Shown here one piece after another: positions 1-64,000 of a stretch of DNA of 64,000 nt. The stretch lies in the NCBI GenBank assembly GCA_030612885.1, contig JAUWMZ010000003.1, positions 69,578 through 133,577 on the forward strand. Reading direction: 5' to 3'. The stretch is from Candidatus Nealsonbacteria bacterium. Lineage in GTDB: Bacteria; Patescibacteriota; Minisyncoccia; Minisyncoccales; JAGMDC01. A program made the position numbers and the translations under genes. The notes below the pieces were generated by a model, which had not been told where the DNA came from, did no database searches, and was given only the letters and a program-made list of their open reading frames with translations. Each line of letters opens with the position of its first letter. Within the stretch, counting starts at the first letter, position 1.

Positions 1-835
1 CCACTATTAAGCCCTGTTTAATTTCTTTTACTTTTTCTAAGGCAGCGAACATTGCCGCTCCCGAAGACATACCGACAAAAATTCCTTCTTTTTTAACTAA
101 TAATCTAGCCATTTCAAAAGCATCTTTATCTTTAATGTTTATTTTCTCATCTAAATAGTCTTTATTAAAGATGCCTGGTTTATAGGCCTCTTTCATATTT
201 TTTAATCCTTGAATTTTGTGACCCAAAAATGGCTCTATACCTATAATTTGAATTTTGGAATTGTATTTTTTCAATCGTTTTGAGACTCCCATCAAGGTGC
301 CGCTTGTTCCCATACCTGCAATAAAGTGAGTGATTTTGCCGTGAGTATCTTGCCATATTTCTTCGGCCGTACCATAATAATGAGCTTTCCAGTTATCAGG
401 ATTATTAAATTGGTCAGCTAACCAATACTTTTTGTTTTTTCTCGCTATTTCATAAGCTTTTTCAATGGCTCCGTCAGTACCATCTTTAGCCGGGGTGAGT
501 AAGATTTCAGCGCCGAAAGCTTTTAAAATTTTCCTTCTTTCTAAACTTGCTGATTCTGGCATTGTTAAAAACAGTTTATATTTTTTTACCGCGCAAACTA
601 AAGCCAAACCAATTCCTGTATTTCCGCTTGTTCCCTCTAAAATAATCTTATTTTTGTTTAATTCTCCTCTCTTTTCTGCCCCTTCAATCATAGAGAGGGC
701 TACTCTGTCTTTGACTGAACCTCCTGGATTAAAAGACTCAAGTTTAGCAAAAATCCTTACTTTTTTATTAGGATTTAATTCTTTTATTTCCACCAAAGGA
801 GTATTACCAATTAAATTCAAAATATTGGAAGACAT
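1..835 (-). CDS. cysK: Cysteine synthase (PLP-dependent CysK/CysM family); the 3' end runs off the window
   Basis: Not in the ORF track because it is open at the window edge. Reverse-strand translation from the ATG at 835 gives MSSNILNLIGNTPLVEIKELNPNKKVRIFAKLESFNPGGSVKDRVALSMIEGAEKRGEL...LEGTSGNTGIGLALVCAVKKYKL... These are the GNTPL, NPxGSxKDR (PLP lysine) and SGNTG motifs. The listed + ORF 465..854 is its antisense shadow. Confidence 0.85.
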   Translation of the reverse strand, partial: MSSNILNLIGNTPLVEIKELNPNKKVRIFAKLESFNPGGSVKDRVALSMIEGAEKRGELNKNKIILEGTSGNTGIGLALVCAVKKYKLFLTMPESASLERRKILKAFGAEILLTPAKDGTDGAIEKAYEIARKNKKYWLADQFNNPDNWKAHYYGTAEEIWQDTHGKITHFIAGMGTSGTLMGVSKRLKKYNSKIQIIGIEPFLGHKIQGLKNMKEAYKPGIFNKDYLDEKINIKDKDAFEMARLLVKKEGIFVGMSSGAAMFAALEKVKEIKQGLIV

Positions 836-853
836 ACTTTTTTTTACTACTTG

Positions 854-925
854 AGGCCTGGGCGGGAATTGCACCCACGTGTAACTGTTTTGCAGACAGT
901 TGCCTTTCTACTTGGCTACCAGGCC
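854..925 (-). tRNA. tRNA-Cys (anticodon GCA)
   Basis: Reverse complement is GGCCTGG TA GCC..GGC ACTGT CTGCAAA ACAGT ... GTGGG TGCAATT CCCGC CCAGGCC T. It has a 7-bp acceptor stem and a 5-bp anticodon stem with loop CU-GCA-AA. The T-loop reads UGCAAUU, so position 55 is G rather than U. Confidence 0.75.
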
Positions 926-931
926 ATTTTT

Positions 932-1018
932 ATCCCGCACCTTTTGGAACATACCCGACGACTTACAAAGAAATAATCATTGGAAGGAGTTTAATACCCC
1001 TCCCAAAAGGTGCGGGAT
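932..1018. repeat. Palindromic element with 16-bp perfect terminal inverted repeats ATCCCGCACCTTTTGG / CCAAAAGGTGCGGGAT (family PE-2, copy 1)
   Basis: Arms lie at 932-947 and 1003-1018 with a 55-nt spacer. Related copies are at 44413-44480, 45528-45559 and 46401-46469. Confidence 0.8.
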
Positions 1019-1219
1019 TTATAAAAAAATCTCTTTTTGGAAAGAGATTGATTTGACTATTTATATTTATTTTATTCAAAGTTAAACCAGTCCCTTTCTT
1101 AAAGAGATTAAACAACAACAGCAACAAGTTTTTTCATTTTGATAAATCATGTTATATTCTTATAATATCAAACCATCAAACCTTGTCAAGCTCTGATAAC
1201 TTTGATAGTATGAAAGAAC

Positions 1220-1834
1220 ATGAAAAAGACAGATATATTGGCCTCAATTATTATTGCTGAGCTTGATGCTTGGTTAATTATTTTAATTATTAAGAATTTA
1301 GAGAAAGATATCGCTTTTCCGCCTTTAATTTCTCTGTTAATAAAATTCTCGCCTTTAATTCTGCCTGTTTTAGCTGTTTTGGGCCTTTTTGTCGCTTCCT
1401 GGCTAAGAAAGAAGGTTTTATCTCTTTTCCAGCTTTATAAGTTTGTTTTAGCCGGTTCATTGAACACTTTTATTGATATAGGGATTTTAAGCTTGTTAAT
1501 GTATGTTTTTGGAATTTATGCTGGTTTGGGATTTTCTCTTTTCAAAGCCGTTTCATTTATAACAGCAACTACTAATAGTTATCTTTGGAATAAGTTTTGG
1601 ACTTTTAGAAAACCAAAAACAGTTAAGCCAGAAAAAGAATTTTTCCAGTTTTTTATTATAAGTGTTTTTGGTTTTGCAATAAACTTAGGAACGGCTTCTG
1701 TGATAGTTAATGCTATCGGACCCCAATTTAGCTTTTCTCTAGCGGCCTGGGGAATTATTGGAGGAATTGCTGCTTCCTTTGTCGGACTAACCTGGAATTT
1801 TCTCGGCTATAAATTTATCGTTTTTAAAAAATAA
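1220..1834 (+). CDS. GtrA-like family membrane protein
   Basis: 204-aa ORF with multiple TM segments. NSYLWNKFWTFR and NFLGYKFIVF are typical GtrA-family signatures. Confidence 0.7.
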   Translation: MKKTDILASIIIAELDAWLIILIIKNLEKDIAFPPLISLLIKFSPLILPVLAVLGLFVASWLRKKVLSLFQLYKFVLAGSLNTFIDIGILSLLMYVFGIYAGLGFSLFKAVSFITATTNSYLWNKFWTFRKPKTVKPEKEFFQFFIISVFGFAINLGTASVIVNAIGPQFSFSLAAWGIIGGIAASFVGLTWNFLGYKFIVFKK

Positions 1835-1835
1835 A

Positions 1836-2954
1836 ATGAGCTTAGCTTTATATCGAAAATATAGGCCCCAGACCTTTAAAGAAATCGTTGGTCAGGAACA
1901 TATTGTAAAAACCTTAACCAATGCCATTGCTTCAGGAATGATTTCCCATGCTTATTTGTTTTCCGGACCACGCGGCTCTGGAAAAACTTCTATCGCCAGA
2001 ATTTTGGCAAAGGCAGTAAATTGTGAAAATAGAAAAAAAGAAAATTTTGAACCCTGCAATCAATGCTCTTCCTGTTTGGAAATCAAGCAAGGCAAAGCCA
2101 TAGACCTTATTGAGATTGATGCCGCTTCTAATCGAGGAATTGACGAAATGAGAGATTTAAGAGATGGTATCAAGTTCGGGCCGACTAAATCAAAATACAA
2201 AGTATTTATTATTGACGAGGCGCACCAATTAACGCGGGAAGCGGCAAATGCTTTATTAAAAACCTTGGAAGAACCGCCGTCTTACGCTATTTTTATTTTA
2301 GCTACCACAGAAATCCATAAAATGATTCCTACGATTATTTCCCGCTGCCAAAGATTTGATTTTCGCAAGTTAACCATAGAAGAAATTATCAAAAGATTAG
2401 AACTCATTTCTAAAAAAGAAGGCGCCAGGATTGAAAAACCAGCTTTAGAACTAATTGCCTTAAATTCTGAAGGAGCAATCAGGGATGCCGAGAGTTTATT
2501 AGACAGGGTTTTGACTTTTAAATTAGAAACAAAAGAAGAGATAAAAGCAAAAGAAATTAAAAATCTCTTAGGATTAGTAGAAATAAATCAAGTTAGTAAA
2601 TTTGTTGAACTTATCTTACAGAAAAAAGCGGGTGAAGCAGTGGATTTTTTAAACGATATCATTAACAGGGGACAGGATATTCAGGAATTCAGCAGGGCAT
2701 TAGTAAATTATTTAAGGCAGGCATTGATTTTAAAAATAAGCGGAGAAAGAGGAGAGAATAATTCTCTGATTACTGGCTTGACTAAAGAAGAAATCCAGAA
2801 CCTTGAAAAGCAAGCAGGAAAATTTACAGAGCAAGAGCTTCAAAAAATCATAAACCTTTTTTTACAGGCCGAAAACAGAATTAAATACTCATCCATACCC
2901 CAATTGCCCCTGGAATTAGCAATCGTAGAGATAGTCGGAGAAAAACAAAAATAA
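1836..2954 (+). CDS. dnaX: DNA polymerase III subunit gamma/tau (short, gamma-length)
   Basis: Walker A GPRGSGKTS, Walker B IIDEAHQL, Zn module CNQCSSC and sensor ISRCQRF; 372 aa. Confidence 0.95.
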   Translation: MSLALYRKYRPQTFKEIVGQEHIVKTLTNAIASGMISHAYLFSGPRGSGKTSIARILAKAVNCENRKKENFEPCNQCSSCLEIKQGKAIDLIEIDAASNRGIDEMRDLRDGIKFGPTKSKYKVFIIDEAHQLTREAANALLKTLEEPPSYAIFILATTEIHKMIPTIISRCQRFDFRKLTIEEIIKRLELISKKEGARIEKPALELIALNSEGAIRDAESLLDRVLTFKLETKEEIKAKEIKNLLGLVEINQVSKFVELILQKKAGEAVDFLNDIINRGQDIQEFSRALVNYLRQALILKISGERGENNSLITGLTKEEIQNLEKQAGKFTEQELQKIINLFLQAENRIKYSSIPQLPLELAIVEIVGEKQK

Positions 2955-2959
2955 AAGAT

Positions 2960-3033
2960 TGCCGGGTCGTCTAACGGTAGGACAACAGCCCTTGGAGCTG
3001 TCTATTTAGGTCCGAATCCTAACCCGGCAGCCA
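2960..3033 (+). tRNA. tRNA-Gln (anticodon UUG) with encoded CCA
   Basis: TGCCGGG TC GTCT AACGGTA GGAC A ACAGC CCTTGGA GCTGT CTAT TTAGG TCCGAAT CCTAA CCCGGCA G CCA. U1-A72 and G73 fit Gln identity. Positions 33 (C) and 55 (C) are non-canonical, hence the reduced confidence. Confidence 0.65.
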
Positions 3034-3152
3034 CGAAAAGTGGCTTCGCCACCCACGAAAAGGCCCGTGGCCCTCGTGGTTTTACGGGCTCGTGGCAAGC
3101 CGCTTTGAAGTGAGTCCCGAGATGAGCGAAGCGAATTTTTCGGGACTAATCT
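3034..3152. repeat. Cluster of GC-rich mini-hairpins immediately 3' of tRNA-Gln
   Basis: Contains GCCACgaaaaGTGGC, GTGGCttcGCCAC, CCACGaaaaggccCGTGG and GTCCCGA(gatgaGCGAAGCgaatttt)TCGGGAC at 3114-3146. The region is sharply more G+C-rich than its flanks and ends exactly where homology to the NUDIX gene begins. Confidence 0.75.
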
Positions 3153-3355
3153 ACATTGGAGAAACTTATAAATTTAAAGACAATAAAGTAAACAAAACCT
3201 GGATTATTCATCCTGTTTTAGCTGAACTAAAAGAATTACCTGATATAAGGCTAGATTGGGAACATACAGAATATAAATGGATTAAGCCGAAAGAGTTAAA
3301 GAAATTTGATATAGTTACTAATCTTGAAAAAAGTTACGAGAAGGCAATATTATAA
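3153..3355 (+). pseudogene. 3' fragment of a NUDIX hydrolase gene (paralogue of 25465..25965)
   Basis: Encodes ...IGETYKFKDNKVNKTWIIHPVLAELKELPDIRLDWEHTEYKWIKPKELKKFDIVTNLEKSYEKAIL. The full gene has ...IGETYKFIDSQINKTWIIYPVLVGLNRLPEIKLDWEHTEYKWIKPEQLKEFDIVTNLEKSFKKAAL. The two share several perfect 24-32 nt DNA blocks. The Nudix box is missing, and the N-terminus of ORF 3092..3355 is read out of the GC-rich hairpin cluster. Confidence 0.85.
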
Positions 3356-3380
3356 CGGTTGCGATTTTTTGTTTTCGGGC

Positions 3381-3409
3381 TTGACTTATTTTGTTTTTAA
3401 AGTTATTAT
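3381..3409 (+). promoter_or_regulatory. Sigma70-like promoter TTGACT-N17-TATTAT
   Basis: TTGACT at 3381-3386, a 17-nt spacer, TATTAT at 3404-3409. The surrounding 30 nt (gcgattttttgtttt...cttgacttattt) recurs at 21941-21970. Confidence 0.6.
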
Positions 3410-3450
3410 TGAAAATACAGCACAAAACATACAAAAAAAGAGGTGATAAG

Positions 3451-4110
3451 ATGATAAAAGAAATAGGAAAGTTTGTTTTTGGTGGATTGAAGATCGGGAT
3501 AGTAGTGTTTATTGTAATAGGACTGGTAGGTTGGATTATAGGCCTGTTATTAGTGGGGATTAATCTTTTTTTAAGATTTATCCCGAGCTGGCAAAATCAA
3601 GGTTTATTGATAAAAATAACCGTAGTATTTCTGGTTTTAATTACTGCGGGAACGGTTATAAACCTTCTATATCACCACCTAAGTACAAAAACAGATGAAA
3701 GAGAGTCAGTACTGATAGATTGGCTAAAAATTCTGTTTTCTTTCAGGCATATCTCTGAGAATACGAAAAAAGGCATACCCTGTACTGCTGAAATAGGAGG
3801 CGTCTATCTTGTAGGATTTGTTGATGAAGAGTATTTAGACGATCCCGATTTACAGAATGTTCCGGTGTTTGACCCTACTAGTCCAAATATAACTACAGGA
3901 ATTGGCCCGATGGTGCCTAAGGAAAAAATAAAAAAACTTGATATAACCAAAGCGGAGACAATGACTTATGATATGAGCGCAGGGTTTGGGAACACACGTA
4001 AAGTAATAAAAAGCATAAACGACAGCATTGAAGAGTATAAAAGACAGAAGAGTATAAAAGACAAAGAAATGCTTAGAATAAAAAATTCTAAGCTTATTTT
4101 TTTTGATTAA
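3451..4110 (+). CDS. Membrane protein, unknown function
   Basis: ATG at 3451 is preceded by AGGTGA. The TTG start listed at 3391 lies inside the promoter. Two long hydrophobic segments are followed by a soluble C-terminal domain. Confidence 0.55.
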   Translation: MIKEIGKFVFGGLKIGIVVFIVIGLVGWIIGLLLVGINLFLRFIPSWQNQGLLIKITVVFLVLITAGTVINLLYHHLSTKTDERESVLIDWLKILFSFRHISENTKKGIPCTAEIGGVYLVGFVDEEYLDDPDLQNVPVFDPTSPNITTGIGPMVPKEKIKKLDITKAETMTYDMSAGFGNTRKVIKSINDSIEEYKRQKSIKDKEMLRIKNSKLIFFD

Positions 4111-4232
4111 AATTATTAACAATTGACTTGACAGCTATCTCTTTATTTTGATATAGTTAAAATAACTTACTGCAATACAGCCGTCGCTTTTTCTCTGAAT
4201 ACAGCTATTTAAAATGAGAAGGAGTATTTTTA

Positions 4233-4970
4233 TTGGATCATTTTCGTTTACAATATAACTTGAATATGTTTTTTAAAAGAATCCCCAAATTTATCTTAGA
4301 GTGTCTGCCAATTATTTTATTAGCGGGGATATACTTAAATTTTGCTCGGCTGGTTGAATTTTTCAAAAGACCCGATTACGATTGGCTTTTAGCTTCTATT
4401 GATAAGTTTTTATTTCTTGGAGAACAGCCCAGTTTTCTTTTAGAAAAATTTATTTCGCCTTTTTTAACTGAATATATGAATTTCAGTTATGGATTTTATA
4501 TTTTTTTATTCCCTATTATTTTAGGGTTATTTTATTTCCAAAGAAAATATCAGGCGTTTTACTCTTTAAGAAGAGCTTTAATCATAGCCATAATGATCAG
4601 TTTTGCCTTTTATTTAGCAGTTCCTGCAGTTGGCCCATATATTGTTTTTGAGGATTTTTATTCAATTGAATTACAGGGCGGATACATTACTCAAGCCACT
4701 CAGAAATTATTAGATTTGTTTCTTTATAATAGAGGTGAATTTCCCAGCCTGCATGTTGCCCTTAGCGCAATTATTTTATTTTTCAGCTATAAATATTCCC
4801 GCAAGTTATTTATTTTTTATTTACCTTTGATACCCAGTCTTTGGTTTGCCACACTCTATCTTAGGCTTCATTATTTTGTTGATATAATAGCTGGATTTCT
4901 CTTAGCTTTTTTTGCTATCTGGTTAAGTTTAAAAATTCAAAATAGTGATAAAGTTAAAAGAAAAAAATAG
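4233..4970 (+). CDS. PAP2-superfamily (phosphatidic acid phosphatase type 2-like) membrane protein
   Basis: Polytopic membrane ORF with PSLHVA and LRLHYFVDIIAG, which are the C2/C3 PAP2 motifs SxH and RxxxxxHxxxD. Confidence 0.65.
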   Translation: MDHFRLQYNLNMFFKRIPKFILECLPIILLAGIYLNFARLVEFFKRPDYDWLLASIDKFLFLGEQPSFLLEKFISPFLTEYMNFSYGFYIFLFPIILGLFYFQRKYQAFYSLRRALIIAIMISFAFYLAVPAVGPYIVFEDFYSIELQGGYITQATQKLLDLFLYNRGEFPSLHVALSAIILFFSYKYSRKLFIFYLPLIPSLWFATLYLRLHYFVDIIAGFLLAFFAIWLSLKIQNSDKVKRKK

Positions 4971-5031
4971 GGTCAGTTCTATTTTTAAGAAGCAGTGAGT
5001 AATAAAATAAGCATACCTGAAAGGAACTTTT

Positions 5032-6585
5032 TTATTTTAAATAAAGATAATCTCTGTAATTTCCTAAATATTCCTTTAGGTTTTTGTTTTTAATCTCCCA
5101 AATTTTATTGCATGCTTCATTGAGAATATAACGATCATGAGAAACCAAAAGAATTGTGCCCTTATATTCTTTAAGCATATTAGTTACAACTTCTTTGCTT
5201 GGAAGGTCTAAATGATTTGTTGGCTCGTCTAATATAAGAAAATTTGATTTTTGCAGTACCAGTTCAGCCAAAGCCACTTTTGCTCGTTCTCCACCGCTTA
5301 ACTGATCGATTTTTTTAGCGGTTTCATCTTGTGTAAGCAAAAGACAACCCAAAACACTTCTAATTTTTTCTTCATTAGAAATTGTTTTAGACGCAACTTC
5401 TTCCAATATGCTTTTTTGGGGGTCTAATTCCTCGTGCGCTTGCGCGTAATAACCAATTTTCACCCCTTGTCCTATTCTTGCTTCCCTTGTAGTAAGTTGA
5501 TGTTTGTTTATGATAGTTTTTAGCAAAGTTGATTTTCCCGCTCCGTTATCGCCTATAATGCCGATTTTATCTCCCCAGTTTATCTCTATTCTGCCTTCTA
5601 TCTCAAATAAGGGCGATTGCTTGTCGCCAATTATTAAATCATTAATTTCTAAAACTTTTGTGCAAACTTTCTCTATATCATCAAAGGCGATTTTGATATT
5701 ACTGCCTGTTTTCGGATTTTCTAATCGTTCAACTTTTTTTAATTGCTTAATCCTGCCTTGAACTTGCCCGGCTATTGCCGCTTTATATCTGAAACGGTCA
5801 ATAAATTCCTGCTGCTTCTTGAAATGCTTTTGCTGATTTTTGTAATTTTTTTCTTGTATTTCAACGCATTTTTGTTTTTCTTTTATGTATTCAGAATAAT
5901 AGCAATAATATTTTTGCAATCCTTGTTTTGTCAGTTCAAAGGTCTTGTCGCACATTTTGTCCAAAAATAATCTATCGTGAGACACGCATATTATTGTTTT
6001 CTTCCAATTCAATAAAAACTGCTCCAGCCATTCTATTGTCCTTAAATCAAGATGATTTGTTGGTTCGTCTAAAATCAATAAATTTGGCTTAGATACTAAA
6101 ATTTTAGCCAGTGCTAGCTTTGTTCTTTCCCCGCCGCTTAATGTTTTAATTTTCCTTTGTAAAAATTGCTCCGGGAAACCGAAACTCTCTAAAAGATTTT
6201 TTACTAATCCTTCACGACGGCTGCTATTTAATTTTAATCTTTCCATATTGACCGAATATATTTCTTCTAAAAGCGTGCTTTGAAGAGATTTCCAATGAGT
6301 TTCCTGCGGCAGATATCCTATTTTGAGATTTTTGTTTTTGCTGATATATCCTTCGTCTGTTTCTTCTATTCCTATAATTATTTTCAAAAGCGCGCTTTTG
6401 CCTATTCCATTCGCTCCCACAATAGCGATTCTATCATTGGAATTTATTGTTAAATCAACACCTGAAAACAACTCCTCTGCTCCATAGGATTTTGAAATAT
6501 TGCGAGTAACCAATAAAGGGTTTTTAATTTTCTCTGATTGAATCTCGCAAAAAAATCTTGGAATTTTTATCTCATTTTTGTTCAT
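5032..6585 (-). CDS. ABC-F family ATPase (two ABC domains, no TM domain)
   Basis: GANGIGKS / LSGGERTKLALA / LLILDEPTNHLD and GDNGAGKS / LSGGERAKVALA / FLILDEPTNHLD, separated by a charged linker. Confidence 0.9.
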   Translation of the reverse strand: MNKNEIKIPRFFCEIQSEKIKNPLLVTRNISKSYGAEELFSGVDLTINSNDRIAIVGANGIGKSALLKIIIGIEETDEGYISKNKNLKIGYLPQETHWKSLQSTLLEEIYSVNMERLKLNSSRREGLVKNLLESFGFPEQFLQRKIKTLSGGERTKLALAKILVSKPNLLILDEPTNHLDLRTIEWLEQFLLNWKKTIICVSHDRLFLDKMCDKTFELTKQGLQKYYCYYSEYIKEKQKCVEIQEKNYKNQQKHFKKQQEFIDRFRYKAAIAGQVQGRIKQLKKVERLENPKTGSNIKIAFDDIEKVCTKVLEINDLIIGDKQSPLFEIEGRIEINWGDKIGIIGDNGAGKSTLLKTIINKHQLTTREARIGQGVKIGYYAQAHEELDPQKSILEEVASKTISNEEKIRSVLGCLLLTQDETAKKIDQLSGGERAKVALAELVLQKSNFLILDEPTNHLDLPSKEVVTNMLKEYKGTILLVSHDRYILNEACNKIWEIKNKNLKEYLGNYRDYLYLK

Positions 6586-6875
6586 AATTTTTCCGGTTTT
6601 TTTACAATAAAAAAAAACAGGGATTAAATAATTTAACGCGATACAAAAGTCAAAAACATAGTCGTTCTTGACTATTTATAGTTAATTATTTCCCTGCTAA
6701 CACGATCTCATGTATTCTATTGTTTGAACAAACATTTTCGTCACTGTCTACAATATAATACAAACCAAAAATTATGTCAATCGTAATTCTTTTTCTTGCT
6801 TTGAGGACTTTTCTCTCAGGGGCTTGAATTTTTTTCCTTCAAGCCTATACTATAATAAAAGATAAATCTATCCTT

Positions 6876-6916
6876 CCCGAGGCAGCGATATCGCTGCCTT
6901 GGGTTTTTATTTTTTA
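6876..6916 (+). terminator. Strong GC hairpin plus T-run (intrinsic-terminator-like) with no upstream + strand gene
   Basis: CCCGAGGCAGCGAT|ATCGCTGCCTTGGG followed by TTTTTATTTTTT. A possible promoter (TTGAAT 6824-6829, N16, TATACT 6846-6851) lies about 25 nt upstream. Confidence 0.5.
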
Positions 6917-6946
6917 TTGATAAAAACCCAAAAATGAGTTAAATTA
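6916..6946 (+). promoter_or_regulatory. Promoter module ATTGATAAAAACCCAAAAATGAGTTAAATTA (copy 1)
   Basis: TTGATA-N17-TAAATT. A 31-nt perfect duplicate lies at 9513-9543. Confidence 0.65.
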
Positions 6947-6964
6947 GAATAATAAAGAAAAAAT

Positions 6965-7087
6965 ATGACAAAATATTTAACACAGGAAGGTTTGAATAAA
7001 ATAAAAAAAGAGCTGGAGTACCTAGAAAAAGTTAGAAGAAAAGAGGTTTCAGAGGAGATAAAACATACTTCTTCTCAAGGTGATTGA
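6965..7087 (+). pseudogene. greA: N-terminal fragment of transcription elongation factor GreA (40 codons, then stop)
   Basis: MTKYLTQEGLNKIKKELEYLEKVRRKEVSEEIKHTSSQGD* matches the GreA N-terminal coiled coil up to the conserved GD. The usual LSENAEY continuation and the C-terminal domain are absent. Confidence 0.75.
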
Positions 7088-7171
7088 CATTGAATAGATT
7101 GGTGTGTGTTAGACATTGAGTGCTTAATAGGTGTTATCGCAAAAATGGCGGTTTTTTGGTAGAATAAAATA

Positions 7172-7459
7172 ATGAAAATTTACATAGAAAAAAATAAATT
7201 TAATGAAAATTTATATAGCTTTATGAGAGATTGCGGATATATGCCTTTTCATAACAGCTATATAAGGCCTTTGGCTCCAAGCGGTTATCCACGGTTCCAT
7301 ATTTATATAAGCGAAACAGATGAGAAATATATTTTCAATCTGCATCTTGACCAAAAAAAACCAAGTTATGGCAAAGAAAGCGCGCATAGCGGAGAATATG
7401 ACGGACAGGTTGTGGGACAAGAAGCAAGAAGAATACAAAACAACATTGACCAATCTTAA
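7172..7459 (+). CDS. Hypothetical protein (95 aa)
   Basis: ORF starts 6 nt after an extended -10 (TGGTAGAAT, 7158-7165), so it is probably leaderless. No motif recognised. Confidence 0.45.
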   Translation: MKIYIEKNKFNENLYSFMRDCGYMPFHNSYIRPLAPSGYPRFHIYISETDEKYIFNLHLDQKKPSYGKESAHSGEYDGQVVGQEARRIQNNIDQS

Positions 7460-7578
7460 AAATGTTTAAGGCCATGTCTTAAACTATTTAAATTTGACAA
7501 AATTGTACACAACTTGTTGACAACTTTGAATTTTGGGGATACAATAAAGTTGTCAACTAATGTAAAGGTTAAAAAAAT

Positions 7579-8610
7579 ATGGATATAAAAGCATTAATCT
7601 TAAAACACCTAAAAAAGAATAAGAAAGTTAAAGTTGCTGATATAGTTAAAGCAACTGGGTTTTCGCGCGCCTATATCAATAGATTCTTTAGGGAATTAGT
7701 AAATCAAGAAAAAATTGCTTTAATTGGAAAAGCAAACAGGGCTTATTATATTGAAGCTAAAAAGGGTGTTGTCCGAAAAACAAAAAGAGAAATTTTAAGT
7801 ATAAAACGGATTCTTAAGAACAAAAATCTTTCTGAATCTGATATTTTAGACCAAATTAAAAAAGATTGCGGGATATTTTTGGATTTACCAAAAAATATCG
7901 TTTCCATTTTGGATTACGCTTTTACTGAGATGTTAAACAATGCTATTGAACATTCTAATTCAAAAGAAATAGTTGTTATAATGGAAAAAAATAAACTTAG
8001 CGTCAATTTTGAAGTGATTGATTTTGGAATAGGTATTTTTAATAATTTGATGGCAAAAAGAGGATTAAAAAACGAATTAGAAGCAATTCAGGACCTTTTA
8101 AAAGGAAAACAAACCACTGTTCCTAAAGAACATACAGGCGAGGGCATTTTTTTTACTTCAAAAGTAGCTGACAGATTAATTATTAATAGCTCAACCAAGA
8201 AATTGATTATTGACAACCAGCTCAATGATATTTTTATTAAAGACATAAAAGCAATTAAAGGAACAAAAGTGCGGTTTGAAATTGGCAAAAAAGCTATGCA
8301 AAATTTAAATGCTGTATTTAGAAAATTTGCTGGAGATACATTTGAATTTAGTAAAACCGAAGTGACGGTCGACCTTTATCAGATGAATAATGTTTTCATT
8401 TCGCGTTCTCAAGCACGAAGAGTTCTTAGCGGATTGGACAAATTTAGAACAATAATTATTGATTTTAAGAATATTGAGGCCATTGGTCAATCTTTTGCTG
8501 ATGAAGTTTTTAGAGTTTGGCAAAGTCATCATTCAGGGATTGATATTAAGTATAAAAACGCTAATGAAAATGTGCTATTTATGATTAAACGAGCACAGGT
8601 TAAAAATTAA
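7579..8610 (+). CDS. Three-domain protein: N-terminal winged-HTH, GHKL (HATPase_c) ATPase, C-terminal STAS-like DUF4325
   Basis: wHTH: VKVADIVKATGFSRAYINRFFRELV. GHKL N box EMLNNAIEHS, G1 DFGIGIF, G2 GEGIFF. C-terminus SRSQARRVLSGLDKFRTIIIDFKNIEAIGQSFADEVFRVW is typical of DUF4325. Confidence 0.7.
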   Translation: MDIKALILKHLKKNKKVKVADIVKATGFSRAYINRFFRELVNQEKIALIGKANRAYYIEAKKGVVRKTKREILSIKRILKNKNLSESDILDQIKKDCGIFLDLPKNIVSILDYAFTEMLNNAIEHSNSKEIVVIMEKNKLSVNFEVIDFGIGIFNNLMAKRGLKNELEAIQDLLKGKQTTVPKEHTGEGIFFTSKVADRLIINSSTKKLIIDNQLNDIFIKDIKAIKGTKVRFEIGKKAMQNLNAVFRKFAGDTFEFSKTEVTVDLYQMNNVFISRSQARRVLSGLDKFRTIIIDFKNIEAIGQSFADEVFRVWQSHHSGIDIKYKNANENVLFMIKRAQVKN

Positions 8611-8614
8611 GAAC

Positions 8615-8663
8615 CTGCCTCGCTTTGCTCGGCAGAACCTTGATTTCTCGCTTCGCTCGAAAT
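8615..8663. repeat. Two adjacent hairpins with different stems but near-identical loops
   Basis: CTGCC(tcgctttgctc)GGCAG at 8615-8635 and ATTTC(tcgcttcgctc)GAAAT at 8643-8663. The second loop is the complement of GAGCGAAGCGA, which contains GCGAAGC. Confidence 0.75.
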
Positions 8664-8670
8664 TAAAATT

Positions 8671-9216
8671 ATGGAAAATCAAGAAAAAAGAATTTTTCTA
8701 ATCGGGATTTTAGGTGGAATAACGGGAGTGATTTTGGTTTTTGGCGGAATTTTTTTGTTTTTTATTTCAATGGAAAAGCTGCATACTATTCAAGTTAATT
8801 GTCTGCCTGAAAAATCAGTTGAGGCAAGAGATATTAGCTGCGAGATTTTAGAAGTTAAGGAAATGGGAAATATATTAAAAGCAGCAGAAATAGCGTCTCC
8901 GCCTGTTAATGAAGAGGAATTAAAAAGAATAAAGGATTTGAAAACAGAAGGAAAGTTTGTGAAAGTAAAAGTGAAAGTATTGAATAAAAGAAAAGATTCA
9001 ATTAATCTTTCAACTGTTTATTTTATTGACGGAGAAGGAAGAAAATTTATTGCTTCCTATAAGGCCAATTATTGGCTGTCGGAAGAAGAGAAGTTTAGCG
9101 GAAGCATTCTCCCTGATACGGAAAAAGAGTTTGCTAAAATTTTTGAAATTTCAGAAAATTCTGATTTAGCTAAGTTGAAAATAAAATTTCATCGCCAAAG
9201 TATAATATTTGATTAA
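8671..9216 (+). CDS. Membrane-anchored protein, DUF4352-like
   Basis: N-terminal TM helix, then a beta-rich domain (GKFVKVKVKVLNKRKDSINLS...FIDGEGRKF) resembling DUF4352. Confidence 0.45.
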   Translation: MENQEKRIFLIGILGGITGVILVFGGIFLFFISMEKLHTIQVNCLPEKSVEARDISCEILEVKEMGNILKAAEIASPPVNEEELKRIKDLKTEGKFVKVKVKVLNKRKDSINLSTVYFIDGEGRKFIASYKANYWLSEEEKFSGSILPDTEKEFAKIFEISENSDLAKLKIKFHRQSIIFD

Positions 9217-9224
9217 TCAAAAAA

Positions 9225-9455
9225 ATGCTGATTAAGGTCAAGGTTTTCCCAAATTCAAAAAAGAGAGAAATAATTAAAAAATTAGAGGATACTTTTGAGG
9301 TTAAAGTAAAGGAAAAACCAATAAAAGGACAGGCGAATAAAGCAGTAAAAGAAGTTTTAGCTTCTTACTTTAAGATTTCTAAATCAAGAATTAGGTTAAT
9401 TAAAGGGTTTAAGCAAAGAAACAAGGTTTTCTCGCTTTCTTCTAAAACCTTGTGA
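9225..9455 (+). CDS. DUF167 (YggU-like) family protein
   Basis: MLIKVKVFPNSKKREI...VKVKEKPIKGQANKAVKEVLASYFKISKSRIRLIKG matches the YggU/DUF167 pattern. The last 11 codons are read through a 10-bp-stem hairpin at 9421-9453. Confidence 0.8.
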   Translation: MLIKVKVFPNSKKREIIKKLEDTFEVKVKEKPIKGQANKAVKEVLASYFKISKSRIRLIKGFKQRNKVFSLSSKTL

Positions 9456-9474
9456 AAAAAGGAAAATTTCCTGG

Positions 9475-9501
9475 AGCGAAACTATTAAGTTTCGCTTTTT
9501 T
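9475..9501 (+). terminator. Rho-independent terminator
   Basis: AGCGAAAC-tattaa-GTTTCGCT followed by TTTTTTG. Confidence 0.7.
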
Positions 9502-9512
9502 GTTGTTAGAAA

Positions 9513-9543
9513 ATTGATAAAAACCCAAAAATGAGTTAAATTA
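9513..9543 (+). promoter_or_regulatory. Promoter module ATTGATAAAAACCCAAAAATGAGTTAAATTA (copy 2)
   Basis: Identical to 6916-6946. The -10 TAAATT ends 6 nt before the ATG at 9549, which implies a leaderless transcript. Confidence 0.65.
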
Positions 9544-9548
9544 AAGTA

Positions 9549-11363
9549 ATGGAGGAAAAGAAAAACAGAATAAAAGACTTACCTAAAATAGAACGACCTA
9601 GAGAAAAATTTCTCAAAAAAGGACCGGAGGCACTTTCAAAAAGTGATCTTTTAGCAATTTTGCTTGGAAGTGGAGTAAAGGGTAAAAATGTTCAAAAACT
9701 TGCGCAACAAATAATCAAAAAATTCGGCAAGGCTTTTTTGAACATTACAGTTGATGATTTGCTGAAAATTTCAGGTATTGGCCAAGTTAAAGCATTGCAA
9801 ATTGCATCAGCAATTTCTTTAGTAAAAAGATTTTATGAAGAAGAAAAAGGGAATGAAATTGTTATAAAAAATTCAAAGGATGTTATTTCTTTGACTTATG
9901 ATTTACGGGACAAGAAAAAGGAATATCTAATCTGTTTATATTTGAATGCAAGAAATGTTTTGATCAAAAAAGAAACAATATCAATCGGCACTCTTGATAA
10001 AAGTTTATTGCACCCAAGAGAGATTTTTTATCCAGCCGTTGAATTGAATTCCGCAAGTATTATTTTGGTACATAATCATCCCACAGGAGACCCAACTCCA
10101 AGCAAAGAAGACAACACAATTGTTGAAAAAATTGTTCAGGCCGGTGAAATAATGGGAATTTCTGTTATAGATTTTATTATTACTGCAAAGAACGGAAATT
10201 ATAGTTTTCATGAAGTCTTAAGAGGGGTTGATGAAAACATAGATTATGTTGCTGAAGGCGTTCAAGTAGGTTTGTTTGACTTTCTCGAAATCAAGAAACC
10301 AACATACGAAATAGATGCAAAAAAAATTAAGGAAAATTATTTTTATATTCCGCAAGTAAAACAAAATCATATTCAATTGCATAATCGTAGGTATATTGGC
10401 AGTAAACATAAATTAATAGAATGGATTTTTTCTGTTATCAATAAAGAGTGCGGAGGAGATTCTTTTGCTGATGTTTTTGCAGGAACGGGAATTGTGTCAG
10501 CTATAGCTACAAAACATTTTAAAAAAATTATACTAAACGATTTTCTTTATTCTAATTATGCAATATACCAAGCTTTTTTTGGAAATGGCGAATGGAATAA
10601 AAATAAAATAGACAACATTATCAAAGATTATAACAATATTTATGGAGAGGATTTAGAAGACAATTATTTTTCTAATTATTTTGGTGGTAAATATTTTAGC
10701 TATAATTCATCAAAAATTATTGGTTTCGTCAGGGAGAATATAGAGAAAAATAAAAATAATTTAACAAGCAGAGAATATTATATGCTTATTGCATCTTTGT
10801 TATATACGGTCGATAAAATTGCTAATACTGTCGGACATTACGATGCATATTTTAAAAAAGATTCTATAAATGATGATTTCTTTATGAAACCGATTGACCC
10901 TGTTAATGTTGATGAAATATCTATTTTTAGAGAAGATACGAACCTTTTGGTAAAAAAAATAAAAGCAGATGTAGTTTATATTGATCCGCCCTATAACTCC
11001 AGACAATATAGCCGGTTTTATCATGTACTTGAAACACTTACTAAATGGGATAAACCAAAATTACATGGAGTTGCATTAAAACCAGATCCAGAAAATATGA
11101 GTGATTATTGTAGAATCAATGCAAAGACTAGGTTTGCGGAACTTGTAAGGTATATTGATGCTCGGTATTTGGTTGTTTCATATAATAATACATATGACTC
11201 CAAAAGTAATTCATCAAAAAATAAAATTACGCTTCAAGAAATTGAAAAAATCTTACAGAGGAAAGGCAAAACTAAAGTCTTTGAAAAGGATTATAAGTAC
11301 TTTAACGCTGGAAACACAAATTTTAATAACCACAAAGAATATTTATTTGTCACTAAAGTTTAA
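9549..11363 (+). CDS. Fusion protein: full-length RadC-like JAB/MPN domain (about aa 1-225) plus a D12-class N6-adenine DNA methyltransferase
   Basis: RadC part: HhH ISGIGQVKALQI and JAMM motif LVHNHPTGDPTPSKED. MTase part: RRYIGSKHKL, FAGTGIVS (AdoMet site) and VVYIDPPYNSRQYSRFYH (DPPY catalytic motif). The frame is continuous across the junction. Confidence 0.8.
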   Translation: MEEKKNRIKDLPKIERPREKFLKKGPEALSKSDLLAILLGSGVKGKNVQKLAQQIIKKFGKAFLNITVDDLLKISGIGQVKALQIASAISLVKRFYEEEKGNEIVIKNSKDVISLTYDLRDKKKEYLICLYLNARNVLIKKETISIGTLDKSLLHPREIFYPAVELNSASIILVHNHPTGDPTPSKEDNTIVEKIVQAGEIMGISVIDFIITAKNGNYSFHEVLRGVDENIDYVAEGVQVGLFDFLEIKKPTYEIDAKKIKENYFYIPQVKQNHIQLHNRRYIGSKHKLIEWIFSVINKECGGDSFADVFAGTGIVSAIATKHFKKIILNDFLYSNYAIYQAFFGNGEWNKNKIDNIIKDYNNIYGEDLEDNYFSNYFGGKYFSYNSSKIIGFVRENIEKNKNNLTSREYYMLIASLLYTVDKIANTVGHYDAYFKKDSINDDFFMKPIDPVNVDEISIFREDTNLLVKKIKADVVYIDPPYNSRQYSRFYHVLETLTKWDKPKLHGVALKPDPENMSDYCRINAKTRFAELVRYIDARYLVVSYNNTYDSKSNSSKNKITLQEIEKILQRKGKTKVFEKDYKYFNAGNTNFNNHKEYLFVTKV

Positions 11364-11365
11364 AT

Positions 11366-12271
11366 ATGGATAGCAAAATCAAAAGATCCCCGCTATTCTA
11401 TGTCGGAGATAAATACAAGATAATGAGACAGATTAAAAATTTATTTCCTAAAGAAATAAATAATTTTTACGAGCCTTTTGTTGGTGGTGGTACTGTGTTT
11501 TTGAATATTGAGGCCAAAAAGTATTATCTAAATGATATAGATAAAAACCTTATTAATATACACAAGTTTTTAATTAAAAATTCAAGCAATCCAAATGAAT
11601 TTTTCAGAAGTATAAAAAAAATAATACGTAAATACAAATTATCTAGATCATATGAAGAGGATATAATTCCGGCTCGACTAAAGAAGAAATGGAAAAAAAC
11701 CTATTTTGCTAGATTCAACAAAGAAGGTTATGGAAAATTGAGGGAATGTGTCAATAAAAATAAAAAGAACGACCACTTAATTTTGTATGTTTTGCTTATC
11801 TACGGCTTTAATAGAATGCTGAGATTTAATGGCGGAGGTAAATTTAATCTTCCCGTGGGCAACGTTGATTTTAATAAAAACGTTGTTAATGCTCTAAATA
11901 ATTATTTTGATTTTGTGCATGGTAAAAAAATATCATTTTGCTCAAAAGATTTTAGAGGTTTTTTTTCTGGAAGAAAATACCTGAAAAACGATTTTGTTTA
12001 TTTGGATCCACCTTATTTAATTTCAGCAAGTGAATATAATAAATTTTGGGATAAAAAAGCTGAATATGATTTATTAAGTTCGATTGACGACTTGAATAAA
12101 AAAAGCGTTAAGTTTGCGTTGTCGAATATAACTCATTATAACGGGAATAAAAATAACTTGTTGATTAAATGGATGAAAAAATATAAAGCATATAAAATAA
12201 ATAGTAATTATATTAGCTATCACGACAATAAGAAAAAGAAAATCAAAGAGGTGTTAATTACTAATTCTTAA
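11366..12271 (+). CDS. Dam-family (D12 class) N6-adenine DNA methyltransferase
   Basis: FYVGDKYKIM..., FYEPFVGGGTVF (motif I) and FVYLDPPY (motif IV). Starts 2 nt after the preceding stop. Confidence 0.85.
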   Translation: MDSKIKRSPLFYVGDKYKIMRQIKNLFPKEINNFYEPFVGGGTVFLNIEAKKYYLNDIDKNLINIHKFLIKNSSNPNEFFRSIKKIIRKYKLSRSYEEDIIPARLKKKWKKTYFARFNKEGYGKLRECVNKNKKNDHLILYVLLIYGFNRMLRFNGGGKFNLPVGNVDFNKNVVNALNNYFDFVHGKKISFCSKDFRGFFSGRKYLKNDFVYLDPPYLISASEYNKFWDKKAEYDLLSSIDDLNKKSVKFALSNITHYNGNKNNLLIKWMKKYKAYKINSNYISYHDNKKKKIKEVLITNS

Positions 12272-12274
12272 CTT

Positions 12275-13813
12275 ATGGAGAAACGCCAGTCAGAATATAA
12301 GCCTTTATTATTCACAACGACACTTAGAAATCCCGAAAGATTGAAGTGGTTTTTAGGAGTGTTTAAAAATTATGATGGTAAAATTCTTACTAATGATTTA
12401 GCGAAAGAAATTGCTGGAGAAATAATAAGAATTGGATTGTATACTCCAACAAACTTGAGTGCATCTATAAAAAACAAAATAAAATCAAAAGAGCTTTTAA
12501 CTAATGAAGAAGTTTTAAAAGTTCTAAAAGATAATCCTCAAAATCATAAAGAAGCGGGTTTTAGCAAAGGATGGCCATCTAGATTTGATACTTGGTTCAA
12601 AATAGCAAAAGAATTGGGTTTCGTTTATTACAGGATTGGAGAAAAAATTAAATTTTCTGAGATTGGCTTAAAACTCATTAATAACAAGCATCCCGAATTT
12701 GAACAACAAGCATTCCTCAATGCTTTTGTAAAATATCAAAGCAATAATCCACTTAGACGCACATTAAATGAAAATGTCCCATTAATACTTCTACTTGAGG
12801 TAATTTCAAGATTGAATAAAGATAAAAATTTCAACGGAAGTGGTATCTCAAAATTAGAATTGCCATTAGTCATCTTTTGGAAAAATAATAATTCAGAAAA
12901 ATTATATCAATTAATAAAGGAGATAAGGAAAAAATACAGCTATAATCCAAGCTGGGAAGTAATCGTTGATATTTGTCTTAATCGAATCATGGAAGGTAAA
13001 TTTAAGAAATTCAATCATAAATCAATTATGATCGATTATCCGGATGAATTTATAAGAAAGATGAGACTCACGGGGTTAATTTCTTTAAGGGGCGGTGGTC
13101 GTTTTATTGATATCAACAAAAATGAACAGAAAAAAGTCAATTATGCTCTTAAAAATTATTCTAAATATAAGAAATACAAAACAGAAAAGGAATATTTTGT
13201 GTACATGGCAAGAATTGATAAGAGTTTGATTTTATCTGCAGCTAAGCCGGTAAGCGCGGATGAGAGAGACAAGTTTTTAGCTAAATGGATTAGTGTTTAT
13301 TCTTGGACTACGATTAAAGAAGAAATAATCAACTTGGCTAGAAAAAAATTAACAAAAGATGATATTCTAAAATATCTTTCAAATCCGATACGATTGGAAT
13401 TTCTTGTTGCCTTAGCAGTTAAATCCAAATTTTCAAATATAAAGGTTATACCTAATTATCCTTATGACGATGAGGGATTGCCGACCTCAACTGCTGGCGG
13501 TATAGGCGATAAAGGTGATATTGAATGCTACGAGGACATCAATAGAATTTTAATTGAGGTAACTATGTCCGAAGGAAGAACGCAAACAGTTATGGAGATA
13601 TGGCCCATAACCAGACATTTGGAAGAATTTAGTAAAAATAATGAGAACTCCATGTGTTATTTTGTTGCACCTAGTATATTTAAGGACTCGCAGAGACAAA
13701 TTGAATACGTGAAAGATAAAGAAAATCTTTTTATTCTGCCGAAAACTATTGAAGAATTTTTGAAACATATAAGTAACAGAGAAAAATTATTTTGTACCAT
13801 TAGTTCAAAATAA
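12275..13813 (+). CDS. Putative type II restriction endonuclease (possibly AlwI-like family)
   Basis: 512-aa ORF 3 nt downstream of two MTases. The C-terminal AGGIGDKGDIECYEDINRILIEVTMSEGRTQ has a D...E-x-T/K nuclease-like core. The AlwI-family assignment is from memory of the family pattern only. Confidence 0.5.
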   Translation: MEKRQSEYKPLLFTTTLRNPERLKWFLGVFKNYDGKILTNDLAKEIAGEIIRIGLYTPTNLSASIKNKIKSKELLTNEEVLKVLKDNPQNHKEAGFSKGWPSRFDTWFKIAKELGFVYYRIGEKIKFSEIGLKLINNKHPEFEQQAFLNAFVKYQSNNPLRRTLNENVPLILLLEVISRLNKDKNFNGSGISKLELPLVIFWKNNNSEKLYQLIKEIRKKYSYNPSWEVIVDICLNRIMEGKFKKFNHKSIMIDYPDEFIRKMRLTGLISLRGGGRFIDINKNEQKKVNYALKNYSKYKKYKTEKEYFVYMARIDKSLILSAAKPVSADERDKFLAKWISVYSWTTIKEEIINLARKKLTKDDILKYLSNPIRLEFLVALAVKSKFSNIKVIPNYPYDDEGLPTSTAGGIGDKGDIECYEDINRILIEVTMSEGRTQTVMEIWPITRHLEEFSKNNENSMCYFVAPSIFKDSQRQIEYVKDKENLFILPKTIEEFLKHISNREKLFCTISSK

Positions 13814-13861
13814 TTTTAAGGTATTATTTAAGCAATACAATTAAAATAAATTATCTTAAAA

Positions 13862-14725
13862 ATGTCATATCCTAAAACAATTAAAATTTATCTTGTTGAT
13901 GGTAAACCTGATGGAATTAAGACAGCAGAATTAAGTAATTGGGTGGGTAAAGCTATTGCTATACCGAGAAATAAGTTGAAAGATGTTAAAGAAAGAAAAG
14001 AATGTAATCAACCATCAATTTATTTTCTATTTGGTAAAGAAGACGAAAAATCTGTTTTGCCATATGTTTATATTGGTGAAGCTGAAATTTTATGGAAAAG
14101 ATTGATAACCCATGAAAGTAGCAAAGATTTTTGGCAAATGGCTGTTGCTTTTGTAAGTAAAGATAATAATTTAACTAAAGCTCATATTAAATATTTGGAG
14201 AGTTGTTGTTTGGGTATAGCAAAGTCAATATCTCGTTGTCTTTTGCAAAACACTTCTGAAAGTGCCTTGCCAAATCTTTCAGAATCCGACGTCTCTGAAA
14301 TGCAAGAATATTTGGATAATTTAAAAATCCTTTTAGCCAGTTTGGGATACCCTATTCTGCAAGAACCTGCGACAAGACAAGATAGAGACGTTGGAGTATT
14401 GCTTTATTGCCGAAGGAAAGGAGCCATAGGGATAGGTAGAATGACTAATGAGGGATTTATAGTTTATAAAAGTTCAACTGCCAGTACACAAATTAGTGAT
14501 GCTGTTAGAAAAAGAAATGAACACATTATTTCCTCTTTATTGCAATCCGGTCATATTAGTGAAATTTCAGATAAATTATTTAAGTTTGAAAAAGACTATC
14601 TTTTTAATAGTCCAAGTGCGGCTTCGGATTTAATAACGGGTAATTCTACGAGTGGCTGGGTATTATGGAAAACCAAACAAGGTAAAATTTTAAGGGAAGT
14701 AGAAAAGGATAAATTGAAAAATTAA
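13862..14725 (+). CDS. GIY-YIG nuclease domain protein with C-terminal DUF4357
   Basis: N-terminal SIYFLFG...YVYIGEAEILWKRL is GIY-YIG-like. C-terminal FNSPSAASDLITGNSTSGWVLWKT is typical of DUF4357. Confidence 0.7.
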   Translation: MSYPKTIKIYLVDGKPDGIKTAELSNWVGKAIAIPRNKLKDVKERKECNQPSIYFLFGKEDEKSVLPYVYIGEAEILWKRLITHESSKDFWQMAVAFVSKDNNLTKAHIKYLESCCLGIAKSISRCLLQNTSESALPNLSESDVSEMQEYLDNLKILLASLGYPILQEPATRQDRDVGVLLYCRRKGAIGIGRMTNEGFIVYKSSTASTQISDAVRKRNEHIISSLLQSGHISEISDKLFKFEKDYLFNSPSAASDLITGNSTSGWVLWKTKQGKILREVEKDKLKN

Positions 14726-14729
14726 AAAA

Positions 14730-14807
14730 ATTGACCAGTTAGTTTATAAACTTTATGGATTAACGAAAGAGGAGATTAAAATTGTTAGAAAAGAGTATGG
14801 TAAATAA
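14730..14807 (+). pseudogene. Remnant: last 25 codons of a type IIG / N6-MTase-type R-M gene
   Basis: IDQLVYKLYGLTKEEIKIVRKEYGK* is the stereotyped C-terminal tail (lVyxLYgLTeeEI) of Eco57I/TaqI-like and PglX-like enzymes. No upstream body is present. Confidence 0.6.
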
Positions 14808-15630
14808 AAAAACATATATCAATGAGCAGAAAATTTATTGGGACATTGAGGCCCCGATTCTTTATGATTATGTAAATTTTGCCAACCGACTACGGCCGTT
14901 ACAGATTCTTGATAATCAACATAAAAAGTATGGCATGCGGCAAGATGTCAAAAGAATGTATCTTGTGTTGTTTACCGAATTATATCAAAAGAGCCTTGAG
15001 GATTTAGCTGTTATTTTGCTCGCATTATACCGACGCTTTAATACTGATATGGCTTGTACATATCAGAAAAAGTTTAAGCAAAAAACTACGCCGGTTACTT
15101 ACACACTTATTAATTATAAAATAAAAGAAGCCACAATAAAAAATATTACTGATAAGTGTGTTTCAGAAAATGATTTTATTGGCAAACTACACATAGATGA
15201 TTTGGCTACACTTAATATAAATCTGTTATTGCCCCTTTTGGATATTCACGCATTTTACAGCGAACTTTATCAAAATATTCTCGCTTGGAAAAATGATCAA
15301 GAAAAGAGATTCCGAATTTATAACAAAATCAAACACGGAGCCGCTGTGGTGGGTAGTGCAAAAATTCTCAATAGTAAAAACGAGAATGCGCCAGCAGTAA
15401 TCTATGCGGATAAGGATGCGAATCTGACAGATCATCCGTTAATAGTTCATAGTCTTCATTTCATAAAAGACGAGTTTATTTTGCTCCAAAATGGGGTAGT
15501 GAAAGTCAGTGATTGTATTAGGGACCTTTTGGCTATTTATCTTTGCAAAAATTACCCAGACTTTTTAAAGAAACAAGGTTTTTCGTCGCCGTTGTTATTC
15601 TTTCAACAACGAAGACCATCTAATTCATAG
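14797..15630 (+). CDS. Hypothetical protein with a possible HEPN-like Rx6H motif
   Basis: ATG at 14797; the TTG start listed at 14782 overlaps the remnant. Contains KRFRIYNKIKHGAAV. No firm family assignment. Confidence 0.45.
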   Translation: MVNKKTYINEQKIYWDIEAPILYDYVNFANRLRPLQILDNQHKKYGMRQDVKRMYLVLFTELYQKSLEDLAVILLALYRRFNTDMACTYQKKFKQKTTPVTYTLINYKIKEATIKNITDKCVSENDFIGKLHIDDLATLNINLLLPLLDIHAFYSELYQNILAWKNDQEKRFRIYNKIKHGAAVVGSAKILNSKNENAPAVIYADKDANLTDHPLIVHSLHFIKDEFILLQNGVVKVSDCIRDLLAIYLCKNYPDFLKKQGFSSPLLFFQQRRPSNS

Positions 15631-15746
15631 AGGGAGGGAAAAAATATATTGGATTAATTCTATTTTCTGACACCACCCGAATTGAATCTGAGGGAATTTT
15701 AACTAAGTAATCAATTTTAGATAAAGCATTTAAAAAAATAAAAAAT

Positions 15747-16520
15747 ATGAGTCCTAATATTTTAATGGCTATAGCTACTGGAGTTATGGCGATATTTACA
15801 GTTTTAACTTTTTATTTAAATTATTGGCAACAGAAACAATTTAAAAATCCTGTTCCTCAAATTTATTTTTCAGAACCCCAAATAATGGCTATTTCCAAAA
15901 CGGAAGATAAAAAGATTTTAATAAATTTTCTAGTTTATTTTCTTAATTCAGGAACATCACCAATTATAGGATCTGGAATCGAGCATAGAATTAGCAATAT
16001 AGAAACTGGAGAAAAGTATAAATTTGGCAAAACAAGATTTTTCGGAGACCAAGATAAACCTTTCGGCGTGACAATTCCAGAACTTTATAAGCTCTTACCG
16101 AGAATTAAAAAAATCCAAGATTTTTATGGCTTTGAGCAAATGTTTAAAATTTTTTATGGGGAAATTATGGAAAAATACGGTATCGAAATATTTAGTCCAT
16201 ATCCTATGCAAAAAGTCGAAGATTTATGGTCACTAAAGGGACAAACCCTGAAAGAAGATTATATTTCAGAAACAGAACTAGATTCTTATTGGGTGATCTC
16301 GCCGTACAAATTAAAGATAAAAAGGTATTATATTAAAGTGCCGTATAGTAAAGAAAAATATTACTCTTTCAAAGTAAAATTAATACTACATTATTATTGC
16401 GGAAGTAAAGCAAACGAAATTTTGAGATCTAAAGAATTTAAAATTAAACCAGTGATAATTGGTAAAAGTTTATGTTTTTATGAAAATGAACTAAAAACAA
16501 GGAAAGTATCTCACGAGTAA
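15747..16520 (+). CDS. Hypothetical protein with an N-terminal TM helix
   Basis: MSPNILMAIATGVMAIFTVLTFYL is followed by a soluble domain. No motif recognised. Confidence 0.45.
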   Translation: MSPNILMAIATGVMAIFTVLTFYLNYWQQKQFKNPVPQIYFSEPQIMAISKTEDKKILINFLVYFLNSGTSPIIGSGIEHRISNIETGEKYKFGKTRFFGDQDKPFGVTIPELYKLLPRIKKIQDFYGFEQMFKIFYGEIMEKYGIEIFSPYPMQKVEDLWSLKGQTLKEDYISETELDSYWVISPYKLKIKRYYIKVPYSKEKYYSFKVKLILHYYCGSKANEILRSKEFKIKPVIIGKSLCFYENELKTRKVSHE

Positions 16521-16619
16521 TAAATTTTAACCAATCAATTTTAGCTAAAGTGAAAAAAATAGTGTCAACTCTATTTTTAGAAGTCAAATAAAAGGTCAAA
16601 GAAATAATTAAATAAAATT

Positions 16620-17102
16620 ATGGAGAAAGCAGAATTTATATTAGCAGTGAAAAATATATTCAATAGTTGCCGGAATCTATCTAAACTTTCGGGCGGGGTA
16701 CGCAAATTTACTCCTGACGGCAGGATGGTTGGTGATATCGGAGAGGTAATAGCTAGTGTTTTTTATCGAGTTAACTTACATAACGTGGGTCGTCATGATT
16801 GGGATGGTGTCTATAACAGTAAAAACGTACAGATAAAAGCAACTGGTGGAGATAGTACATATCTTAGAGAACCGCCTAAAGATGGTTTTGCTGATGGTTT
16901 ATTGATGGTATTTAAGATTGATCGAGAAAGTGGTAAATATGAACTTATTTACAACGGGGATATTCAACGCGTTTGGGATGCGTTAAATAGCATAAATACC
17001 GATAGGACTGGCTCTAAGATGATTTCGTTAAATCGTCTTAGAAAATTACAAAAATTTGTCTATCCTGAAAATATTATTCCAGTCAGGCAAAAAATGGGTT
17101 AA
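16620..17102 (+). CDS. Small PD-(D/E)xK-like (restriction-endonuclease-fold, DUF6998-like) protein
   Basis: GDIGEVIA ... HDWDG ... VQIKAT resembles an E / D / (E/Q)xK arrangement. The gene is visibly more G+C-rich than its neighbours. Confidence 0.4.
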   Translation: MEKAEFILAVKNIFNSCRNLSKLSGGVRKFTPDGRMVGDIGEVIASVFYRVNLHNVGRHDWDGVYNSKNVQIKATGGDSTYLREPPKDGFADGLLMVFKIDRESGKYELIYNGDIQRVWDALNSINTDRTGSKMISLNRLRKLQKFVYPENIIPVRQKMG

Positions 17103-17202
17103 TGGGGTCAGGAGCCTTTTTATAAATTAATGGATGCTAAAGAGTTAAAAGCCAAACAAAAAGTCGAAAAATTAATTGAGAAATAATAAATATAAATAAT
17201 TT

Positions 17203-17643
17203 ATGGCTCAAGATATACATATTTGGGAAAAAGAAATATATGATTGGGGAGAGTTAATGAAATTAAATCGCAGAGAAGGTGAGATTAAAAATAATAAAGA
17301 AGAATTTTATCCTTTTGGTAACTTCTCTCAACTTGAGGGAAGTTTGGCACACACAGAAGATTTTGAATTAAAATACTGGATTTTTCAGAAAAATAAAAAT
17401 GCATGTCATGATGAAAAGAAACAGAAAAAATCTACAGAGTATACCTTTCTTATAAAAGGTAGGGTTAAGGGATGGATAAAAAATAAGGTAGGAAAGAAAG
17501 AGGAAATTAATATGAATTCAGGGGATTGTATAATAATAAAACCTGGTTATTGTAGTAATTTAGTAGAAGAGGTTATAGAGGATTCTGAAGGAGTTACAAT
17601 AAAAGTTCCTAGTGACCCTAAAGATACTAAGAGACCGTGTTGA
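17203..17643 (+). CDS. Hypothetical protein, possibly cupin-like
   Basis: 146-aa ORF. Beta-rich C-terminal half (YTFLIKGRVKGWI...GDCIIIKPGY...GVTIKVP). Confidence 0.4.
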   Translation: MAQDIHIWEKEIYDWGELMKLNRREGEIKNNKEEFYPFGNFSQLEGSLAHTEDFELKYWIFQKNKNACHDEKKQKKSTEYTFLIKGRVKGWIKNKVGKKEEINMNSGDCIIIKPGYCSNLVEEVIEDSEGVTIKVPSDPKDTKRPC

Positions 17644-17725
17644 GAAAAAATAGGAGTCAGCTCTGTTTTTACAAACAGAAAGTTGAACTCTCTTTCGTTG
17701 AAACTACGGACGGGCAGGGGATTAA
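17644..17725 (+). repeat. Intergenic module, copy 1 (left block GAAAAAATAGGAGTCAGCTCTGTTTTT, right block AAACTACGGACGGGCAGGGGATTAA)
   Basis: The same two blocks, with a different 27-31 nt centre, recur at 18534-18609. The right block ends 4-6 nt before an ATG in both copies. Confidence 0.85.
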
Positions 17726-17731
17726 TTAATA

Positions 17732-17911
17732 ATGGAAAATAAACAATATAAATGTAAAAAATGTGGTTGCAAAATGAAAAAGAGTGGCCCTTATTTGCCA
17801 CGGAAAGAAGAGGGCGAACCAGCGCATAAAGGACATTTACCAGTTTATTATTGTTGTATGAATGAAAATTGCGATAATTTTATGAAAAGCATTGGAGTAT
17901 TAGAGAAATAA
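17732..17911 (+). CDS. Small zinc-ribbon protein (59 aa; below the ORF-track cutoff)
   Basis: MENKQYKCKKCGCKMKKSGPYLPRKEEGEPAHKGHLPVYYCCMNENCDNFMKSIGVLEK* with CxxC ... CxxxxC. GGGGA lies 11 nt upstream. Confidence 0.5.
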   Translation: MENKQYKCKKCGCKMKKSGPYLPRKEEGEPAHKGHLPVYYCCMNENCDNFMKSIGVLEK

Positions 17912-17915
17912 ATCT

Positions 17916-18533
17916 ATGAAAGAAAAAATCAAGAGATGGTTTAGTTGGCTTTGGAAAAAATTTTTGGGGAAAAAGGAAATTAAGAAATTATCAAATGAAG
18001 AATTCAAGCTTCTTGTTGGTACTTTAAGCTTTACTTATCGGCAATTCTGTTTTAATAAAATTGGGCATAAAAAAATTGACGATAAACCTTGGGAAAATTT
18101 TAAAGACATATGGAGTCATATTCTTATTAGTTGGCGACATTACTATTTAATAAATTTAGCAAAAATTTTTGATAAAAAATCCTATAATACGAGGAATGGC
18201 AAGAAAATCACTCTTTCTATTTTTCGTGCTATACCCAAATCTAAATTTAGTGCAGACGATAAGGAAACTATTAAAAAAATTATGCGAGTTCGGAATGAAA
18301 TGTTAGCTCATCTTGAAGCAGAAAAAGTATTACAGGGAAAAAGGAACGAAGAAGCTTACGGATTGGACTTTGAAGGCAAGCAGATTGAATCTCTAATTGG
18401 CAACACTTTTAAATTGCTTAATCAGATAAGATGGGATTATGGCTTTCCTTATGAATTAAATCAACGCCAACAAAAAAATGATGCTGAAAAAGAATTTGAT
18501 AAGTGGTATAAGGTTTTTAAAGAAGCACAATAG
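17916..18533 (+). CDS. HEPN-like (AbiU2-type) protein candidate
   Basis: MRVRNEMLAHLE contains the Rx4-6H HEPN signature (R-N-x-x-x-A-H). Alpha-helical, 205 aa. Confidence 0.4.
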   Translation: MKEKIKRWFSWLWKKFLGKKEIKKLSNEEFKLLVGTLSFTYRQFCFNKIGHKKIDDKPWENFKDIWSHILISWRHYYLINLAKIFDKKSYNTRNGKKITLSIFRAIPKSKFSADDKETIKKIMRVRNEMLAHLEAEKVLQGKRNEEAYGLDFEGKQIESLIGNTFKLLNQIRWDYGFPYELNQRQQKNDAEKEFDKWYKVFKEAQ

Positions 18534-18609
18534 GAAAATAGGAGTCAGCTCTGTTTTTTAGAGCAAATCAAACCCCAGTAGTATAAACTACGGACGGGCA
18601 GGGGATTAA
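18534..18609 (+). repeat. Intergenic module, copy 2
   Basis: GAAAATAGGAGTCAGCTCTGTTTTTT ... AAACTACGGACGGGCAGGGGATTAA; see copy 1. Confidence 0.85.
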
Positions 18610-18613
18610 AATT

Positions 18614-19339
18614 ATGGAAAACAAAAAGAATTTATTAAAGAATTTGTTAGGGTTGTTTATTGGATTTTTGGTTGTTTTATTTTATCTGTTTGGAGTAGAT
18701 TTTTATCAGGACCAGTCATATACTTTGGAGACAGAAGAGGTTGAAGTCCAGGTAGAAAGAGTAATTGACGGAGACACAATCCAAGTTAGGGAACTTCAAA
18801 GTGATGAGGTTTTTAATGTTCGCTATTTGGGAATTGATACTCCAGAGCTTGAGGGTCAGGATTATGAATCTTGCTTTGCGTCACAGGCGACAGAGAGAAA
18901 TGAGGACCTGGTTTTAGATAAAAAAGTGATTTTGGAATTTGATATTGATAAATATGATAGATTTGGCAGAACCCTGGCTTATGTTTATACTTTAGATGAA
19001 TTTGGCGAAAAGCAAACCTTTGTTAATCTTGAACTTTTGCAAGAAGGTTATGCCAGATTTTATCTTGATAAACAAAATACTCTTTATCAGGATGAATTTG
19101 TTCAAGCAGTTCTCACAGCTCAGGAAGATTTTTTAGGGATTTGGGGTTCTTGCGGGGAAGCAAGTTTTGACGTAAAATGTATGATTAAGGGTAATATAGA
19201 TCGTCTGGGTCAAAAATATTATCATCTTCCTGGAGATAAATATTATTCTTCTACCAAAATTAATCCCCTTAAAGAGGACCACTGGCTCTGTACCATTGAA
19301 GAGGCAGAGGCCAAAAACTTCCATAGAGCCCTTCAATGA
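18614..19339 (+). CDS. Membrane-anchored thermonuclease (SNase/micrococcal nuclease family)
   Basis: N-terminal TM helix. VIDGDTIQV, YLGIDTPE and DRFGRTLAYVY are SNase motifs. The C-terminal CMIKGNIDRLGQKYYHLPGDKYYSSTKI...WLCTIEEAEAKNF is the conserved Cys-containing tail. Confidence 0.9.
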   Translation: MENKKNLLKNLLGLFIGFLVVLFYLFGVDFYQDQSYTLETEEVEVQVERVIDGDTIQVRELQSDEVFNVRYLGIDTPELEGQDYESCFASQATERNEDLVLDKKVILEFDIDKYDRFGRTLAYVYTLDEFGEKQTFVNLELLQEGYARFYLDKQNTLYQDEFVQAVLTAQEDFLGIWGSCGEASFDVKCMIKGNIDRLGQKYYHLPGDKYYSSTKINPLKEDHWLCTIEEAEAKNFHRALQ

Positions 19340-19500
19340 GGAAAATAGAAAGAAAATAGTGTTAAATATATGTCTTTTCTATTTAAAAGAATAAAAATTA
19401 AGTGGTGGCTGGCAATTTTGATTTACCTTCTTTTTACTAGTTTAATTATTTTATTAGAAGTTTTGATAATAAAATAATTGAGAATTTTAACTAAAAAAAT

Positions 19501-19992
19501 ATGAACAAAAATATTATAATAATCATAGTAATTATTGCTGTTGCAGGCGCTGGCTTTTGGTTTTATAACTGGCAGAGTCAGGACGAAAATCAGAGCCAAA
19601 ACCAGGATCAGAATCAGAACCAAGAGACAGAAGAAGAGCAAAACGAAACAAAAGAGGAAGGGGAAAAAGGACAACTCAAAATAGAGATTTTAGAACAAGG
19701 AACCGGCGAATTAGCTGATGTTGGCAATACAGTAGCTGTTCATTATACAGGCACATTTGAGGATGGAACAAAGTTTGATTCAAGTTTGGACAGAGGACAG
19801 CCGTTTATTTTTAAATTGGGACAAGGACAAGTGATAAAGGGCTGGGAGCAGGGGATTTTAGGAATGAAAGTCGGCGAAAATAGAAAATTAACAATTGGTC
19901 CGGATTTAGCTTACGGAGAGATGGGAATACCAGGAGCGATATTGCCAAATGCAGTTTTAATCTTTGAAGTAGAGCTTTTAGAAATTCAATAA
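19501..19992 (+). CDS. FKBP-type peptidyl-prolyl cis-trans isomerase, membrane anchored
   Basis: TM helix, Q/N/D/E-rich linker, then [16 protein letters not shown]...[18 protein letters not shown]...LIFEVELL. Confidence 0.9.
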
Positions 19993-19994
19993 TT

Positions 19995-20846
19995 ATGAAA
20001 AAATCTATTTATGTAATTAATTTCAGAGGGGAAAGAAAGCCGTTTTCTTTAAGGAAAGTTTACCGGGGAGCCAGGAAAGTGGGCGCTTCAAAGAAATTGG
20101 CTCAAGAGATTAGCCAAGTTATTCAAATGGAGGCCTATCCCGGTATCAAAACCTTAGAGATTTTTAAGAGGATAAAAGAACTTTTAAATCGCGAATCCCT
20201 TAAATTAGGAATAAAATTTTCTTTAAAAGAAGGAATGAAAAAATTGGGGCCCAGCGGTTTTCCCTTTGAGAAATTTATTGGAGAAATTTTCTTCAGACAG
20301 GGATATGAGGTTAAATTAAATCAATATCTTCAGGGCGATTGCTTGAAATATGAAATTGATTTTTTAGCCAAAAAAGGAAATTTGCTTTATGTCGGCGAGT
20401 GCAAATTCAGACATTTATTGGAAGAAGGGCGGGTTCATTCAGAAACTGCTTTGGCTTATTTGGCTAAAACTTTAGATATAAGGAAAGGAAATGTACTTAA
20501 GAGAAAAGAGTTTAATGGCTTTGATGTAAGGCCTATTTTGGTTACTAACGCTAAATTTACCAAGTCAGCGGCTAAATATTCAAGATGCGCAGGGATTGAG
20601 CTTCTGGGCTGGAAATGTCCTAAATCAGGAGGCCTGGAATATATAATTGATAAAAACGGTTTTTATCCTATAACTATTTTGCCTTCTTTAAAGAAAGATT
20701 TAGCTGAGGTTTTTATCAAGAGAAAAATGGTTTTAGCAAAAGATGTTTTAAAAATTAATCCTCAAAAATTTTCAGAGCAAACAGGAATCCCTGAAAAAAA
20801 CTTAAATTCTTTAATAAAAGAAGCTAAAATTTTATTTGAAGCATAA
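19995..20846 (+). CDS. ATP-cone domain fused to an Mrr-like restriction endonuclease domain
   Basis: N-terminal ATP-cone-like YVINFRGERKPFSLRKVYRGARKVG. Centre GFPFEKFIGEIFFRQGYEV...YEIDFLAKKGNLLYVGECKFR is a D...E-x-K core. Confidence 0.65.
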   Translation: MKKSIYVINFRGERKPFSLRKVYRGARKVGASKKLAQEISQVIQMEAYPGIKTLEIFKRIKELLNRESLKLGIKFSLKEGMKKLGPSGFPFEKFIGEIFFRQGYEVKLNQYLQGDCLKYEIDFLAKKGNLLYVGECKFRHLLEEGRVHSETALAYLAKTLDIRKGNVLKRKEFNGFDVRPILVTNAKFTKSAAKYSRCAGIELLGWKCPKSGGLEYIIDKNGFYPITILPSLKKDLAEVFIKRKMVLAKDVLKINPQKFSEQTGIPEKNLNSLIKEAKILFEA

Positions 20847-20856
20847 TTAAAAATAT

Positions 20857-21876
20857 ATGGAGGAACAACAAAGAATTCAAAGGTTTTTACAAGAATTTTC
20901 TAAAAAATTAGCAGAAAAATTTAATAAAGATTTGGATTTTATTTTGCTGTTTGGCAGTGCGGCAAGAGGGGAGTGGAAAAGAGGAATAAGCGATGTGGAC
21001 TTGATAATTCAGGTCAAAAAACTGGAATCAGTGAAAGAGGTAAAAGAATATACAGACAAGATATTTTGGAAATTAGATGAGAAATATGATACTAAACTCA
21101 AAGAATCCTGCTCTGTAGGCGATAAAAAAGATGAAGTTAAAAAGGTATTAGAAAAGACCAAACTTTATGTCCCATATGAAATTTTCGGGCCAGCAGACAT
21201 AGATTGGGTAAACGGCAAAATAAAGAGGAAGGACTTATCACTGGGAGCAAAGTTAGTGGCTCCCCAATCTATGCTCTTTAAGAAAATGAAATACGAGGGC
21301 AAGATTTTATGGGGAAGGGATGTAAGAAAAATAATTCAGGCTAAGGCAAACTGGTGGGAGAAATTCAAAGCCATTTTAATACCATACCATATCGCCCTTT
21401 CTTCTGTTTTAGGGGCTTTATTTGTTCCAAAAATTTGCTTGAAAATGGCTGATAAAGCGGCTATTTACTCCATAGAATCTGTTTTGTTCTTTTTAGACAA
21501 ACCAATTGGAGGGGGCATAAAAAAAGCTACAGAAAAAATAGAAAAAGAAATAAAGAGAAAAGTTAGATATAGGCATAGTTTCTTGGGAACTATGGAAATT
21601 GATTTAGTATTAAATTTTGATTATCAAAAATTATTGAATTTTAATTTTGCAAAAGAAGCTATAGAGCTTAAATACAACTGGGTAGAGCAATCCAAAAAAT
21701 TTGACAGATGGAAAACCTTGAAATTTTGCTGCAGGTCTCTGCTTTTCGTGAATACTATGAACTGGTATGCTATATTCAAAGCAGACAGACATCGTATAAC
21801 CTTAAAGCTGTTATTTGTTTTTAGGACAATCCTATTGTTTTTAATAATCTGGTTGTATTTTCGTTATTTTAGATAA
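20857..21876 (+). CDS. Minimal (MNT/KNTase-type) nucleotidyltransferase with a helical, membrane-associated C-terminal region
   Basis: LLFGSAARGEWKRGISDVDLII has the GS...RG...DxD polymerase-beta NTase motif. The C-terminus has hydrophobic helices (LLFVFRTILLFLIIWLYF). Confidence 0.7.
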   Translation: MEEQQRIQRFLQEFSKKLAEKFNKDLDFILLFGSAARGEWKRGISDVDLIIQVKKLESVKEVKEYTDKIFWKLDEKYDTKLKESCSVGDKKDEVKKVLEKTKLYVPYEIFGPADIDWVNGKIKRKDLSLGAKLVAPQSMLFKKMKYEGKILWGRDVRKIIQAKANWWEKFKAILIPYHIALSSVLGALFVPKICLKMADKAAIYSIESVLFFLDKPIGGGIKKATEKIEKEIKRKVRYRHSFLGTMEIDLVLNFDYQKLLNFNFAKEAIELKYNWVEQSKKFDRWKTLKFCCRSLLFVNTMNWYAIFKADRHRITLKLLFVFRTILLFLIIWLYFRYFR

Positions 21877-21927
21877 TCACGGTAAAATAAAATGGGGTCA
21901 ACTCTGAATTCAAAAACAATTTTAAAT

Positions 21928-21955
21928 AATCGCCAAAGAGGCGATTTTTTGTTTT
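21928..21955 (+). terminator. Rho-independent terminator
   Basis: AATCGCC-aaaga-GGCGATT followed by TTTTTGTTTT. Confidence 0.7.
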
Positions 21956-21958
21956 GCC

Positions 21959-21986
21959 TTGACTTATTTAAACAGCATTGTAGGAT
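21959..21986 (+). promoter_or_regulatory. Putative promoter TTGACT-N16-TAGGAT
   Basis: The same cttgacttattt block occurs at 3380-3391. Confidence 0.45.
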
Positions 21987-22015
21987 ATTATATTACAAGT
22001 TCTTTTAGAAAATTT

Positions 22016-22080
22016 AGGTATCCCAATGTGTTTGTCAGTCCTTCAATAAACTCAGGATTGGCAGATAGATTGGAATACCT
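22016..22080 (+). ncRNA. Structured 5' leader (long irregular hairpin) upstream of the radical-SAM operon
   Basis: Outer stem AGGTATCCCAAT / ATTGGAATACCT (12 bp, one mismatch). Inner stem TGTCAGTCCT / AGGATTGGCA (10 bp with two G-U pairs), 11-nt loop. It lies between the promoter and the AGGAGG RBS at 22108. Confidence 0.45.
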
Positions 22081-22122
22081 AAAAAATAATGGTAGACCAC
22101 TAAAAAAAGGAGGTAAAGAAAG

Positions 22123-23076
22123 ATGGATGTGATATGGAATTTGACGAAAGTTTGTCCATGGGATTGTGTAGTCTGTTCTGTCTCCGCTCTCCATGTTTGT
22201 GATACAACTGCGGACTATGTCTATTTAAAGCAGAAAGAAGAGGGTAAAGAACTTACTCTTGCCGAAAAGCTAATAGTGTTGAAATCCTTAGTTGATAGGG
22301 ATTTTAGCATCGATTTTTCCGGTGGGGATCCATTGTATTATAATGAGGATTTTCGAATAGTAGAACAAGCTACTCGTTGGTTGCCATCGCAAAAAATCAG
22401 TGTTAGTATGACAGGTAGTAATCTTACCGATGCCAAGTTAGAACTTCTAAAGAAAGTTGGTGCAGTAGAGTTTACCTTGGATAACCTTTTAGGAACAGAG
22501 AACCCTTTTCGGCCTCGCGGGTATAATCTTGCCTCAATGATGGCAATGAAAAAGTGTATTGCAGTAGGAATAAAAGTTCGAGCCATTACAGTTCTCTATC
22601 AAACTACAATATCTCAAGAGAATCTTGAAGATGTATACCATTGGTTATGTGAAAGTGCCATTTCAGAATGGGAACTATTGAGATTTTATCCAGTGGGAAG
22701 GAGCGTTGAACTTTCAAGACTTACTCCTTCTAATTCAGAATATCTGAGTACAATGAAGTTTTTGCGAGGATTACATGGATCTACTAAAATTTTCTTCCAG
22801 CATTCACTTAGAATACTAAAAGAAGGTATAAAATGTCCTGCAGTTGTAGAATCTATTGGCATTCTTCCGGGCGGAGAAGTAACGGCTTGTGCTTGGGCGA
22901 TGGATGATAATACGCGACCATTTAAAGAATTTTATCTTGGTAAATTACCGGAGGATGATTTAGGTGAAATTATTGATAGAGCACGGAGAATTCCAGAATA
23001 TTCTGAGAGAGTAAAATTTTGTCGAACAATTGCATATATTGAGAAAAAACACAAGAAAAGGGAGGGAACAATATGA
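22123..23076 (+). CDS. Radical SAM enzyme with a Cys-containing C-terminal (SPASM/twitch-like) region
   Basis: CPWDCVVC (CX3CX2C), FSGGDPL, C-terminal CPAVVES...VTACAWA. Visibly more G+C-rich than the surroundings. Confidence 0.75.
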   Translation: MDVIWNLTKVCPWDCVVCSVSALHVCDTTADYVYLKQKEEGKELTLAEKLIVLKSLVDRDFSIDFSGGDPLYYNEDFRIVEQATRWLPSQKISVSMTGSNLTDAKLELLKKVGAVEFTLDNLLGTENPFRPRGYNLASMMAMKKCIAVGIKVRAITVLYQTTISQENLEDVYHWLCESAISEWELLRFYPVGRSVELSRLTPSNSEYLSTMKFLRGLHGSTKIFFQHSLRILKEGIKCPAVVESIGILPGGEVTACAWAMDDNTRPFKEFYLGKLPEDDLGEIIDRARRIPEYSERVKFCRTIAYIEKKHKKREGTI

Positions 23077-23873
23077 AAATCAAAACAATACAATGTAAAA
23101 GCCTTTTAGGTAAGAGTAGATTACCAGAAGCAGATTATTGCATTAATCCCTACATAGGTTGTCTACACGGCTGTATCTATTGTTATTCTCGGTTTATGAA
23201 GCGATTTACGGGTCATACTGAAAGATGGGGTGAGTTTGTGGATGTGAAAATAAATGCTCCAGAAATTTTAGAGAAAGAACTATTACGAGGTTCCAAGAAA
23301 GGCATGGTGGTATTATCAAGCGTAACAGATCCATACCAGCAAGTTGAAGAAAAATATAAGATTACACGAGGTATCCTAGAAATTCTATTGAAACACGATT
23401 TTCCAATTTCCATTCTCACCAAATCAGATTTAGTGCTCAGAGATATAGACCTGTTGAAACAATTTAGTGATTGCGAAGTTGGGCTCACAATTACAACTCT
23501 AGACGAGAGGGTGGCAAGAGATTTTGAACCTCATTCTTCGTTTCCTCAGCAGAGAGTAAACGCTCTTGAAACACTTCACAAAGAAGGAATAAGGACATAT
23601 GGTTTTATTGGACCCATTCTTCCGAGATTGACCGAACTTCAGCCAATTTTCGCTGCTTTACAAGGAAAAGTCGATTTTGTGATGGCAGAAAATCTTAATA
23701 TGAAATGTGGAAATTGGAGAGATATTCAAGAGGTTCTAGGAAAAAACTACCCCTATTTATTGCCACTCTATCGTGCCAGATTCGATCAAAAATATTGGAA
23801 TACGGTGGAGAAAGAATTAGAAAGACTGACTGAGGAATTCAATATACCGCTGAAAGGATTCTATCAACATTAA
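23073..23873 (+). CDS. Radical SAM enzyme, SplB/COG1533-like (DNA photolyase-like family)
   Basis: CINPYIGCLHGCIYCYSRFM is the CX3CX2C with context typical of the SPL-family group. A 4-nt ATGA overlap with the upstream gene suggests translational coupling. Confidence 0.7.
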   Translation: MKIKTIQCKSLLGKSRLPEADYCINPYIGCLHGCIYCYSRFMKRFTGHTERWGEFVDVKINAPEILEKELLRGSKKGMVVLSSVTDPYQQVEEKYKITRGILEILLKHDFPISILTKSDLVLRDIDLLKQFSDCEVGLTITTLDERVARDFEPHSSFPQQRVNALETLHKEGIRTYGFIGPILPRLTELQPIFAALQGKVDFVMAENLNMKCGNWRDIQEVLGKNYPYLLPLYRARFDQKYWNTVEKELERLTEEFNIPLKGFYQH

Positions 23874-23992
23874 TAGAGAGCAAAAATAAATTTATACTGC
23901 TGACTGTTTAACTAAGTTAGCAGATTTTTTTTCTTTACAAGAATAGTAATATTTGATATTTTTAATATAGGAGTAATTAAAACATTTTTATT

Positions 23993-24457
23993 ATGTATAC
24001 AAAACAGTTAGACAAATTTTTAGTAAAAGCAAAGATTAATACCTATGCTTCGGTTGGAGAAAAAAAAGAGAAAATTCTGGCTGATGGAAGCAAGGAATTA
24101 ATCTTTCAAGAAAAAGAATTTAAATACAGAGATAGGTATTTTGGTTTTAATCCTTTTATTGGTCAAGAAATTGTTTTCCATAATGAAAAGACGATCTGGG
24201 GGATGAATTATTACGGAAAGGTTGTTTCAGAAGTTATTCCAGCAAAAAAGATTTATCAATTTCTTCAAGAGGCGTTAAGAAAAGTAACTGAAGATAAGCC
24301 ATTTAGAGGACAGGATAGTTTCAGAAAAGATGATTTTGAATACGTAAATAATGTAAATGGAAAAATCAAAGGATTTGAGGGGTATGAAACTATTTTTTAC
24401 AAAAAGGAATTAGTATATAAACTGAATTATCATGGTGGATTAGTGGCAATTTCTTAA
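23993..24457 (+). CDS. DUF5680-like hypothetical protein
   Basis: FLVKAKINTYAS...YRDRYFGFNPFIGQEIV...WGMNYYG pattern. Assigned from memory of the family. Confidence 0.45.
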   Translation: MYTKQLDKFLVKAKINTYASVGEKKEKILADGSKELIFQEKEFKYRDRYFGFNPFIGQEIVFHNEKTIWGMNYYGKVVSEVIPAKKIYQFLQEALRKVTEDKPFRGQDSFRKDDFEYVNNVNGKIKGFEGYETIFYKKELVYKLNYHGGLVAIS

Positions 24458-24657
24458 CCAAATAATAGGTCTAATGGGCAGATTGTAAGATATCCAGAAA
24501 TAGTGAGTAGTAGGGTAGAATCTGATATAATAATTTTAGGTTTGTGGCCTTAAATCTGTGATGTAAATATATTTATTTGACTGTTGAATTATGATTCCAA
24601 TATTGTTCATGATGGTCTGTTTCTTTTAGCGCAGTTCGAGAGGCCAATTCGTATAAC

Positions 24658-24687
24658 GAAAAAGACCTTAAATTTAAGGTCTTTTTC
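24658..24687. terminator. Bidirectional hairpin terminator
   Basis: GAAAAAGACCTTAAATTTAAGGTCTTTTTC is a perfect palindrome with A-run and T-run flanks. Confidence 0.65.
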
Positions 24688-24714
24688 GTTGAATCCTTAG
24701 ATGTCTACTTAACT

Positions 24715-24890
24715 GGATAAACTTGTTCTCCGGCTATGATTAGTTTTTCTAATTCCCAACTTTTTGAGTCAGCATCGTCTCCTCCTAGATATTTTAACAC
24801 CGCAGTATAATCGTTTCTAATCATTGCTCCAAAACTATTTTGAGAATCTACATAAGAATTAATTTGATGTTTCAAAAAACTTGTTGATGT
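24715..24890 (-). pseudogene. Possible C-terminal gene fragment
   Basis: The reverse frame reads ...LKHQINSYVDSQNSFGAMIRNDYTAVLKYLGGDDADSKSWELEKLIIAGEQVYPVK*. An in-frame TGA lies just upstream and no credible start exists. It sits in an otherwise non-coding 600-bp gap. Confidence 0.3.
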
Positions 24891-25073
24891 TTGATATCAA
24901 CAAGTCTTATCGCCACCTTGGTGATTTTTTATTTGACAAAATTTATTAGTATGATATGATATTATTAGTTCGTTGAAAGATTTGGATGGCCTAATTTGTT
25001 TATCAAAAAATAGTAGATAAATTAGGCTATCCAAAGGATAGACCGAATAGAATAGGAAAAGAGGTGAACGAAT

Positions 25074-25346
25074 ATGCCAAATGTAGAAATTCACGGAGAA
25101 GCCCCGTGGAAAGCGGAAGACTTAAGCAAGGAAATTTTTGAATTGTTTGCAGACAAGCCCTATGTCGAAGAAATGGTTGTGACTATTTACGGAACCATTG
25201 TAACGGATTTTAAGGGGAATATCCAGCCATTTATTAGGCTTGTTAACTCTTGCCAAGAACACTCGGAGGAGATAATTGAAAGACTGAAAATTTTAGGGAT
25301 AGATATTGAACATCTCAAAATGGAGTCTTTTATTCCGAAAGAGTAA
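25074..25346 (+). CDS. Hypothetical protein, possibly tautomerase-like (N-terminal Met-Pro)
   Basis: 90 aa beginning MPNVEIHG. RBS GAGGTGA lies 6 nt upstream. Confidence 0.4.
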   Translation: MPNVEIHGEAPWKAEDLSKEIFELFADKPYVEEMVVTIYGTIVTDFKGNIQPFIRLVNSCQEHSEEIIERLKILGIDIEHLKMESFIPKE

Positions 25347-25464
25347 CAGCTGTTGCAGACAGATTGAGTGTTTTCGTTCAAATTTTGAAAGCCGAAAAGT
25401 ATTTATACCAAGTAGGCGTTTTTTTTATTTCCAAAACAACGGTTTTTTGGTAGAATAAGATAAT

Positions 25465-25965
25465 ATGTATAGCAAAGAAGAAAAAATTTTAAACACAATC
25501 AGAGAATTTGCTGAAAAGTTGCCAAAGTTTCAAGACGGAAGAATTGATTATTCAAATTCTGATATTGCTCCAGTGATAACTGTTTTTATAAAGTATGAAT
25601 ATAAAATTCTTTTATTGAAGCGAAGCAATAAAGTCAGAACTTATCAAAGAAAGTGGAATGCTATTGCTGGTTATTTAGACGAATTAAAACCAATTCGTGA
25701 AAAAGCGATAGAAGAAATTCAAGAAGAAACGCAAATCAACAGAGATAATATTTTATCCTTTCACATTGGAGAAACTTATAAATTTATAGATTCTCAAATA
25801 AATAAAACTTGGATTATCTATCCTGTTTTAGTTGGATTAAATAGGTTGCCAGAGATAAAATTAGATTGGGAACATACAGAATATAAATGGATTAAACCAG
25901 AACAATTAAAAGAATTTGATATAGTTACTAATCTTGAAAAAAGTTTTAAAAAAGCAGCACTATAA
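25465..25965 (+). CDS. NUDIX hydrolase
   Basis: AGYLDELKPIREKAIEEIQEETQI is a Nudix-box-like segment. Extended -10 TGGTAGAAT lies at 25449-25456. Confidence 0.7.
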   Translation: MYSKEEKILNTIREFAEKLPKFQDGRIDYSNSDIAPVITVFIKYEYKILLLKRSNKVRTYQRKWNAIAGYLDELKPIREKAIEEIQEETQINRDNILSFHIGETYKFIDSQINKTWIIYPVLVGLNRLPEIKLDWEHTEYKWIKPEQLKEFDIVTNLEKSFKKAAL

Positions 25966-25967
25966 AA

Positions 25968-27095
25968 ATGGAACCTTTAGCTTCAAAAATACGGCCAAAA
26001 ACATTAGAGGAATTTGTCGGGCAGGAACATTTAGTAAGGGAAGGAAAACCCTTAAATGCTGCTATAAAACAAAAGCATCTGTTTTCTTTTATTCTTTGGG
26101 GTCCTCCGGGAACAGGGAAGACTACTTTAGCAAAAATATATGCTAATAGTGTAAGGGCACGTTTTTACGAGCTATCTGCTGTTTCTGCTGGAAAAGCAGA
26201 TATTAGAAAGATAATAGTTGAAGATGCTGGAGAGGAATCCAAAATTTTATTTTTAGATGAAATTCACCGTTTCAACAAATCCCAGCAGGACTTCCTGCTT
26301 CCGCTTATAGAAAGAGGAGAGATAACCCTTATCGGAGCTACTACAGAAAACCCAAGTTTTGAAATAATTCCGCCCCTGCTTTCACGCTGTAGAGTTTTTG
26401 TTTTAAATGAGCTTTCAGAAAAAGAAATGATAGCTATTATTAAACGAACTGGATTTAAAATAGACAAAAAAGCAAAGGACTGGCTGGTTGCTATGGCAAA
26501 TGGAGATGCAAGACAGGCCATTACAATGTTAGAAAGCGCGTCCCAGCTTTATAATGAAATTACCATAGAAAGTTTGAAAAACACTCTTCAGTCAAAGTTT
26601 TTAAGGTATGATAAGAAAGGAGAAGAACATTACAATACTATTTCAGCTTTTATTAAAAGCATGAGAGCTTCCCAGCCAGATGCTGCTTTGTATTATCTGG
26701 CTAGGATGATTGATTCTGGAGAGGATCCTAAATTTATAGCAAGAAGAATGGTTATTTTTGCTTCTGAAGACATCGGGGTAGCTCAGCCAACAGCTTTAGT
26801 GGTGGCGAATGACGTATTTAGGGCAGTAGAGACAATTGGACTGCCAGAGTGCGGTATTAATTTAGCTCATGGCGCAGTGTATTTGTCTAAAAGCAAGAAA
26901 GACAGAAGTGCTTATAGCGCTTATGTATCTGCAATGGAAGATGTAAAGAAATATGGAAACCTGCCAATCCCTTTATCTTTGCGAAATGCTCCGACAAAGT
27001 TTATGAAAAAATTGAATTATGGAAAAGGATATGAGAGGTACACTAAAGAAGATTTACTTCCAGATAAATTAAAGGGGAAGAAATATCTAAAGTAA
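25968..27095 (+). CDS. rarA: Replication-associated recombination protein A (RarA/MgsA)
   Basis: GPPGTGKTTLA, LFLDEIHRFNK, TENPSFEIIPPLLSRC and the C-terminal MgsA domain (DALYYLARMI, GEDPKFIARR). Confidence 0.95.
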   Translation: MEPLASKIRPKTLEEFVGQEHLVREGKPLNAAIKQKHLFSFILWGPPGTGKTTLAKIYANSVRARFYELSAVSAGKADIRKIIVEDAGEESKILFLDEIHRFNKSQQDFLLPLIERGEITLIGATTENPSFEIIPPLLSRCRVFVLNELSEKEMIAIIKRTGFKIDKKAKDWLVAMANGDARQAITMLESASQLYNEITIESLKNTLQSKFLRYDKKGEEHYNTISAFIKSMRASQPDAALYYLARMIDSGEDPKFIARRMVIFASEDIGVAQPTALVVANDVFRAVETIGLPECGINLAHGAVYLSKSKKDRSAYSAYVSAMEDVKKYGNLPIPLSLRNAPTKFMKKLNYGKGYERYTKEDLLPDKLKGKKYLK

Positions 27096-27109
27096 TTGGA
27101 AATAAAATA

Positions 27110-30070
27110 ATGGCATTGGATTTAGAAAAATTAAACAAGGAGCAGAGAGAAGCTGTGGTTCATGGCAATGGGCCGCTTTTGATTGTTGCTGGCGCTGGAA
27201 CAGGAAAAACAACTGTTATTACCCAGAGAATTGTTTATCTAATAGAAAAAGGGAAAGCTAAGGCAGAAGAAATCCTGGCTGTCACTTTTACCGAAAAAGC
27301 AGCCGAGGAGATGGAAGAAAGGGTTGATAAACTTCTGCCTTACGGTTATGTGGACTTATGGATTTCCACTTTTCATTCTTTCTGTGAAAGAGTTTTAAGA
27401 GACCACGCCTTGGATATCGGCTTGCCTGCTGATTTTAAAATTTTAGACAATACAGCCGGTTGGCTTTTGGTTTATCGAAATTTAGACAAATTTGAGCTGG
27501 ATTATTACAAGCCCTTGGGCAACCCGACAAAATTTATCAGGGCGCTGATGTCTCATTTTTCTCATTGTAAAGACCAGGCAATCTACCCGGAAGATTATTT
27601 AAAATACGCCGAGGAGCTGAAAACTAACCTTACTGACTTGCCGGAAGATAATGAATCGGAAAGAATAAAAGAAGTCGCTAATGCATATCATATTTATCAG
27701 CGCTTGCTTTTAGAAAACAGTTCACTGGATTTTGGCGATTTGATTAATTATTGCTTAAAGCTTTTTCAGAAAAGGCCGCTAATTTTGAAAAAATACAGGG
27801 AAAAATTCAAATACATTTTAGTTGATGAATTTCAGGATACCAATTTTGCGCAGTATGAGCTGATTAAAATTCTGGCAGCACCGAAAAATAATTTAACCGT
27901 TACGGCTGACGATGACCAAGCTATCTATTTATGGCGTTCGGCCTCTTTCAACAACATAATTCAATTTAGCAAAGATTTTCCAAAAGCTGAAGAAATTTCT
28001 TTAGTTAAAAATTACAGATCTAGCCAGAACATTTTAGACTTGGCTCACAAATTCATAAAAGCCAACGATCCTGACCGGCTTGAATATGTAAATAAAATTA
28101 ATAAAAAACTGATTGCCCAGAAAAAAGAAAGCGGAACAATTGAACACATTTTTGCCAAAAGTTTGGACCAAGAAGTTGAAAAAACAGTAAAGAAAATTTT
28201 AGAGATTCTTAAAATGGATAGGGACGCTGCCTATAACGATTTCGCGATTTTAGTAAGGGCAAATAATGCGGCAAATCTTTTTACCAAGGCGTTGGAGCGC
28301 GCTGGTTTGCCCTATCAATTTTTAGCTTCAAAGGGACTTTATTCCAAGCCAGTGATTTTAGACATTATTTCGTATTTTAAGCTTTTGGATAATTACCACG
28401 AAAGCACGGCTCTTTACAGAATTTTGAATATGCCGTTTTTGGAAATCTTGCCGCAAGATATAATAAAACTTACGCAATACAGTCATAAAAAGACAAAATC
28501 GCTCTATGAAGCGATGGAAGAGCTTCCTTTAATTCCAGGAATTTCCCAAAAGACGCAGGAAAAAATCGCTTTTGTTTTGAGTTTAATTAAAAAACACAGT
28601 GTCCTTGCGCAGAAAAAAACGGTTTCAGAAATACTGGTGGCTTTTCTTGAAGATTCAGGTTATCTGAAATATTTAGTGAACAAAGAAAACAAAGAACAGC
28701 TTGATTTCCTTAATCAATTTTATAAAAAAGTAAAGAATTTTGAAGAAACAACAATAGAGCCGTCTTTAAATAATTTTATGCTGGAAATAAATCTGGAAAT
28801 AGAATCAGGTGAAGAAGGAAAGCTTGAATTTGATCCGGAACAGGGCCCTGATATGATAAAAGTGATGACTATTCACGGAGCCAAGGGCTTGGAATTCAAA
28901 TATGTCTTTTTAGTTAATATGGTAGATAAAAGATTTCCGACTATTGAAAGGAAAGATTTGATTGAACTTCCCGAAAATTTGATTAAAGATATAAAGCCCT
29001 CTGGCGATATCCATCTGCAGGAAGAAAGGCGTATCTGTTATGTGGCAATGACCAGGGCTAAAAAAGGTCTTTATTTCTTTTCAGCCGAAAATTACGGAGG
29101 AACGAGAAAAAAGAAATTGTCGCGCTTTTTAACAGAAATGGGCTATAAAGATAAACCCGAAATCCGAAGCCCGAAATCCGAAAACGGTTTGCTTACGGAA
29201 AAACCTGTTTTCATTAAAACTTCGGCGAATGGGAAAATTATTAAACATTTGCCAGAACATTTTTCTTTTTCGCAATTGGCTGCTTTCAAAAAATGCCCTC
29301 TGCAGTATAAATTCGCTTTTATCTTAAAAATTCCTATAAGAGGCAAGGCAATGTTTTCATTCGGAAAAACAATGCACAACACTTTATATGCTTTTTTAAA
29401 ACAAGCAAATGAAAACAATAAAAGCAAGCAAAGCAATTTATTGGAATTTGCCGTCTCTTCCGCTGGAGAGACGAGCCTCCAACCCGAAATACAAGGGGAA
29501 AATAAGTTGGGTTTGGACGATTTGATGGAAATTTACAAAAAAAACTGGATTGACGAATGGTATGAAAATAAAAAACAGAAACAGGAATATTACAAGCTCG
29601 GCAAAAAAATAGTTAAAGATTTTTATAGCGAATTTTCTAAAAATCCGCCGAAGGTTTTAAAAATCAACAATGTTTTGGCTTTGGAAATTCCGTTTAGTTT
29701 AAAAATAGGGGATAATATTTTACGCGGCAGGATAGACAGAATTGATGAAAAACAAGGGGGAATAGTGATTATTGATTACAAAACAGGAAATTCAAAAGAA
29801 AAATTAGCTTTAGATGATAAAGAGCAACTATTAATTTATCAGATAGCAGCTGAAGAGATTTTCAAAATAAATCCAAAAGAACTGGTCTATCATTATCTAA
29901 ACAACAACAAAAAAGCGTCTTTTCTTGGTTCTGAAAAAGAAAAAAACAAAATGAAAGAAAAAATAATTCAGGAAATTGAGGAAATAAAAAAGAGCGATTT
30001 TAAGCCAACGCCCGGCTGGCAATGCGCTTTTTGCGACTTCAAAGACATCTGCGAATTCGCCCAGAGATAA
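27110..30070 (+). CDS. UvrD/PcrA-type superfamily 1 helicase fused to a C-terminal Cas4/AddB-like PD-(D/E)xK nuclease with a Cys cluster
   Basis: GAGTGKT, VDEFQDTN, NYRSSQNIL, TIHGAKGLEF, VAMTRAKKGL. Nuclease part: FKKCPLQYKF, GRIDRID, IIDYKTG, CAFCDFKDIC. Confidence 0.9.
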   Translation: MALDLEKLNKEQREAVVHGNGPLLIVAGAGTGKTTVITQRIVYLIEKGKAKAEEILAVTFTEKAAEEMEERVDKLLPYGYVDLWISTFHSFCERVLRDHALDIGLPADFKILDNTAGWLLVYRNLDKFELDYYKPLGNPTKFIRALMSHFSHCKDQAIYPEDYLKYAEELKTNLTDLPEDNESERIKEVANAYHIYQRLLLENSSLDFGDLINYCLKLFQKRPLILKKYREKFKYILVDEFQDTNFAQYELIKILAAPKNNLTVTADDDQAIYLWRSASFNNIIQFSKDFPKAEEISLVKNYRSSQNILDLAHKFIKANDPDRLEYVNKINKKLIAQKKESGTIEHIFAKSLDQEVEKTVKKILEILKMDRDAAYNDFAILVRANNAANLFTKALERAGLPYQFLASKGLYSKPVILDIISYFKLLDNYHESTALYRILNMPFLEILPQDIIKLTQYSHKKTKSLYEAMEELPLIPGISQKTQEKIAFVLSLIKKHSVLAQKKTVSEILVAFLEDSGYLKYLVNKENKEQLDFLNQFYKKVKNFEETTIEPSLNNFMLEINLEIESGEEGKLEFDPEQGPDMIKVMTIHGAKGLEFKYVFLVNMVDKRFPTIERKDLIELPENLIKDIKPSGDIHLQEERRICYVAMTRAKKGLYFFSAENYGGTRKKKLSRFLTEMGYKDKPEIRSPKSENGLLTEKPVFIKTSANGKIIKHLPEHFSFSQLAAFKKCPLQYKFAFILKIPIRGKAMFSFGKTMHNTLYAFLKQANENNKSKQSNLLEFAVSSAGETSLQPEIQGENKLGLDDLMEIYKKNWIDEWYENKKQKQEYYKLGKKIVKDFYSEFSKNPPKVLKINNVLALEIPFSLKIGDNILRGRIDRIDEKQGGIVIIDYKTGNSKEKLALDDKEQLLIYQIAAEEIFKINPKELVYHYLNNNKKASFLGSEKEKNKMKEKIIQEIEEIKKSDFKPTPGWQCAFCDFKDICEFAQR

Positions 30071-30155
30071 AAAAGGAAAATTTGGCTTGATTTTTTTTCG
30101 GCATTAGAAAACCTGCGTTTACAAAAAATTTACAAAATGGTATTATTAAACAGCA

Positions 30156-30692
30156 ATGGAACAGATTCAATTATTTATCATTAATATTATTAAAACCTAC
30201 GGAATAAGCGTTATTTGGATTCTGGTCTTGTTTTTTGGAGCCAGAATTGTTTTGAAAAGGATAGTCAAGAGGATGATTGGGTTGGTTAAAGACGAAGATA
30301 AAGAAAAGAAATCAGATTTGGAAAAGAGAGCCCAGACCCTGGGAGGTATCATTGTTACCACCGGTAATATTATCATCTACATCGTTGTTCTTTTAATGGT
30401 TTTAAGGCTTTTTGGCGTAGATATCACGCCAATTTTAGCTGGCGTAGGAATTATTGGCTTGGCAGTGGGTTTTGGCGCCCAATCTCTGGTTAAGGATTTT
30501 GTTTCGGGATTATTTATCTTAATTGAAAACCAGTATAGTATCGGAGACAAAGTAAAAATAGGAAGCTTTGAGGGTCGGGTAAAAAAAATCACAATGCGTT
30601 CTACTATTCTTCAAGACGATGAAGGTAAAACTTTTCATATCTCTAACGGTTTAATTAAGGATGTAGTGAATTTTTCTCAGAGGAAGCAATGA
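30156..30692 (+). CDS. Small mechanosensitive channel (MscS family)
   Basis: TM helices plus GAQSLVKDFVSGLFILIENQYSIGDKVKIG, the MscS pore and beta-domain signature. Confidence 0.8.
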   Translation: MEQIQLFIINIIKTYGISVIWILVLFFGARIVLKRIVKRMIGLVKDEDKEKKSDLEKRAQTLGGIIVTTGNIIIYIVVLLMVLRLFGVDITPILAGVGIIGLAVGFGAQSLVKDFVSGLFILIENQYSIGDKVKIGSFEGRVKKITMRSTILQDDEGKTFHISNGLIKDVVNFSQRKQ

Positions 30693-30721
30693 AAATAAAG
30701 AAGTGACAAAAAGAAAAAAAA

Positions 30722-30745
30722 CAGAGAATGATTCTCTGCTTTTTT
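30722..30745. terminator. Bidirectional terminator between convergent mscS and efp
   Basis: CAGAGAA-tga-TTCTCTG with an A-run before and a T-run after. Confidence 0.7.
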
Positions 30746-30760
30746 GTTTATTTAAATCTT

Positions 30761-31330
30761 TTACTCTTTTCCTACTCTTTGGACATATTTGCCTGTTTTA
30801 GTGTTTATCACAATTACATCTCCTTCTTTAATAAATAAGGGAGTACTAACTTTTGCTTTAGTCTCTAATATTACTGTTTTTGTGCCTGGTTGGGAGCGGC
30901 TGCCTTGAACTCCGGGAGGCGCCTCAATTACTTTCAAATTCAGTTTTATAGGTAAAGAGATATTGATAACTTTATCTTGAAACAATAAGGCCTCAATAAT
31001 TGTTTGGTGTGTCAAAAATTTACTGCTTTCTCCGATATTTTTTTCTATCAGAGAAAATCTAAAAGAGGGGTCATTTTCTTTGGTAAAGAAAAACTGGTCG
31101 CGGTGAGAAAACAAAAATTTTGCTTTAAATATTTTAATCTCGACTTCTTCAAATGTATCTGAAGGATGAAACGTCTTTGGAACAATAGCTCCGGTAATCA
31201 GGTTTTTTATTTTCACCTGTAAAACAGACTGGCCTCTTCCTTTGAAAAGGTGAAAGGACTCTAAGACTTCATACGGTTGCTTGTCTATAATAATATTTGT
31301 TCCTTTTTCTAATTCATTAAAATTAAGCAT
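30761..31330 (-). CDS. efp: Elongation factor P
   Basis: Start trimmed to the ATG at 31330 (MLNFNELEKGTNIIIDKQPYEVLE...). The longer listed ORF overlaps the upstream gene. The loop reads FKGRGQSV, with Arg where Lys34 normally sits. Confidence 0.88.
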   Translation of the reverse strand: MLNFNELEKGTNIIIDKQPYEVLESFHLFKGRGQSVLQVKIKNLITGAIVPKTFHPSDTFEEVEIKIFKAKFLFSHRDQFFFTKENDPSFRFSLIEKNIGESSKFLTHQTIIEALLFQDKVINISLPIKLNLKVIEAPPGVQGSRSQPGTKTVILETKAKVSTPLFIKEGDVIVINTKTGKYVQRVGKE

Positions 31331-31331
31331 A

Positions 31332-32000
31332 TCATTTAACAATTTTCCACTCAATTTTTGATTCTTTATCAGCAAACTCCAGCCATTGGCCGTCTTTGTC
31401 AATAACATACCATTTTCTTTTTGACGCTGACCAGACCATTGGGTCGTCTCTGTAAAACGGTTTTTTAACAACCTCTTTTGGCTTTAACTTATCTAATTCC
31501 AGCCATTTCTTAAATACTGTCTCAATGGCATAATCCAGATTTCTGGATTTTGCCCATTCAGCGACCGTAGAAATGGCTTTTTTCGCTTTTTCCATTGAAC
31601 CGGCTAAGTCCAGAAGCTGTTTTGCCGGCTTGGTAAACCTGGAATAAACAATCTTTCTTTTTTTAGCATTTCGTTTGAGCTCGCCTAAGCTTAGCCCTTT
31701 GGTCTGAAAGTAATAAGTAACAATCTGGCGGACAGCAGTTTCTTGTTTTAATTTCTCATAGTATTTAATCTTGCCTTTTTTTAGATATTCTTCAATTTTA
31801 TCGGCAATACTTTTTCCAACGCCTTGGATTTCTTTCAAGCCATTGACGCCTTTTTCCTTGTAAATATCAGCTATATCCTCTTTTAAATTTTCCAGAGTTA
31901 AAGCGGCTCTATGATAAGCACTCGGTTTAAAAGACACCCCTTTTATTTTCAATAATTCCTCTATTTCGTATAATATTTTAGCGATTTTTTGATTTGTCAT
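31332..32000 (-). CDS. Helix-hairpin-helix protein resembling the N-terminal region of family X DNA polymerases, with an unknown C-terminal domain
   Basis: IAKILYEIEELLKIKGVSFKPSAYHRAALTLENL...LKEIQGVGKSIADKIEEYLKKGK matches the Pol X 8-kDa/HhH pattern. No polymerase catalytic domain is present. Confidence 0.55.
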   Translation of the reverse strand: MTNQKIAKILYEIEELLKIKGVSFKPSAYHRAALTLENLKEDIADIYKEKGVNGLKEIQGVGKSIADKIEEYLKKGKIKYYEKLKQETAVRQIVTYYFQTKGLSLGELKRNAKKRKIVYSRFTKPAKQLLDLAGSMEKAKKAISTVAEWAKSRNLDYAIETVFKKWLELDKLKPKEVVKKPFYRDDPMVWSASKRKWYVIDKDGQWLEFADKESKIEWKIVK

Positions 32001-32009
32001 TTCAAAATT

Positions 32010-32040
32010 GGGCGAAGTCCGTCCTCGCCCAATTTGGGCG
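32010..32040. repeat. REP-like GC hairpin, copy A (GGGCGAAG-TCCGT-CCTCGCCC plus AATTTGGGCG tail)
   Basis: The stem extends to AAATTGGGCGAAG / CCTCGCCCAATTT. Same family as 44588, 60086, 60672, 60909 and 61993. Confidence 0.85.
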
Positions 32041-32065
32041 AGGTTGGGTCTTTTTTGGTTTTTGG

Positions 32066-32647
32066 CTATCGCTCAAATTTTTCAACTGTAAATTTGTAAA
32101 TTATTATTTTTTCTGTATCAGGGTTAATATTTCCTTTCTGGCAGGCAATGGAGATTTGCTTTTCAACAGTATCCACTCCTTCTAAATCAGGCAAAAGCAG
32201 TCCTGATTTAAAATGAGTTCTTAGCGCAGGTTCAAAAATAACGTCAGAGCCGGGAGAAAAGGACTGGGATTTTACAAGGATGCCGTATTTTTTCGGATCT
32301 AATTCTTTTGTGCTCTTTATTTGTTCTGGTTTATTTAAAACATACACAGTATAAGAAAGCTCGGGAAGTTCCTGTTTCTGAATAGGGGAGAAGCGATAAT
32401 CCTCAGTTGCCGCGGCAATGGCATTATGAATAATTTCCTGGGCAATATTTTCTTTTGTCGGCAAGTAAGTACCAATACAGCCACGAAGTTTTCCTTGATT
32501 TTCAATAGTAACAAAAACACCTGCTTTACGAAAAAACTCTTTAGTTAGATTTTCAGGGGCGGAAATCATCCTTCCTTCTTTAAGATATACTTCCACCGCC
32601 TTTTTAGCAAGTGAGCTATATTGGTTCATAAAAAGTGTATTAAACAC
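32066..32647 (-). CDS. AMMECR1 domain protein (AmmeMemoRadiSam system protein A-like)
   Basis: LRGCIGTYLPTKENIAQEIIHNAIAAATEDYRFSPI is the canonical AMMECR1 core. Confidence 0.88.
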   Translation of the reverse strand: MFNTLFMNQYSSLAKKAVEVYLKEGRMISAPENLTKEFFRKAGVFVTIENQGKLRGCIGTYLPTKENIAQEIIHNAIAAATEDYRFSPIQKQELPELSYTVYVLNKPEQIKSTKELDPKKYGILVKSQSFSPGSDVIFEPALRTHFKSGLLLPDLEGVDTVEKQISIACQKGNINPDTEKIIIYKFTVEKFER

Positions 32648-32988
32648 CTGTAAATTCTTGCCTCTGGTTTTATTCTACAATGATTTGAGCAATAAAAAAA
32701 GAGGAGAAATTGTTCTCCTCGTCATATGTTTTCTGAAGAATATAGTTTTCTAGACAGATACCGATTTGTCAGAAGAAAGAAAGTAAATGGGGCGATAAAT
32801 ACTACGATAGCAAAGTAGACGAGAGAATCTGAATTACAAATCAATCCAGTTGCTGCAAACATTAATCCAAATAGTATTCCAATTATATCGGTATTCCTGT
32901 TATACTTTTTTTGGATTCTTCAAGTATTCTTTCCATTTTTTTATTTCACGTCCTAAACATTTTGTAAAACAACTATAAAAGAATTGTG

Positions 32989-33051
32989 TGCTCGAGGAGG
33001 AAATCCTCCACTTCTACCTGGTTGAGCAGCGTGCGCTTACACCGTCGAGCA
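32989..33051. repeat. GC-rich 63-nt structured element in an AT-rich gap
   Basis: Outer stem TGCTCGA / TCGAGCA encloses GGAGGAaaTCCTCC and a GC-rich segment (gagcagcgtgcgcttacacc). It is too short and irregular to be a tRNA. Confidence 0.5.
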
Positions 33052-33091
33052 TTATTAAAGATAGCAATTTGCGTTATTTTTGTCAAGAAAA

Positions 33092-33703
33092 TTATCCTAA
33101 TTTGAAATTTACGACTAAATAGCCGACACCAAAGGGGTATTCGTAGGATAGAATCTCTGGCTGCCAGTCAATACCTGAAGCGTCTAAAATTCCTAAAAGA
33201 AAAGAAAAAGAACGCAGACCGCATTCGCCGGCTTCAGGAAAATATTCGTCTAATTTCAAAAAGTTTTTAATATCCTTTTTCTTTAGATATTCAATCAATG
33301 CCTTGTCAAATTTCGGACCGTCAGGATGAAGACCATAAGGACCGTCTTCTTTTAAGCAGTGAGACATATCACCAGAAGCGATCAAGGCATATCTCTTTTC
33401 TTTTTCCAATTTATTAGAAAACTTTTTTCCCCGCTGAAAATAAAAATCCGGGCTTTTATCAGGAATAAGTAATTGCCGGTTTGGAATACGTTGTTCAGGA
33501 TCCAAAAAATAAAGTGGAACATTAAAACCCCAATCAGGATGAGGAGAAGAAATAATAATATTGTCAGGATTAGATTCCTTTAATTTCTTTCCTAAAAATT
33601 CCAAATTTTCAATTGTTTTTTTAACTTTCTCTCTATCCTCTGAAGAGCCAACTTCAGGCAAAAGCAAGGGAGGATGAGGAGAGAAGCAAGCGAAAGAAAT
33701 CAT
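33092..33703 (-). CDS. Class III extradiol dioxygenase subunit B-like (LigB/Memo-fold) protein
   Basis: MISFACFSPHPPLLLPEVGS...IIISSPHPDW...ASGDMSHCL shows the His-rich pattern of the LigB/Memo superfamily. It sits between the AMMECR1 and radical-SAM genes. Confidence 0.6.
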   Translation of the reverse strand: MISFACFSPHPPLLLPEVGSSEDREKVKKTIENLEFLGKKLKESNPDNIIISSPHPDWGFNVPLYFLDPEQRIPNRQLLIPDKSPDFYFQRGKKFSNKLEKEKRYALIASGDMSHCLKEDGPYGLHPDGPKFDKALIEYLKKKDIKNFLKLDEYFPEAGECGLRSFSFLLGILDASGIDWQPEILSYEYPFGVGYLVVNFKLG

Positions 33704-33704
33704 T

Positions 33705-34739
33705 TTAACATATTAACATTTTAACATTTTGTATGATATCAATTTTTTCATTACATTTTGGGCATTTGCCGTTTTTGTCAAAACGTTTGATAGTGTAGCC
33801 GAGCCGCTCAATTGCTAAGGTCCCGCATTTTGGGCAATAAGTGTTTTCGCTTTCTAATCCAGGCACATTGCCAGTATAAACATATTTTAAGCCGGCTTTT
33901 TTACCAATTTCATAAGCCATTTTTAAGGTCTTGACCGGTGTATCAGGCAAGTGCTGTAATTTCCAGGAAATTGCTCCGGAAAATTGAGAAATATGCCAGG
34001 GTGTTTCAGCTCCTAAGTCCTGCTTAATAAAATTAGCAATATTTTCAAACATTTTTTTAGAATCAGTTAAACCAGGAATGGCTAAGGTGGTTACTTCCAG
34101 CCAAATTTTCGCTTTTTTTATTCGTTTTAAAGTATCTAAAACCGGTTGGACACGGCCGCCGCAGTATTTTCTGTAAAATGCGTCATCAAAACTTTTTAAG
34201 TCAATATTAGCAGCATCTAAATAGGGTGAGATTAAGTCAAAAAGTTCTTTTGACCAAAAACCATTGCTAACCCAGACATTTTTTATGCCTTGTTTTTTGG
34301 CTAATTTCATTGTATCTAAAGCGTATTCAGAAAAAATAGTAGGTGAAGTATAGGTATAAGCAATAGAGGGTAAATTATTCTCTTTGGCAATTTTAACAAT
34401 TTCTTCTGGAGGTAAATCTTCTCCTTCAATTTTTCCGGTTAGTTGGGGCACTTGAGAAATATCATAGTTTTGGCAATTTGCGCATCTAAAATTACAGCCA
34501 ACTGTGGCAATAGATAGGGATTGAGTGCCGGGCAGAAAATGAAAAAATGGCTTTTTCTCAATAGGGTCAATATTACAGGCAATTGCTTTTCCATAATTTA
34601 GAGCATAAAGTTTTCCATCAATATTTTCTCGGACCCCGCAAATTCCTCTTTTCCCTTGTTCAATAACACAATGATGAGCGCAATTCTGGCACTGAACTTT
34701 TTTTTCCGCAAGTTTTTTGTATAATATGGCTTCTTTCAC
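33705..34739 (-). CDS. AmmeMemoRadiSam-system radical SAM enzyme (PflA-like activase family)
   Basis: N-terminal Cys cluster CQNCAHHCVI...GICGVREN and radical-SAM CNFRCANCQN. C-terminal Zn ribbon CPKCG...CPKC. Confidence 0.85.
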   Translation of the reverse strand: MKEAILYKKLAEKKVQCQNCAHHCVIEQGKRGICGVRENIDGKLYALNYGKAIACNIDPIEKKPFFHFLPGTQSLSIATVGCNFRCANCQNYDISQVPQLTGKIEGEDLPPEEIVKIAKENNLPSIAYTYTSPTIFSEYALDTMKLAKKQGIKNVWVSNGFWSKELFDLISPYLDAANIDLKSFDDAFYRKYCGGRVQPVLDTLKRIKKAKIWLEVTTLAIPGLTDSKKMFENIANFIKQDLGAETPWHISQFSGAISWKLQHLPDTPVKTLKMAYEIGKKAGLKYVYTGNVPGLESENTYCPKCGTLAIERLGYTIKRFDKNGKCPKCNEKIDIIQNVKMLIC

Positions 34740-34744
34740 TATTT

Positions 34745-35104
34745 TTATCTTATCATTATCTTAAAGAATAAAAAAGAGGGGCGGAGATACCCCTTTTGAA
34801 TAAACTTTGTTTTTTTCTCTCTTTTTTCTGCTTTTTCTAATAATGACTTTTCTGCTTTTATCCTCTTTTCTTCAGTAATTATCAGATTATTGGGTCTTTG
34901 ATGATTATTAGCTCTCTGCAAAATCCTATTATAGACATGTTCCAATTCTTTTTTTGTTTTGATTTCTTTAGTTTTTTCTTCGGACAAAAAATGAGCAAAA
35001 TGCTCACTTCTTAATATGCGCCGAAGAACTTCCGCATTTTGTTCTGACGTAAACCCAGAGTAATAAAATTCTTCAAAACTCAAACTCAAAGATTCTTCAG
35101 CCAT
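34745..35104 (-). CDS. Hypothetical charged protein (119 aa)
   Basis: ORF with upstream TTGACA-N17-TAATAT on the minus strand (about 35165-35193). Its C-terminus is read through the hairpin AGGGGtatctccgCCCCT. Confidence 0.4.
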   Translation of the reverse strand: MAEESLSLSFEEFYYSGFTSEQNAEVLRRILRSEHFAHFLSEEKTKEIKTKKELEHVYNRILQRANNHQRPNNLIITEEKRIKAEKSLLEKAEKREKKTKFIQKGYLRPSFLFFKIMIR

Positions 35105-35270
35105 ATCTTTCTTGCCTCCTTTTTTTACTTTTTCTTTCCGCCTTTTATAAAAAGAACTATATTAAAATATTACAACAAAAAAATAATTTTGTCAAAAAAA
35201 ATAGAGGAAATTAATCCTCATTTTTGTTTTTTGTCCAGAATTATAAAAGAAATATATCTATGTTCAACTC

Positions 35271-36164
35271 CTACAATTCTCTACACCTATTCCTAATTGT
35301 AACCTCGGTCACACCAGTAATCTTAGATATTTCTCTTTGTTTTCGCCATACACCGCCTGCTATCGCAGCGATATAAATAGCTGCAGCCGCTATTCCTATC
35401 GGTCCTCGCCCGTTGGTTAGTTCCGCTTCTTCTGCTTTTATTGTAATCTCTATTGCTTTTTGTCTTATACTATCATTTAATCCAAGTTCAGAACAGAAAC
35501 GCGGTATGTAATCAACAGGAGAGGCAGGTGAAACTTTCAAATCAAGGTCTCTGATTAGAAATTTTCTAGCTCTACTTATTTCTTTTTCTCCAACTCTTGA
35601 TACGTCTCTCATTTCTTCCAGTGTTCGTGATACGCCATATTGTCTGCAGGTAATATACAATAGCGCGGTAGTTATACCCTCTATGCTACGCCCGCGGATT
35701 AGCCGCTTATCCATTGCTTCGCGGTATAATATAGACGCTGCCTCCCTGATATTCACAGGCAGTTTAAGCGCGGATGCCATCCGATCAATCTCGGAGAGCG
35801 CGAAGATGAAACTCCTTTCGGTTGTGCTTACAATGTGAGTCCGCCGTTGCCATTTCTGTAATTTATATTCTCCCGAACTCCGACCTGAACCTGACGAGAT
35901 AACTGTACTCAAACCTTTGTCGTGTATTCGATAAGTCATTGGTGCACCCGTCCTCGCTTTAGCGGCCGCTTGCCCAGGGTCAAAAGCGCGCCATTCAGGA
36001 CCAAGGTCAACAATTTTCTCATCTATTACCATACCGCAATCAGCGCAGTAAATTTCCGCTTTACCATAATCACATATCAAACATTTAGAGCCGCATTCTG
36101 GACATTTTGTTATTTCTTCAGTTTTTAATGGACAATTATTTTCTTTTTCTTTCATTTTTCCCAT
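35271..36164 (-). CDS. tfb: Archaeal-type transcription initiation factor B (TFB/TFIIB homologue), full length
   Basis: Zn ribbon CPECGS-x15-CADCG, B-reader/linker DLGPEWRAFD, two cyclin-like repeats (ALKLPVNIREAASILYREA...IRGRSIEGITTALLYITCRQ and ELGLNDSIRQKAIEITIKA...GRGPIGIAAAAIYIAA) and a C-terminal HTH ISKITGVTEVTIRNRCREL. The gene is markedly more G+C-rich than its flanks. Confidence 0.9.
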   Translation of the reverse strand: MGKMKEKENNCPLKTEEITKCPECGSKCLICDYGKAEIYCADCGMVIDEKIVDLGPEWRAFDPGQAAAKARTGAPMTYRIHDKGLSTVISSGSGRSSGEYKLQKWQRRTHIVSTTERSFIFALSEIDRMASALKLPVNIREAASILYREAMDKRLIRGRSIEGITTALLYITCRQYGVSRTLEEMRDVSRVGEKEISRARKFLIRDLDLKVSPASPVDYIPRFCSELGLNDSIRQKAIEITIKAEEAELTNGRGPIGIAAAAIYIAAIAGGVWRKQREISKITGVTEVTIRNRCREL

Positions 36165-36205
36165 TTCCAGTTTTTAAATAACTGTTGATTTATCTAACCA
36201 GTTTA

Positions 36206-36234
36206 TTGATAAAAAGTCAATGTTTTGCTATGCT
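36206..36234 (+). promoter_or_regulatory. Promoter TTGATA-N17-TATGCT for thpR (leaderless arrangement)
   Basis: The -10 ends 6 nt before the ATG at 36241. Confidence 0.5.
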
Positions 36235-36240
36235 AAACTA

Positions 36241-36804
36241 ATGATGAAAAGGATTTTTATTGCTGTAAATCTGCCTGAAAGAATAAAAGAAGAACTTCTA
36301 CTTTATCATGAAAAATGGCCAGATTTACCTATTAAATGGGTAAAGCCGGATAATCTTCATATTACTCTAATTTTTCTTGGCAATATCAACGACCAGGAGA
36401 TTTTAGAGATTGATAGGGCTGTTAAAGAAATTACTGCGCGATATCAATCCTTTTCAATAAATTTGAATAGAATTTGCTACGCTCCTCCTAAAAAAATACC
36501 ACCGCGAATGGTCTGGGCAGAAGGACAAAAAGTAGAAAAATTAGCTAATCTAAAACAGGATTTAGAAAAATCTTTAATTAATTCTGGGATTAACTTCTCT
36601 TTGGAAAACAGGGATTTTAGGCCGCATATTACTTTAGGTAGAATTAAAGCTTGGGAATGGAAAAAAATAGAACCAGAAGAAAGACCGGAAATAAATGAAG
36701 ATATTTCCTTATCTTTTAATGTAAATTCAATTGAAGTAATGGAAAGCGAATTAAAACGTGCAGGTCCTAAATATACTGTATTAGAATCAATATCATTAAA
36801 ATGA
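36241..36804 (+). CDS. thpR: RNA 2',3'-cyclic phosphodiesterase (2H family, ThpR/LigT)
   Basis: Two HxT motifs: LHITLIFLG and PHITLGRI. The start at 36241 (MMKRIFIAVNLPE) is preferred over 36220, which lies inside the promoter. Confidence 0.88.
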   Translation: MMKRIFIAVNLPERIKEELLLYHEKWPDLPIKWVKPDNLHITLIFLGNINDQEILEIDRAVKEITARYQSFSINLNRICYAPPKKIPPRMVWAEGQKVEKLANLKQDLEKSLINSGINFSLENRDFRPHITLGRIKAWEWKKIEPEERPEINEDISLSFNVNSIEVMESELKRAGPKYTVLESISLK

Positions 36805-38162
36805 AAATTCACTTTATCGGAATTGGCGGGATTGGCGTTTCTGCTTTAGCTCAATATTATTTAGCAAAAGGCGAGCAAGTTTCTGGCTCTGATTTAGCAT
36901 CTTCTGAAATCACAGAATTACTTAAAAGAAAGGGTGCTAAAATTATTATAGACCAAAACGCAAAAAATATAACCAAAAATATAGATTTAGTAATTTATAG
37001 TCCGGCAGTCAAAGAAGATAATCCGGAATTAAAAGAAGCGAAAAATTTAGGTATTAAATGTTTGTCTTATCCAGAGGTATTAGGAGAATTGACAAAAAAA
37101 TACTTTACTATTGCCATAACCGGCACTCATGGTAAAAGCACAACCACAGCAATGGTTGCTCTGCTCTTAATAAAAGCCGGTTTTGACCCGACAGTAATTG
37201 TCGGAACAAAATTAAAAGAATTCAATAATTCAAACTTCAGAATGGGCAAAAGCAAATACTTAATTATTGAGGCCTGCGAGCATGAAGAATCATTTTTAAA
37301 TTATTGGCCTAAGGCTGCTGTTATTACTAATATTGAGAAAGACCATCTTGATTATTATAAAAATTTGAATAATATTTTGAAAGCATTTAAAAAGTTTATT
37401 TCGCATTTGCCAAAAAATGGAGTGTTGATAACTAACAAAGATGACAAAAATATTGCTCAAATTTTAATATCCAAGGCCAAAAAATACACAGGTCAGACCT
37501 GTGTATTTTCGTTAAATCAAAAGAGAGAGGCAGAGAAATTAAGAAAGATTCTAAGAATTCCTGGAGAGCATAATATTTATAATGCTTTGGCAGCATTAAC
37601 AGTAGCCAGGGTCTTGAAAATTCCAGATAAGATTAGTTTTAAGGCATTATCAGAATACAAAGGCGTTTGGCGTCGTTTTGAAATAAAAAAGTCAATAGTT
37701 AATGGTCAACAGTTAATAGTAATTTCGGATTATGCTCATCATCCAACAGAAGTAAAAGCAACATTAAAAGCTAGTAGAGAAAAATTTGCGAGGCAAAAAA
37801 TCTGGTGTGTTTTTCAGCCGCATCAATATCAAAGAACATATTATTTATTTAATGATTTCGTCAAAGTTTTTAAAGAGGCATTAGACGAGAACTGGATTGA
37901 TAAGTTAATTATTACTGATATTTATGATGTGGCTGGCAGGGAAGATAAAGAGATTAAAAAGAAAGTAAGTTCTAAAAAGCTAATTAAAGAAATAAAAGAA
38001 AACTTGAAAAATTTTGCTATGGCAAGAAATGTCAAACATATTTCATCTATTAAGCAAACAGCAAATTATTTAAAGAAAAATCTGGAGGACAAAGAAATTC
38101 TAATTATAATGGGAGCAGGGGATATCTATAAATTAAGTTTTCCACAGGTAGCTATTGTTTGA
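36801..38162 (+). CDS. murC: UDP-N-acetylmuramate--L-alanine ligase
   Basis: HFIGIGGIGVSALA, ITGTHGKSTTT and the Mur ligase middle and C-terminal domains. A 4-nt overlap with thpR. Confidence 0.92.
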   Translation: MKIHFIGIGGIGVSALAQYYLAKGEQVSGSDLASSEITELLKRKGAKIIIDQNAKNITKNIDLVIYSPAVKEDNPELKEAKNLGIKCLSYPEVLGELTKKYFTIAITGTHGKSTTTAMVALLLIKAGFDPTVIVGTKLKEFNNSNFRMGKSKYLIIEACEHEESFLNYWPKAAVITNIEKDHLDYYKNLNNILKAFKKFISHLPKNGVLITNKDDKNIAQILISKAKKYTGQTCVFSLNQKREAEKLRKILRIPGEHNIYNALAALTVARVLKIPDKISFKALSEYKGVWRRFEIKKSIVNGQQLIVISDYAHHPTEVKATLKASREKFARQKIWCVFQPHQYQRTYYLFNDFVKVFKEALDENWIDKLIITDIYDVAGREDKEIKKKVSSKKLIKEIKENLKNFAMARNVKHISSIKQTANYLKKNLEDKEILIIMGAGDIYKLSFPQVAIV

Positions 38163-38267
38163 CAAGCTGGTATGGTGTTATAATAGGATAATAAAATAAT
38201 TGATTTGGGCAGATAGGGAAGCCCTTAAAAAGGTCGTCGAGTTTATTAAATAACGAGCTTAATTAAT

Positions 38268-38411
38268 ATGGAAATACTTATTTTGATAATTTTGATTCTT
38301 GTAGTAGTAGCAGCTGCCGGAGTTGTTTTAATGAAAAAAAAGAAAGGCGGAGGTTTACCTCAAAAACCTATAAGCGGTCCAGAAGGCGGTTCATCAACTC
38401 CTGAAGTGTAA
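38268..38411 (+). CDS. Small membrane protein (47 aa; below the ORF-track cutoff)
   Basis: MEILILIILILVVVAAAGVVLMKKKKGGGLPQKPISGPEGGSSTPEV*. A terminator follows. Confidence 0.45.
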   Translation: MEILILIILILVVVAAAGVVLMKKKKGGGLPQKPISGPEGGSSTPEV

Positions 38412-38431
38412 ATTTTAGTCAGAACTCTCTT

Positions 38432-38464
38432 AAAGCCCTGCTTGAAAGGCAGGGCTTTAATTTT
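38432..38464 (+). terminator. Rho-independent terminator
   Basis: AAAGCCCTGC-ttgaaag-GCAGGGCTTT followed by AATTTT. Confidence 0.7.
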
Positions 38465-38506
38465 AATAATAAATCTGATATAGTAAAAAATGTTTAAGTG
38501 GAAAAG

Positions 38507-38529
38507 CTGTTGATGTCAAACATCAACAG
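38507..38529. promoter_or_regulatory. Palindrome CTGTTGATG-tcaaa-CATCAACAG, 8 nt upstream of the ABC exporter ATG
   Basis: 9-bp perfect stem. A related GATGTCAGACATC-centred palindrome lies at 43872-43898. Confidence 0.4.
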
Positions 38530-38537
38530 TCCATAAT

Positions 38538-40271
38538 ATGGAAATTATACAGGAATTCAAAATTATTTGGGGATATTTAAGAAAATATAAAAAAACAGTT
38601 ATAAAAACTGCTGTTTTAGCTATGGTCGGCGCAACTATTACTGCCATTATTCCCTATATTTATGGACGGTTAGTAGATGCTGTTTCTATTGAAGTATTTA
38701 GTTTGGATTTTGTTTTGGCGCTTTTAGGAATTTGGGTTTTGATGAGTTTATGTTCTGCTATCTTAAAAAGAATGATTTCTGTAAGCGCGAGCTTCACATC
38801 TATTAATGTTTCTAATGATTTAATGTGTGAAAGCTCTGAGCATATTATAAATCTTCCATTAAGTTTTCATAAGGAGAAAAAGGTTGGTGAAATTTTGTCT
38901 AAAATCGTTCGCGCAGGCGAACGTTTACGAGAGATTATTGGGTATATGGCTTTTTGGGTACTTCCACAATTTTTTACCGTTCTTGTAGGAATAACTATTT
39001 TATTTTTTGTGGATTGGCGCTTATCTTTTGGAGCATTAATTATTTTTCTTGCTTCTGTGGTAATTACTATTTATAGAACACCTTTAATTTTAGAATCCTC
39101 AAAAAAATTAAATGAAAAATTTGACAAAGGTTTAGGAGTTTTAAGTGACTCTTTATTGAATGTTCAAGCAATTAAATCGTGTGCAGCAGAAAAATTCCAG
39201 CAAGAGAAAATTGATTTCTCGTATAGGAAAGAAGTTGCTTTGGCTTTTAGAAAAATTATTATTCTCTGGCATAATACTACTTTATTTCAACAAACAATTC
39301 TCTCTTTAGGTTTTTTGATAATTTTTGGTTATGCAATTTTTCTTTTGAAAATTAATCAAATTTCAAGCGGTGAACTGATAATGTTTTTAGGATATTTAAA
39401 CCTTGTTCAAGCACCTTTATCCGACCTTCTTTATCAATGGATTTCTTTTCAACAAGGAATGACTATTATTAAAAGAGTGAGAGAACTTTTAGCAATAAAA
39501 CCGGAAAATTATAATCCATCAGGCGAAATATTAAAAGAGACAAAAGGAGAAGTAGAATTTAAAAATATTAGTTTTGGATATAAAAAGAAGAATTTGATTT
39601 TGACAGATATTAATTTCTCTGTTCCTGCCGGTCAGAAAATCGCTATTGTCGGCGGAAGCGGAGAAGGAAAAACAACTCTGGTTGATTTGATTTCTTTATA
39701 TTTTATTCCTACTCAAGGCAAAATTTTGGTTGACGGCGTAGATATTAAAAAATTAAATCTTTCGTTTTTAAGAAGAATTATTGCTTATGTGCCGCAAGAA
39801 ATAATTTTATTTAATGACACGATTAAAAACAATATTCAATATGGAAAACCAGACGCAACTGACCAAGAAATTATAGAAGCAGCCACAGCTGCTAATGCCC
39901 ACCCATTTATAGAGAGCTTTCCTAAAAAATATGAGCAATTAGTAGGGGAACGGGGGATAAAACTTTCTACTGGCCAGAAACAGCGGCTGGCTATTGCCCG
40001 GGCTTTGATTCGCGACCCTAAAATTTTGATTTTAGATGAAGCCACCTCCTCATTAGATACAGAGTCAGAAAGATTAGTCCAAAAAGCATTGGAAAAGTTG
40101 ATAAAAAATCGAACGACTTTTATTATTGCCCATCGCTTGAGCACTGTCCGAAATGCTGATAAAATTCTGGTTTTAGAAAAAGGAAAAATTATTGAACAGG
40201 GAACCCATAAGGAGCTTATCGCCAAAAAAGGCGCTTATCACAAGTTTTATTCGCTTCAATTTCGGAAATGA
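38538..40271 (+). CDS. ABC exporter, fused permease/ATPase (MsbA-like, type I)
   Basis: Six-TM N-terminal domain, then GGSGEGKTT, LSTGQKQRLAIARAL and ILILDEATSSLD. Confidence 0.92.
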   Translation: MEIIQEFKIIWGYLRKYKKTVIKTAVLAMVGATITAIIPYIYGRLVDAVSIEVFSLDFVLALLGIWVLMSLCSAILKRMISVSASFTSINVSNDLMCESSEHIINLPLSFHKEKKVGEILSKIVRAGERLREIIGYMAFWVLPQFFTVLVGITILFFVDWRLSFGALIIFLASVVITIYRTPLILESSKKLNEKFDKGLGVLSDSLLNVQAIKSCAAEKFQQEKIDFSYRKEVALAFRKIIILWHNTTLFQQTILSLGFLIIFGYAIFLLKINQISSGELIMFLGYLNLVQAPLSDLLYQWISFQQGMTIIKRVRELLAIKPENYNPSGEILKETKGEVEFKNISFGYKKKNLILTDINFSVPAGQKIAIVGGSGEGKTTLVDLISLYFIPTQGKILVDGVDIKKLNLSFLRRIIAYVPQEIILFNDTIKNNIQYGKPDATDQEIIEAATAANAHPFIESFPKKYEQLVGERGIKLSTGQKQRLAIARALIRDPKILILDEATSSLDTESERLVQKALEKLIKNRTTFIIAHRLSTVRNADKILVLEKGKIIEQGTHKELIAKKGAYHKFYSLQFRK

Positions 40272-40273
40272 GG

Positions 40274-40320
40274 TATAGCAAATCAGAGATTTGGTATATC
40301 AGACTAAAGTCTGTTATAAT
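40274..40320 (+). promoter_or_regulatory. Stereotyped promoter module, copy 1 (TATAGCAAATCAGAGATTTGGTATATCAGACTAAAGTCTGTTATAAT)
   Basis: TTGGTA-N18-TATAAT. Near-identical copies lie at 44337-44383 and, for the 3' 32 nt, at 47761-47792. Confidence 0.65.
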
Positions 40321-40353
40321 AAAATAAAGTTAAAAATTTAGAAAATTTATTAA

Positions 40354-41742
40354 ATGAAAAGAATACTATCTATCGATACAACAAAATACATCGGCGAGCA
40401 AGTTAAGTTAGCCGGTTGGATTAACTCGCGGAGAGACCACGGCAAGATTATTTTTATTGACCTCCGGGACAGCTCGGGATTAATACAAATGGTATTTGGA
40501 CAGGAATTTGAAAAAGACATTGTAGCTCAAGAAATGAGGCCGGAATGGATAATTGAAATAGAGGGCATTGTAAGTAAAAGACCAAAAGGAATGGTAAATC
40601 CTAAACTGGCTACTGGAAATATAGAAATAAAAGTAAAAAAATTAAAAGTTTTATCTAAGGCAAAAACCCTGCCTTTTTCTATTGAAAATGACGGCTATGA
40701 AATAAATGAAGAAAAGCGGTTAAAATACCGTTATTTGGATTTAAGGAGAGAACGATTACAGAATAATTTAAAAACTCGCCAAAAAGTAATTCATTTTATG
40801 AGAAATTATCTTATAGAACAAGGTTTTACAGAGATTGAGACACCGCTTTTAACAAAATCAACACCAGAAGGAGCCAGGGATTTTTTGGTGCCGGCTCGCT
40901 TACAGCCCGGAAAATTTTATGCTTTGCCTCAAAGTCCTCAGCAGTATAAGCAGCTTTTAATGGTAGCAGGAATTGAAAAATATTTTCAAATCGCCAGATG
41001 TTTAAGAGATGAAGACCAAAGAGCAGACAGGCAGGCAGAACATACTCAATTGGATATTGAAATGGCATTTACTAATCAGGAAGAAATTTTAAATTTAATA
41101 GAAAAGCTATATATTGACTTAATTAAAAAAATGTTTCCGGAAAAAAGAATTACTAAAATTCCTTTTATTAAAATGACTTATAAGAAAGCGATGGAAAAAT
41201 ACAAAACTGACAAGCCAGACCTTCGGAGGAATAAAAAAAACCCGGATGAATTAGCTTTTGCTTTTATCACTGACTTTCCAATGTTTGAATGGCACCCAGA
41301 GAATAAAACCTGGGGAGCCCAGCATCATCCTTTTACCAAGCCACAGACAGAAGATATCAAAAAAATAAAAAATAATCCAGAGAAAATTTTAGCTTTTCAA
41401 TATGATTTTGTGTTGAATGGCTATGAGATTGGCGGAGGAAGTATCAGAACCACAGATTTAGATATTTTAACTGCTGTTTTTGAAGTTTTAGGTCATAAAA
41501 AACCAGAAATTAAAAAGAAATTCAAAAATTATTTTGAGGCATTTAGCTATGGAGTGCCGCCTCATGGAGGAATTGCTCCAGGAATTGACAGATTCTTGGC
41601 AGTGGTTTTAGACGAACCAAATATTCGGGAAGTAATAGCTTTTCCCAAAACAGGCGATAATCGTGATTTAATGATGGATATTCCCAGCGATGTTACTAAT
41701 GAACAGTTAAAAGAACTACATATTAAAACAACAAAAAAATAA
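40354..41742 (+). CDS. aspS: Aspartate--tRNA ligase, bacterial-type sequence without the GAD insertion domain
   Basis: RRDHGKIIFIDLRDSSGLIQMVF, QSPQQYKQLLMVAGIEKYFQIARCLRDEDQRADRQAEHTQLDIEMAF and GGGSIR...GIDR. Only 462 aa. Confidence 0.92.
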   Translation: MKRILSIDTTKYIGEQVKLAGWINSRRDHGKIIFIDLRDSSGLIQMVFGQEFEKDIVAQEMRPEWIIEIEGIVSKRPKGMVNPKLATGNIEIKVKKLKVLSKAKTLPFSIENDGYEINEEKRLKYRYLDLRRERLQNNLKTRQKVIHFMRNYLIEQGFTEIETPLLTKSTPEGARDFLVPARLQPGKFYALPQSPQQYKQLLMVAGIEKYFQIARCLRDEDQRADRQAEHTQLDIEMAFTNQEEILNLIEKLYIDLIKKMFPEKRITKIPFIKMTYKKAMEKYKTDKPDLRRNKKNPDELAFAFITDFPMFEWHPENKTWGAQHHPFTKPQTEDIKKIKNNPEKILAFQYDFVLNGYEIGGGSIRTTDLDILTAVFEVLGHKKPEIKKKFKNYFEAFSYGVPPHGGIAPGIDRFLAVVLDEPNIREVIAFPKTGDNRDLMMDIPSDVTNEQLKELHIKTTKK

Positions 41743-42791
41743 TGAAACTAAAAATCTTTTTAATATCACTTTTGTTGAGTCTGCCTTTTTGGTGGGGGAT
41801 AAATGTTTTAGCAGGAAATTTAGAAAATGTTTTTTTCTTGGAATTTACTAAAAATAATCCTGAACTTTATATTGCCCAGGTATCTCAATATCCTCCTCAA
41901 GACATAGAAAGAGAAAATGAGAAATTACCAGAACAAGAACCAAAAGAAGAATTATCAGAAAACGAGGAATTATTGAAACAAGAATCAGAAAATTCAGAGA
42001 TTAGCGCTCAATCAATTATCTCTGTTTTAACTGACTCTCAAGGCATGGAAGAAATCATTTTTGAAAAAGATGTTTCTAAAAAACTACCCATTGCCAGTTT
42101 AACTAAATTAATGACTGCTTTAATAGTTTTGGAAACCTATGATATGGACCAAGAGGTAATAATAAGCAAAAAAGCAATGGAACAGCCGGAAGAAAAAGGA
42201 ATGTTAAGCCCGGGAGAAAATCTTTCAGTAGAGAATCTTTTACATATTATGCTCATTGAATCAAGCAATGACGCTGCCTATGCTTTAGCTGAAGGAAGCA
42301 TTGTGGGCCAAGAAAAATATATAGGAGAAGAAAAATTTGTGGAAATGATGAATCTCAAAGCAAAGGATTTATGCCTTGAAAATACTAATTTTTTTAATCC
42401 CACTGGCATAGACGAAGACAAACCGGAAAATTATTCAAAACACTATTCCACCAGTCAAGATTTGGTAAAGCTGTCTAAATATATATTTAACAATTATCCC
42501 CGAATTTTTGAAATAAGCAGAAAACAATCTTATGAAGTTTTAAATTCCGATGGTTCTATCCATCATTTTATCGCGTCTAATACTAATAAGCTTTTAGACC
42601 TTCCTACCAAAGAATGGTGGGGGATAGAGATAATTGGCTGTAAAACCGGCTGGACTCCGGAAGCTCAGGGCTGTCTTCTTTTAGTGATGGAAAAAGAAAA
42701 TCAAGATGGTTATTTAATTAATGTAATCTTAGGTTCAGAAGACAGGTTTGAAGAAATGAAAAAATTAATATATCAAACAGTTTCTCTATGA
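41742..42791 (+). CDS. D-alanyl-D-alanine carboxypeptidase (S11, PBP5/6-like)
   Basis: SxxK ASLTK, SxN ESSND, KTG CKTGWT. N-terminal signal/TM segment. Confidence 0.88.
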   Translation: MKLKIFLISLLLSLPFWWGINVLAGNLENVFFLEFTKNNPELYIAQVSQYPPQDIERENEKLPEQEPKEELSENEELLKQESENSEISAQSIISVLTDSQGMEEIIFEKDVSKKLPIASLTKLMTALIVLETYDMDQEVIISKKAMEQPEEKGMLSPGENLSVENLLHIMLIESSNDAAYALAEGSIVGQEKYIGEEKFVEMMNLKAKDLCLENTNFFNPTGIDEDKPENYSKHYSTSQDLVKLSKYIFNNYPRIFEISRKQSYEVLNSDGSIHHFIASNTNKLLDLPTKEWWGIEIIGCKTGWTPEAQGCLLLVMEKENQDGYLINVILGSEDRFEEMKKLIYQTVSL

Positions 42792-43849
42792 CTCTTTTTA
42801 CTTTCAGTGTAGTTAAAATTTTTCTTATCTCCTCGTTCACAGCAATTATTGCCATTTTTTTGGCTCCTTTTTTAATTAAATTTCTATACAAAATCAAATT
42901 TTGGAAAAAAGAAGCCAGAACTAAAACTATCACCGGAGATAAGGCAGAAGTTTTTTATTCCCTGCATAAGGATAGGGAAGTGAGCGTACCCAGGGGCGGC
43001 GGTTTGATAATTTGGTTCTCGGTTTTAATCGTAATTCTTATCTTTTATTTAGTGAGCAAATTCTCTGACATCTGGTGGCTGAAATCCCTCAATTTTTTAT
43101 CACGAGGGGAAACCTGGCTGCCTCTGTTTACTTTAATAACCGCTTCTTTAGTTGGCTTAACAGATGACATTTTACAGGTTTTTGGAAAAGGGAAGTATAT
43201 TGCCGGCGGTCTGGCTTTTAAAAAACGAATGCTGATGGTGATTTTAATTGGAACAATCGGCGCTTGGTGGTTCTATGGCAAGCTGGGCTGGGATTCTATG
43301 CATATTCCTTTAGTGGGCGATTTTTCTTTAGGAATTTGGTATGTTCTTTTGTTTATTATCACTATGTTGGCTTGCTGGAGCAGCGGAGTGGTTGACGGAA
43401 TAGACGGTTTGGCTGGCGGGGTTTTTGCTTCCATTTTTGGCGCTTTTGCCATTATTGCTTTTTCACAAGGAAGAGTAGATTTAGCTGCTTTTTGTATTGC
43501 TATTACCGGAACATTGTTTGCATTTTTATGGTTTAATATCCCGCCAGCCAAATTCTATATGGGAGAAACAGGAATATTGGGCTTAACCACTACTTTAACT
43601 GTTGTCGCTTTTCTGACTGACTCTTTAATTGTCCTGCCGATAATTGGAGGTCTTTTGGTAATTGAATCCGGTTCTGTTATTTTACAGCTTTTGTCCAAAA
43701 AATTTCGAAAAAAGAAAATCTGGCTATGCACTCCAATTCATCATCACTTTGAAGCAAAAGGCTGGCCGCCTTATCGAGTGACAATGCGTTTTTGGATTAT
43801 CGGAGTTGTTTTAGCAATCATCGGCACTGCCATCCGATTACTGGGCTAA
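42788..43849 (+). CDS. mraY: Phospho-N-acetylmuramoyl-pentapeptide transferase
   Basis: GLTDDILQV, VVDGIDGLAGG, NIPPAKFYMGETG, PIHHHFE. Confidence 0.92.
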   Translation: MTLFTFSVVKIFLISSFTAIIAIFLAPFLIKFLYKIKFWKKEARTKTITGDKAEVFYSLHKDREVSVPRGGGLIIWFSVLIVILIFYLVSKFSDIWWLKSLNFLSRGETWLPLFTLITASLVGLTDDILQVFGKGKYIAGGLAFKKRMLMVILIGTIGAWWFYGKLGWDSMHIPLVGDFSLGIWYVLLFIITMLACWSSGVVDGIDGLAGGVFASIFGAFAIIAFSQGRVDLAAFCIAITGTLFAFLWFNIPPAKFYMGETGILGLTTTLTVVAFLTDSLIVLPIIGGLLVIESGSVILQLLSKKFRKKKIWLCTPIHHHFEAKGWPPYRVTMRFWIIGVVLAIIGTAIRLLG

Positions 43850-43871
43850 TCATCCTATCAAAGGGACGTAG

Positions 43872-43898
43872 ATGTGTAGATGTCAGACATCTACACAT
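43872..43898. repeat. Palindrome ATGTGTAGATG-tcaga-CATCTACACAT
   Basis: 11-bp perfect stem immediately downstream of mraY. Confidence 0.6.
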
Positions 43899-43979
43899 AA
43901 CTATTGATTAATTCTCCAAGATTTGCTAAAAAGAAAACAACGATGAGAAAATCTCATCAACTTAAAAAAAGAATAGGGG

Positions 43980-44237
43980 GTGATTATTGTGAAATATGAA
44001 GTACTTTTAGAAGAACAAGGGAGCAAGAAAACATTACAAATTGAAGCTAAAGACGATATCGATTTATTTAAAGTTTTGGTAGACCAAACAAATCCATTTT
44101 TTCCACCAGTGATAAAAGCTTGGTGTGTTATTGACAAGAAGAAAAGAGAAATTCCACCAGAATCAATTGAATGGTTACATCAAGTATTCGATAATGCCCA
44201 TTACGAGAGTCAATATGCAGCTATAGGAAGTATTTAA
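43980..44237 (+). CDS. Hypothetical protein (85 aa) inserted in the mur/dcw cluster
   Basis: GTG start preceded by GGGGG. A hairpin plus T-run follows at 44283-44316. No motif recognised. Confidence 0.35.
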   Translation: MIIVKYEVLLEEQGSKKTLQIEAKDDIDLFKVLVDQTNPFFPPVIKAWCVIDKKKREIPPESIEWLHQVFDNAHYESQYAAIGSI

Positions 44238-44282
44238 TAATCGGGTAGCATTTGCGCGAGCAAAAAATCAAATAGAAATCAA

Positions 44283-44316
44283 GCTGGGTTGGTTCAATCC
44301 AGCCATTTTTTTTTTG
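44283..44316 (+). terminator. Terminator-like hairpin plus long T-run
   Basis: GCTGG-gttggttcaat-CCAGC followed by CATTTTTTTTTTG. Confidence 0.55.
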
Positions 44317-44336
44317 ATTTCAGGCGAATTTTAGAA

Positions 44337-44383
44337 TATAGCAAATCAGAGATTTGATATATTAAACTAAAGTTTGTTATAAT
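44337..44383 (+). promoter_or_regulatory. Stereotyped promoter module, copy 2
   Basis: TATAGCAAATCAGAGATTTGATATATTAAACTAAAGTTTGTTATAAT. The TATAAT ends 8 nt before the ATG at 44392. Confidence 0.65.
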
Positions 44384-44391
44384 AAAAAAAC

Positions 44392-46104
44392 ATGAAAAAA
44401 GTTGATAGTTTACCCCGCACCTTTTCTGGACAGAAGCCGAAGGCTTCAAAAATGCAAAAAAGTGCAGAAAAGGTGCGGGGTTTAAGAAAAAAATATCCGA
44501 AATTTGTTTACGAAAGTTATTTTTACGAAATCTTTAAAAATGATTTAAAGATTTCTTTTGATTTTAAGATATACACAAAAGGAGATAGGGCGAGGACGGA
44601 CTTCGCCCAATCTCACATTATTCATTTTCAACCAAAAATTGTAATAAAAAACATTGATAAAAAACGATTAGCAGAAATAGGCCCGCCTGCATCGGCTACG
44701 CCTGCTCGCAGCGATGCAGCAACTTCGGGCAAGCCGAAGGCGTTGCGGGCAGGGGACAGGGTATTAGATAATCTTGTTTTTCATTTGGGTTTAATGGAAA
44801 TTCCCAGTTATTGGAAAACGACTTGTTCGCCAGAAATTGAAATCAAAGCCGGATATTTAGATAAACAGCAAATAAAATGGTGGAAAGATTTTATCCTTAA
44901 TGGAATGGGTCAATTCTTTTATGAAAATAAAATTGATTTTACTAAATCAAATTTTCTAAAAATTACTTCAGTAGCGGAGAACAGTTCTCCGCTAAAATTG
45001 GCGGAGAACAGTTCTCCGCAATCTTTAACAAAGAATTTTTTAATCCCAATGGGCGAGGGCAAGGATTCAATTGTTACTTTAGAGTTGCTCAAAAAATTTG
45101 ACAAGATTAGCGTAGGCAAAAAAAGTCAAATAGATTGCTTTGTTGTTAATCCCACGAAAGAGCATTTTAAAATTTTAAAGATTGCTAAAATTAAAAATCC
45201 AATCATTGCCCAAAGAAAGATAGATCCTGTTTTATTAGAATTAAACCGAAAAGGATCCTACCCTGCCTGCCCTGAGCGAAGTCGAAGGGAGCTCGCCGAA
45301 GGGTTTTTGAATGGACACACGCCAATTACAGCTGTAATTTCTAATTTAGCAGTTTTTTGTGCGGTTTTATTTGGGTTTAAGAGTGTAGTTATGTCCTGTG
45401 AAAGAAGCTCAAATGAAGGCAATGTGAGGTATTTAAAAAAAACAATAAACCATCAGTGGTCAAAAAGTTTTGAATTTGAAAACAAATACAGAAATTATGT
45501 TAAAAAATATTTAGTTAAAGACATAAACCCCGCACCTTTTATGCACAGAAGGTGCGTGGTAAACTATTTTAGTTTTCTAAGGCCTTTGTATGAAATCCAG
45601 ATTGCTAAAATTTTTTCCAAATTTTCAGAATATTTTCCTGTATTTTTAAGCTGTAATGAAGCAAGAAAAACAAATTCCTGGACTAAAAAACCAACAGGCA
45701 AATGGTGCGGGAGATGCTCAAAATGCCTGTTTATTTGGACAATTTTATATCCTTTTGTAAAAGAAAAAGAATTAATAAAAATCTTTGGCAAAAATCTTTT
45801 TAAAGATAAAAAACTAATTCCAATAATGAAAGAACTAATAGGAAATGATAAATATAAGCCATTTGAATGCGTTGGCACTAAAAAAGAAACTCTGATTGCT
45901 TTTTACTTGTCATACAAAATTTACATAGGTGACACCTATGTAAATTTACCGCTTTTATTGAGGTATTTTGAAAAAAAAGTTTTGCCAAAATACTCAAAAT
46001 TAAAATTAGAGCAGGACTCAAAAAAGATATTAAGCTCATGGAATAAGCAAAATAACTTACCAAAAGAATTTGACAAAGCTTTAAGAAAGTTATATTTTAA
46101 ATAA
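44392..46104 (+). CDS. Uncharacterised dcw-cluster protein with a PP-loop-like GEGKDS motif and C-terminal CGRCSKC (possible MurL-type epimerase), carrying six in-frame GC-rich palindromic insertions
   Basis: Continuous 570-aa frame located between mraY and murD. The MurL assignment rests only on position next to murD and vague recall of the family. Insertions are listed as separate repeat features. Confidence 0.6.
   Translation: MKKVDSLPRTFSGQKPKASKMQKSAEKVRGLRKKYPKFVYESYFYEIFKNDLKISFDFKIYTKGDRARTDFAQSHIIHFQPKIVIKNIDKKRLAEIGPPASATPARSDAATSGKPKALRAGDRVLDNLVFHLGLMEIPSYWKTTCSPEIEIKAGYLDKQQIKWWKDFILNGMGQFFYENKIDFTKSNFLKITSVAENSSPLKLAENSSPQSLTKNFLIPMGEGKDSIVTLELLKKFDKISVGKKSQIDCFVVNPTKEHFKILKIAKIKNPIIAQRKIDPVLLELNRKGSYPACPERSRRELAEGFLNGHTPITAVISNLAVFCAVLFGFKSVVMSCERSSNEGNVRYLKKTINHQWSKSFEFENKYRNYVKKYLVKDINPAPFMHRRCVVNYFSFLRPLYEIQIAKIFSKFSEYFPVFLSCNEARKTNSWTKKPTGKWCGRCSKCLFIWTILYPFVKEKELIKIFGKNLFKDKKLIPIMKELIGNDKYKPFECVGTKKETLIAFYLSYKIYIGDTYVNLPLLLRYFEKKVLPKYSKLKLEQDSKKILSSWNKQNNLPKEFDKALRKLYFK
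44413..44480. repeat. PE-2 family palindromic element, copy 2, in frame inside the CDS
   Basis: CCCCGCACCTTTTCTG ... CAGAAAAGGTGCGGGG (16-bp perfect arms). It encodes LPRTFSGQKPKASKMQKSAEKVRGL. Confidence 0.85.
44588..44608. repeat. REP-like GC hairpin, copy B, in frame inside the CDS
   Basis: GGGCGAGG-ACGGA-CTTCGCCC is 21 nt (7 codons) and encodes (D)RARTDFAQ. Confidence 0.85.
44681..44750. repeat. 70-nt GC-rich two-hairpin element closed by an outer stem, in frame inside the CDS
   Basis: GCCCGC [CTGCATCG..17 nt..CGATGCAG] caa [CTTCGGgcaagCCGAAG] gcgtt GCGGGC. It encodes PPASATPARSDAATSGKPKALRAG. Confidence 0.8.
44974..45019. repeat. Tandem pair of the 19-nt palindrome GCGGAGAACAGTTCTCCGC (27-nt period), in frame inside the CDS
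   Basis: Copies lie at 44974-44992 and 45001-45019 and encode AENSSPLKL-AENSSPQSL. Confidence 0.85.
45253..45303. repeat. GC-rich insertion with CCCT(GAGCGAAGTCGA)AGGG hairpin and CGAAGGG direct repeat, in frame inside the CDS
   Basis: Encodes GSYPACPERSRRELAEG. The loop is related to the GAGCGAAGCGA loops at 3124-3134 and 8648-8658. Confidence 0.75.
45528..45559. repeat. PE-2 family short hairpin, copy 3, in frame inside the CDS
   Basis: CCCCGCACCTT-ttatgcacag-AAGGTGCGTGG encodes NPAPFMHRRCVV. Confidence 0.8.
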
Positions 46105-46118
46105 AAGAGGTGATAGAA

Positions 46119-46352
46119 ATGGGAGAAGAAGTAAAGATAGCAACAAAAGACCGAATAAAAAGGCAAATACTGCAAACTCTGAATTTGTTAGAAATATATG
46201 GAGCTAATAATATTGCTGAAGTTATAGAATGGGCCCACAGGGAAGACTTATTAAATCTTGAACTGAGAGTTGGTCTAATTGGCGAATTTCCAATGCTTAC
46301 AGACAAAGGCAGGGAGTGGTTAGAAAAGCAAAAAATAAAAGATGGGAACTAA
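46119..46352 (+). CDS. Small hypothetical protein (about 77 aa), possibly wHTH-like
   Basis: ATG at 46119 is preceded by AGAGGTGA. KRQILQTLNLLEIYGANNIAEVIEWA resembles a winged-helix core. It sits between the MurL-like ORF and murD. Confidence 0.4.
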   Translation: MGEEVKIATKDRIKRQILQTLNLLEIYGANNIAEVIEWAHREDLLNLELRVGLIGEFPMLTDKGREWLEKQKIKDGN

Positions 46353-46400
46353 ATAGTTCCTCTTTTTTTTGACCTTTGGGTGATTTTGGGGTATGATAAA

Positions 46401-46469
46401 TCCAGCACCTTTTTGATAGGATATTAAACCCCACCAAGGAAAGGTAGATTATTCTAAAAAGGTGCTGGA
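46401..46469. repeat. PE-2 family palindromic element, copy 4 (variant arms TCCAGCACCTTTTT / AAAAAGGTGCTGGA)
   Basis: It lies directly upstream of murD. The listed GTG start at 46462 falls inside its right arm. Confidence 0.8.
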
Positions 46470-46476
46470 TAAAAAA

Positions 46477-47766
46477 ATGAAGTTAGAAGAATTAAAAAAC
46501 AAAAAAATACTTATTTTAGGTTTAGGGAAAGAGGGAATGGATAACTTCAAATTTTTGAGAAGGCTATTTCCGAATAAAGTTTTGGGATTGGCTGACAGAA
46601 AAGAATTTTCAAAACTAATAAAAAAAGATAAGAAAATTAGATTACATTTGGGAAAAAATTACCTCAAAGCCATAAAAAAATACGATGTAATAATAAAATC
46701 TCCTGGCATTCCTATTCTTTTGCCAGAGGTTGAAAGGGCTTTAAAACAAGGAAAGATAACTTCGCAGACAAAAATATTTTTTGAAAATTGTCCTGGAACA
46801 ATTATTGGTATCACTGGCACAAAAGGGAAAAGCACTACTGCTGCCTTAATTTACAAAATACTAAAAGACGCTAAATTAAAAACTCATTTAATTGGAAATA
46901 TTGGAAAACCAGTTTTATCTTATTTGGGCAACCCATTCGACAAACTCAGGGCGAGAGCAAAAGAAAATGATATTTTTGTCTATGAATTATCCTGCCATCA
47001 ATTATACAATCTTAAAAAACCTGCCGGCAGGCAGGCAGGAGTCCCTTATATTGCTGTTCTCTTAAATATCTATCCTGAACATCTTGATTATTACAAAAGT
47101 TTTAAAGAATATATAAAAGCAAAAGCAAATATCACTCGCTGGCAAACCAAAAATGATTATTTAATTTTTAATTCCCAGGATAAAATTGTCAGAGAAATTG
47201 CTAAAAACACAAAGGCAAAAAAAATTCCGATTAAAGGAAAATTTAATCTCTTAAATGTATCTGCTGCCAAAGAAGTAGGAAAAATATTCAAGATTTCTTC
47301 TAAAGAAATTGCCAAGTCAATTAAAAGCTTTAAACCTTTGCCGCACCGATTAGAGTTTGTTGGTATCTATAAAGAAATCAAATTTTACAATGATTCTTTG
47401 TCTACTATTCCAGAAACCACTATTGCTGCCTTAGACGCTTTAGGGAAAGATGTTCAGACATTAATTTTGGGCGGCTATGATAGGGGATTGGATTTTAAAA
47501 AACTGGGCAAAAGAATAGCGAGAAGTAAAGTAAAAACATTGATTTTATTTCCAGAAACCGGTAAAAAAATTTGGATTTCTGTTACTTCTAAAAAACGATT
47601 TAAAGCTTTTTTTGTGAATAATATGAAAGAAGCAATAAAATTTGCCTATCAGCACACTGAAAAAGGAAAAATTTGTTTATTATCGCCGGCTTCACCAAGT
47701 TTTGGTATTTTTAAAGATTATAAGGAAAGAGGAAATTTATTTAAAAAGTACATTTCAGGAATTTGA
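46477..47766 (+). CDS. murD: UDP-N-acetylmuramoyl-L-alanine--D-glutamate ligase (MurD family)
   Basis: ATG at 46477 ([20 protein letters not shown]). [10 protein letters not shown] and Mur ligase domains. Two short GC-rich in-frame patches lie at 46926-46957 and 47010-47028. Confidence 0.88.
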
Positions 47767-47792
47767 TATATTAGACTAAAATTTGCTATAAT
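47761..47792 (+). promoter_or_regulatory. Stereotyped promoter module, copy 3 (overlaps the murD stop)
   Basis: ATTTGATATATTAGACTAAAATTTGCTATAAT. The TATAAT ends 7 nt before the ftsW ATG at 47800. Confidence 0.6.
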
Positions 47793-47799
47793 AACAATA

Positions 47800-48939
47800 A
47801 TGAAAGAGGGTAATATCCAACGTCCTGATTATATTCTTTTGGGAACAATAATTACTTTAATAACTTTAGGAATTTTAATTCTGGCTGATATTTCCGCTTC
47901 TCTTTCTCAAGAAAGATTTGGCAATAGTACCTATTATTTAATTCATCAAATCAAATATGGATTAATACCGGGAATTATATTGGGTTTCTTAGCTTATAAG
48001 GTTTCTTTATCTTTTTTAAGAAAATGGTCCTTGGCTCTGCTTTTGTTAAATTTAATCTTTTTAGGATTAGTTTTCCTGCCAGGAATCGGCTCTAATATAA
48101 GTGGAGCCTCCCGCTGGGTAAATTTAGGATTCATTTCTTTCCAGCCATCAGAATTTTTAAAGGTGAGTTTTATCATCTACCTGGCTGCCTGGTTAAGCCG
48201 TTCTGGTATTAAAACAGAATATCAAAAAAAGAAAACAAAAAAAATAATTAGTGAGAAAATATCCGAAAGATTAGCTCCTTTTTCAATAATTATTGGTTTG
48301 ATAAGCTTATTCTTAATCCTTCAACCAGATATAAGCACTTTAGGTATTATTGTTTTAGCGGCTATTATAATGTATTTCTCTATAGGAACCCCTTTTTGGC
48401 ACAGTGTTTTTATAGTTTTGGCTGGTTTATCGGCTTTAGCGCTTTTAATAAAAACAGCTCCTTATAGGTTTAATCGAATTTTAGCTTTTTTAAAGCCAGA
48501 GATAGATCCTATGGGAATAAGCTATCAAATAAAACAATCCCTGATAGCTATTGGCTCTGGAGGAATATTCGGATTAGGCCTGGCAATGTCTTATCAGAAG
48601 TTCGGATTTCTGCCTCAATCAATGTCAGATTCAATCTTTTCCATATATGCTGAAGAAACCGGTTTGATTGGAAGTTTATTTTTGATTCTCCTTTTCTTAT
48701 TTTTCTTTTGGCAAGGATGCAGGCTTTTCAAAAAAAACTCAGATGATTTTTCCCGGCTTTTAACTTTAGGAATTTGTTCCTGGATCAGTATTCAGGCCTT
48801 GATTCATATCAGCTCAATGATTGCTGTTTTTCCTTTAACTGGCATTCCTTTGCCTTTTATAAGTTACGGCGGTTCACATCTTCTGGCTGAAATGATTGGA
48901 GTAGGACTGCTGTTAAATATTTCTAAAAATACATTATGA
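47800..48939 (+). CDS. ftsW: SEDS-family peptidoglycan polymerase FtsW/RodA
   Basis: Ten-TM ORF with SRWVNLGFISFQPSEFLK and PLTGIPLPFISYGGS. Confidence 0.9.
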   Translation: MKEGNIQRPDYILLGTIITLITLGILILADISASLSQERFGNSTYYLIHQIKYGLIPGIILGFLAYKVSLSFLRKWSLALLLLNLIFLGLVFLPGIGSNISGASRWVNLGFISFQPSEFLKVSFIIYLAAWLSRSGIKTEYQKKKTKKIISEKISERLAPFSIIIGLISLFLILQPDISTLGIIVLAAIIMYFSIGTPFWHSVFIVLAGLSALALLIKTAPYRFNRILAFLKPEIDPMGISYQIKQSLIAIGSGGIFGLGLAMSYQKFGFLPQSMSDSIFSIYAEETGLIGSLFLILLFLFFFWQGCRLFKKNSDDFSRLLTLGICSWISIQALIHISSMIAVFPLTGIPLPFISYGGSHLLAEMIGVGLLLNISKNTL

Positions 48940-50066
48940 AGATACTCTTTACTGGTGGTGGCACTGGAGGTCATATTTTTCCAATAATTGCCATTACTAG
49001 AGAAATTAAAAAAGTCCACAGGAATGAAAAATTAACTTTTCATTACATTGGTCCAAAAGATGATTTTGGTTTCTCTTTGCTTGCCAAAGAAGGAATTCAA
49101 GTCAAGACCATAACGGCTGGCAAAATTAGAAGATATATAGGAATAAAAAGTTTTTTTCAAAACATAATAGACGTTTTATTTAAAATTCCTATTGGAATTT
49201 TTCAGTCATTTTGGTATATTTTTATTCTTGCTCCCGACCTTATTTTTAGCAAGGGCGGCTACGGCTCAATTCCTGGAGTATTTGCCGGTTGGTTTTTGCG
49301 AGTACCGATTTTTCTACACGAATCTGATATAGCAGCCGGGCTAGCTAATCGAATCTTAAGTAGATTTTCTTTGGAAATCTTTGTTTCTTTTCCAGTTAAA
49401 AAAACCAAACCTTTTCCTAAAGAAAAAATGATTTCAGTTGGAAATCCTGTTAGAACTGAAATTTTAGAAGGAAAAAAAGAAGAAGCAGAAAAATCATTAA
49501 GGCTAAGCGGGACAAAACCAGTGGTTCTAATTGTGGGCGGTTCCCAGGGAGCTCAAAGAATTAATGATAAAATTTTACAAATTTTGGCTGACCTTTTAAG
49601 AAATTTTGAAATTATTCATCAAACCGGTTCTAAAAATTTCAAAACTGTTCAATCTGAATCTAAGGTAGTAATTCCTAAAGGATTAGAAAAATATTATCAT
49701 CCTTTGCCTGTTTTAGATGAAAAAACCCTGAAAAGCGCTTATGCCGCTTCAGATTTTATTGTTTCCAGAGCTGGCTCTGGTTCTATCTTTGAAATTGCCG
49801 CTTTAGGGAAACCTTCCATTTTAATCCCTTTGCCGGAAGCAGCTCAAGACCATCAACTCAAAAATGCTTATTGTTTTGCTGAAAGCGGCGCTTCTATTGT
49901 TATAGAAGAATCAAATTTCACACCCCATTTCTTTTTGGAAAAATTAAAATATTTATTTTTTCAAAGACAGGATATAAAAGATATGGCTGAGAAAGCAAAA
50001 AAATTCTCTAAACCAAAAGCAGCCAGAATCATTGCCGAATATCTTGTGGAGTATTTAAAACAGTAA
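48936..50066 (+). CDS. murG: Undecaprenyldiphospho-muramoylpentapeptide beta-N-acetylglucosaminyltransferase
   Basis: TGGGTGGHIFP, GGSQGA, RAGSGSIFE. A 4-nt overlap with ftsW. Confidence 0.92.
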   Translation: MKILFTGGGTGGHIFPIIAITREIKKVHRNEKLTFHYIGPKDDFGFSLLAKEGIQVKTITAGKIRRYIGIKSFFQNIIDVLFKIPIGIFQSFWYIFILAPDLIFSKGGYGSIPGVFAGWFLRVPIFLHESDIAAGLANRILSRFSLEIFVSFPVKKTKPFPKEKMISVGNPVRTEILEGKKEEAEKSLRLSGTKPVVLIVGGSQGAQRINDKILQILADLLRNFEIIHQTGSKNFKTVQSESKVVIPKGLEKYYHPLPVLDEKTLKSAYAASDFIVSRAGSGSIFEIAALGKPSILIPLPEAAQDHQLKNAYCFAESGASIVIEESNFTPHFFLEKLKYLFFQRQDIKDMAEKAKKFSKPKAARIIAEYLVEYLKQ

Positions 50067-50076
50067 TTAATGATTA

Positions 50077-51621
50077 ATGATTAATAGTCAATCAAATAAA
50101 ATCCGTGTTCGTATAGCTCCTTCGCCAACAGGTCTTTTGCATATCGGCACTACCAGAACTGCTCTTTTTAATTATATTTTCGCTAAGAAATTTCAGGGAA
50201 ACTTCATTTTAAGAATTGAAGACACTGATTTAGAAAGGTCAAAAAAAGAATATGAAAAAGATATTGTGGAAAGTCTGGACTGGTTAGGAATAAAATGGGA
50301 TGAATATTATAAACAAAGTGAGCGAATGGATATTTACGAGAAATATATTAAAAAACTGTTAAAGGAAGATAAGGCATATTACTGCTTTTGCACAGAAGAA
50401 GAATTAGAAGCCCAAAAACAATACCAAATTTCTATTGGTCAAGCAGCTCATTATTCAGGCAAGTGCAGGGGACTGTCTAAAGATGAAATCAATGAAAATT
50501 TAAAAGAAAAAAAACCTTTTGTTATTAGGTTTAAAATTCCTGATTCTTCTAAGAAAATAGTCTTTGATGATTTAATCAGAGGAAAAATTGAATTTGACCC
50601 CGAGTTAATTGGGGATTTCATTATTAGCAAGGGCCTAAAAAAACCTTTTTATAATTTTGCTGCTGCTGTAGATGATTTTGAAATGAAAATTTCTCATGTC
50701 ATAAGAGGAGAAGATCATATTTCCAATACACCCAAACAAATTCTCATTCAAGAGGCCTTAGGATTTTCCCAACCAAAATATGCTCATTTGCCTCTAGTCT
50801 TAGGTCCAGACAAGAGTAAATTAAGCAAAAGGCATGGAGCAACCGCTATTTCCGAGTATATAGAGAAAGGTTATCTGCCAGAGACCTTAATTAATTTTAT
50901 GGCTTTTTTGGGCTGGAACCCTGGCACAGAAAGAGAAATATATAATATTGTTTCTTTAATTAAAGAATTTTCTTTAGAAAATATTCAAAAAGGAGGGGCG
51001 GTTTTTAACGTCAAACGGTTAGATTATTTAAACGGCTTTTACATCCGCCAGAAATCAGATAAAAAAATAACAGAATTATGTATTCCATATTTAATAAAAG
51101 CTGATTTAATAGAGCCGCTCAATGGTGATTGTCCGGATGGAGTTCATTGTCCTGAAACCGTTTCTTTGTTTGAAGAAGAAAAGCCGGAATTCAAAATAAA
51201 GGAAAGCAATGAAATCATTGATTTTGATTATTTAAAGAAAGTTGTAAAAACGTATCAGGAGCGATTAAGATATTTATCAGAGATTGCTGAATTAACTGAT
51301 TTCTTTTTTAAAGCTCAATTAGAGTATGATAAAGATTTATTAAAATGGAAAGATATGGATGATAAGCAAGTTTTTGATACTCTTGACAAATTAGAGAAAA
51401 TATTGTCTAAAACAGAATCTAAAGATTTTAATAAAGAAAACTTAGAAAAGGTTTTAATGCTTGAAGCCGGAAAAGCAGGGGATAGAGGAAAGCTTTTATG
51501 GCCGTTGAGAGTGGCTCTGACCGGCAAAAAGGCCTCTGCCGGGCCTTTTGAAATAGCAGAAATTTTAGGCAAAGAAAAGTGCCTTAAAAGAATAGGGGAA
51601 GCAAAGGAATTAATGAAATAA
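50077..51621 (+). CDS. gltX: Glutamate--tRNA ligase
   Basis: RIAPSPTGLLHIGT (HIGH) and KLSKRHG (KMSKS). Confidence 0.95.
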   Translation: MINSQSNKIRVRIAPSPTGLLHIGTTRTALFNYIFAKKFQGNFILRIEDTDLERSKKEYEKDIVESLDWLGIKWDEYYKQSERMDIYEKYIKKLLKEDKAYYCFCTEEELEAQKQYQISIGQAAHYSGKCRGLSKDEINENLKEKKPFVIRFKIPDSSKKIVFDDLIRGKIEFDPELIGDFIISKGLKKPFYNFAAAVDDFEMKISHVIRGEDHISNTPKQILIQEALGFSQPKYAHLPLVLGPDKSKLSKRHGATAISEYIEKGYLPETLINFMAFLGWNPGTEREIYNIVSLIKEFSLENIQKGGAVFNVKRLDYLNGFYIRQKSDKKITELCIPYLIKADLIEPLNGDCPDGVHCPETVSLFEEEKPEFKIKESNEIIDFDYLKKVVKTYQERLRYLSEIAELTDFFFKAQLEYDKDLLKWKDMDDKQVFDTLDKLEKILSKTESKDFNKENLEKVLMLEAGKAGDRGKLLWPLRVALTGKKASAGPFEIAEILGKEKCLKRIGEAKELMK

Positions 51622-51647
51622 AAAAGAGAGGACTTAAAAAAGTGTCC

Positions 51648-51908
51648 TCATAAACTTTTATTATTTTTTATCGTCTGAAGTAGAAATATACTACATGCTA
51701 TTGCTACAAGTGCACCTATAACAATAGTTATTACTCCAATAGTCATTACTCCTATAAATATTTTAAGTCCCATAGCGTCACTTACACTTATCTGTATTAT
51801 CTTCATTCCTATGTAGCAAAACACCATGCCAGCGATTGCTGCGAATGAAAATACAATCACTAATAGTCCTTTTATTATTCTATCCAGCATATATTCTTTT
51901 TCTGTCAT
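51648..51908 (-). CDS. Small membrane protein (86 aa)
   Basis: Three hydrophobic helices. A strong RBS AGGAGGTG lies 5 nt upstream. Confidence 0.5.
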   Translation of the reverse strand: MTEKEYMLDRIIKGLLVIVFSFAAIAGMVFCYIGMKIIQISVSDAMGLKIFIGVMTIGVITIVIGALVAIACSIFLLQTIKNNKSL

Positions 51909-51918
51909 TTTTCACCTC

Positions 51919-52050
51919 CTAACAGAGTTTGATATAGCCCATTGTTGCTAAAACTATAACAATGATTGCAATGGCTATACTTATCATTATACTTACTATA
52001 CTTCCTCTTATACTTCCTTTTCTTCCGTTTCTATCTTCTTCTGTTTCCAT
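51919..52050 (-). CDS. Small membrane protein (43 aa; below the ORF-track cutoff)
   Basis: METEEDRNGRKGSIRGSIVSIMISIAIAIIVIVLATMGYIKLC*. RBS AGGAGA upstream. Directly upstream of 51648..51908 on the same strand. Confidence 0.4.
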   Translation of the reverse strand: METEEDRNGRKGSIRGSIVSIMISIAIAIIVIVLATMGYIKLC

Positions 52051-52072
52051 TTTTTTTACATTCATCTCCTAA

Positions 52073-52591
52073 ATGAACTACTTAAGATTATACAAAACTA
52101 TAATGATATTGTCAAGTCTTGTAGTGATAAGCGGCTTGATTTTGCCAAGTTTTTGTTTTGCCCAGACAGGAGTTGAAGTTCCGAGTACTTTTGGAGAAGC
52201 AAAAGATTTTATAATAAGATTGGTTAAACCCTTGCCTAATATAATGAAGGATATCTGGCAAAACGAAGTTTTACCTTTTTGGCGGCAAATGGCAGAAAAA
52301 GTATCTAATTGGTGGAAAACATCGGTTTTGCCATGGCTAAAGAGTATTTTTTCCACCCTTAAATCCTGGTTTAATGAGGCAGTAGACTGGTTTTCAGGTA
52401 TTTGGTATGAAACTATTAAACCCTGGATTAGCAATTTATTGGATAAAATAAAAGGTCTCTTGGGTCAAGAAATTACAGAAAGAAAACCAGTTATTGAACA
52501 AGAATTTGAAAAAGAAAAACAAGAAATGAAACAAGAAATCCCTGAAGTTAGCAAAGGATTATGGCAAAAACTTAAAGAGCTTTTTAAGTAG
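52073..52591 (+). CDS. Secreted hypothetical protein, Trp-rich helical repeats
   Basis: Signal peptide ...LILPSFCFAQTG, then a repeated W-containing helical pattern (WxxxVLPWLKS, WFNEAVDWF, WYETIKPWI). Confidence 0.5.
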   Translation: MNYLRLYKTIMILSSLVVISGLILPSFCFAQTGVEVPSTFGEAKDFIIRLVKPLPNIMKDIWQNEVLPFWRQMAEKVSNWWKTSVLPWLKSIFSTLKSWFNEAVDWFSGIWYETIKPWISNLLDKIKGLLGQEITERKPVIEQEFEKEKQEMKQEIPEVSKGLWQKLKELFK

Positions 52592-52705
52592 CTAATAAGA
52601 CATAAATATCCACAGGGGGAGGATTGACACAGCTATTTGGCTGTTATATTATTAATATAGGAAAGTTCGCATAATTATACTTAAGAGTTTATTAATATAA
52701 CAAAC

Positions 52706-53662
52706 ATGGAGAAAAGCTCAATACCAATAATTCAATATTTACCAGATTTCTTGGATTGGCTTGATATAGAAAAAGGATTATCATCTAAATCTCAAGAAAA
52801 TTATACAAGATTTCTAAAAAAATTTTGGGATTGGCTTAAAATAAATAAATTAGAAAATATAAAACCTTATGAACTTACTCCGGACCATATTTGGAAATAT
52901 CGTGTCTTTCTTTCTAGACAATATATTTCAAAAAGAAAAAAAACATTAAAAAAATCTACCCAGAATTATTATTTAATAGCTCTTAGATCTCTTTTAAACT
53001 ATTTTGCCGAGCGTGATATTCTGTCTTTGCCGGCAGAAAAAATAAAATTAGCAAAAAATAAAGAGGAAACACAAGTCCGCTTTCTTACATTAGAACAGTT
53101 AGAAAAGTTATTCTCCATACCTAATATATCTAAAGATCAAGGTTTACGTGATAGAGCTATTTTAGAAGTGCTTTTTTCTACTGGAATGAGAATAGCAGAA
53201 TTAGTCGCTCTTGATAGAAATCAGATTAAAATAAAAACTGGCATGAAAGAATTAGAACTTGGAATTGTTGGCAAAGGAGAAAGGGCTCGAACAGTTTATT
53301 TCTCAGAAAGAACATTGTTCTGGTTAGATAAATATCTTAAAAATCGTAATGATAAAGCAGATGCTTTGTTTATTAATTATCGTAGAAAAAAAGGGACGTC
53401 TTCACGATTGACCGCTCGTTCAATAGAAAAAAAAATAAAGAAGCACGCCCTACTTGCTGGTCTACCAATAACAACTACGCCACATGTAATGCGACACAGT
53501 TTTGCCACAGATTTGCTTAACCAAGGAGTCGATTTAAGAACAATCCAAGAATTTTTAGGACATAAGAGTATTAGCGCTACTCAAATATACGCTCACGTTA
53601 CTTCAAAAAAACTTCGTGAAATTCATCGCCAATTTCACAGTGGTAAAAGACTAAAAGAATAA
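52706..53662 (+). CDS. Tyrosine recombinase XerC/XerD family
   Basis: RDRAILEVLFSTGMRIAEL, HVMRHSFATDLL, LGHKSISATQIYAHV (R-H-R-Y catalytic set). Confidence 0.9.
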   Translation: MEKSSIPIIQYLPDFLDWLDIEKGLSSKSQENYTRFLKKFWDWLKINKLENIKPYELTPDHIWKYRVFLSRQYISKRKKTLKKSTQNYYLIALRSLLNYFAERDILSLPAEKIKLAKNKEETQVRFLTLEQLEKLFSIPNISKDQGLRDRAILEVLFSTGMRIAELVALDRNQIKIKTGMKELELGIVGKGERARTVYFSERTLFWLDKYLKNRNDKADALFINYRRKKGTSSRLTARSIEKKIKKHALLAGLPITTTPHVMRHSFATDLLNQGVDLRTIQEFLGHKSISATQIYAHVTSKKLREIHRQFHSGKRLKE

Positions 53663-53745
53663 AAAAAACAAGGGCTAAATCCCCTGTTTTTTTATTTTAA
53701 ACCCGTCACAAAATAGAACGATCGTACTGATTTGTAGTGAAACAT

Positions 53746-54417
53746 TCATTTTCCGAAGCGGCGAAGGTGATTAGAATATTCATTAAGGGCTTTGTCTAAC
53801 TCCTTTTCAGTAAAATCAGGCCAATATTTATCAAAAAAGAAAATTTCAGAATAGGCTGCCTGCCAAATTAAAAAATTAGAAATCCGTTTTTCCTTGCCGG
53901 TCCTGATGATTAAGTCAAGATCAGATGTCCAAAGATTTTTGGAAATTACATCTTCATTAATCTTTTTTAAAGAAATTTTCTTTTTAATTATATTTTTTAT
54001 TGCTTCAACAATTTCCGCTCTGCCGCCATAGCTTAAAGCAATATTTAAAATCATTGCTTTATTATTTTTAGTCCTATTTTCAACGTCTTTTATCGCCTTT
54101 TGAACGTCTCTATATAATCTGTCCCTTTGACCAATAATTATAACCCTAATTCCGTATTTGTCAAACTCCGCAATATCCTTAATGCTTTTAATAAGATCCA
54201 TTAAATAATTAATTTCTTTTTTTGTTCTTTTCCAGTTTTCAGTGGAAAAAACAAATAATGTTAAAACTTTTATTCCTCTTTTTTTACAGGCCTTAATAAT
54301 TTTTTTCACCTTTTCCATGCCCTTTTTATGGCCCTCAAAAACAGGCAGGTTTTTTTCTTTTGCCCATCTTCTATTTCCATCTAAAATAATGCCTAAATGA
54401 TTTGGTATATTTTTCAT
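53746..54417 (-). CDS. uppS: Isoprenyl transferase (undecaprenyl diphosphate synthase)
   Basis: HLGIILDGNRRWA, FSTENWKR, RTGKEKRISNFLIWQAAYSE. Confidence 0.95.
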   Translation of the reverse strand: MKNIPNHLGIILDGNRRWAKEKNLPVFEGHKKGMEKVKKIIKACKKRGIKVLTLFVFSTENWKRTKKEINYLMDLIKSIKDIAEFDKYGIRVIIIGQRDRLYRDVQKAIKDVENRTKNNKAMILNIALSYGGRAEIVEAIKNIIKKKISLKKINEDVISKNLWTSDLDLIIRTGKEKRISNFLIWQAAYSEIFFFDKYWPDFTEKELDKALNEYSNHLRRFGK

Positions 54418-54432
54418 AATCTGACTATTTTT

Positions 54433-55365
54433 TTAAAATAAAAAATCCCCTTCTATCTTATTCTCTTTTGGCAGAAGCCAGGGAAAATTTTTTCCAGAGA
54501 AATAAACTGTTTTTTTAACTATTTTTGAAAAAATAGTCTTTGGCAGGAAAAATTTATTGACTTCCTTTTTATATTTTATAAAATCTGGAAAATTTTTCAA
54601 GAGAATATCAGCTGATATTAAAGACCATATCACTCCCCCGCCGGACCAGGGTTTGGTAAGGCCGGCTGCATCGCCGCAAAGAGTGATTTTAGAATTTTTA
54701 GGAATTATCGGTATTAAGGTTTGAGGAATTACAGCTGTTTTTTTTCTTAGAAGATAAATTTTCTTTTCTTTTAAAAATCTATCAAAATAATTCTTTGCTT
54801 TTTTAAAATCCTCCATTATCCCATATTCTATATTTTCTCCTCGAGGAATTCTCCAAATAAAACCAGAATCAGTTGCCCATGTTTCTATATGATTAGAATT
54901 ATCTTCTTTCTCTAAAAATCCTTGAATAGCTAAGAAAAATCGCGGTTCTGAAAGGTTAAGCTTCTTTCTAATAACAGAATTTGCTCCGTCGCAGCCAATA
55001 AGCTTATCAAATTCTTTTGGAAAATTATCTATCTTATGGTTTAAAATAATTTTCGCTCCTGAATTTTGAGCTAGATGGGCCACTAAATTATCTAATTTAT
55101 AATGATCTATTACGAAAAAACTTTTTTTAAAAATAATCTTTGAAGTTTTTCTGGGAAAGTGAATCAATACTTCTTTGATTTCATTTTGAATTAATTTCTT
55201 GCTTTCTGGAATAAAGTCAAGGATTCTTTCGCTAAAAAGGCCTGAACAGGCTTCTTTTCCTATTTTTCCTTTTTTTTCAAAAACAGTTACCTCCTCGCCT
55301 TTTTGAGAAAATTTCCAGGCAAGATATAATCCTGCAATACCTGCTCCAACAATGACAATTCTCAT
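54433..55365 (-). CDS. FAD-dependent oxidoreductase (geranylgeranyl-reductase-like)
   Basis: MRIVIVGAGIAGLYLA...VTVFEK dinucleotide-binding motif and CGDAAG. Confidence 0.75.
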   Translation of the reverse strand: MRIVIVGAGIAGLYLAWKFSQKGEEVTVFEKKGKIGKEACSGLFSERILDFIPESKKLIQNEIKEVLIHFPRKTSKIIFKKSFFVIDHYKLDNLVAHLAQNSGAKIILNHKIDNFPKEFDKLIGCDGANSVIRKKLNLSEPRFFLAIQGFLEKEDNSNHIETWATDSGFIWRIPRGENIEYGIMEDFKKAKNYFDRFLKEKKIYLLRKKTAVIPQTLIPIIPKNSKITLCGDAAGLTKPWSGGGVIWSLISADILLKNFPDFIKYKKEVNKFFLPKTIFSKIVKKTVYFSGKNFPWLLPKENKIEGDFLF

Positions 55366-55556
55366 AAGTTATTATTAGTTTTTATTTGTTCAAACTGAAT
55401 TGGTTCTTTTTCTTGTTGTTGAGCTATTATGTATCCCATAGCAAAAGAAAGTAAAGAAATTAAGATAACACCAATGAGGAGAACCATATCTTCTTTGTCA
55501 ATCTTGAGCTTGCCGAATGGATTGACAAACTGTGATAATTTTGATAGCATATACAA
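55362..55556 (-). CDS. Small membrane protein (64 aa)
   Basis: One TM helix. A 4-nt overlap with the downstream reductase gene. Confidence 0.4.
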   Translation of the reverse strand: MYMLSKLSQFVNPFGKLKIDKEDMVLLIGVILISLLSFAMGYIIAQQQEKEPIQFEQIKTNNNL

Positions 55557-55561
55557 TCATA

Positions 55562-55624
55562 CTAAACATATTAACATACTAACATACTAACAAAAGATAA
55601 AATCAAAAATGTTAATATGTTTAG
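55562..55624. promoter_or_regulatory. 16-bp perfect inverted repeat in the rpmA leader
   Basis: CTAAACATATTAACAT (55562-55577) and ATGTTAATATGTTTAG (55609-55624). The right arm abuts or overlaps the AGGTG Shine-Dalgarno of rpmA. Confidence 0.55.
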
Positions 55625-55640
55625 GTGTTTAAATGATTTC

Positions 55641-55919
55641 ATGGCAAAGACAAAAGCTACTGGCGCAACAAAATTAGGAAGGGACTCCCAACCAAAATAT
55701 TTAGGAGTTAAGCTAACAGATGGTCAAAAAGTAAAAGTAGGAAATATTATCATCCGTCAACGCGGAACAAAGTTTCTTCCTGGAAAAAATGTTAAAAAAG
55801 GTAAAGATGATACTCTCTATGCTTTAAAAGAAGGGATTATTAAGTTTGCTACAAGAAGAAAAAGAAAATTCGACAAAAGCCAAAGAATCGCTAAAGTCGT
55901 TAATGTAGAGATGCCTTAA
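55641..55919 (+). CDS. rpmA: 50S ribosomal protein L27
   Basis: ATG at 55641: [51 protein letters not shown]. The last 20 nt overlap the convergent pyrG. Confidence 0.9.
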
Positions 55920-57519
55920 TAAACTCTTTAAATAAAGGATGAGGTTTTAAAAACCTTGACTTAAATTCTGGATGAAACTGCACCCCGATAAAGAAAGGGT
56001 GTTTTTTTAGTTCTATAATCTCTACCAAATCCTTTTCTGGGTTTATACCAGCTATTATCATACCTTTATCTTCTAAAACATTCCTAAACTCATTATTTAG
56101 CTCGTAGCGGTGCCTATGACGCTCAAAGGTAATTTTATTCCTTCCGTATGCCCTCCAGCTCTTAGTACCTGTTTTCAGCTCACATTTATAGGCACCCAGT
56201 CGCATGGTTCCGCCGTATTTTTTTTCTTTCAAAAGAGCTTTTTGTTCCGGCATTACATCAATTACTGGTATTCGACAATTGGCTGAAAATTCAGTGGAGT
56301 TAGCTTTTTTTAAACCGCAAACATTCCTGGCAAATTCAATCACAGCCAACTGCATACCGAGGCAAAGTCCTAAAAAAGGAATTTTTTCTTCTCGGCAAAA
56401 TTGGATAGCTTTTATTTTTCCTTCCACTCCCCTGTTCCCAAAGCCACCAGGAACAATAATACCATCATAATCTTTCAACTCTTTTAGAAATCGAGAATCC
56501 TTCTCAAATTTTCCTGCTGATAACCAATAAATCTCTGGCTTCTTTTTATAAAACCAAGCAGCGTGCTTAACTGCTTCAATTACTGAAATATATGAATCCA
56601 TTAAAGTAAATTTTCCTGTTTCAAAGTATTTTCCTACGATACCAATTCTAATCGGCTTTTTTTTCTTTTTTATTACCTTTACCAACTTTTCCCATTTTTC
56701 TAAATTGCTTTTTTTTGAATTCAAGTCAAATTTTTTCAAAATTCGGTTGCCTAAATTTTCTTTCTCAAAATTAATCGGAACTTCATAAATGGATTTAATA
56801 TCAGGGGCAGAAATAATATCTCTAATATTTACATTACAGAAAATAGAAATTTTCTTTTTTCTTGGTCTATCTAAAAGAGAGGAAGAACGACCTAAAATAA
56901 TATCTGGTTGAATTCCTGCCTCATTTAACATTCTCACCGCATTTTGGGTTGGTTTTGTCTTCATTTCACCAATCATTTTAGGAACTGGTAAATAACTCAC
57001 CAAAATAAAAAGAACATCTCCTGGATATCTAATCTTCATCATTCTGGCTGCTTCCAAAAACAACATATTCTGATACTCACCTACTGTTCCGCCTATCTCA
57101 ATTAAAACAAAATCAGCTCTATTTTTTTTAGCTGATTTTAATATTCTGGCAATTGCCTCATCAGGAATATCAGGAACAACTTCTACGCATCTTCCTCCAT
57201 ATCCCAAATTTCTTTCTCTGTTTATTACTGCCTGATATACTCGGCCAGTGGTAATGTAATTAATGGTTGATAAACTTTCATCTAAAAATCTTTCATAGTT
57301 TCCAAGGTCTTGGTCACATTCTACTCCGTCATCGGTAACAAAAACTTCTCCATGCTCAATGGGATTCATAGTCCCGGCATCAACATTAATATAAGGGTCG
57401 ATTTTGACTGCTGTTATTTTAAATCCTTTGCTCTGTAATATTTTTCCTATTGAGGCGGTAGCTACTCCTTTGCCGATACCAGACATTACGCCACCAGCAA
57501 CAAAGATAAATTTTGGCAT
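55900..57519 (-). CDS. pyrG: CTP synthase
   Basis: [20 protein letters not shown] (Cys nucleophile), HRHRYE. Confidence 0.95.
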
Positions 57520-57523
57520 ATTA

Positions 57524-57970
57524 CTACTTTTCTTCCGTTACTATTACTCTTACTTCTGCTTCTAAATTATGTTCAAATTTTATTTTTATCGGAAATTCAC
57601 CAGTTTCTTTAATTGGTTCATTTAAATCAATTTGTGTTTTTTTAATTTCAAAACCAAATTCTTTTAATTTTTCAGAAATTTTCTGAGAAGCTATTGATTC
57701 AAAAAGCTGTCCTTCTTTGCCAATTTTAACTGGAATACTTAATTCTAACCCATCTATTTTTGTAGCTATATCTTGAATATCTTTTAAATCTTTTTCTGAT
57801 TCTTTCTTTATTGTCTCTTTTTGATTTTCCAGCCACTTAAGATTTTTTTCTGTTGCTATCTTAACCAAATCTTTAGGAATAAGAAAATTCCTGGCATAGC
57901 CATCAGATACATCCTTAATGTCATGCTTTTTCCCAAGTTTATCTATGTCTTGTAAGAGTATTATACGCAT
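57524..57970 (-). CDS. rplI: 50S ribosomal protein L9
   Basis: MRIILLQDIDKLGKKHDIKDVSDGYARNFLIP. Confidence 0.9.
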   Translation of the reverse strand: MRIILLQDIDKLGKKHDIKDVSDGYARNFLIPKDLVKIATEKNLKWLENQKETIKKESEKDLKDIQDIATKIDGLELSIPVKIGKEGQLFESIASQKISEKLKEFGFEIKKTQIDLNEPIKETGEFPIKIKFEHNLEAEVRVIVTEEK

Positions 57971-57983
57971 ATTAATTATTATA

Positions 57984-59174
57984 CTACATTTCCTTTAAAA
58001 TTTCAATTGCTTTTTCTAATTGAGGATCTTTTTCTTTTTCATAATCTTCTTTGGTCATCTCTATCTCAATATCCGGCTCTAAACCTTTATTGTTTAAAAC
58101 TTCACCATTTGGAGTTAACCAATTAGCTATGGTAATTTTTAAACTGCCTTCTCGTAATTCTTCTAATACTTGAACTGTTCCTTTTCCAAATGACCTTTCA
58201 CCGATTAATTTCACTCCCCTATTGTCTCTTAAAGCACCAGCCAAAATTTCAGAGCCAGAAGCTGAACCCTGATTAATTAAAACTACCACTGGATAGGATA
58301 AAAATTTCTCTGTACCTCTTGCTTTGTAAAATTCTTGTTCTTTGTTTTCGCCGAAATCTTCAATAGCTACAATTTGTCCTTTTTCCAAAAACCATCCAGC
58401 GATATTCTGAGCTACTCCTAAATAACCGCCGGGATTATTTCTCAAGTCCAGAATTATTTTTTCCGCAGATGAATTTAAAATTTCCTCGGAAGCTGTTTTA
58501 AAATCAAAACTTGCTTTCTCAGAAAACTGATAAAGTTTGATGTAAGCAATGTCATCATCCAGTAATTCCCAATCTAATGAAGGTATTTCTATTACGCCTC
58601 TAATAATTTTTATTTCTTTTGTCTCTTTCCAATCTTCTCTATAAATAGTAAGGGAGACCTCTGTTCCTTTGGGACCTCTGATAAGTTTTACTGCTTCATC
58701 TATGCTTATATCAACAGTTAAAGTATCATCTATTTTCATAATCTTATCTCCGGCTCTTAATCCTGCTTTTTGGGCAGGAGTTTCTTCTAAAGGCGCGATA
58801 ACAGTTAGCTGTCCGCTTCTTAATCCTATTTCCATGCCTACTCCTTCAAATACTCCTTTGACATCCTCTTCAAATATTTTTGCTTCTTCAGGATCAAAAA
58901 AAACAGTATAAGGATCTTCTAAACTTTCCACCATCCCGGATATGGCTCCGTAAATTATTTTTTGAGAATCAAAATCTTCTGGATGAACATACTTTTCTTG
59001 AAGAGTGTGATAGACCTCCCAAAATAAAGAAAAATCTAATTCATTAGAAGGAGAAACCATTCTCTTTCCTTCAATTTCGCCAAAATAATATCCAAACCCA
59101 AAACCAATCAATACAGCAATGATTAACAAAAAAAGAATTATTGATTTTCTAATTCCTGATTTTAAAAAAAACAT
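57984..59174 (-). CDS. ctp: S41-family carboxy-terminal processing peptidase with PDZ domain
   Basis: TM anchor, PDZ GLRAGDKIMKIDD, LINQGSASGSEILAGAL (Ser nucleophile) and GTVQ. Confidence 0.9.
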   Translation of the reverse strand: MFFLKSGIRKSIILFLLIIAVLIGFGFGYYFGEIEGKRMVSPSNELDFSLFWEVYHTLQEKYVHPEDFDSQKIIYGAISGMVESLEDPYTVFFDPEEAKIFEEDVKGVFEGVGMEIGLRSGQLTVIAPLEETPAQKAGLRAGDKIMKIDDTLTVDISIDEAVKLIRGPKGTEVSLTIYREDWKETKEIKIIRGVIEIPSLDWELLDDDIAYIKLYQFSEKASFDFKTASEEILNSSAEKIILDLRNNPGGYLGVAQNIAGWFLEKGQIVAIEDFGENKEQEFYKARGTEKFLSYPVVVLINQGSASGSEILAGALRDNRGVKLIGERSFGKGTVQVLEELREGSLKITIANWLTPNGEVLNNKGLEPDIEIEMTKEDYEKEKDPQLEKAIEILKEM

Positions 59175-59221
59175 AATTCCAATAATATTGTATCAAATTT
59201 TTCAAAAAAAATCCACCTCTA

Positions 59222-59506
59222 TTATTCAAATTTGAACTTTTTCCGTATAGCTAATATCACAAACCCATATTTATCTATTTCTTTCTTTGTATGAAATTTA
59301 TTCATCTTTTTTGTATTGAATTTGTACAACACCTCACATTTTGCTTCTTTGCCAGTAAGTTTTTTTGTTCCTTGTTTCTGCTCTTTCAATACAAGAATAT
59401 CACCAGGTTTGCATTTAAAATCCGCTAATCGAACCTCAAAACGCTTTTTGCCTTCTGTCACTGCCTTGAAATATTCCTGTTGAACTTTCTTTTTAATTAT
59501 CGCCAT
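59222..59506 (-). CDS. ASCH/DUF3850-like small protein
   Basis: YFKAVTEGKKRFEVRLADFKCKPGDILVLKE fits the DUF3850 (ASCH-fold) pattern. Confidence 0.6.
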   Translation of the reverse strand: MAIIKKKVQQEYFKAVTEGKKRFEVRLADFKCKPGDILVLKEQKQGTKKLTGKEAKCEVLYKFNTKKMNKFHTKKEIDKYGFVILAIRKKFKFE

Positions 59507-60074
59507 ATTTTTCCAATTCTTTTTTTAGCCAAACAATTGCTTTTTTAACATAATATTCCTTGTCCTGCTCAACTTTTTTGAGAATTTTCTTAATATTTTT
59601 TTTGAGGTTTTTATCCTTCTTAAAGTTTATCAACAAAACCAACCCGAACCGTCTCTGCCAAAAATTTTTAGATAAAACTAATTTTTTAGATAATTCAAAA
59701 ATTTCTTTTTGTTTAATTTTAGTGATTTTTCTTATTCCTTGGGTAGCTAAAGTATCACAAACTGCCCAGTCAGAAATATCCTTGCTAAATTTTTTAATTA
59801 ACTTTAGTGTTTTTTCTGCATCTTTTTTGCAAATTCTGCCTAAAATTTTTGTTGCTAATAATCTTTCTTCAAAAACTCCACTTTTCCATAACTTTTCAAC
59901 CAAATCAAAATCCGGCTCTTTAATCCTTTTAGCAATATCATTCAACGTTGGAACCTTCACTCCATAAATTCTTTGAGATGAAGGCACAAATTTTTGATAA
60001 TTTTCTTTTACTTTTTCCTTTATTTCCCTTTTGAATATTTTCCGAATTTCCAAAATTTCCATAAGCAAGTACAT
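59493..60074 (-). CDS. DNA alkylation repair protein (AlkD/AlkC-like HEAT-repeat family)
   Basis: VPTLNDIAKRI...EERLLATKILG...ISDWAVCDTLA...FWQRRFGLVLL. The start is trimmed to 60074 or 60062 because the listed N-terminus (to 60131) is read through REP copy C. Confidence 0.75.
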   Translation of the reverse strand: MYLLMEILEIRKIFKREIKEKVKENYQKFVPSSQRIYGVKVPTLNDIAKRIKEPDFDLVEKLWKSGVFEERLLATKILGRICKKDAEKTLKLIKKFSKDISDWAVCDTLATQGIRKITKIKQKEIFELSKKLVLSKNFWQRRFGLVLLINFKKDKNLKKNIKKILKKVEQDKEYYVKKAIVWLKKELEKYGDN

Positions 60075-60085
60075 TGGATGAAGCT

Positions 60086-60116
60086 GGGCGAAGACGGACT
60101 TCGCCCAAATTTGGGC
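60086..60116. repeat. REP-like GC hairpin, copy C (GGGCGAAG-ACGGA-CTTCGCCC plus AAATTTGGGC)
   Basis: 3' flank of the RAYT-like gene. Its loop is in the opposite orientation to copy E on the 5' flank. Confidence 0.9.
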
Positions 60117-60155
60117 AAAATCCGCCCTCACTTTTTTATCTATTTTTTTATTCTT

Positions 60156-60899
60156 TTACTCTAAAACAAAATTGGAAAATTTTTTTATTTCTCCTTTGTA
60201 TTTTACCCAATTTTCAATAAAATCTTTACATCCCTGTTCTCCTCCCATTGCTTTTAGCATGGAGTTCCTTTCGGTCACTGAAGGAAAATTCTTTTTTCCG
60301 AGATAATCAGAATAACTAGACCATTTATAATTTTTTAAAAACTCAATTACTTTTTCCATATTCTTTATACCTATTTCTTTCCATTTTGGCTCTATAAGAG
60401 ATATAGGATTAGTATGGATATAGACAAATACAATTTTTAATTGTCTATCGGTTTTGATATGAATTGTCTTAAATCGTCCTTGAAAAAGGTAGCCCTTCCG
60501 ATTATATTTTTTATTGAAATAATTAGCATATCCTGTACCGAACTTTCTCATAAATTTAGTGATTCCTTCATCTTTAGTTTGTTTAATTAATAAATGGATA
60601 TGATTCGGCATAAAACAAAAAGTAAAGATTTCTACTAATAAATCTCTTTTGTCAGGAATATTAACTGAAATAGGCGAAGACGGACTTCGCCCGGCTTGTT
60701 CTCTGGATAATTTTTTTATGGTTTGAATCTCACGACGTCTTTTACCAATATTTACTGAATTAATATTATTAAATTCATAAAGAGAAAAAATGCCTCTATA
60801 GTAATCGTTAATGTCTTTGAAAATTAAGGAATCGCCAACTCCTCTGAGCACAATATGATAGATTTCGTTATTTATTAATTCTTGTTGTCTAATGGGCAT
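60156..60899 (-). mobile_element. IS200/IS605-family Y1 HUH transposase homologue of the REP-associated (RAYT-like) type
   Basis: HUH motif FMPNHIHLLIK, GYLFQGRFK, catalytic-Tyr motif VYIHTNPIS, KWSSYSDYLG. There is no TnpB partner, and it is flanked by inverted REP-like hairpins. Confidence 0.8.
60672..60692. repeat. REP-like GC hairpin, copy D, in frame inside the RAYT-like gene
   Basis: AGGCGAAG-ACGGA-CTTCGCCC encodes (E)QAGRSPSSP on the minus strand. Confidence 0.85.
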
Positions 60900-60908
60900 A
60901 ATTTAGCC

Positions 60909-60952
60909 GGGCGAAGTCCGTCTTCGCCTGATTTTATCTTCGCCTGATTTTA
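60909..60952. repeat. REP-like GC hairpin, copy E, followed by a 16-bp perfect tandem duplication of its 3' half
   Basis: GGGCGAAG-TCCGT-CTTCGCC, then TCTTCGCCTGATTTTA twice (60921-60936 and 60937-60952). Confidence 0.9.
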
Positions 60953-61374
60953 CTTAAATCCCCGTAAAGAACAATGGGACTCATAGCCTCTATTTCTTCC
61001 TTATAATTTATGCCAGGAATGGGATTTAATAAAAATATCTTTTTACCTAAAACATAAGCAAATCCCATTTCTAAAAAAGTATTGCCTCCAATATAATTTT
61101 TGATGTCATTTTTATCAAAATTCAAAACTAAAACTGCATCACTATTCTTTATTCTTTCTATATGTTCATCAATCAATGATTTCTTGAGTTTCAATAAATC
61201 TTCTGTGAGATCGTTTTTTCTCATTGCGTGAAAATCCTTCATAGATACAGTATCACCCTTCACTCCAATTTCTGGTGACCAGATAAAAACAAGATGGTTT
61301 TTTCTTTCTAATTCTTTCTTGATTTCATAACATTCTTTTGTAAAAAATGCTGATGAACAAATTGTTATTTTCAT
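60934..61374 (-). CDS. Nucleoside 2-deoxyribosyltransferase-like protein
   Basis: Start at 61374 (MKITICSSAFF...). Contains SDAVLVLNFDKNDIKNYIGGNTFLEMGFAYVLGKKIFLL. The last codons (KIRRR*) are read from the duplicated REP half-site. Confidence 0.5.
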   Translation of the reverse strand: MKITICSSAFFTKECYEIKKELERKNHLVFIWSPEIGVKGDTVSMKDFHAMRKNDLTEDLLKLKKSLIDEHIERIKNSDAVLVLNFDKNDIKNYIGGNTFLEMGFAYVLGKKIFLLNPIPGINYKEEIEAMSPIVLYGDLSKIRRR

Positions 61375-61384
61375 AATTAAAGAT

Positions 61385-61972
61385 TTAAACTTCCTTTTTA
61401 TAGCCGATTTCAGGAAACATTTCAACTATTGTTTCCAAGGGAATACCTCCTAAAAGATTGTAATAACTTCCTTCTATTCTTTTAACAAATGACGAACTGG
61501 AATGCCTTAAAGGGTCATAACCCAAAGCAAAGGTATTGAAACGAGGATCTTCGTCAAGATATTTCTCAATTTCTTTATCTGAAAGTTTTCTCATAAATAC
61601 CTCTGTTTTGACAACTTTTGAAACTACTTTATCCAAAGATGTATTAATCATATAAATTCCTGTATAAAATTGATGGTTATTTCCTGAAAGAGATTGTAGT
61701 CGCTGAAATTCCTCTTCTTTTGATTTTGGCTTTTCCAGAATTTGATTATTAAAATACCCGACTGAATCCATCCCAATTACAATAGCATCAGAATAATTTT
61801 TGGCAACTGCTTCAGCTTTTAATTTTGATAGTGTTTTAACTAATTCTTCGGGATTATTTCTCTCTACTTGAGATTCATTAACATTACTCCCTTCTATTTC
61901 AAAATCAATTCCTAAACATCCAAATGCTTCTTTGCGATAAGGAGAGGTTGTAGCTAAAATTATTTTAGTCAT
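61385..61972 (-). CDS. maf: Maf-like nucleoside triphosphate pyrophosphatase
   Basis: IILATTSPYRKEAF..., VIGMDSV, GAFALGYDPL-type motifs. Confidence 0.8.
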   Translation of the reverse strand: MTKIILATTSPYRKEAFGCLGIDFEIEGSNVNESQVERNNPEELVKTLSKLKAEAVAKNYSDAIVIGMDSVGYFNNQILEKPKSKEEEFQRLQSLSGNNHQFYTGIYMINTSLDKVVSKVVKTEVFMRKLSDKEIEKYLDEDPRFNTFALGYDPLRHSSSSFVKRIEGSYYNLLGGIPLETIVEMFPEIGYKKEV

Positions 61973-61992
61973 AAAAATAAATTGGTGAGATT

Positions 61993-62010
61993 GGGCGAAG
62001 TCCGTCTTCG
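61993..62010. repeat. REP-like GC hairpin, copy F (3' truncated)
   Basis: GGGCGAAG-TCCGT-CTTCG then diverges. It is intergenic. Confidence 0.75.
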
Positions 62011-62020
62011 TATATTTATT

Positions 62021-63070
62021 TTATCTAAAATTTTTCAGGAGAGTGATGAATTTTTGAAGAATTGTTCCTATTTTTTCGGTTAAAGTTTTTATCTCAAAGT
62101 GAATCAGTAAAAGAATGCCTAATCCAGCCATAATTAAACTAAAACATCTTACTATCAAACTAAAAGCAATCCCTGTATTTAAATTTAAACCAAAAATATC
62201 AAAAATCAATGCCTGGCTCCATTCAAAACTTCCTAAGGCAGCTGGAATAGGTATAAAATAAACCAAATCTATTAAAGCATTTATTGAAATAATCTCTCCA
62301 ATGCCCAATTTATCGCCTAAAAATAATATTATCAGCCAATAAGATAAAATTAAAAGTAAAATCTCGAGCAGGGTTAAAAAAGAAACTATTATTAATTTAG
62401 CTTTTTGATGTTTGAAAAAATAAAAAATTTCTGTTTCAATGTCAGCAATCTTTGTTTTCACTCCATTTATTAGACCTAGTCTATCTAAACGGAGGAACTC
62501 AATAAAGAATGTGAAAAATCCCTTTTTATCCGGAGATTTTCTAATTATGCGGGAATAAAAAAGACAAAATATAAGGAAGCAAAAAAAAGTTATTCCAGAA
62601 ATTATAATTTCAAAAATAAAAGGTAAATTAAAAGAAAGAAATAAAAACAATACCCCTAAAACAATAAAGAAAAATAATATACTTAGAAAAACAGCTTCGC
62701 TTATAATAATGGAAATAATAATTTTATCTAAAGAGGCCTTTGTTCTTTCTTTAATAATATATGCTTTAAACGGCTGGCCTCCGGCAAAAATAATCGGAGT
62801 CAAATAATTAATAGCAAAACCAACAGTTCGAGCTATTAAAACATCTAAAAAGGAAATTTTTTCAGATAATTGAGTTTTTAATATAATTTTTAGCCGCAGA
62901 GTCCCAGCTAAAAAACTAAAGACAATAACTCCAAACACAAAAAAGAACTGTGTTATTGAAATATTGGAAAGAGCAGAAACTATATTTTCAAGCCCTATTT
63001 TTTTAAAGGCAATAAAAAAAAGGATTAAACCTATTAATAAAGATAAAGAGAAAAATATAATCTTTCTCAT
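62021..63070 (-). CDS. Polytopic membrane protein, lysylphosphatidylglycerol-synthase-TM-region/flippase-like (UPF0104)
   Basis: 349 aa and about 8 TM helices, with the N-terminal pattern typical of UPF0104. Confidence 0.5.
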   Translation of the reverse strand: MRKIIFFSLSLLIGLILFFIAFKKIGLENIVSALSNISITQFFFVFGVIVFSFLAGTLRLKIILKTQLSEKISFLDVLIARTVGFAINYLTPIIFAGGQPFKAYIIKERTKASLDKIIISIIISEAVFLSILFFFIVLGVLFLFLSFNLPFIFEIIISGITFFCFLIFCLFYSRIIRKSPDKKGFFTFFIEFLRLDRLGLINGVKTKIADIETEIFYFFKHQKAKLIIVSFLTLLEILLLILSYWLIILFLGDKLGIGEIISINALIDLVYFIPIPAALGSFEWSQALIFDIFGLNLNTGIAFSLIVRCFSLIMAGLGILLLIHFEIKTLTEKIGTILQKFITLLKNFR

Positions 63071-63084
63071 AAAGCTAAGAGAGT

Positions 63085-63972
63085 TTATTCAAAAAATATT
63101 TTCTTGATTTTATTCTGATAAACTTTTATTCTATTCTCGTAAATCACATTCGGTAAAAGCAACCCTTCCATAAATCTGTCTTTGATTTTCTCTTTTCCAA
63201 GCTGCCTGATTAATTTAAACGGAAGCCACCAAAATATTAAAAGTAATAAAGCAGAATAAAAAAACCACAGTTGAGCATTTGAATAATATTTCAATATTAT
63301 TATTTCAAACAATAATAAAGCAATAATTAAAAAAATAAACAGTAATAAATAACTTCTTTTCTTGCCGATTTTAATCACAGTTGTCTTTGTATTGCCTAAA
63401 TCTTCTTCATAATCCATTATTTGATGCGCTAAAAGAACATTGGCGCTCAATATAGTGAACAAAAATGAAATTGCCAATAAAGGCATACTAATCATTTCTT
63501 GAGACAGGAACACTCCGGTTAAAAAAAGAAAAGGGCCGAATACAACGCCATGGCTTACTATATCAACAATATTTCTTTCTTTAAGACGGATATAAGACAT
63601 TGAATAAAGAGTAGCGCCAAAAATAGATAATAAAACAAAAATAAATCCAATAAAATTCATAAATAAGGATAAAGAAATAGGAATGAGCAATAATATTCCT
63701 GAAAGAGTTAAAACACCTTTCTTGGTCACAAGTCCTTGAGCCAATGGATTGCTTTTTGAATTGATTTTCTTTGAATTTTTCTTATCTATTTCTACGTCAA
63801 AATAATTATTTATTACAAAAGCATAAGAAACAGTGCAGAAAGAAATAACAGCAATGAGAACAAAATTATTTAAAGAAACATTGGTTAATATTGCTCCAGC
63901 AAGCGGAATCCAGAAAAAAAATTTAACCGTATCTTTAATTCTTAACATTTTAAAATAGTTGGAGTTTTTCAT
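63085..63972 (-). CDS. UbiA-family prenyltransferase
   Basis: Asp-rich motif NNYFDVEIDKKN (NxxxDxxxD) and a second motif HQIMDYEED. Nine TM helices. Confidence 0.8.
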   Translation of the reverse strand: MKNSNYFKMLRIKDTVKFFFWIPLAGAILTNVSLNNFVLIAVISFCTVSYAFVINNYFDVEIDKKNSKKINSKSNPLAQGLVTKKGVLTLSGILLLIPISLSLFMNFIGFIFVLLSIFGATLYSMSYIRLKERNIVDIVSHGVVFGPFLFLTGVFLSQEMISMPLLAISFLFTILSANVLLAHQIMDYEEDLGNTKTTVIKIGKKRSYLLLFIFLIIALLLFEIIILKYYSNAQLWFFYSALLLLIFWWLPFKLIRQLGKEKIKDRFMEGLLLPNVIYENRIKVYQNKIKKIFFE

Positions 63973-64000
63973 TTTTGATTTAAAATTTGTGATTTATAGC

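Follow-up and report, generated by a model that had tools for sequence, protein, structure and literature searches.

Flexible genomic islands and core-flanked defence hotspots that are turned over by homologous recombination are known from Alteromonas, Prochlorococcus, Vibrio and Pseudomonas. Leads on such islands and hotspots are PMC4898812 and PMC10872708. The interval considered here lies in a window of 64,000 nucleotides (the whole stretch of DNA that was analysed) from an uncultivated ultra-small CPR bacterium with a Parcubacteria/Minisyncoccales-like genome. It resembles these islands in its conserved core flanks (dnaX-tRNA-Gln on the left, efp-AMMECR1-LigB on the right), its content that varies between relatives, its enrichment in defence genes, its adjoining tRNA gene and its lack of a dedicated recombinase. 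It differs from them in that the variable zone is interleaved with scaffold genes and short intergenic anchors rather than forming one replaceable block, in that a scaffold gene, NUDIX, is itself the breakpoint and retains a reciprocal-looking scar, and in its host, a CPR bacterium whose genome is very small. Genomic islands have also been reported from Patescibacteria MAGs, one of them with a complete type I R-M system, and competence together with homologous recombination was proposed as their route of entry (PMC12455944). These islands, which come from the same phylum-level group and share R-M cargo with the window, were predicted by composition (IslandViewer), and the study describes no rearrangements bracketed by repeats, no chimeric genes at the flanks and no slots delimited by modules. 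More specifically, the R-M system there is type I, whereas that of the window is type II/IIS-like (an AlwI-family REase with two D12 MTases).

Campbell-type single-crossover integration is the textbook mechanism by which direct repeats of a homologous segment come to flank inserted DNA. In the window there are likewise direct repeats around intervening DNA, and one of them can be shown to be a chimera of two parental sequences. The other, however, is no more than a 3' fragment next to unrelated hairpins, neither a circular form nor an empty site was seen, and the intervening DNA looks native. Integron cassette arrays carry an IntI integrase and attC imperfect inverted repeats. They share with this interval unidirectional, mostly single-gene units split by short repeats, and variable, often defence-related content, but this interval has neither IntI nor attC-like imperfect inverted repeats. 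Because the repeated sequences of the window are terminator-promoter units, each gene would have its own promoter, unlike the genes of integron arrays. Tycheposons encode integrases, leave partial tRNA repeats and build island arrays. They are tRNA-targeting integrative elements of Prochlorococcus (see bioRxiv 10.1101/2020.12.28.424599). Their likeness to the present locus is a variable region beside a tRNA gene in a streamlined genome, but this interval was tested for both an integrase and partial tRNA repeats, and both are absent. The pneumococcal tvr system depends on a site-specific recombinase, of which there is none in this interval. The excision-reintegration of that R-M locus (PMC6265443) is a circular-intermediate rearrangement at a repeat-bounded defence locus and a possible analogue of one path considered below.

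A first-pass annotation had treated the 22 kb between tRNA-Gln and an intact NUDIX gene as an accessory island; its observations are confirmed and its interpretation is partly supported. The reading that we consider probable is that the entire tRNA-Gln-to-efp interval (3.0-30.8 kb) is a plasticity zone that homologous recombination has remodelled without an integrase; regions of this kind are known, and here one is found in a CPR genome. The 203-nt repeat that brackets 22.6 kb is best read as the scar of a NUDIX exchange and not as the ends of a classical mobile island. The left flank consists of a GtrA-like gene (1220-1834), dnaX (1836-2954) and tRNA-Gln (2960-3033), all on the + strand (1220-3033; Pfam, ARAGORN). 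Among related metagenome loci, dnaX is present in 80 of 80, tRNA-Gln follows it on the 3' side in 73 of 80, and a GtrA homologue lies 5' of it in 67 of 80. The right flank of efp, AMMECR1 and LigB-like genes (30761-33703, - strand) is colinear with the relatives R1 and R3, and in six more distant relatives efp, on the - strand, lies 2-7 kb 3' of tRNA-Gln. Between the intact NUDIX gene and this flank are rarA, an addA-like UvrD/PD-(D/E)XK helicase-nuclease gene and an MscS-like gene (25968-30692, + strand; Pfam). The rarA-addA segment is colinear with R3 at 89% nt identity, and the NUDIX-rarA-addA linkage is common to the window and R3. The relatives are short metagenome contigs from several organisms whose mutual phylogeny is itself mosaic; GtrA has 98% aa identity in R2 versus 57% in R1, and dnaX has 92% in both.

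The genes memb (a membrane-protein gene), PAP2, ABC-F, DUF4352, RadC, FKBP, AF1548-like and nucleotidyltransferase (NTase) occupy the tRNA-Gln-to-efp interval in relatives too, and the identity of interval genes to those relatives (77-93% nt) is similar to that of flanking core genes. In R1 the interval holds RadC, DUF4352, NUDIX, FKBP, PAP2, AF1548 and NTase, with efp 38 nt further on; PAP2 is placed there by annotation only, and no sequence match for it between the window and R1 was detected. DUF4352 has 88-90% aa identity in R1 and R3, and ABC-F, which is inverted in R3, has 81% there. Since many genes of the bracketed 22.6 kb recur at this place in relatives, it is not the single accessory island that had been proposed, nor does the intact NUDIX gene bound the variable zone, which against R1 reaches efp at 30.8 kb. 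Neither is the interval a stable core region; related genomes differ in its content and order.

The left block (4233-9455, mixed strands; Pfam) is mostly clade-conserved and includes PAP2, ABC-F (- strand), a greA relic, orf7172, HATPase/DUF4325, DUF4352 and DUF167; the relic (6965-7087, 40 codons) is the truncated greA recognised earlier, borne out by a GreA_GreB_N annotation on the identical contig L084. Variable defence slots follow 3' of RadC (9549-19339, + strand; Pfam, PADLOC), with a RadC-MTase fusion, a second MTase, an AlwI-family REase and PDC-S14, and further with three unknown ORFs with DUF6998, orf17203, a Zn-ribbon ORF, AbiU2 HEPN and SNase. The R-M part has the lowest GC content of the region (0.28-0.29 at 9-13 kb). 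Anchor X (14742-14786, + strand; VYKLYGLTKEEIKIV) is the orphaned R-M C-terminal tail that had been reported, with 82% identity to L168 4928-4972 and with different neighbouring genes in each genome. Anchor Y (17104-17198, + strand) is a conserved intergenic relic with a 17-codon mini-ORF and 82% identity to L168 6725-6815, where its counterpart sits between AIPR and NYN. A conserved block of an intergenic anchor, FKBP, AF1548/Mrr-like and NTase genes (19368-21876, + strand) matches R1 at 83.5-91% nt and 77-93% aa identity. Beyond it, a second variable block (21923-25346, + strand; Pfam) comprises a P3-type terminator-promoter with a 200-nt leader, two radical-SAM genes, DUF5680 and orf25074, and is missing from the interval in both R1 and R3; the leader itself (21923-22121) has 91% identity to an R3 region 5' of an unrelated 158-aa ORF. 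The variable slots are R-M/PDC-S14/AbiU2 at 9.5-19.4 kb and radical-SAM at 21.9-25.4 kb, with conserved intergenic anchors around them. Almost every gene is on the + strand, as had been remarked (27 of 28 ORFs). The description of most of them as accessory or defence-like was overstated, however; the only firm defence calls are the type II R-M system (two MTases and the AlwI-family REase), PDC-S14 and the AbiU2 HEPN protein, and at least eight of the other genes have conserved counterparts in this interval of relatives.

In the window and R1 alike, anchors M1 (6809-6875), M2+P1 (6894-6962), P1-RadC, X, Y and IG-19368 follow the same order, and the intervening genes differ. M1 and M2+P1 are adjacent in the window and have a PG_binding gene between them in R1, where MazG, NmeDI_C, AIPR and NYN fill the slots between anchors that match 9549-19339 of the window. 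In this clade the interval consists of two layers, namely conserved units of one gene each that form a scaffold (memb, PAP2, ABC-F, DUF4352, RadC, NUDIX, FKBP, AF1548-like and NTase), which in some lineages also includes rarA-addA, and slots whose content, often defence genes, varies from genome to genome.

All of the repeats named at first pass are real. The NUDIX direct repeat, reported as approximately 205 bp (3153-3357 and 25763-25967) with perfect blocks of 24-32 nt, measures 203 nt at 81% identity (3153-3355 versus 25763-25965), with slightly longer exact blocks of 24, 34 and 33 nt, and both copies end exactly at stop codons. The left copy (+ strand, 67 codons, frame intact) is without a 5' half and starts, as had been noted, at the edge of a GC-rich hairpin cluster beside tRNA-Gln. 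This cluster, which fills the 119 nt at 3034-3152 (+ strand) between tRNA-Gln and the fragment, folds with an MFE of -56.4 kcal/mol (z = -4.5), has no Rfam match and has no second copy in the window or the fetched loci, same-strain contigs excepted. In R1 the gap between tRNA-Gln and the P3 module is only 26 nt. The left copy had been taken for a diverged repeat of the resident NUDIX 3' end; the repeat stands, but the fragment is not a copy of that end, having 91.6-95.6% identity to the NUDIX 3' ends of L165, L166 and L167 (dS 0.15-0.34, NG86) versus 81% to the resident gene. Its downstream neighbours, the P3 terminator-promoter module (3361-3391, with a promoter-like TTGACT-17-TATTAT at 3381-3409) and memb (about 3451-4110), both on the + strand, are what natively follows NUDIX in relatives. 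In L166 the match to the window extends without a break from the 3' end of NUDIX across the stop codon into memb (3155-3513, 91.6%), and in L167 it crosses from the NUDIX 3' end into P3/memb (3190-3425, 90.7%); in both, a full-length NUDIX passes straight into sequence like 3358-3513 of the window (P3 plus memb). In R1, P3 and memb lie directly 3' of tRNA-Gln.

The resident NUDIX (25421-25965, gene 25465-25965, + strand) is composed of a P2 promoter (25440-25458), an A-type 5' part (25465 to about 25727-25762) and a divergent B-type 3' part to 25965, as delimited by identity, dS and max-chi2. The promoter and first ~265-300 nt have 92% identity to the L165-L167 orthologues, whereas the last ~200-240 nt have only ~80% (80-82% over the 3' 203 nt). 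Against this A-clade, dS (NG86) is 0.25-0.27 in the 5' part and 0.58-0.85 in the 3' part (dN/dS about 0.2), an approximately threefold difference. The max-chi2 breakpoint falls after 25727, with 15 mismatches in 263 positions before it versus 46 in 238 after it, a contrast reached in 0 of 2000 permutations. This breakpoint is ~35 nt from the fragment's 5' edge, and the statistical switch point (about 25708-25764) agrees with that edge (25763 equivalent) only within about 35-55 nt. The first 24 nt of the two copies are identical, and both have a C at 25764 that is missing in all four relatives. Because the two halves of the resident gene differ in divergence, the repeat appears to be a recombination scar between two long-diverged NUDIX sequences; these sequence comparisons show that the resident gene is a chimera, and the fragment is the displaced native 3' end of that gene. 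No full-length B-type NUDIX is found among the 120 closest NUDIX homologues, and no relative with both A-type and B-type loci was recovered; R3 has a 49-codon NUDIX 5' remnant directly 5' of rarA-addA, at outgroup distance from the A-type (84%).

In the starting state, an A-type NUDIX would have stood natively before P3 and memb, and a B-type 3' end would have been tied to rarA. One ectopic homologous (homeologous) recombination between the two long-diverged sequences would then have produced an intact chimeric gene before rarA, with an A-type promoter and 5' part and a B-type 3' end, and left the A-type 3' end stranded 22.6 kb upstream, beside tRNA-Gln. The agent may have been RecA-type recombination, probably with DNA imported from close relatives, or with intragenomic circles, as its substrate. 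The events could have been a single reciprocal crossover via a circular intermediate, or a gene conversion of the rarA-linked copy combined with loss of the left copy's 5' half.

Campbell-type integration, by a single crossover, of a discrete 22.6-kb circle carrying an intact A-type NUDIX (an episome or a circularised segment from a close relative) is an unlikely but not far-fetched source of the same scar. Its target would have been the NUDIX 3' segment between tRNA-Gln with its hairpins and rarA, and the bracketed DNA would then be a true insert, able to excise again by recombination between the repeats. On topological grounds, for repeats in the same orientation this is the only single reciprocal event that gives both novel junctions (hairpins to A-type 3' end, A-type 5' part to B-type 3' end) and neither parental one. 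The identical first 24 nt with the shared C at 25764 are as expected for heteroduplex, and the fragment's intact frame and low dN/dS would make the event recent. However, the genes within the 22.6 kb are as similar to R1, R3 and the A-clade as the flanks are and bear no foreign mark, homologues of them are chromosomal in the same interval of R1 and R3, and no replication, partition, conjugation or phage genes were found there by Pfam and PADLOC. The empty site (tRNA-Gln-hairpins-NUDIX 3' end-rarA), predicted at first pass as dnaX-tRNA-Gln followed directly by NUDIX-rarA, is seen in no relative, and the predicted circle-junction protein has no match in a collection of 15 billion proteins. Moreover, the B-type mismatches start ~35 nt upstream of the repeat, which does not fit a crossover limited to a truncated target of 203 nt.

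An in-situ tandem or segmental duplication followed by divergence, or independent paralogues without exchange, would make the fragment a decaying duplicate. A duplication joint would be consistent with the direct orientation of the copies and their abrupt end at the stop codon, but the supposedly decaying copy is nearer the orthologues than the functional one is, dS between the copies (0.79) is about three times that of the resident 5' half against the same orthologues, the equal divergence predicted for both resident halves is rejected by max-chi2, and the fragment's downstream context is orthologous in L166 and L167. Identity, dS, max-chi2 and downstream context thus largely refute this improbable reading of the NUDIX segments, and a recombination signature, the chimeric resident gene with its displaced fragment, is found instead. 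A classical island or integrative element at tRNA-Gln whose integrase has since been lost would adjoin a tRNA gene, have lower GC in its R-M part and carry defence cargo, as this region does. Yet between 3 and 31 kb Pfam reveals no recombinase and no intact or relic integrase, in agreement with the first-pass annotation; the sole tyrosine recombinase, placed there at ~52.7 kb, is Xer-like and lies at 52706-53662, where the GC skew turns, 22 kb past efp. No second tRNA-Gln 3' end that could serve as an att repeat was found even with three mismatches allowed, the repeat is the 3' end of a protein gene and not an att core, and much of the content is conserved in relatives, all of which makes such an element very improbable; no viral relative was found. 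Equally hard to credit is an assembly artefact in which a chromosome (tRNA-Gln-hairpins-B-type 3' end-rarA) and a separate 22.6-kb circle were mis-joined at shared blocks of 24-34 nt. Assemblers can break there, as the Logan contig L083 ends within the repeat (window position 3281), but four contigs, assembled independently from three other samples or runs, reproduce the window junctions at 99.9-100% identity (left, L084 and L083 from two runs; right, L081 and L082 from two samples), and the shared exact blocks, at most 34 nt, are shorter than final-round assembly k-mers, which by default exceed 34 nt in metaSPAdes and MEGAHIT.

The short duplicated modules are terminator-promoter units, and most units of the interval carry one of a few of them (P1, P2, P3). 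The 31-nt exact P1 repeat occurs at 6916-6946 (+ strand, 5' of the greA relic; TTGATA-17-TAAATT, preceded by a terminator hairpin at 6876-6903) and at 9513-9543 (+ strand, 5' of RadC). The remaining duplications were also verified, namely a 19-nt exact repeat at 7149 and 25440, GCGATTTTTTGTTTT..CTTGACTTATTT at 3361 and 21941, and the ~80-nt module, which lies at 17647 and 18535 (not 17644 and 18534) and has exact blocks of 24 and 25 nt. Exact repeats of at least 24 nt are far beyond chance, as Markov shuffles yield only about six repeated 16-mers. Homology blocks between genomes begin or end at the modules, with non-homologous genes between conserved anchors. Of the proposal that the region grows and decays by recombination at promoter and terminator cassettes, the part that holds is that the modules delimit homology blocks; that recombination takes place at the modules themselves is plausible. 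Promoter-module duplication is also found outside the region, 5' of unrelated core genes (40274, 44337 and 47755), and it is a habit of this genome rather than a hallmark of an island. The exact P1 31-mer occurs twice in R1 and once in R3, and the second window copy and the region 5' of RadC in R1 share 37 nt at 100% identity. The coding DNA of the three genomes differs by 8-24%, and the perfect conservation of P1 among them could be due to selection for its role as a promoter instead of recombination.

Comparison with related genomes indicates that the unit of plasticity at this locus is probably the entire interval between tRNA-Gln and efp, and not the stretch between the two NUDIX copies. 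The window is AT-rich (GC ~32%), the nearest relatives of its proteins are found in Parcubacteria/Paceibacterota/Minisyncoccales MAGs, and across the parts that matter here the window is matched at 99.9-100% identity by contigs of three further runs or samples. On the basis of ORF calling, Pfam and PADLOC, a GtrA-like gene (at 1220), dnaX (1836-2954) and tRNA-Gln (2960-3033) are followed by a cluster of GC-rich hairpins (3034-3152) and a NUDIX 3' fragment (3153-3355). Next come genes for a membrane protein (memb, about 3451-4110), PAP2 (4233) and ABC-F (5032-6585, minus strand), a greA relic (6965-7087), orf7172 (7172), HATPase/DUF4325 (7579), DUF4352 (8671) and DUF167 (9225). A RadC gene fused to a D12 MTase (9549-11363) precedes a second D12 MTase (11366), an AlwI-family REase (12275), PDC-S14/DUF4357 (13862), two ORFs of no assigned function (14782 and 15747), DUF6998 (16620), orf17203 (17203), a Zn-ribbon ORF (17732), an AbiU2 HEPN gene (17916) and SNase (18614). 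Genes for FKBP (19501), an AF1548/Mrr-like protein (19995) and a nucleotidyltransferase (NTase, 20857), two radical-SAM genes (22123 and 23073), DUF5680 (23993) and orf25074 (25074) then lead to the resident NUDIX gene (25465-25965), rarA (25968), an addA-like helicase-nuclease gene (27110), an MscS-like gene (30156) and efp (30761-31471, minus strand).

All of the repeats described in the first-pass annotation are present where it placed them. The NUDIX repeat (3153-3355 and 25763-25965) spans 203 nt at 81% identity, includes exact blocks of 24, 34 and 33 nt and ends exactly at both stop codons, with its copies in the same orientation and 22,610 nt apart. Also confirmed are a 31-nt repeat (P1; 6916 and 9513), a 19-nt repeat (P2; 7149 and 25440), a third repeat (P3; 3361 and 21941) and an ~80-nt pair (17647 and 18535); in a consensus scan P1, P2 and P3 read as a predicted terminator hairpin plus a predicted sigma-70-type promoter. 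Across the window there are 14 non-trivial exact repeats 16 nt or longer, nine of which involve sequence at 3-26 kb. The hairpin stretch, which occupies the entire gap between tRNA-Gln and the NUDIX repeat, folds far better than shuffled sequences (z = -4.5) and has no copy elsewhere in the window or, same-strain contigs apart, in the related loci compared; Rfam gave no match, even at E <= 1, for this cluster, the 17.6/18.5-kb leader pair or the leader of the radical-SAM gene.

The same kind of module recurs more widely. The P1 31-mer occurs exactly twice in the window, twice in the relative R1 (contigs L172 and L168) and once in R3 (L177), upstream of RadC, greA', NYN and YjbQ, and is identical over 31-37 nt between genomes whose coding DNA differs by 8-24%. 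The P2 core is found in seven distant relatives, each time downstream of tRNA-Gln. Outside the region, a separate family of promoter modules (40274-40349, 44337-44412 and 47755-47797; 43-76 nt, 83-88% identical) precedes a class II aaRS gene, a 570-aa ORF without a Pfam match and ftsW. Because module copies also stand before unrelated genes there, module duplication is not specific to the region, and portable promoter modules are a genome-wide habit.

Four relatives offer long contexts for comparison: R1, R2 (L176), R3 and contig L167. In R1, whose dnaX is 92% identical to that of the window at the amino acid level, tRNA-Gln is followed by P3-memb', PG_binding, NYN, RadC, MazG, NmeDI_C, AIPR, NYN, a gene labelled x, DUF4352, PepM29, NUDIX, FKBP, PAP2, AF1548 and NTase, which is separated by 38 nt from efp on the minus strand. 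R3 (rarA 95% and dnaX 83% identical, amino acids) carries tRNA-Gln, P1-YjbQ, Fpg, o81, leader-o158, ABC-F on the plus strand, o61, DUF4352, o54, FMN_red, a 49-codon NUDIX 5' remnant, rarA, addA, xseAB, and then RRM and efp on the minus strand. In R2, tRNA-Gln is followed by MazG and genes of no assigned function, and L167 reads addA 3' end, orf92, MTase, NUDIX and P3-memb. The content after tRNA-Gln is different in each of R1, R2 and R3, and interval length varies together with gene set, from 27.7 kb in the window to ~13.9 kb in R1, ~12.9 kb in R3 and 2-7 kb in distant relatives. More distantly, dnaX was present in all 80 loci, with tRNA-Gln 3' of it in 73, a GtrA homologue 5' in 67, variable gene content 3' of tRNA-Gln, and minus-strand efp 2-7 kb downstream of tRNA-Gln in six. 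The order efp (minus strand), AMMECR1 and LigB is colinear in R1, R3 and 4-6 more distant loci.

These comparisons do not bear out the 22-kb accessory island that the first-pass annotation had proposed between the NUDIX copies; its observations were confirmed and its interpretation is supported in part. R1 and R3 share at least eight of the bracketed genes in the same interval, and the arrangement dnaX-tRNA-Gln-NUDIX-rarA, the empty site that the annotation had suggested looking for, was seen in none of the relatives examined. Amino acid identities of bracketed genes to relatives (DUF4352 88-90%, FKBP 77%, AF1548 88%, NTase 93%, ABC-F 81%, RadC 52%) match the nucleotide identities of the flanks (dnaX 83% and efp 89% to R1, rarA-addA 89% to R3), and much of the bracketed DNA is native scaffold. 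The truly variable parts are 9.5-19.4 kb, where the lowest GC (0.28-0.29) falls, and 21.9-25.4 kb. Variable slots hold the defence genes, namely type II R-M, PDC-S14 and AbiU2 in the window and NmeDI_C, AIPR and NYN in R1, and on three other contigs (L092, L103 and L114) Dam-type MTases follow tRNA-Gln.

Even the flank is not uniform. Against window positions 1220-2954, GtrA is 98% identical (amino acids) in R2 versus 57% in R1, while the adjacent dnaX is 92% identical in both; the tRNA-Gln of R2 is only 78% identical and lies ~740 nt from dnaX. Allelic mosaicism thus extends into the 'core' flank. Nucleotide identity to R3 ranges from 76% to 93% along the locus. As a synteny probe RarA is too conserved to be informative, its matches coming from several phyla at 65-81% identity with no neighbouring gene in common; the gene neighbourhoods of one RarA homologue (P0243) and one NUDIX homologue (P0013) are likewise unrelated to that of the window.

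The resident NUDIX gene is, by its patterns of divergence, a recombinant with an acquired, long-diverged 3' end. Across the resident promoter and first 298 nt, identity to the closest homologues of the gene (P0002-P0004, on contigs L166, L165 and L167; the A-clade) is 92%, but it falls to 80-82% in the last 203 nt, which are no closer to them than to the more distant R1 gene (83%). The fragment shares 81% identity with the resident 3' end but 91.6-95.6% with the A-clade 3' ends. The resident 5' half has a dS of 0.25-0.27 and the resident 3' half one of 0.58-0.85, against 0.15-0.34 in the fragment; the dN/dS of the resident 3' half (about 0.2) indicates a sequence long under constraint. A maximum chi-squared analysis places the switch after 25727 (15/263 mismatches before and 46/238 after; 0/2000 permutations reach this value), ~35 nt from the position matching the 5' edge of the fragment. 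In L166 and L167 a full-length NUDIX gene runs unbroken into P3 and the start of memb, which in the window come after the fragment; together with the A-clade identity of the fragment, this identifies it as the displaced native 3' end, still in its native downstream context. Since the frame of the fragment is open and its differences from orthologues are mostly synonymous, the truncation is recent. The two 3' ends had diverged long before it, which excludes duplication and divergence in situ.

The same gene has been broken independently, at a different point, in another lineage: in R3 (L177 9743-10000) the ORF directly upstream of rarA consists of the first 49 codons of NUDIX and 36 unrelated codons, and this remnant is at outgroup distance from the A-type sequence (84%). 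A same-strain contig, L083, stops inside the NUDIX repeat and carries no alternative sequence. Separately, a near-identical 48-nt in-frame insertion containing AATAAAAACCTTGCCTTTGACAAGAAC is present in the NUDIX genes of L167 (about 2476-2523; A-clade) and L168 (about 10348-10395; R1), at alignment columns 413-460, just 3' of the window breakpoint. L165, L166 and the two window copies lack it, a distribution that conflicts with overall sequence similarity.

Homologous recombination is the probable agent, given the chimeric NUDIX gene and an identity to relatives that is patchy along the locus; competence and recombination genes have been reported for the phylum (PMC12455944). As the first-pass annotation had stated, there is no integrase in the bracketed region: Pfam scans covering 30 ORFs (75 aa or longer) from 1.2 to 30.1 kb, with MscS scanned separately, gave no tyrosine or serine recombinase, and Pfam and PADLOC found no integrase, transposase, replication, conjugation or phage gene at 3-31 kb. 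The 28-nt 3' end of tRNA-Gln matches only itself at up to three mismatches, leaving no att repeat, and no NUDIX relatives were found on viral contigs. The only Phage_integrase match is the Xer-like gene at 52706-53662. Cumulative GC skew rises from the window start to ~53 kb and then falls, and the position of this gene at the turn fits a chromosome-dimer resolvase close to the terminus better than an island integrase; the replication terminus, with dif-type function, is possibly located at about 53000-54000.

Two routes to the NUDIX event remain. A single reciprocal crossover at direct repeats implies a circular intermediate, either a 22.6-kb circle that integrated or a topologically equivalent excision and reinsertion; this first route is favoured by the near-coincidence of the two breakpoints and by the identity of the first 24 nt, including a C at 25764 that both the A-clade and R1 lack. 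Alternatively, an old NUDIX copy linked to rarA may have undergone ectopic gene conversion in its promoter and 5' half, the NUDIX-rarA linkage being common to the window and R3, after which a deletion would have removed the 5' half of the left copy. This second route is favoured by the native appearance of the intervening DNA, by B-type (the other diverged NUDIX sequence) mismatches that begin ~35 nt upstream of the repeat, and by the failure to find either an empty site or a circle junction; the hypothetical un-rearranged or circle-junction NUDIX protein (resident residues 1-100 plus the fragment-encoded tail) was absent from an exact look-up in the protein collection. Excision of a rarA-addA-NUDIX5' circle and its reinsertion near efp is possible but disfavoured, given that R3 already has NUDIX-rarA-addA near efp. 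Tandem duplication followed by deletion gives the observed architecture but predicts equal 5' and 3' divergence, and was rejected on the dS values and the maximum chi-squared result.

Short non-coding or relic sequences are conserved in the same order in the window and R1, with differing genes between them. Anchors M1 (6809-6875) and M2+P1 (6894-6962) are adjacent in the window and separated by the PG_binding gene in R1. From M2+P1 to P1-RadC, R1 has NYN and the window greA'-orf7172-HATPase-DUF4352-DUF167; from RadC to anchor X, an orphan R-M C-terminal tail (14742-14786), R1 has MazG and NmeDI_C and the window an AlwI-type R-M system and PDC-S14; and from X to anchor Y (17104-17198), R1 has AIPR and the window three other genes. 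Intergenome homology blocks start at module edges, at 3361 (P3), 9512 (P1) and 21923 (a P3-type terminator). These anchors and block edges support the first-pass picture of a mosaic of promoter-equipped units; they do not prove its further proposal that the modules are the cut-and-join sites. The module pattern would look the same if selection acted on promoter function, or if entire units moved along with their promoters. It is rather doubtful that the tRNA-Gln-to-efp interval is an integrase-free cassette array, in which every gene would form its own self-contained unit, delimited by a terminator-promoter module from a small ultra-conserved set, and the modules and the conserved NUDIX 3' end would serve as substrates for RecA-dependent exchange after natural transformation. 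On that reading the modules would play a role equivalent to integron attC sites while also securing the expression of any incoming gene. Unlike an integron, the locus has no IntI-type integrase, and its repeated intergenic units are terminator hairpins with -35/-10 promoters rather than attC.

Nor does the locus resemble an integrase-mediated tRNA island, as it lacks a recombinase gene at or near a boundary and a direct repeat of the tRNA 3' end at the distal boundary, and relatives do not show absence of the whole block from a colinear site. One defining feature of a Campbell insertion, direct repeats of shared homology on either side, is present. As to reciprocal chimerism of the copies, the right one is chimeric, and the left one, without sequence 5' of the exchange, displays its A-type 3' part alone. 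The locus behaves like the flexible islands and core-flanked defence hotspots described in other bacteria, with conserved core on both sides, variable content between, defence enrichment in the variable slots and recombination tracts (the chimeric NUDIX gene and incongruent identities). It also resembles islands already reported in Patescibacteria, some of which carry R-M systems (PMC12455944).

Given the tiny genomes of CPR/Patescibacteria, their scarcity of mobile-element genes and the lack of cultured genetics, the acquisition and shuffling of defence genes in this group is poorly documented. The locus offers a concrete, datable case in which a housekeeping-type gene was apparently cut and re-joined by homeologous recombination, and defence cassettes were swapped between conserved intergenic anchors without any site-specific recombinase. 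Of note here, a recombination breakpoint lies in a conserved gene and both products are still present, and ultra-conserved terminator-promoter anchors delimit swappable slots. The repeat marks an internal rearrangement, a warning that a 'repeat-bracketed, tRNA-adjacent, defence-rich' stretch need not be a mobile island.

Several smaller features accompany the locus. The ~80-nt leader pair (17647-17725 and 18535-18609) consists of exact blocks AAAATAGGAGTCAGCTCTGTTTTT and AAACTACGGACGGGCAGGGGATTAA with a variable middle; one member immediately precedes the Zn-ribbon ORF/AbiU2 pair and the other the SNase gene. No copy was found in relatives, and it is possibly a cis-regulatory element common to two defence-type units. 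A 200-nt terminator-promoter and structured leader (21923-22121) is 91% conserved in R3 (L177 5100-5300), where it precedes an unrelated 158-aa ORF instead of the radical-SAM gene of the window; the flanking genes are non-homologous on both sides. Six copies of a GC-rich, REP- or terminator-like palindrome family (GGGCGAAGTCCGTCTTCGCCC and its complement) lie in the right half of the window (32007-32035, 44585-44613, 60085-60113, 60672-60697, 60905-60934 and 61990-62018), with none in its tRNA-Gln-to-efp interval. A perfect 36-nt palindrome (24655-24690) is intergenic between DUF5680 and orf25074. The window gene at 9549-11363 is an in-frame fusion of RadC (UPF0758_N and JAB, residues 1-222) with a D12-class N6-adenine MTase (residues 273-604), with the second D12 MTase and then the AlwI-family REase 3' of it; the RadC of R1 is a separate 228-aa gene, and in the window the conserved RadC gene appears to have gained an R-M cassette at its end.

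Follow-up and report, generated by a model that had tools for sequence, protein, structure and literature searches.

A complete RadC module fused to the first methyltransferase of an AlwI-family restriction–modification cassette from Candidatus Nealsonbacteria

Why should a complete RadC protein form one polypeptide with a DNA methyltransferase (MTase) at the head of a restriction–modification (R-M) operon? The biochemical activity of RadC is an open question (PMC3239186, PMC11981726), and a locus within the 64-kb stretch of DNA analysed here (the window) offers an unusual context for it. Three open reading frames (ORFs) on the forward strand, separated by gaps of 2 and 3 nt, make up a cassette at positions 9549-13813: the gene of the RadC–MTase fusion (RadC-M1; 9549-11363, 604 aa), the gene of a Dam-family N6-adenine MTase (M2; 11366-12271, 301 aa) and the gene of an AlwI-family type IIS endonuclease (12275-13813, 512 aa). 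A first-pass annotation of the window had described an R-M locus of three tightly packed genes, in which a single nuclease accompanies two distinct adenine MTases, and both the ORF coordinates and the domain matches agree with that description.

The R-M portion of the cassette is ordinary. The endonuclease has RE_AlwI (PF09491; E 1.3e-42, 146.7 bits, cutoff 23.1) as its sole Pfam match and aligns over its full length with the PADLOC model REase_II PDLC03507 (E 1.7e-126). Its single catalytic domain lies at the C-terminus (aa 367-500), is homologous to the small subunit of R.BspD6I (2p14, E 1.5e-7) and displays the acidic motif D415/E417...E428-V-T430 at 13517-13564; four homologues all keep D415, E417, E428 and T430. 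M2 belongs to the Dam family (TIGR00571, 146 bits, cutoff 115), with the DPPY motif at 12005-12016 and phage T4 Dam as its closest solved relative. Among the hairpin residues which we take to read GATC in T4 Dam, F111, M114, R116 and P126 are conserved in M2, while S112 and R130 are not. M1 and M2 align to residues 55-407 and 419-714, respectively, of a 722-aa tandem MTase model, and both are D12 MTases with DPPY. Both a nuclease gene at 12275-13813 and a Dam-like second MTase had been anticipated in the first reading of the locus, which left the choice between a type IIS-like system with an asymmetric site and a DpnII-like system. The former is supported, since the nuclease is of the AlwI family; the latter was rejected since the only Pfam match is RE_AlwI and not the DpnII/MboI family. 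GATC occurs far less often than expected in the window (O/E 0.32), and GGATC and GAGTC show no specific depletion there; k-mer avoidance is uninformative on the recognition site.

The N-terminal part of the fusion was assigned to RadC. Both domains of the family were matched on the forward strand, namely the UPF0758_N/helix-hairpin-helix (HhH) DNA-binding part (aa 8-82, 9570-9794; PF20582, E 3.5e-23, with a weak HHH match) and the JAB/MPN domain (aa 106-222, 9864-10214; PF04002; PDB 2qlc, E 2.5e-25). The metal motif HNHPTGDPTPSKED lies at aa 175-188 (nt 10071-10112), and the metal-site residues E158, H175, H177, S185 and D188 are intact and kept in all fused forms. The intact metal site and the HhH had already been noticed at first reading. 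The RadC half scores 219.9 bits against the NCBIfam equivalog PRK00024 (cutoff 180) and 209.8 bits against TIGR00608 (cutoff 133.85). A stand-alone RadC has about 220-230 aa; the RadC half here continues into a 330-aa MTase and the ORF has no internal start, and no stand-alone radC is present within the 64-kb window. RadC-like proteins of the YeeS type, which occur in prophages and ICEs, consist of the JAB domain only and adjoin anti-restriction or toxin-antitoxin genes. Assignment to this short mobile-element type was rejected: UPF0758_N/HhH is present, the neighbours of the cassette in the window are R-M and defence genes, and no ArdB/KlcA-type gene was found among them. The likeness to mobile-element JAB genes drawn in the first-pass annotation is hence replaced by the full-length HhH+JAB type, above the RadC equivalog threshold.

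The M1 half (aa 276-604, 10374-11360, forward strand) is a D12-class N6-adenine MTase with a MethyltransfD12 match at aa 282-528. The motifs named in the first-pass annotation were all located, with RRYIGSK at aa 280-286, FAGTG at aa 310-314 (10476-10490) and DPPY at aa 479-482 (10983-10994). Over its full length M1 matches the model of an unfused 339-aa type II MTase (PDLC03373, E 1.4e-125). It is separated from RadC by a linker (aa 226 to about 275, 10224-10373, forward strand), the least conserved segment of the fusion. No internal ATG is present in the linker, nor any start that would allow separate synthesis of the MTase, and M1 is predicted to be made only as a RadC fusion.

The window derives from a low-coverage metagenome assembly (cov 4.7 in the ENA contig name), and a missed stop, a frameshift or a chimeric assembly could in principle have joined radC to an MTase gene, leaving an artefact or a pseudogene. 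The same architecture was found in more than 120 protein clusters (76-85% identity). A single open frame crosses the fusion in 12 of 12 independently assembled loci (the window and 11 others) from at least nine phyla or classes, obtained in different studies and with different assemblers, and neither a stop nor a frameshift separates the RadC and MTase halves in any of them. Both halves are under purifying selection (dN/dS 0.08 in RadC and 0.075 in the MTase, with 0.21 in the linker between them), and RadC is maintained by selection. Together with the missing internal ATG, these data leave a vanishingly small probability for the artefact, which is already refuted for practical purposes. The fusion is real, as the first reading of the frame had it.

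The linker was predicted to be disordered, with no secondary structure in the AF2 model (pLDDT 24-34). The model of the whole fusion is weak (mean pLDDT 58, pTM 0.40) and therefore uninformative on contacts between the domains; the flexibility of the linker would suit two activities that are independent of each other just as well. A long disordered linker could also be a substrate: JAB may be a Zn peptidase which cleaves it to free M1, or which trims or degrades the endonuclease during establishment, in a manner made DNA-dependent by the HhH. Every biochemically characterised JAB domain is an (iso)peptidase, a 2025 review found metalloproteases as the sole structural neighbours of a RadC-like domain (PMC11981726), and in the M1 relative P0128 the N-terminal place of RadC is taken by an S24 (LexA-type) peptidase domain. 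Against such a protease, Iyer et al. argued that RadC is devoid of the groove holding the ubiquitin tail, and favoured nucleic-acid processing on account of RadC fusions to DinG helicase, primase and ArdC (PMC3239186, PMC5512222). The linker sequence is moreover poorly conserved, and the analysis found neither a ubiquitin-like partner nor a conserved cleavage motif. A regulatory protease is considered improbable.

The cassette is mobile. DNA similarity between phyla extends from the start codon of the fusion to the stop codon of the endonuclease, with unrelated flanks; being confined to the three ORFs, it indicates that these travel as one unit. Conjugation or phage genes were found neither in the flanks of the window locus nor in those of 12 related loci. 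The cassette is best explained as an intact, horizontally mobile AlwI-family type IIS R-M system, with the RadC-fused M1 as its first gene. The sequence directly upstream belongs to the host side. A terminator-like hairpin (9473-9498, forward strand, 11 pairs and a T run) closes the preceding DUF167 gene just 5' of a 31-nt promoter-like repeat (9513-9543, forward strand; TTGATA-N17-TAAATT), which lies outside the horizontally shared DNA. This repeat is an exact copy of 6916-6946 (forward strand), itself preceded by a terminator-like hairpin (6876-6903) and located 19 nt ahead of an N-terminal fragment of greA (6965-7084, 40 aa). The -10 box of the copy at 9513-9543 ends 5 nt upstream of ATG 9549, so that a leaderless transcript is likely. 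The identity of the two 31-mers, noted before, stands; the promoter function attributed to them is a prediction based on duplication and layout and not on consensus enrichment, as shuffled sequence gives consensus matches at least as often. Transcription of the operon appears to start at this copy of a host promoter and to yield an mRNA that is probably leaderless.

Similar fusions are widespread. Among species-representative genomes 13 fusion loci were identified, in Eubacteriales, Firestonebacteria, Omnitrophota, Saccharibacteria, Gammaproteobacteria, Nautiliales, Nitrospirae, Moraniibacteriota and Thioglobus. In 8 of these 13 loci, and also in loci of Atribacterota and Nitrospirota, all three genes are present and arranged as in the window. 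Some relatives are mosaics with the recombination breakpoint in the linker. In loci L016 and L018, RadC is 70-75% identical to that of the window and M1 only 43-46%, with the switch in identity at aa 210-240; their operon is of a different AlwI-family type, consisting of the endonuclease plus a beta-class MTase. The opposite pattern was found in locus L009 (RadC 63%, M1 88%). As judged from these alignments, the RadC module has recombined at the domain boundary and is portable.

Related RadC modules were further detected at the N-terminus of three MTase classes that differ in chemistry: D12 m6A, C5 and N6_N4. RadC-C5 MTase fusions account for 44 of the 120 clusters listed. The RadC-C5 fusion is the first R-M gene of HpaII-family+Vsr and MTaX1 operons, preceded in some by a small HTH protein, and a RadC-N6_N4 MTase fusion stands ahead of an EcoRII-C-family endonuclease. 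RadC–MTase fusions thus lead no fewer than five kinds of type II R-M operon, two of which are AlwI variants while the others have HpaII-family, MTaX1 or EcoRII-C partners, and one contig carries two different fusions. No RadC–MTase fusion was present in 72,556 plasmids and 50,697 phages, and no description of one in an R-M operon was found in the literature searched. The first-pass annotation had called the fusion unusual, which is correct for literature, sequenced plasmids and phages; in metagenomes and MAGs it is common and recurs across MTase classes. RadC is best seen as a portable accessory of R-M MTases that is kept by selection, and not as an accident of this locus.

The Vsr gene of the RadC-C5/HpaII operons recalls that R-M cassettes carry repair genes for self-inflicted damage. 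RadC might likewise limit damage, repairing in a Vsr-like manner an MTase by-product (for instance a wrongly alkylated base or an enzyme stalled on its DNA) by means of its JAB domain, which has a deaminase-like fold with an inferred ancestral role on nucleotides or nucleic acids (PMC3239186). No by-product is established as common to C5, N4 and N6 chemistry, and in the C5 operons Vsr is present besides RadC. This purely speculative idea is highly improbable.

Another explanation is that RadC is a passenger, or hostage, which acts as a stand-alone RadC does, apart from methylation, and is fused only for co-expression or co-transfer; a useful housekeeping function for small-genome hosts, for instance, would favour retention of the cassette. 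The RadC half indeed exceeds the NCBIfam equivalog cutoff for housekeeping RadC, many carriers have reduced genomes (e.g. CPR/Patescibacteria and SUP05-type symbionts), the linker is flexible and poorly conserved, and the 64-kb window holds no second radC. Joint transfer would nevertheless be possible without a fusion of the two reading frames. MTases of three unrelated classes bear the RadC module, always at the N-terminus; it is never on the endonuclease or another gene, one genome has two such fusions, and the fused RadCs form clades of their own, apart from the host-type stand-alone RadCs, in an NJ tree without support values. Such a passenger role is regarded as unlikely.

The best explanation, to which about an even chance is given, is a mobile AlwI-type cassette in which RadC is a selected accessory that tethers or processes DNA for methylation by M1. 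M1 and M2 would be the counterparts of the two halves of a tandem M.AlwI-type enzyme, each presumably protecting one strand of an asymmetric site which plausibly contains GATC, e.g. GGATC/GATCC. By analogy with AlwI and MlyI, the endonuclease, with its single catalytic site, would bind this site in monomeric form, pair into a short-lived dimer and cleave the DNA a few bases from the site. A complete RadC (HhH and JAB with intact metal site), tied to M1 through some 50-60 flexible residues, may tether the MTase to a particular class of DNA (newly replicated, repaired, incoming or recombining), on which JAB would carry out a metal-dependent nucleic-acid-processing step. Protective methylation would in this way be delivered where unmethylated sites arise, a need which every R-M system would share whatever its chemistry or site. 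Recurrence across MTase classes lends better motivation to the possible coupling of methylation to a processing step that was put forward at first reading.

The presence of a RadC module on unrelated MTases across restriction systems is a new clue to RadC function. It can be tentatively proposed, though with less than an even chance, that this function is tied to DNA methylation: RadC may be a dedicated, exchangeable accessory of R-M MTases which steers methylation to, or makes it depend on, DNA at the replication fork, under repair or entering the cell, or which clears an obstacle linked to methylation, and stand-alone RadC may act likewise in trans with cellular MTases.

Among the closest known systems is that of AlwI, a type IIS enzyme cutting at GGATC 4/5 (REBASE; Pingoud et al. 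2014, PMC4081073), where M.AlwI is described as a single chain with an MTase for each strand (PMC4081073). The window cassette shares with the AlwI/MlyI/PleI/N.BstNBI/BspD6I family a PF09491 endonuclease with a catalytic domain like the small subunit of R.BspD6I, and with the AlwI system two adenine-MTase units, presumably one per strand; it differs in that M1 and M2 are separate genes and that M1 carries a whole N-terminal RadC. The endonuclease shares only 34% identity with a plasmid enzyme annotated as AlwI-family. Unfused cassettes on Firmicutes plasmids (e.g. Lactococcus lactis NZ_CP065734.1, Enterococcus faecalis NZ_CP102073.1), which are mobile and IS6-flanked, show the same order of DNA adenine methylase, Dam-family MTase and AlwI-family endonuclease, with an M1 about 54% identical to that of the window. 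They have no RadC, and their M1 displays instead an N-terminal extension of about 75 residues, helix-turn-helix-like and without Pfam match.

Stand-alone RadC proteins (RadC/YicR/YsxA; PRK00024, TIGR00608; PDB 2qlc) have the same UPF0758_N/HhH and JAB domains with E...HxH...S..D, and are 40-50% identical to the window RadC among the matches listed, the best 150 representatives, whereas the latter is covalently joined to a DNA MTase in a mobile R-M operon, and the fused forms make up separate clades. RadC fusions described so far (RadC-like DinG, ArdC-RadC, primase-RadC and polyvalent proteins of conjugative elements; Iyer et al. 2011 and 2017; PMC11981726) likewise join RadC to an enzyme that acts on DNA, in settings where genomes and mobile elements are in conflict. 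In the window, by contrast, the partner is an R-M MTase, the type II R-M operon around it is complete, and its neighbourhood is free of conjugation and phage genes. Assignment to the polyvalent proteins (Iyer et al. 2017), which have many domains and are encoded on conjugative elements or phages, was rejected, as the fusion has two modules only, lacks such neighbours and is absent from the plasmid and phage sets. The DpnII system (DpnM, DpnA and R.DpnII) similarly combines two adenine MTases with one endonuclease; the window endonuclease is of the AlwI family instead, and the window system gives no sign of ssDNA methylation. DpnA methylates incoming DNA, and one idea for RadC-M1 would parallel this role. 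The radC gene is itself a member of competence regulons (PMC12378983).

The cassette consists of three ORFs on the plus strand, with 2 and 3 nt between them, and these lie exactly where the first-pass annotation had placed three tightly packed genes. The first ORF (9549-11363, 604 aa) encodes the RadC-M1 fusion, in which the Pfam domains UPF0758_N (aa 8-82), RadC JAB (aa 106-222) and MethyltransfD12 (aa 282-528) were identified. It reached 219.9 bits against the NCBIfam RadC equivalog PRK00024 (cutoff 180), and its JAB part matched 2qlc, the only solved RadC structure, with an E-value of 2.5e-25. The motifs previously assigned to both halves were all found, namely HNHPTGDPTPSKED in the JAB domain (aa 175-188) and RRYIGSK (aa 280-286), FAGTG (aa 310-314) and DPPY (aa 479-482) in the methyltransferase (MTase). 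In the sampled family members, the JAB residues E158, H175, H177 and D188 do not vary and S185 hardly varies, and each fused RadC examined has retained all five. That RadC acts as a regulatory peptidase is considered improbable. The second ORF (11366-12271, 301 aa) codes for M2, a Dam-family MTase (TIGR00571, 146 bits for a cutoff of 115). The third (12275-13813, 512 aa), earlier proposed as the endonuclease, codes for R, which belongs to the AlwI family (PF09491, E 1.3e-42).

The in-frame fusion of RadC and MTase, as initially claimed, was borne out. The fusion ORF runs without stop, with both parts in the same frame, in twelve independently assembled loci. In related genomes, where separate genes had been envisaged as the alternative, the same architecture was encountered: among the 5.8 billion clustered proteins searched, more than 120 clusters, with lengths of 601-611 aa and 76-85% identity, contain the same three Pfam domains. 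They originate from Patescibacteria lineages, Atribacterota, Nitrospirota and Desulfobacterota-type MAGs. Scanning one genome per species for the pattern yielded 13 fusion loci, distributed over Eubacteriales, Firestonebacteria, Omnitrophota, Saccharibacteria, Gammaproteobacteria (including one closed chromosome of 1.95 Mb), Nautiliales, Nitrospirae, Moraniibacteriota and Thioglobus. An artefact as explanation for the fusion is excluded.

RadC-M1 has no ATG from aa 203 up to the MTase core, so M1 cannot be produced alone. Nei-Gojobori dN/dS was 0.08 in the RadC part, 0.21 in the linker and 0.075 in the MTase part. In many of the pairs dS approaches saturation; in L009/L010, the pair least affected, the values were 0.06, 0.20 and 0.09, respectively. 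Both halves are under purifying selection and the fusion is obligatory for M1. An unfused pair of radC and M1 genes was sought among the closest relatives, where no convincing stand-alone gene was found. The candidate P0131 was unconvincing as stand-alone radC, since unrelated sequence interrupts its JAB domain, and so was P0130, which stops at a contig edge. A second radC was not found within the 64-kb window. In viral contigs, phage records and plasmids the fusion was absent, the matches there being unfused MTase or RadC halves only.

The identities between cassettes are mosaic along their length. Relative to the window, the locus L009 shows 63% identity in RadC, 88% in M1, 80% in M2 and 83% in R, while the Atribacterota locus L002 shows 82, 84, 80 and 54%, respectively. 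In L016 and L018, a different AlwI-family operon with the order RadC-D12 MTase, R (539-605 aa) and beta-class N6_N4 MTase, RadC is 70-75% identical, M1 43-46% and R 24-27%, and M2 has no counterpart. The identity switches at aa 210-240, where the JAB domain ends. The RadC module has been swapped from one MTase to another.

Recurrence of the module was examined with an exhaustive HMMER search, which covered 1.84 billion representatives. Among the matches listed, P0122 is a second full-length RadC-D12 fusion (41% identity), four proteins (P0129, P0135, P0137 and P0209) have RadC fused to C5 cytosine MTases and one (P0190) has it fused to an N6_N4 MTase; the RadC modules of these last five are 45-62% identical to that of the window. 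RadC-C5 fusions represent 44 of the 120 best matches to P0137. Their operons combine a C-protein, RadC-C5, an HpaII-family endonuclease and Vsr (L023-L025), RadC-C5 and MTaX1 (L022), or RadC-C5, NOV_C and an NgoFVII-type endonuclease fragment (L033), whereas the RadC-N6_N4 fusion is accompanied by an EcoRII-C-family endonuclease (L026, L027). L022 and L033 are both located on the same 808-kb contig (ENA ERZ25071281 ctg49558), which means that one genome carries two different RadC-C5 MTase fusions. RadC fusion recurs with three methylation chemistries and in no fewer than five types of R-M operon. In a neighbour-joining tree, the fused RadCs formed two clades, each mixing MTase classes, and the stand-alone RadCs of 220-230 aa fell apart from both; the tree has no bootstrap support, and the separation of fused from stand-alone RadCs is therefore suggestive only. 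Other N-terminal parts were observed at the position of RadC in relatives of M1: in P0128 (773 aa), a peptidase domain of the S24 (LexA) type precedes a tandem D12 MTase, and the M1 of Lactococcus/Enterococcus plasmids has an extension of about 75 residues resembling a helix-turn-helix (L032, 3764-4000).

Full-length matches to PADLOC R-M models were obtained for all three cassette products. M1 (aa 273-604) corresponds to an unfused type II MTase model of 339 aa (E 1.4e-125), M2 to a model of 318 aa (E 8.6e-108) and R to a type II REase model of 542 aa (E 1.7e-126). R also matched a 'type II nicking endonuclease' model with its N-terminal half. In a tandem MTase model of 722 aa, residues 55-407 correspond to M1 and 419-714 to M2. 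R shares homology with the small subunit of R.BspD6I in its C-terminal domain (aa 367-500), where D415, E417, E428 and T430 have been retained. AlwI-class enzymes carry a single catalytic site on each chain and form transient dimers (PMC3017599). The cassette has intact R-M components, and its R-M part adds a new member to a family that is well known. M1 and M2 would each protect one strand, and R would cleave beside an asymmetric site.

Among solved structures, T4 Dam is the closest relative of M2 (E 1.4e-41). Of the six T4 Dam hairpin residues that read GATC, F111, M114, R116 and P126 are kept in M2, whereas S112 and R130 are not. Conservation of four of the six makes a GATC-containing site plausible. 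In the k-mer counts of the window, GATC is strongly depleted (O/E 0.32), and GGATC (1.29) and GAGTC (0.89) show no depletion beyond that of GATC. The specificity can therefore not be deduced from k-mer avoidance, and the lack of specific avoidance of GGATC and GAGTC indicates that the cassette is probably a recent arrival. Over the whole window, CTAG (O/E 0.30) and AGCCT/AGGCT (0.29) are also strongly under-represented. A weak third D12-MTase-like match was detected at 40384-40554 (tblastn with the N-terminal motif region of M1, E 0.017).

The DNA of the window, L002 and the Nitrospirota locus L006 is 71-77% similar, starting within about 20 nt of the ATG of the fusion; between L002 and L006 the similarity extends as far as the stop codon of R. 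These three cassettes are flanked by unrelated housekeeping or toxin-antitoxin genes. In Atribacterota loci that are otherwise almost identical, R is present either as 505 aa with a separate ORF of 50 aa or as a single ORF of 555 aa (L002 versus L003-L005), which points to polymorphism at the 3' end of the gene, by frameshift or read-through. The cassette of the window appears to be located in a defence island. Directly downstream of R lies a gene of the PADLOC candidate defence family PDC-S14 (13862-14725, E 8.5e-101; Pfam DUF4357, weak RAMA match), which is not kept beside the cassette in other genomes. The island further includes genes for HATPase_c_2+DUF4325 (7579-8610), DUF6998 (16620-17102), HEPN_AbiU2 (17916-18533), SNase (18614-19339), an Mrr_cat-like nuclease (19995-20846) and a nucleotidyltransferase (20857-21876). 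Between 32010 and 62018, six copies of 26-nt GC-rich hairpin-like repeats (GGGCGAAGTCCGTCCTCGCCC and variants, family D2) were found, with the core in both orientations.

The first-pass annotation had also proposed that the operon is driven by a copy of the promoter preceding a truncated greA. The 31-nt sequence at 9513-9543 (TTGATA-N17-TAAATT) is indeed identical to 6916-6946, behind which a 40-aa N-terminal fragment of GreA is encoded (6965-7084; PF03449, E 5.5e-11), and both copies are preceded by a terminator-like hairpin. As this putative promoter lies outside the DNA common to related loci, it is host-side sequence. Its -10 box at 9513-9543 ends 5 nt ahead of the ATG of the fusion, which suggests a leaderless mRNA. 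In a promoter consensus scan, matches were not enriched over shuffled sequences, so that the scan gives no independent support for promoter function. The C-terminal piece of greA was not found in the window; the 166-aa ORF at 25465-25965 was rejected as such, being a NUDIX protein. A 203-nt repeat of 81% identity links an 87-aa ORF without Pfam match (3153-3355) to the 3' end of the NUDIX gene (25763-25965), and a 40-nt promoter-like repeat of 83% identity links 7134-7173 to 25425-25464, just upstream of that gene. Taken together, these repeats suggest local partial duplications.

RadC occurs in most bacterial lineages and is induced alongside competence genes in several species. A 2008 paper reportedly carried the title 'RadC, a misleading name?', and in 2025 reviews the activity of RadC is still given as unknown. 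A role as damage-repair module is regarded as very improbable for the fused RadC. In the AF2 model of the fusion (overall mean pLDDT 58, pTM 0.40), the linker (aa 226-286) has a pLDDT of 24-34 and no secondary structure, and is predicted to be flexible; the confidence was too low for fold search or interface reading and the disordered linker is the only result used. Since the association spans m6A, m4C/m6A-beta and m5C enzymes and endonucleases of unrelated kinds, RadC should have a function common to R-M systems in general and not tied to one chemistry. RadC as a passenger, with a function independent of the MTase, is rather unlikely. We favour that RadC serves the MTase: its HhH domain may tether DNA and, together with a metal-dependent nucleic-acid-processing step, would place methylation where unmethylated sites arise. 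Such tethering and processing fits the membership of radC in competence regulons (PMC12378983).

No description of a RadC-MTase fusion or of its recurrence in R-M operons was found in the literature searched, to which REBASE and many subscription journals did not belong. Public labels are inconsistent ('DNA repair protein RadC', 'adenine-specific DNA-methyltransferase', 'DNA (cytosine-5)-methyltransferase 1'). For R-M biology, a widespread accessory domain is added that current annotation hides. The cassette is frequent in uncultured Patescibacteria, Omnitrophota and Atribacterota, and in SUP05-type symbionts, groups whose defence systems are poorly characterised. The main interest is that RadC function becomes testable: with a fusion that recurs and is kept by selection, any effect of the JAB site on methylation, restriction, establishment of the cassette and uptake of DNA can be measured by comparing forms that have this site with forms that lack it.

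Published fusion partners of RadC are HhH, ArdC, DnaG primase, DinG helicase and polyvalent proteins. Compared with the RadC family, the fused RadC has all the defining sequence characters, except that it does not stand alone. The nearest annotated comparators of the cassette are the IS6-flanked M1-M2-R (AlwI family) cassettes of Lactococcus/Enterococcus plasmids, which in contrast are devoid of RadC.

Follow-up and report, generated by a model that had tools for sequence, protein, structure and literature searches.

Genes A, B and C, three consecutive genes in a Patescibacteria (CPR)-like genome, are probably independent single-gene cassettes that accumulated side by side and do not make up one system. 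Gene A would be a candidate defence or toxin protein, gene B a membrane-anchored protein and gene C a PD-QxK endonuclease. A preliminary description of the window (the whole 64,000-nt stretch of DNA analysed here) had proposed that the three form an undescribed defence module. We reject that proposal because the other two genes of the trio were found in none of 37 loci carrying a homologue of gene A, none of 80 loci carrying a homologue of gene C (all from different species) and none of five independent contexts of gene B.

The defence island and the distribution of its genes

All three are real, conserved open reading frames, and their positions and shared orientation were confirmed. The defence-island setting was likewise borne out: upstream lie a RadC-Dam methyltransferase fusion, a second Dam methyltransferase, an AlwI-type endonuclease and a PDC-S14 protein, and the nuclease and HEPN genes anticipated downstream of gene C are an AbiU2-type HEPN protein, a staphylococcal-nuclease homologue and an Mrr_cat protein. 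The features of the locus are as follows.

9549-11363, forward strand: fusion of a RadC-like JAB domain and a Dam-class (D12) N6-adenine DNA methyltransferase, first methylase of the R-M locus (Pfam UPF0758_N, RadC and MethyltransfD12; PADLOC MTase_II, 1.4e-125)
11366-12271, forward strand: Dam-class methyltransferase, second in the R-M locus (Pfam MethyltransfD12, 3.4e-29; PADLOC MTase_II, 8.6e-108)
12275-13813, forward strand: AlwI-family type IIS restriction endonuclease (Pfam RE_AlwI, 1.3e-42; PADLOC REase_II, 1.7e-126)
13862-14725, forward strand: PDC-S14 candidate single-gene defence protein with a DUF4357 C-terminus (PADLOC PDC-S14, 8.5e-101; Pfam DUF4357, 5e-16)
14797-15630, forward strand: gene A, 277-aa soluble all-alpha protein of an uncharacterised family
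15704-15726, forward strand: 23-nt direct repeat, copy upstream of gene B, TAAGTAATCAATTTTAGATAAAG, 87% identical to the copy at 16528-16550
15747-16520, forward strand: gene B, 257 aa, one N-terminal transmembrane (TM) helix and a conserved domain of ~220 aa
16528-16550, forward strand: 23-nt direct repeat, copy downstream of gene B (repeat comparison)
16620-17102, forward strand: gene C, 160-aa DUF6998 protein, putative PD-QxK (Mrr-like) endonuclease related to the BisI family
17203-17643, forward strand: 146-aa protein adjoining gene C (weak PHROG match, phrog_24762, 5.2e-6)
17647-17725, forward strand: duplicated intergenic unit, first copy (exact 24-nt and 25-nt repeats)
17916-18533, forward strand: HEPN_AbiU2 abortive-infection-type protein (Pfam HEPN_AbiU2, 3.4e-10)
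18535-18609, forward strand: duplicated intergenic unit, second copy (exact 24-nt and 25-nt repeats)
18614-19339, forward strand: homologue of staphylococcal nuclease, anchored in the membrane and bearing a 'sunset' domain at its C-terminus (Pfam SNase, 3.3e-19; NCBIfam sunset, 5.6e-8)
19995-20846, forward strand: Mrr_cat / AF1548-like_C restriction-endonuclease-like protein (Pfam AF1548-like_C, 2.4e-10; Mrr_cat, 3.4e-4)

Co-occurrence was assessed across the homologue loci by tblastn, the queries being A, B and C plus ten proteins encoded nearby in the window. The A-B-C arrangement is repeated only in a second assembly (L020/L134), which is the same strain (99-100% protein identity). Clustering of neighbouring ORFs revealed no conserved partner for gene A, the largest cluster (PDC-S39-like) covering 3 of 37 loci, and none for gene C, where the largest cluster, McrC, reached six of the 80 loci and McrB four; the 146-aa protein adjoining gene C is absent from all 80. 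The families are also of very unequal size: a profile search gave 83 representative clusters for A (33 homologues had been found), the rare B family comprises 10 homologous clusters at 90% identity, and C was confirmed in 145 species genomes from two peptide patterns.

The spacers measure 116 nt between A and B, 99 nt between B and C and 100 nt to the next gene, compared with 2-3 nt within the adjacent R-M operon, and neither operon-like tight spacing nor translational coupling is seen among the three genes. Scans of the locus for promoter and terminator consensus sequences returned counts equal to the shuffled expectation. No family of PADLOC-DB v2.0.0 matches A, B or C at E<=0.1 and none of its system models applies to them, in agreement with the initial failure to match the trio to a named system. 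Base composition does not set gene C apart either. It had been thought distinctly richer in G+C than its neighbours and hence separately acquired, but at 36.4%, against a mean of 32.6% (sd 3.3) for window ORFs, it is no outlier; eight of the 57 ORFs are at least as G+C-rich, and G+C content therefore gives no evidence of separate acquisition.

Properties of the three proteins

Judging from sequence profiles and a structural model, gene C most likely encodes a PD-QxK endonuclease that stands alone. It is not the unknown protein that it was first taken for, as it matches Pfam DUF6998 at 105.5 bits (cut-off 27, E 2.6e-30, model columns 2-132 of 136), and a restriction enzyme from this family has been characterised. 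The N-terminal domain of Eco15I (Eco15I_Ntd) scores 41.3 bits (E 1.9e-10) against DUF6998, above the same cut-off, and NhoI scores 21.2 bits, below it; hhalign paired gene C with Eco15I at a probability of 87% (E 4e-6) and with NhoI at 46%. Eco15I, a member of the BisI family, is a 5mC-dependent restriction enzyme whose catalytic motif is defined by a Glu in helix alpha1, the Asp of 'PD' and Q-x-K, and mutations in its 'WD' and 'QIK' motifs abolish activity (PMC11347163). The GE...HDWDG...VQIKAT arrangement noted earlier is present in gene C, where GD..E42, D62 (as 'WD') and Q71-I-K73 do not vary among 57 homologues and align with Eco15I and NhoI. Since E42, D62 and Q71-x-K73 match the motifs essential in Eco15I, we assign them to the putative active site.

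The AlphaFold2 (AF2) model of gene C (pLDDT 91) consists of helices at residues 3-23 and 34-48, five strands and two C-terminal helices. In a Foldseek search of the PDB its best match was NhoI (probability 0.92-0.95, TM 0.47-0.50), with Eco15I at a probability of 0.63; these similarities are moderate (E ~0.03), and further matches were Hjc, DpnI, I-Ssp6803I and PvuII, as well as EcoRV and BcnI. Together, the DUF6998 match, the Eco15I relation, the structural neighbours and the invariant residues support the earlier suggestion of a PD-(D/E)xK nuclease. Because DUF6998 contains the catalytic domain of Eco15I, the family as a whole gains a function as a PD-QxK restriction-type nuclease family, spread over many phyla including CPR bacteria; none of the papers covered by a literature search names it.

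Gene C encodes a protein of 160 aa with a pI of 9.6. Its distribution is patchy across phyla and extends to plasmids, where the features matched by tblastn were only 'hypothetical protein' or unannotated; the same search against a phage collection gave no match. The sole recurrent neighbours in the 80 loci are McrBC and type ISP enzymes. The protein would be a small PD-QxK endonuclease, probably a homodimer, that shares its family with the Eco15I catalytic domain and most likely acts alone as a restriction-type DNase. By analogy, we infer that it is a modification-dependent type IV/IIM enzyme, one that attacks invading DNA carrying modifications and needs no cognate methylase. When counterparts of the DNA- and methyl-recognition residues of NhoI (Asn42, Ser98, Arg101, Ser137, His139 and Thr144) were sought, the region after QxK aligned reliably with neither NhoI nor Eco15I. 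As the C-terminal half that carries them does not align, modification dependence is tentative.

Gene A has no match in Pfam, PADLOC, NCBIfam or PHROGs. An alternative TTG start is possible at position 14782. Its AF2 model is confident (pLDDT 91.7, pTM 0.90) and all-alpha, with a long predicted helix (residues 150-180) that ends in H180 and is followed by a beta-hairpin, and it has no structural neighbour in the PDB or in BFVD (viral structures). Matches of the A profile to PDB sequences were discarded: the 'Helicase/UvrB N-terminal domain' hit (8u0u and others, 1190 aa; E 0.005) because the two segments it matches are not collinear and score E 0.84 and 140 when taken singly, and those to casein kinase (E ~0.2-0.5) as chance. 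Three residues, E68, K179 and H180, are invariant across 53 divergent relatives, the last two within a (Y/F)NKxKHG motif, and this Glu and Lys-His-Gly combination suggests an enzymatic centre.

Homologues of gene A recur beside varied defence genes and within integrative elements. Neighbours elsewhere include a PD-T4-6-like kinase, a PDC-M68A-like HNH protein, an AriA-like ATPase, PDC-S39-like proteins, Mrr, HmaC and large serine recombinases. Of the roughly 14 contexts that are informative, only about half have a clear link to defence; the remainder include housekeeping surroundings (L004, L103, L115) and an RHS toxin array (L108). Genes of 306-326 aa downstream of A in three loci are not mutually homologous and so do not represent a shared partner. 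Because it turns up repeatedly in the company of diverse defence genes and in the cargo of integrative elements, gene A is a candidate stand-alone, single-gene defence or toxin protein.

Gene B carries the single N-terminal TM helix previously ascribed to it (Kyte-Doolittle 19-residue maximum 2.13, residues 5-23), and the remainder is, as described, an unassignable domain, with no Pfam, NCBIfam, PADLOC or PHROG match; the positive-inside rule predicts this ~220-aa domain to be cytoplasmic. Invariant residues of the family comprise EH(R), R97, D103 and HYYCG. A profile search of PDB sequences returned only noise (E>=0.4), and neither A nor B had a tblastn match in the phage and plasmid collections. 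In three of its five contexts gene B lies beside R-M genes, once between type III Mod and Res with gaps of 3-6 nt and once downstream of a type IIG R-M enzyme. It would thus be a membrane-anchored protein repeatedly lodged next to or inside R-M operons, and might function as an accessory, which its location between Mod and Res suggests, or independently as an Abi-like factor.

Alternative readings

A lineage-specific three-component defence or Abi module, with gene A supplying an RNase, gene B a membrane effector and gene C a DNase that act together, appears very improbable. The genes are adjacent and co-oriented within a defence island, a second assembly keeps the arrangement, and comparative data alone leave room for a lineage-specific functional interaction of adjacent genes. 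Against this, that assembly is the same strain, the trio never recurs in the 37, 80 and five contexts described above, family sizes are very unequal, spacers are ~100 nt, and gene B has a 23-nt direct repeat of its own on either side. The proposed composition holds in part, the membrane protein and the nuclease being supported and the HEPN RNase not, as neither Pfam, Foldseek, hhalign nor motif conservation makes gene A a HEPN. As for gene C by itself, it is unlikely that the protein serves an ordinary type II R-M pair as its nuclease, or that it works outside defence as a nuclease for DNA repair or as a resolvase. PvuII, EcoRV, BcnI and Hjc are among its structural matches, its C-terminal recognition half is unrelated to those of NhoI and Eco15I, and two BisI homologues cleave unmodified DNA (PMC4926085). 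Yet no recurrent methyltransferase cluster adjoins gene C in the 80 loci, and a patchy spread over phyla and plasmids is unlike that of a housekeeping resolvase.

The HEPN assignment of gene A had been based on the Rx6H motif in RIYNKIKHG, which is present at residues 173-181. Its arginine, R173 (H-7), is R or K in 25 of 32 close homologues and in 22 of 53 wider relatives, being otherwise A, D, S, E or Q; H180 is invariant, and no arginine is conserved at H-5 or H-6. Gene A is therefore not a canonical HEPN protein. HEPN Pfam models gave no match at E<=0.1, hhalign with the neighbouring AbiU2 HEPN a probability of 0.4%, and Foldseek no HEPN structure, the best HEPN-containing match being Csx1 (E=4.4, TM 0.15). 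We also doubt that gene A is a diverged ribonuclease of HEPN type, acting by itself as an Abi toxin with a helix-end N-K-x-K-H replacing the canonical Rx4-6H: the mostly helical model with its invariant helix-terminal histidine before a hairpin, the frequent R/K at H-7, an R171 (H-9) invariant in the close family and the defence-island contexts would be consistent with one, but the wider family lacks a conserved arginine at H-4 to H-7, and the profile and structure searches just cited argue against it. Less probable still is that gene A serves polymorphic-toxin loci or mobile elements as an immunity-type or accessory protein. One homologue (55% identity) does lie between two RHS-repeat proteins in a small-ORF array (L108), and several occupy serine-recombinase elements; however, that is a single RHS context among about 14, the neighbours are mostly defence genes rather than toxins, and 277 aa with polar E/K/H residues invariant across relatives of 20% identity looks catalytic, not binding-only.

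We return to the reading of A, B and C as separate cassettes, which would have gathered next to each other in a CPR defence island without being subunits of one system. A further joint reading is tentative and, in our judgement, rather doubtful: gene A would found a new single-gene anti-phage (or toxin) family with a new all-alpha fold and a Glu/Lys-His centre unrelated to HEPN, spread in CPR and other bacteria as integrative-element cargo, and gene B might be a new membrane-anchored R-M accessory factor. The analysis does away with a false 'new three-gene system' and leaves two leads, a confidently folded, structurally orphan family recurring beside different defence genes (A) and a rare membrane protein able to sit inside a type III R-M operon (B). 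Both belong among the usual candidates for single-gene defence screens and are not surprising biology.

Comparison with known systems

Gene A resembles the HEPN superfamily (e.g. AbiU2 at 17916-18533) in being a helical, single-gene family of defence islands with a His motif at a helix end. It differs in lacking the conserved Rx4-6H arginine and any profile or structural match, in its larger size (277 aa) and in its extra beta-hairpin. The PADLOC 'PDC-S' families, such as PDC-S14 at 13862-14725 and PDC-S39, offer a parallel for A and B: all are uncharacterised single genes whose sole functional evidence is a recurrent defence-island location next to varied systems, although no PADLOC v2.0.0 model includes A or B.

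For gene C the comparison is with BisI, NhoI and Eco15I. Profile methods align only ~44 core columns in the N-terminal catalytic core, and NhoI itself stays under the DUF6998 threshold; the C-terminal half with which NhoI reads GCNGC and methyl groups has no counterpart in gene C, and the spacing is D-x8-QxK in gene C, in contrast to the D-x10-12 reported for BisI enzymes (PMC4926085). Eco15I_Ntd passes the DUF6998 gathering score, gene C is comparable in size to the 150-190 aa of BisI-family enzymes (PMC4926085), and, like theirs, it is a single gene that has no cognate methylase. In gene C and in these enzymes, two N-terminal helices precede a beta-sheet core, and the E / (W)D / Q-I/V-K active site is shared.

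Gene content and setting of the locus

The three adjacent genes, and the repeats found around them, are as follows.

14797–15630, + strand: gene A, 277 aa
15747–16520, + strand: gene B, 257 aa
16620–17102, + strand: gene C, 160 aa
15704–15726 and 16528–16550: 23-nt direct repeat around B, copies 87% identical
17647–17725 and 18535–18609: duplicated intergenic unit, flanking a segment with a small Zn-ribbon-like ORF (approximately 17732–17914) and HEPN_AbiU2

All three reading frames are present as previously predicted, and because each has homologues of equal length at 40–86% identity, we consider them real genes. A TTG at 14782, with AGGAG ahead of it, is a second possible start for A. Spacers measure 116 nt (A–B), 99 nt (B–C) and 100 nt (C to the next gene). 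Upstream lies a compact restriction-modification (R-M) operon with internal gaps of 2–3 nt (a RadC-JAB/Dam methylase fusion, a second Dam methylase and an AlwI-family endonuclease), followed by the gene for PDC-S14, a PADLOC candidate single-gene defence protein, and directly after it A. Downstream of C come a 146-aa unknown gene, HEPN_AbiU2, a secreted or membrane SNase, FKBP, an Mrr_cat protein, a nucleotidyltransferase and a radical-SAM protein. These genes on either side confirm the defence-island setting that the preliminary description had claimed. At 32.6%, the G+C content of the window is low, and the genes in it resemble those of Patescibacteria (CPR); taxon names on the homologues include Candidatus Uhrbacteria, Andersenbacteria and Staskawiczbacteria. 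C had been described as distinctly richer in G+C, yet its 36.4% against an ORF mean of 32.6% (sd 3.3) is no meaningful anomaly, being equalled or exceeded in 8 of the 57 window ORFs.

The gene opening the AlwI-type operon (9549–11363) encodes an unusual fusion, in which a Dam-class methyltransferase is joined to a RadC-like JAB domain accompanied by UPF0758_N and HhH. Possible further defence genes are an HTH-HATPase_c_2-DUF4325 protein upstream (7579–8610), the nucleotidyltransferase (20857–21876), with weak similarity to MntA and CBASS cyclases, and the radical-SAM protein (22123–23076), with weak viperin-family similarity. Within the duplicated intergenic unit two stretches are repeated exactly, one of 24 nt (AAAATAGGAGTCAGCTCTGTTTTT) and one of 25 nt (AAACTACGGACGGGCAGGGGATTAA), and the ORFs downstream of both copies start MENK; the Zn-ribbon/AbiU2 segment resembles an inserted cassette whose arrival duplicated the region upstream of SNase. 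The 24-mer recurs in degenerate form after B (16555–16578) and after the nucleotidyltransferase gene (21895–21905).

Co-occurrence of A, B and C

The preliminary description proposed the three genes as a single undescribed defence module. We gathered independent loci for each gene and queried them by tblastn with all 13 island proteins. The A sample drew on 5 long contigs from exact-protein look-ups and 33 metagenome loci, yielding 37 loci with an A homologue; that for C consisted of 80 loci, each a different species, from 145 confirmed; that for B held 5 independent contexts, the family having only 10 clusters. Neither B, C nor any other window gene was detected at the A loci (0/37), neither A nor B at the C loci (0/80), and neither A nor C in the B contexts (0/5). 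All-against-all clustering of neighbouring ORFs revealed no conserved partner gene for A or C. The A-B-C arrangement is repeated solely in a pair of contigs (L134 and L020) of one other assembly, whose 99–100% protein identity marks it as the same strain. At these loci the genes were thus never found together outside this strain, an outcome that the preliminary description itself had named as refuting its proposal: A, B and C do not form a module.

The contig pair comes from ERZ4220366, assembled independently from the same population; in it, one contig stops just past A and another starts 81 nt upstream of B. This assembly break, within the A–B spacer (window approximately 15631–15746), may reflect strain heterogeneity at that junction. 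Three CPR integrative elements (L017, L019 and L135) have a common backbone of an integrase or large serine recombinase, DUF5659 and an HTH_17 gene, behind which a variable cargo slot holds R-M or defence genes, with a C homologue in L017, A in L019 and B in L135.

Genes A and B

Homologues of A adjoin a PD-T4-6-like Ser/Thr kinase (locus L001) or, in a serine-recombinase element, an HNH effector-like PDC-M68A protein (L005); follow an AriA-like ATPase, inside an element that also carries a serine recombinase, primase, DUF5659 and HTH_17 (L019); immediately follow PDC-S39-like proteins with Mrr close by (L102, L104); or lie near Mrr-NA-iREase1 and a recombinase (L002). A distant relative precedes an HmaC-like ATPase (L118), and others adjoin housekeeping genes (L004, L103, L115). 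This set of contexts, along with the PDC-S14 gene preceding A in the window, supports A as an autonomous gene tied to defence islands or mobile elements. One homologue of 55% identity sits between two RHS-repeat proteins in a small-ORF array (L108, 1832–7892), a polymorphic-toxin-like locus that differs from the remaining contexts.

A has no match in Pfam, PADLOC, NCBIfam or PHROGs. AF2, given 32 sequences, modelled A with very high confidence (pLDDT 91.7, pTM 0.90) as mainly helical, with long helices at 50–81, 150–180 and 224–252 and a single beta-hairpin at 200–219; Foldseek returned nothing for this model in PDB (best E 1.5, TM <0.2) or BFVD. Searching 1.84 billion representatives with a profile yielded 83 relatives, nearly all single-domain and 250–300 aa long, and none of the 53 scanned carries an informative Pfam domain. 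Across these 53, only E68, K179 and H180 are invariant, while D69, Y/F175, N176, K177 and G181 are strongly conserved. The suggested Rx6H HEPN motif (RIYNKIKHG) is present, but its arginine is not conserved; since HEPN profiles and the AbiU2 protein encoded close by also fail to match A, we reject a canonical HEPN assignment. From the invariant Glu and Lys-His we infer a putative enzymatic mechanism.

B has the N-terminal TM helix ascribed to it (one helix; two in longer homologues), and the lysines that come after the last helix predict, by the positive-inside rule, a cytoplasmic C-terminal domain. E79-H80, R97, D103 and HYYCG are among the residues conserved in the family. B has no match in Pfam, NCBIfam, PADLOC, PHROGs or PDB sequences. 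A homologue of 60% identity lies inside an R-M operon, between a type III Mod methylase and a Res helicase-nuclease with gaps of 3–6 nt (L014, 379–5601; also L015); in L135 a homologue follows a type IIG enzyme, behind an HTH_17 gene; others stand alone amid housekeeping genes (L008, L011). The window copy is 2 kb from the AlwI system. Around the L008 homologue is a 26-nt terminator-like repeat (hairpin and T-tract; 9923–9948 and 10923–10948, copies 88% identical), which differs in sequence from the 23-nt repeat in the window. Direct repeats bracketing B in both places suggest that it moves as a single-gene cassette, with the target sequence duplicated. Each of A and B represents a stand-alone, uncharacterised family; of the two, A is the better lead.

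Gene C and the BisI-family enzymes

C homologues are spread over many phyla and also occur on plasmids, their commonest neighbours being McrC (6/80 loci), McrB (4/80) and type ISP R-M enzymes; one of 86% identity lies near a type ISP enzyme within an integrase-bearing element. This scatter, these neighbours and the lack of a constant partner are consistent with a stand-alone nuclease of defence islands.

Pfam places C in DUF6998 with a score of 105 bits; no mention of DUF6998 was found in the literature searched. In a profile of 57 homologues D33, G38, G41, E42, D62, Q71 and T75 are invariant and K73 nearly so; its top match among PDB sequences, albeit weak (E 0.64), is the Eco15I catalytic core. 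The confident AF2 model (pLDDT 91, pTM 0.87) found NhoI (probability 0.92–0.95, TM about 0.5) and the N-terminal catalytic domain of Eco15I (Eco15I_Ntd) as best Foldseek matches in PDB, followed by Hjc, DpnI, SPARDA nuclease, I-Ssp6803I, PvuII, EcoRV and BcnI, all PD-(D/E)xK folds. The family match, catalytic set and fold support the earlier suggestion of a PD-(D/E)xK nuclease.

NhoI and Eco15I are 5mC-dependent BisI-family enzymes of the 'PD-QXK' (Mrr-like) subgroup; they carry the motifs 'WD'/'AD' and 'QVK'/'QIK', helix alpha1 contributes a Glu, and activity is lost when these residues are mutated (PMC11347163). Using sequences from the supplement of that paper, we found that Eco15I_Ntd scores 41.3 bits on the DUF6998 model, above the gathering score of 27, and NhoI 21.2 bits, below it. 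Over a 44-column catalytic core, hhalign of the C profile gave a probability of 87% with Eco15I and of 46% with NhoI, and G38, D39, E42, D62, Q71 and K73 are invariant when C homologues are aligned jointly with both enzymes. A characterised restriction enzyme is therefore among the members of C's family. NhoI recognises GCNGC and its methyl groups through its C-terminal half, with which that of C does not align, so a BisI-like specificity and modification dependence would be ascribed to C only by analogy. C itself is most likely a DUF6998/BisI-related PD-QxK nuclease, of a kind already known.
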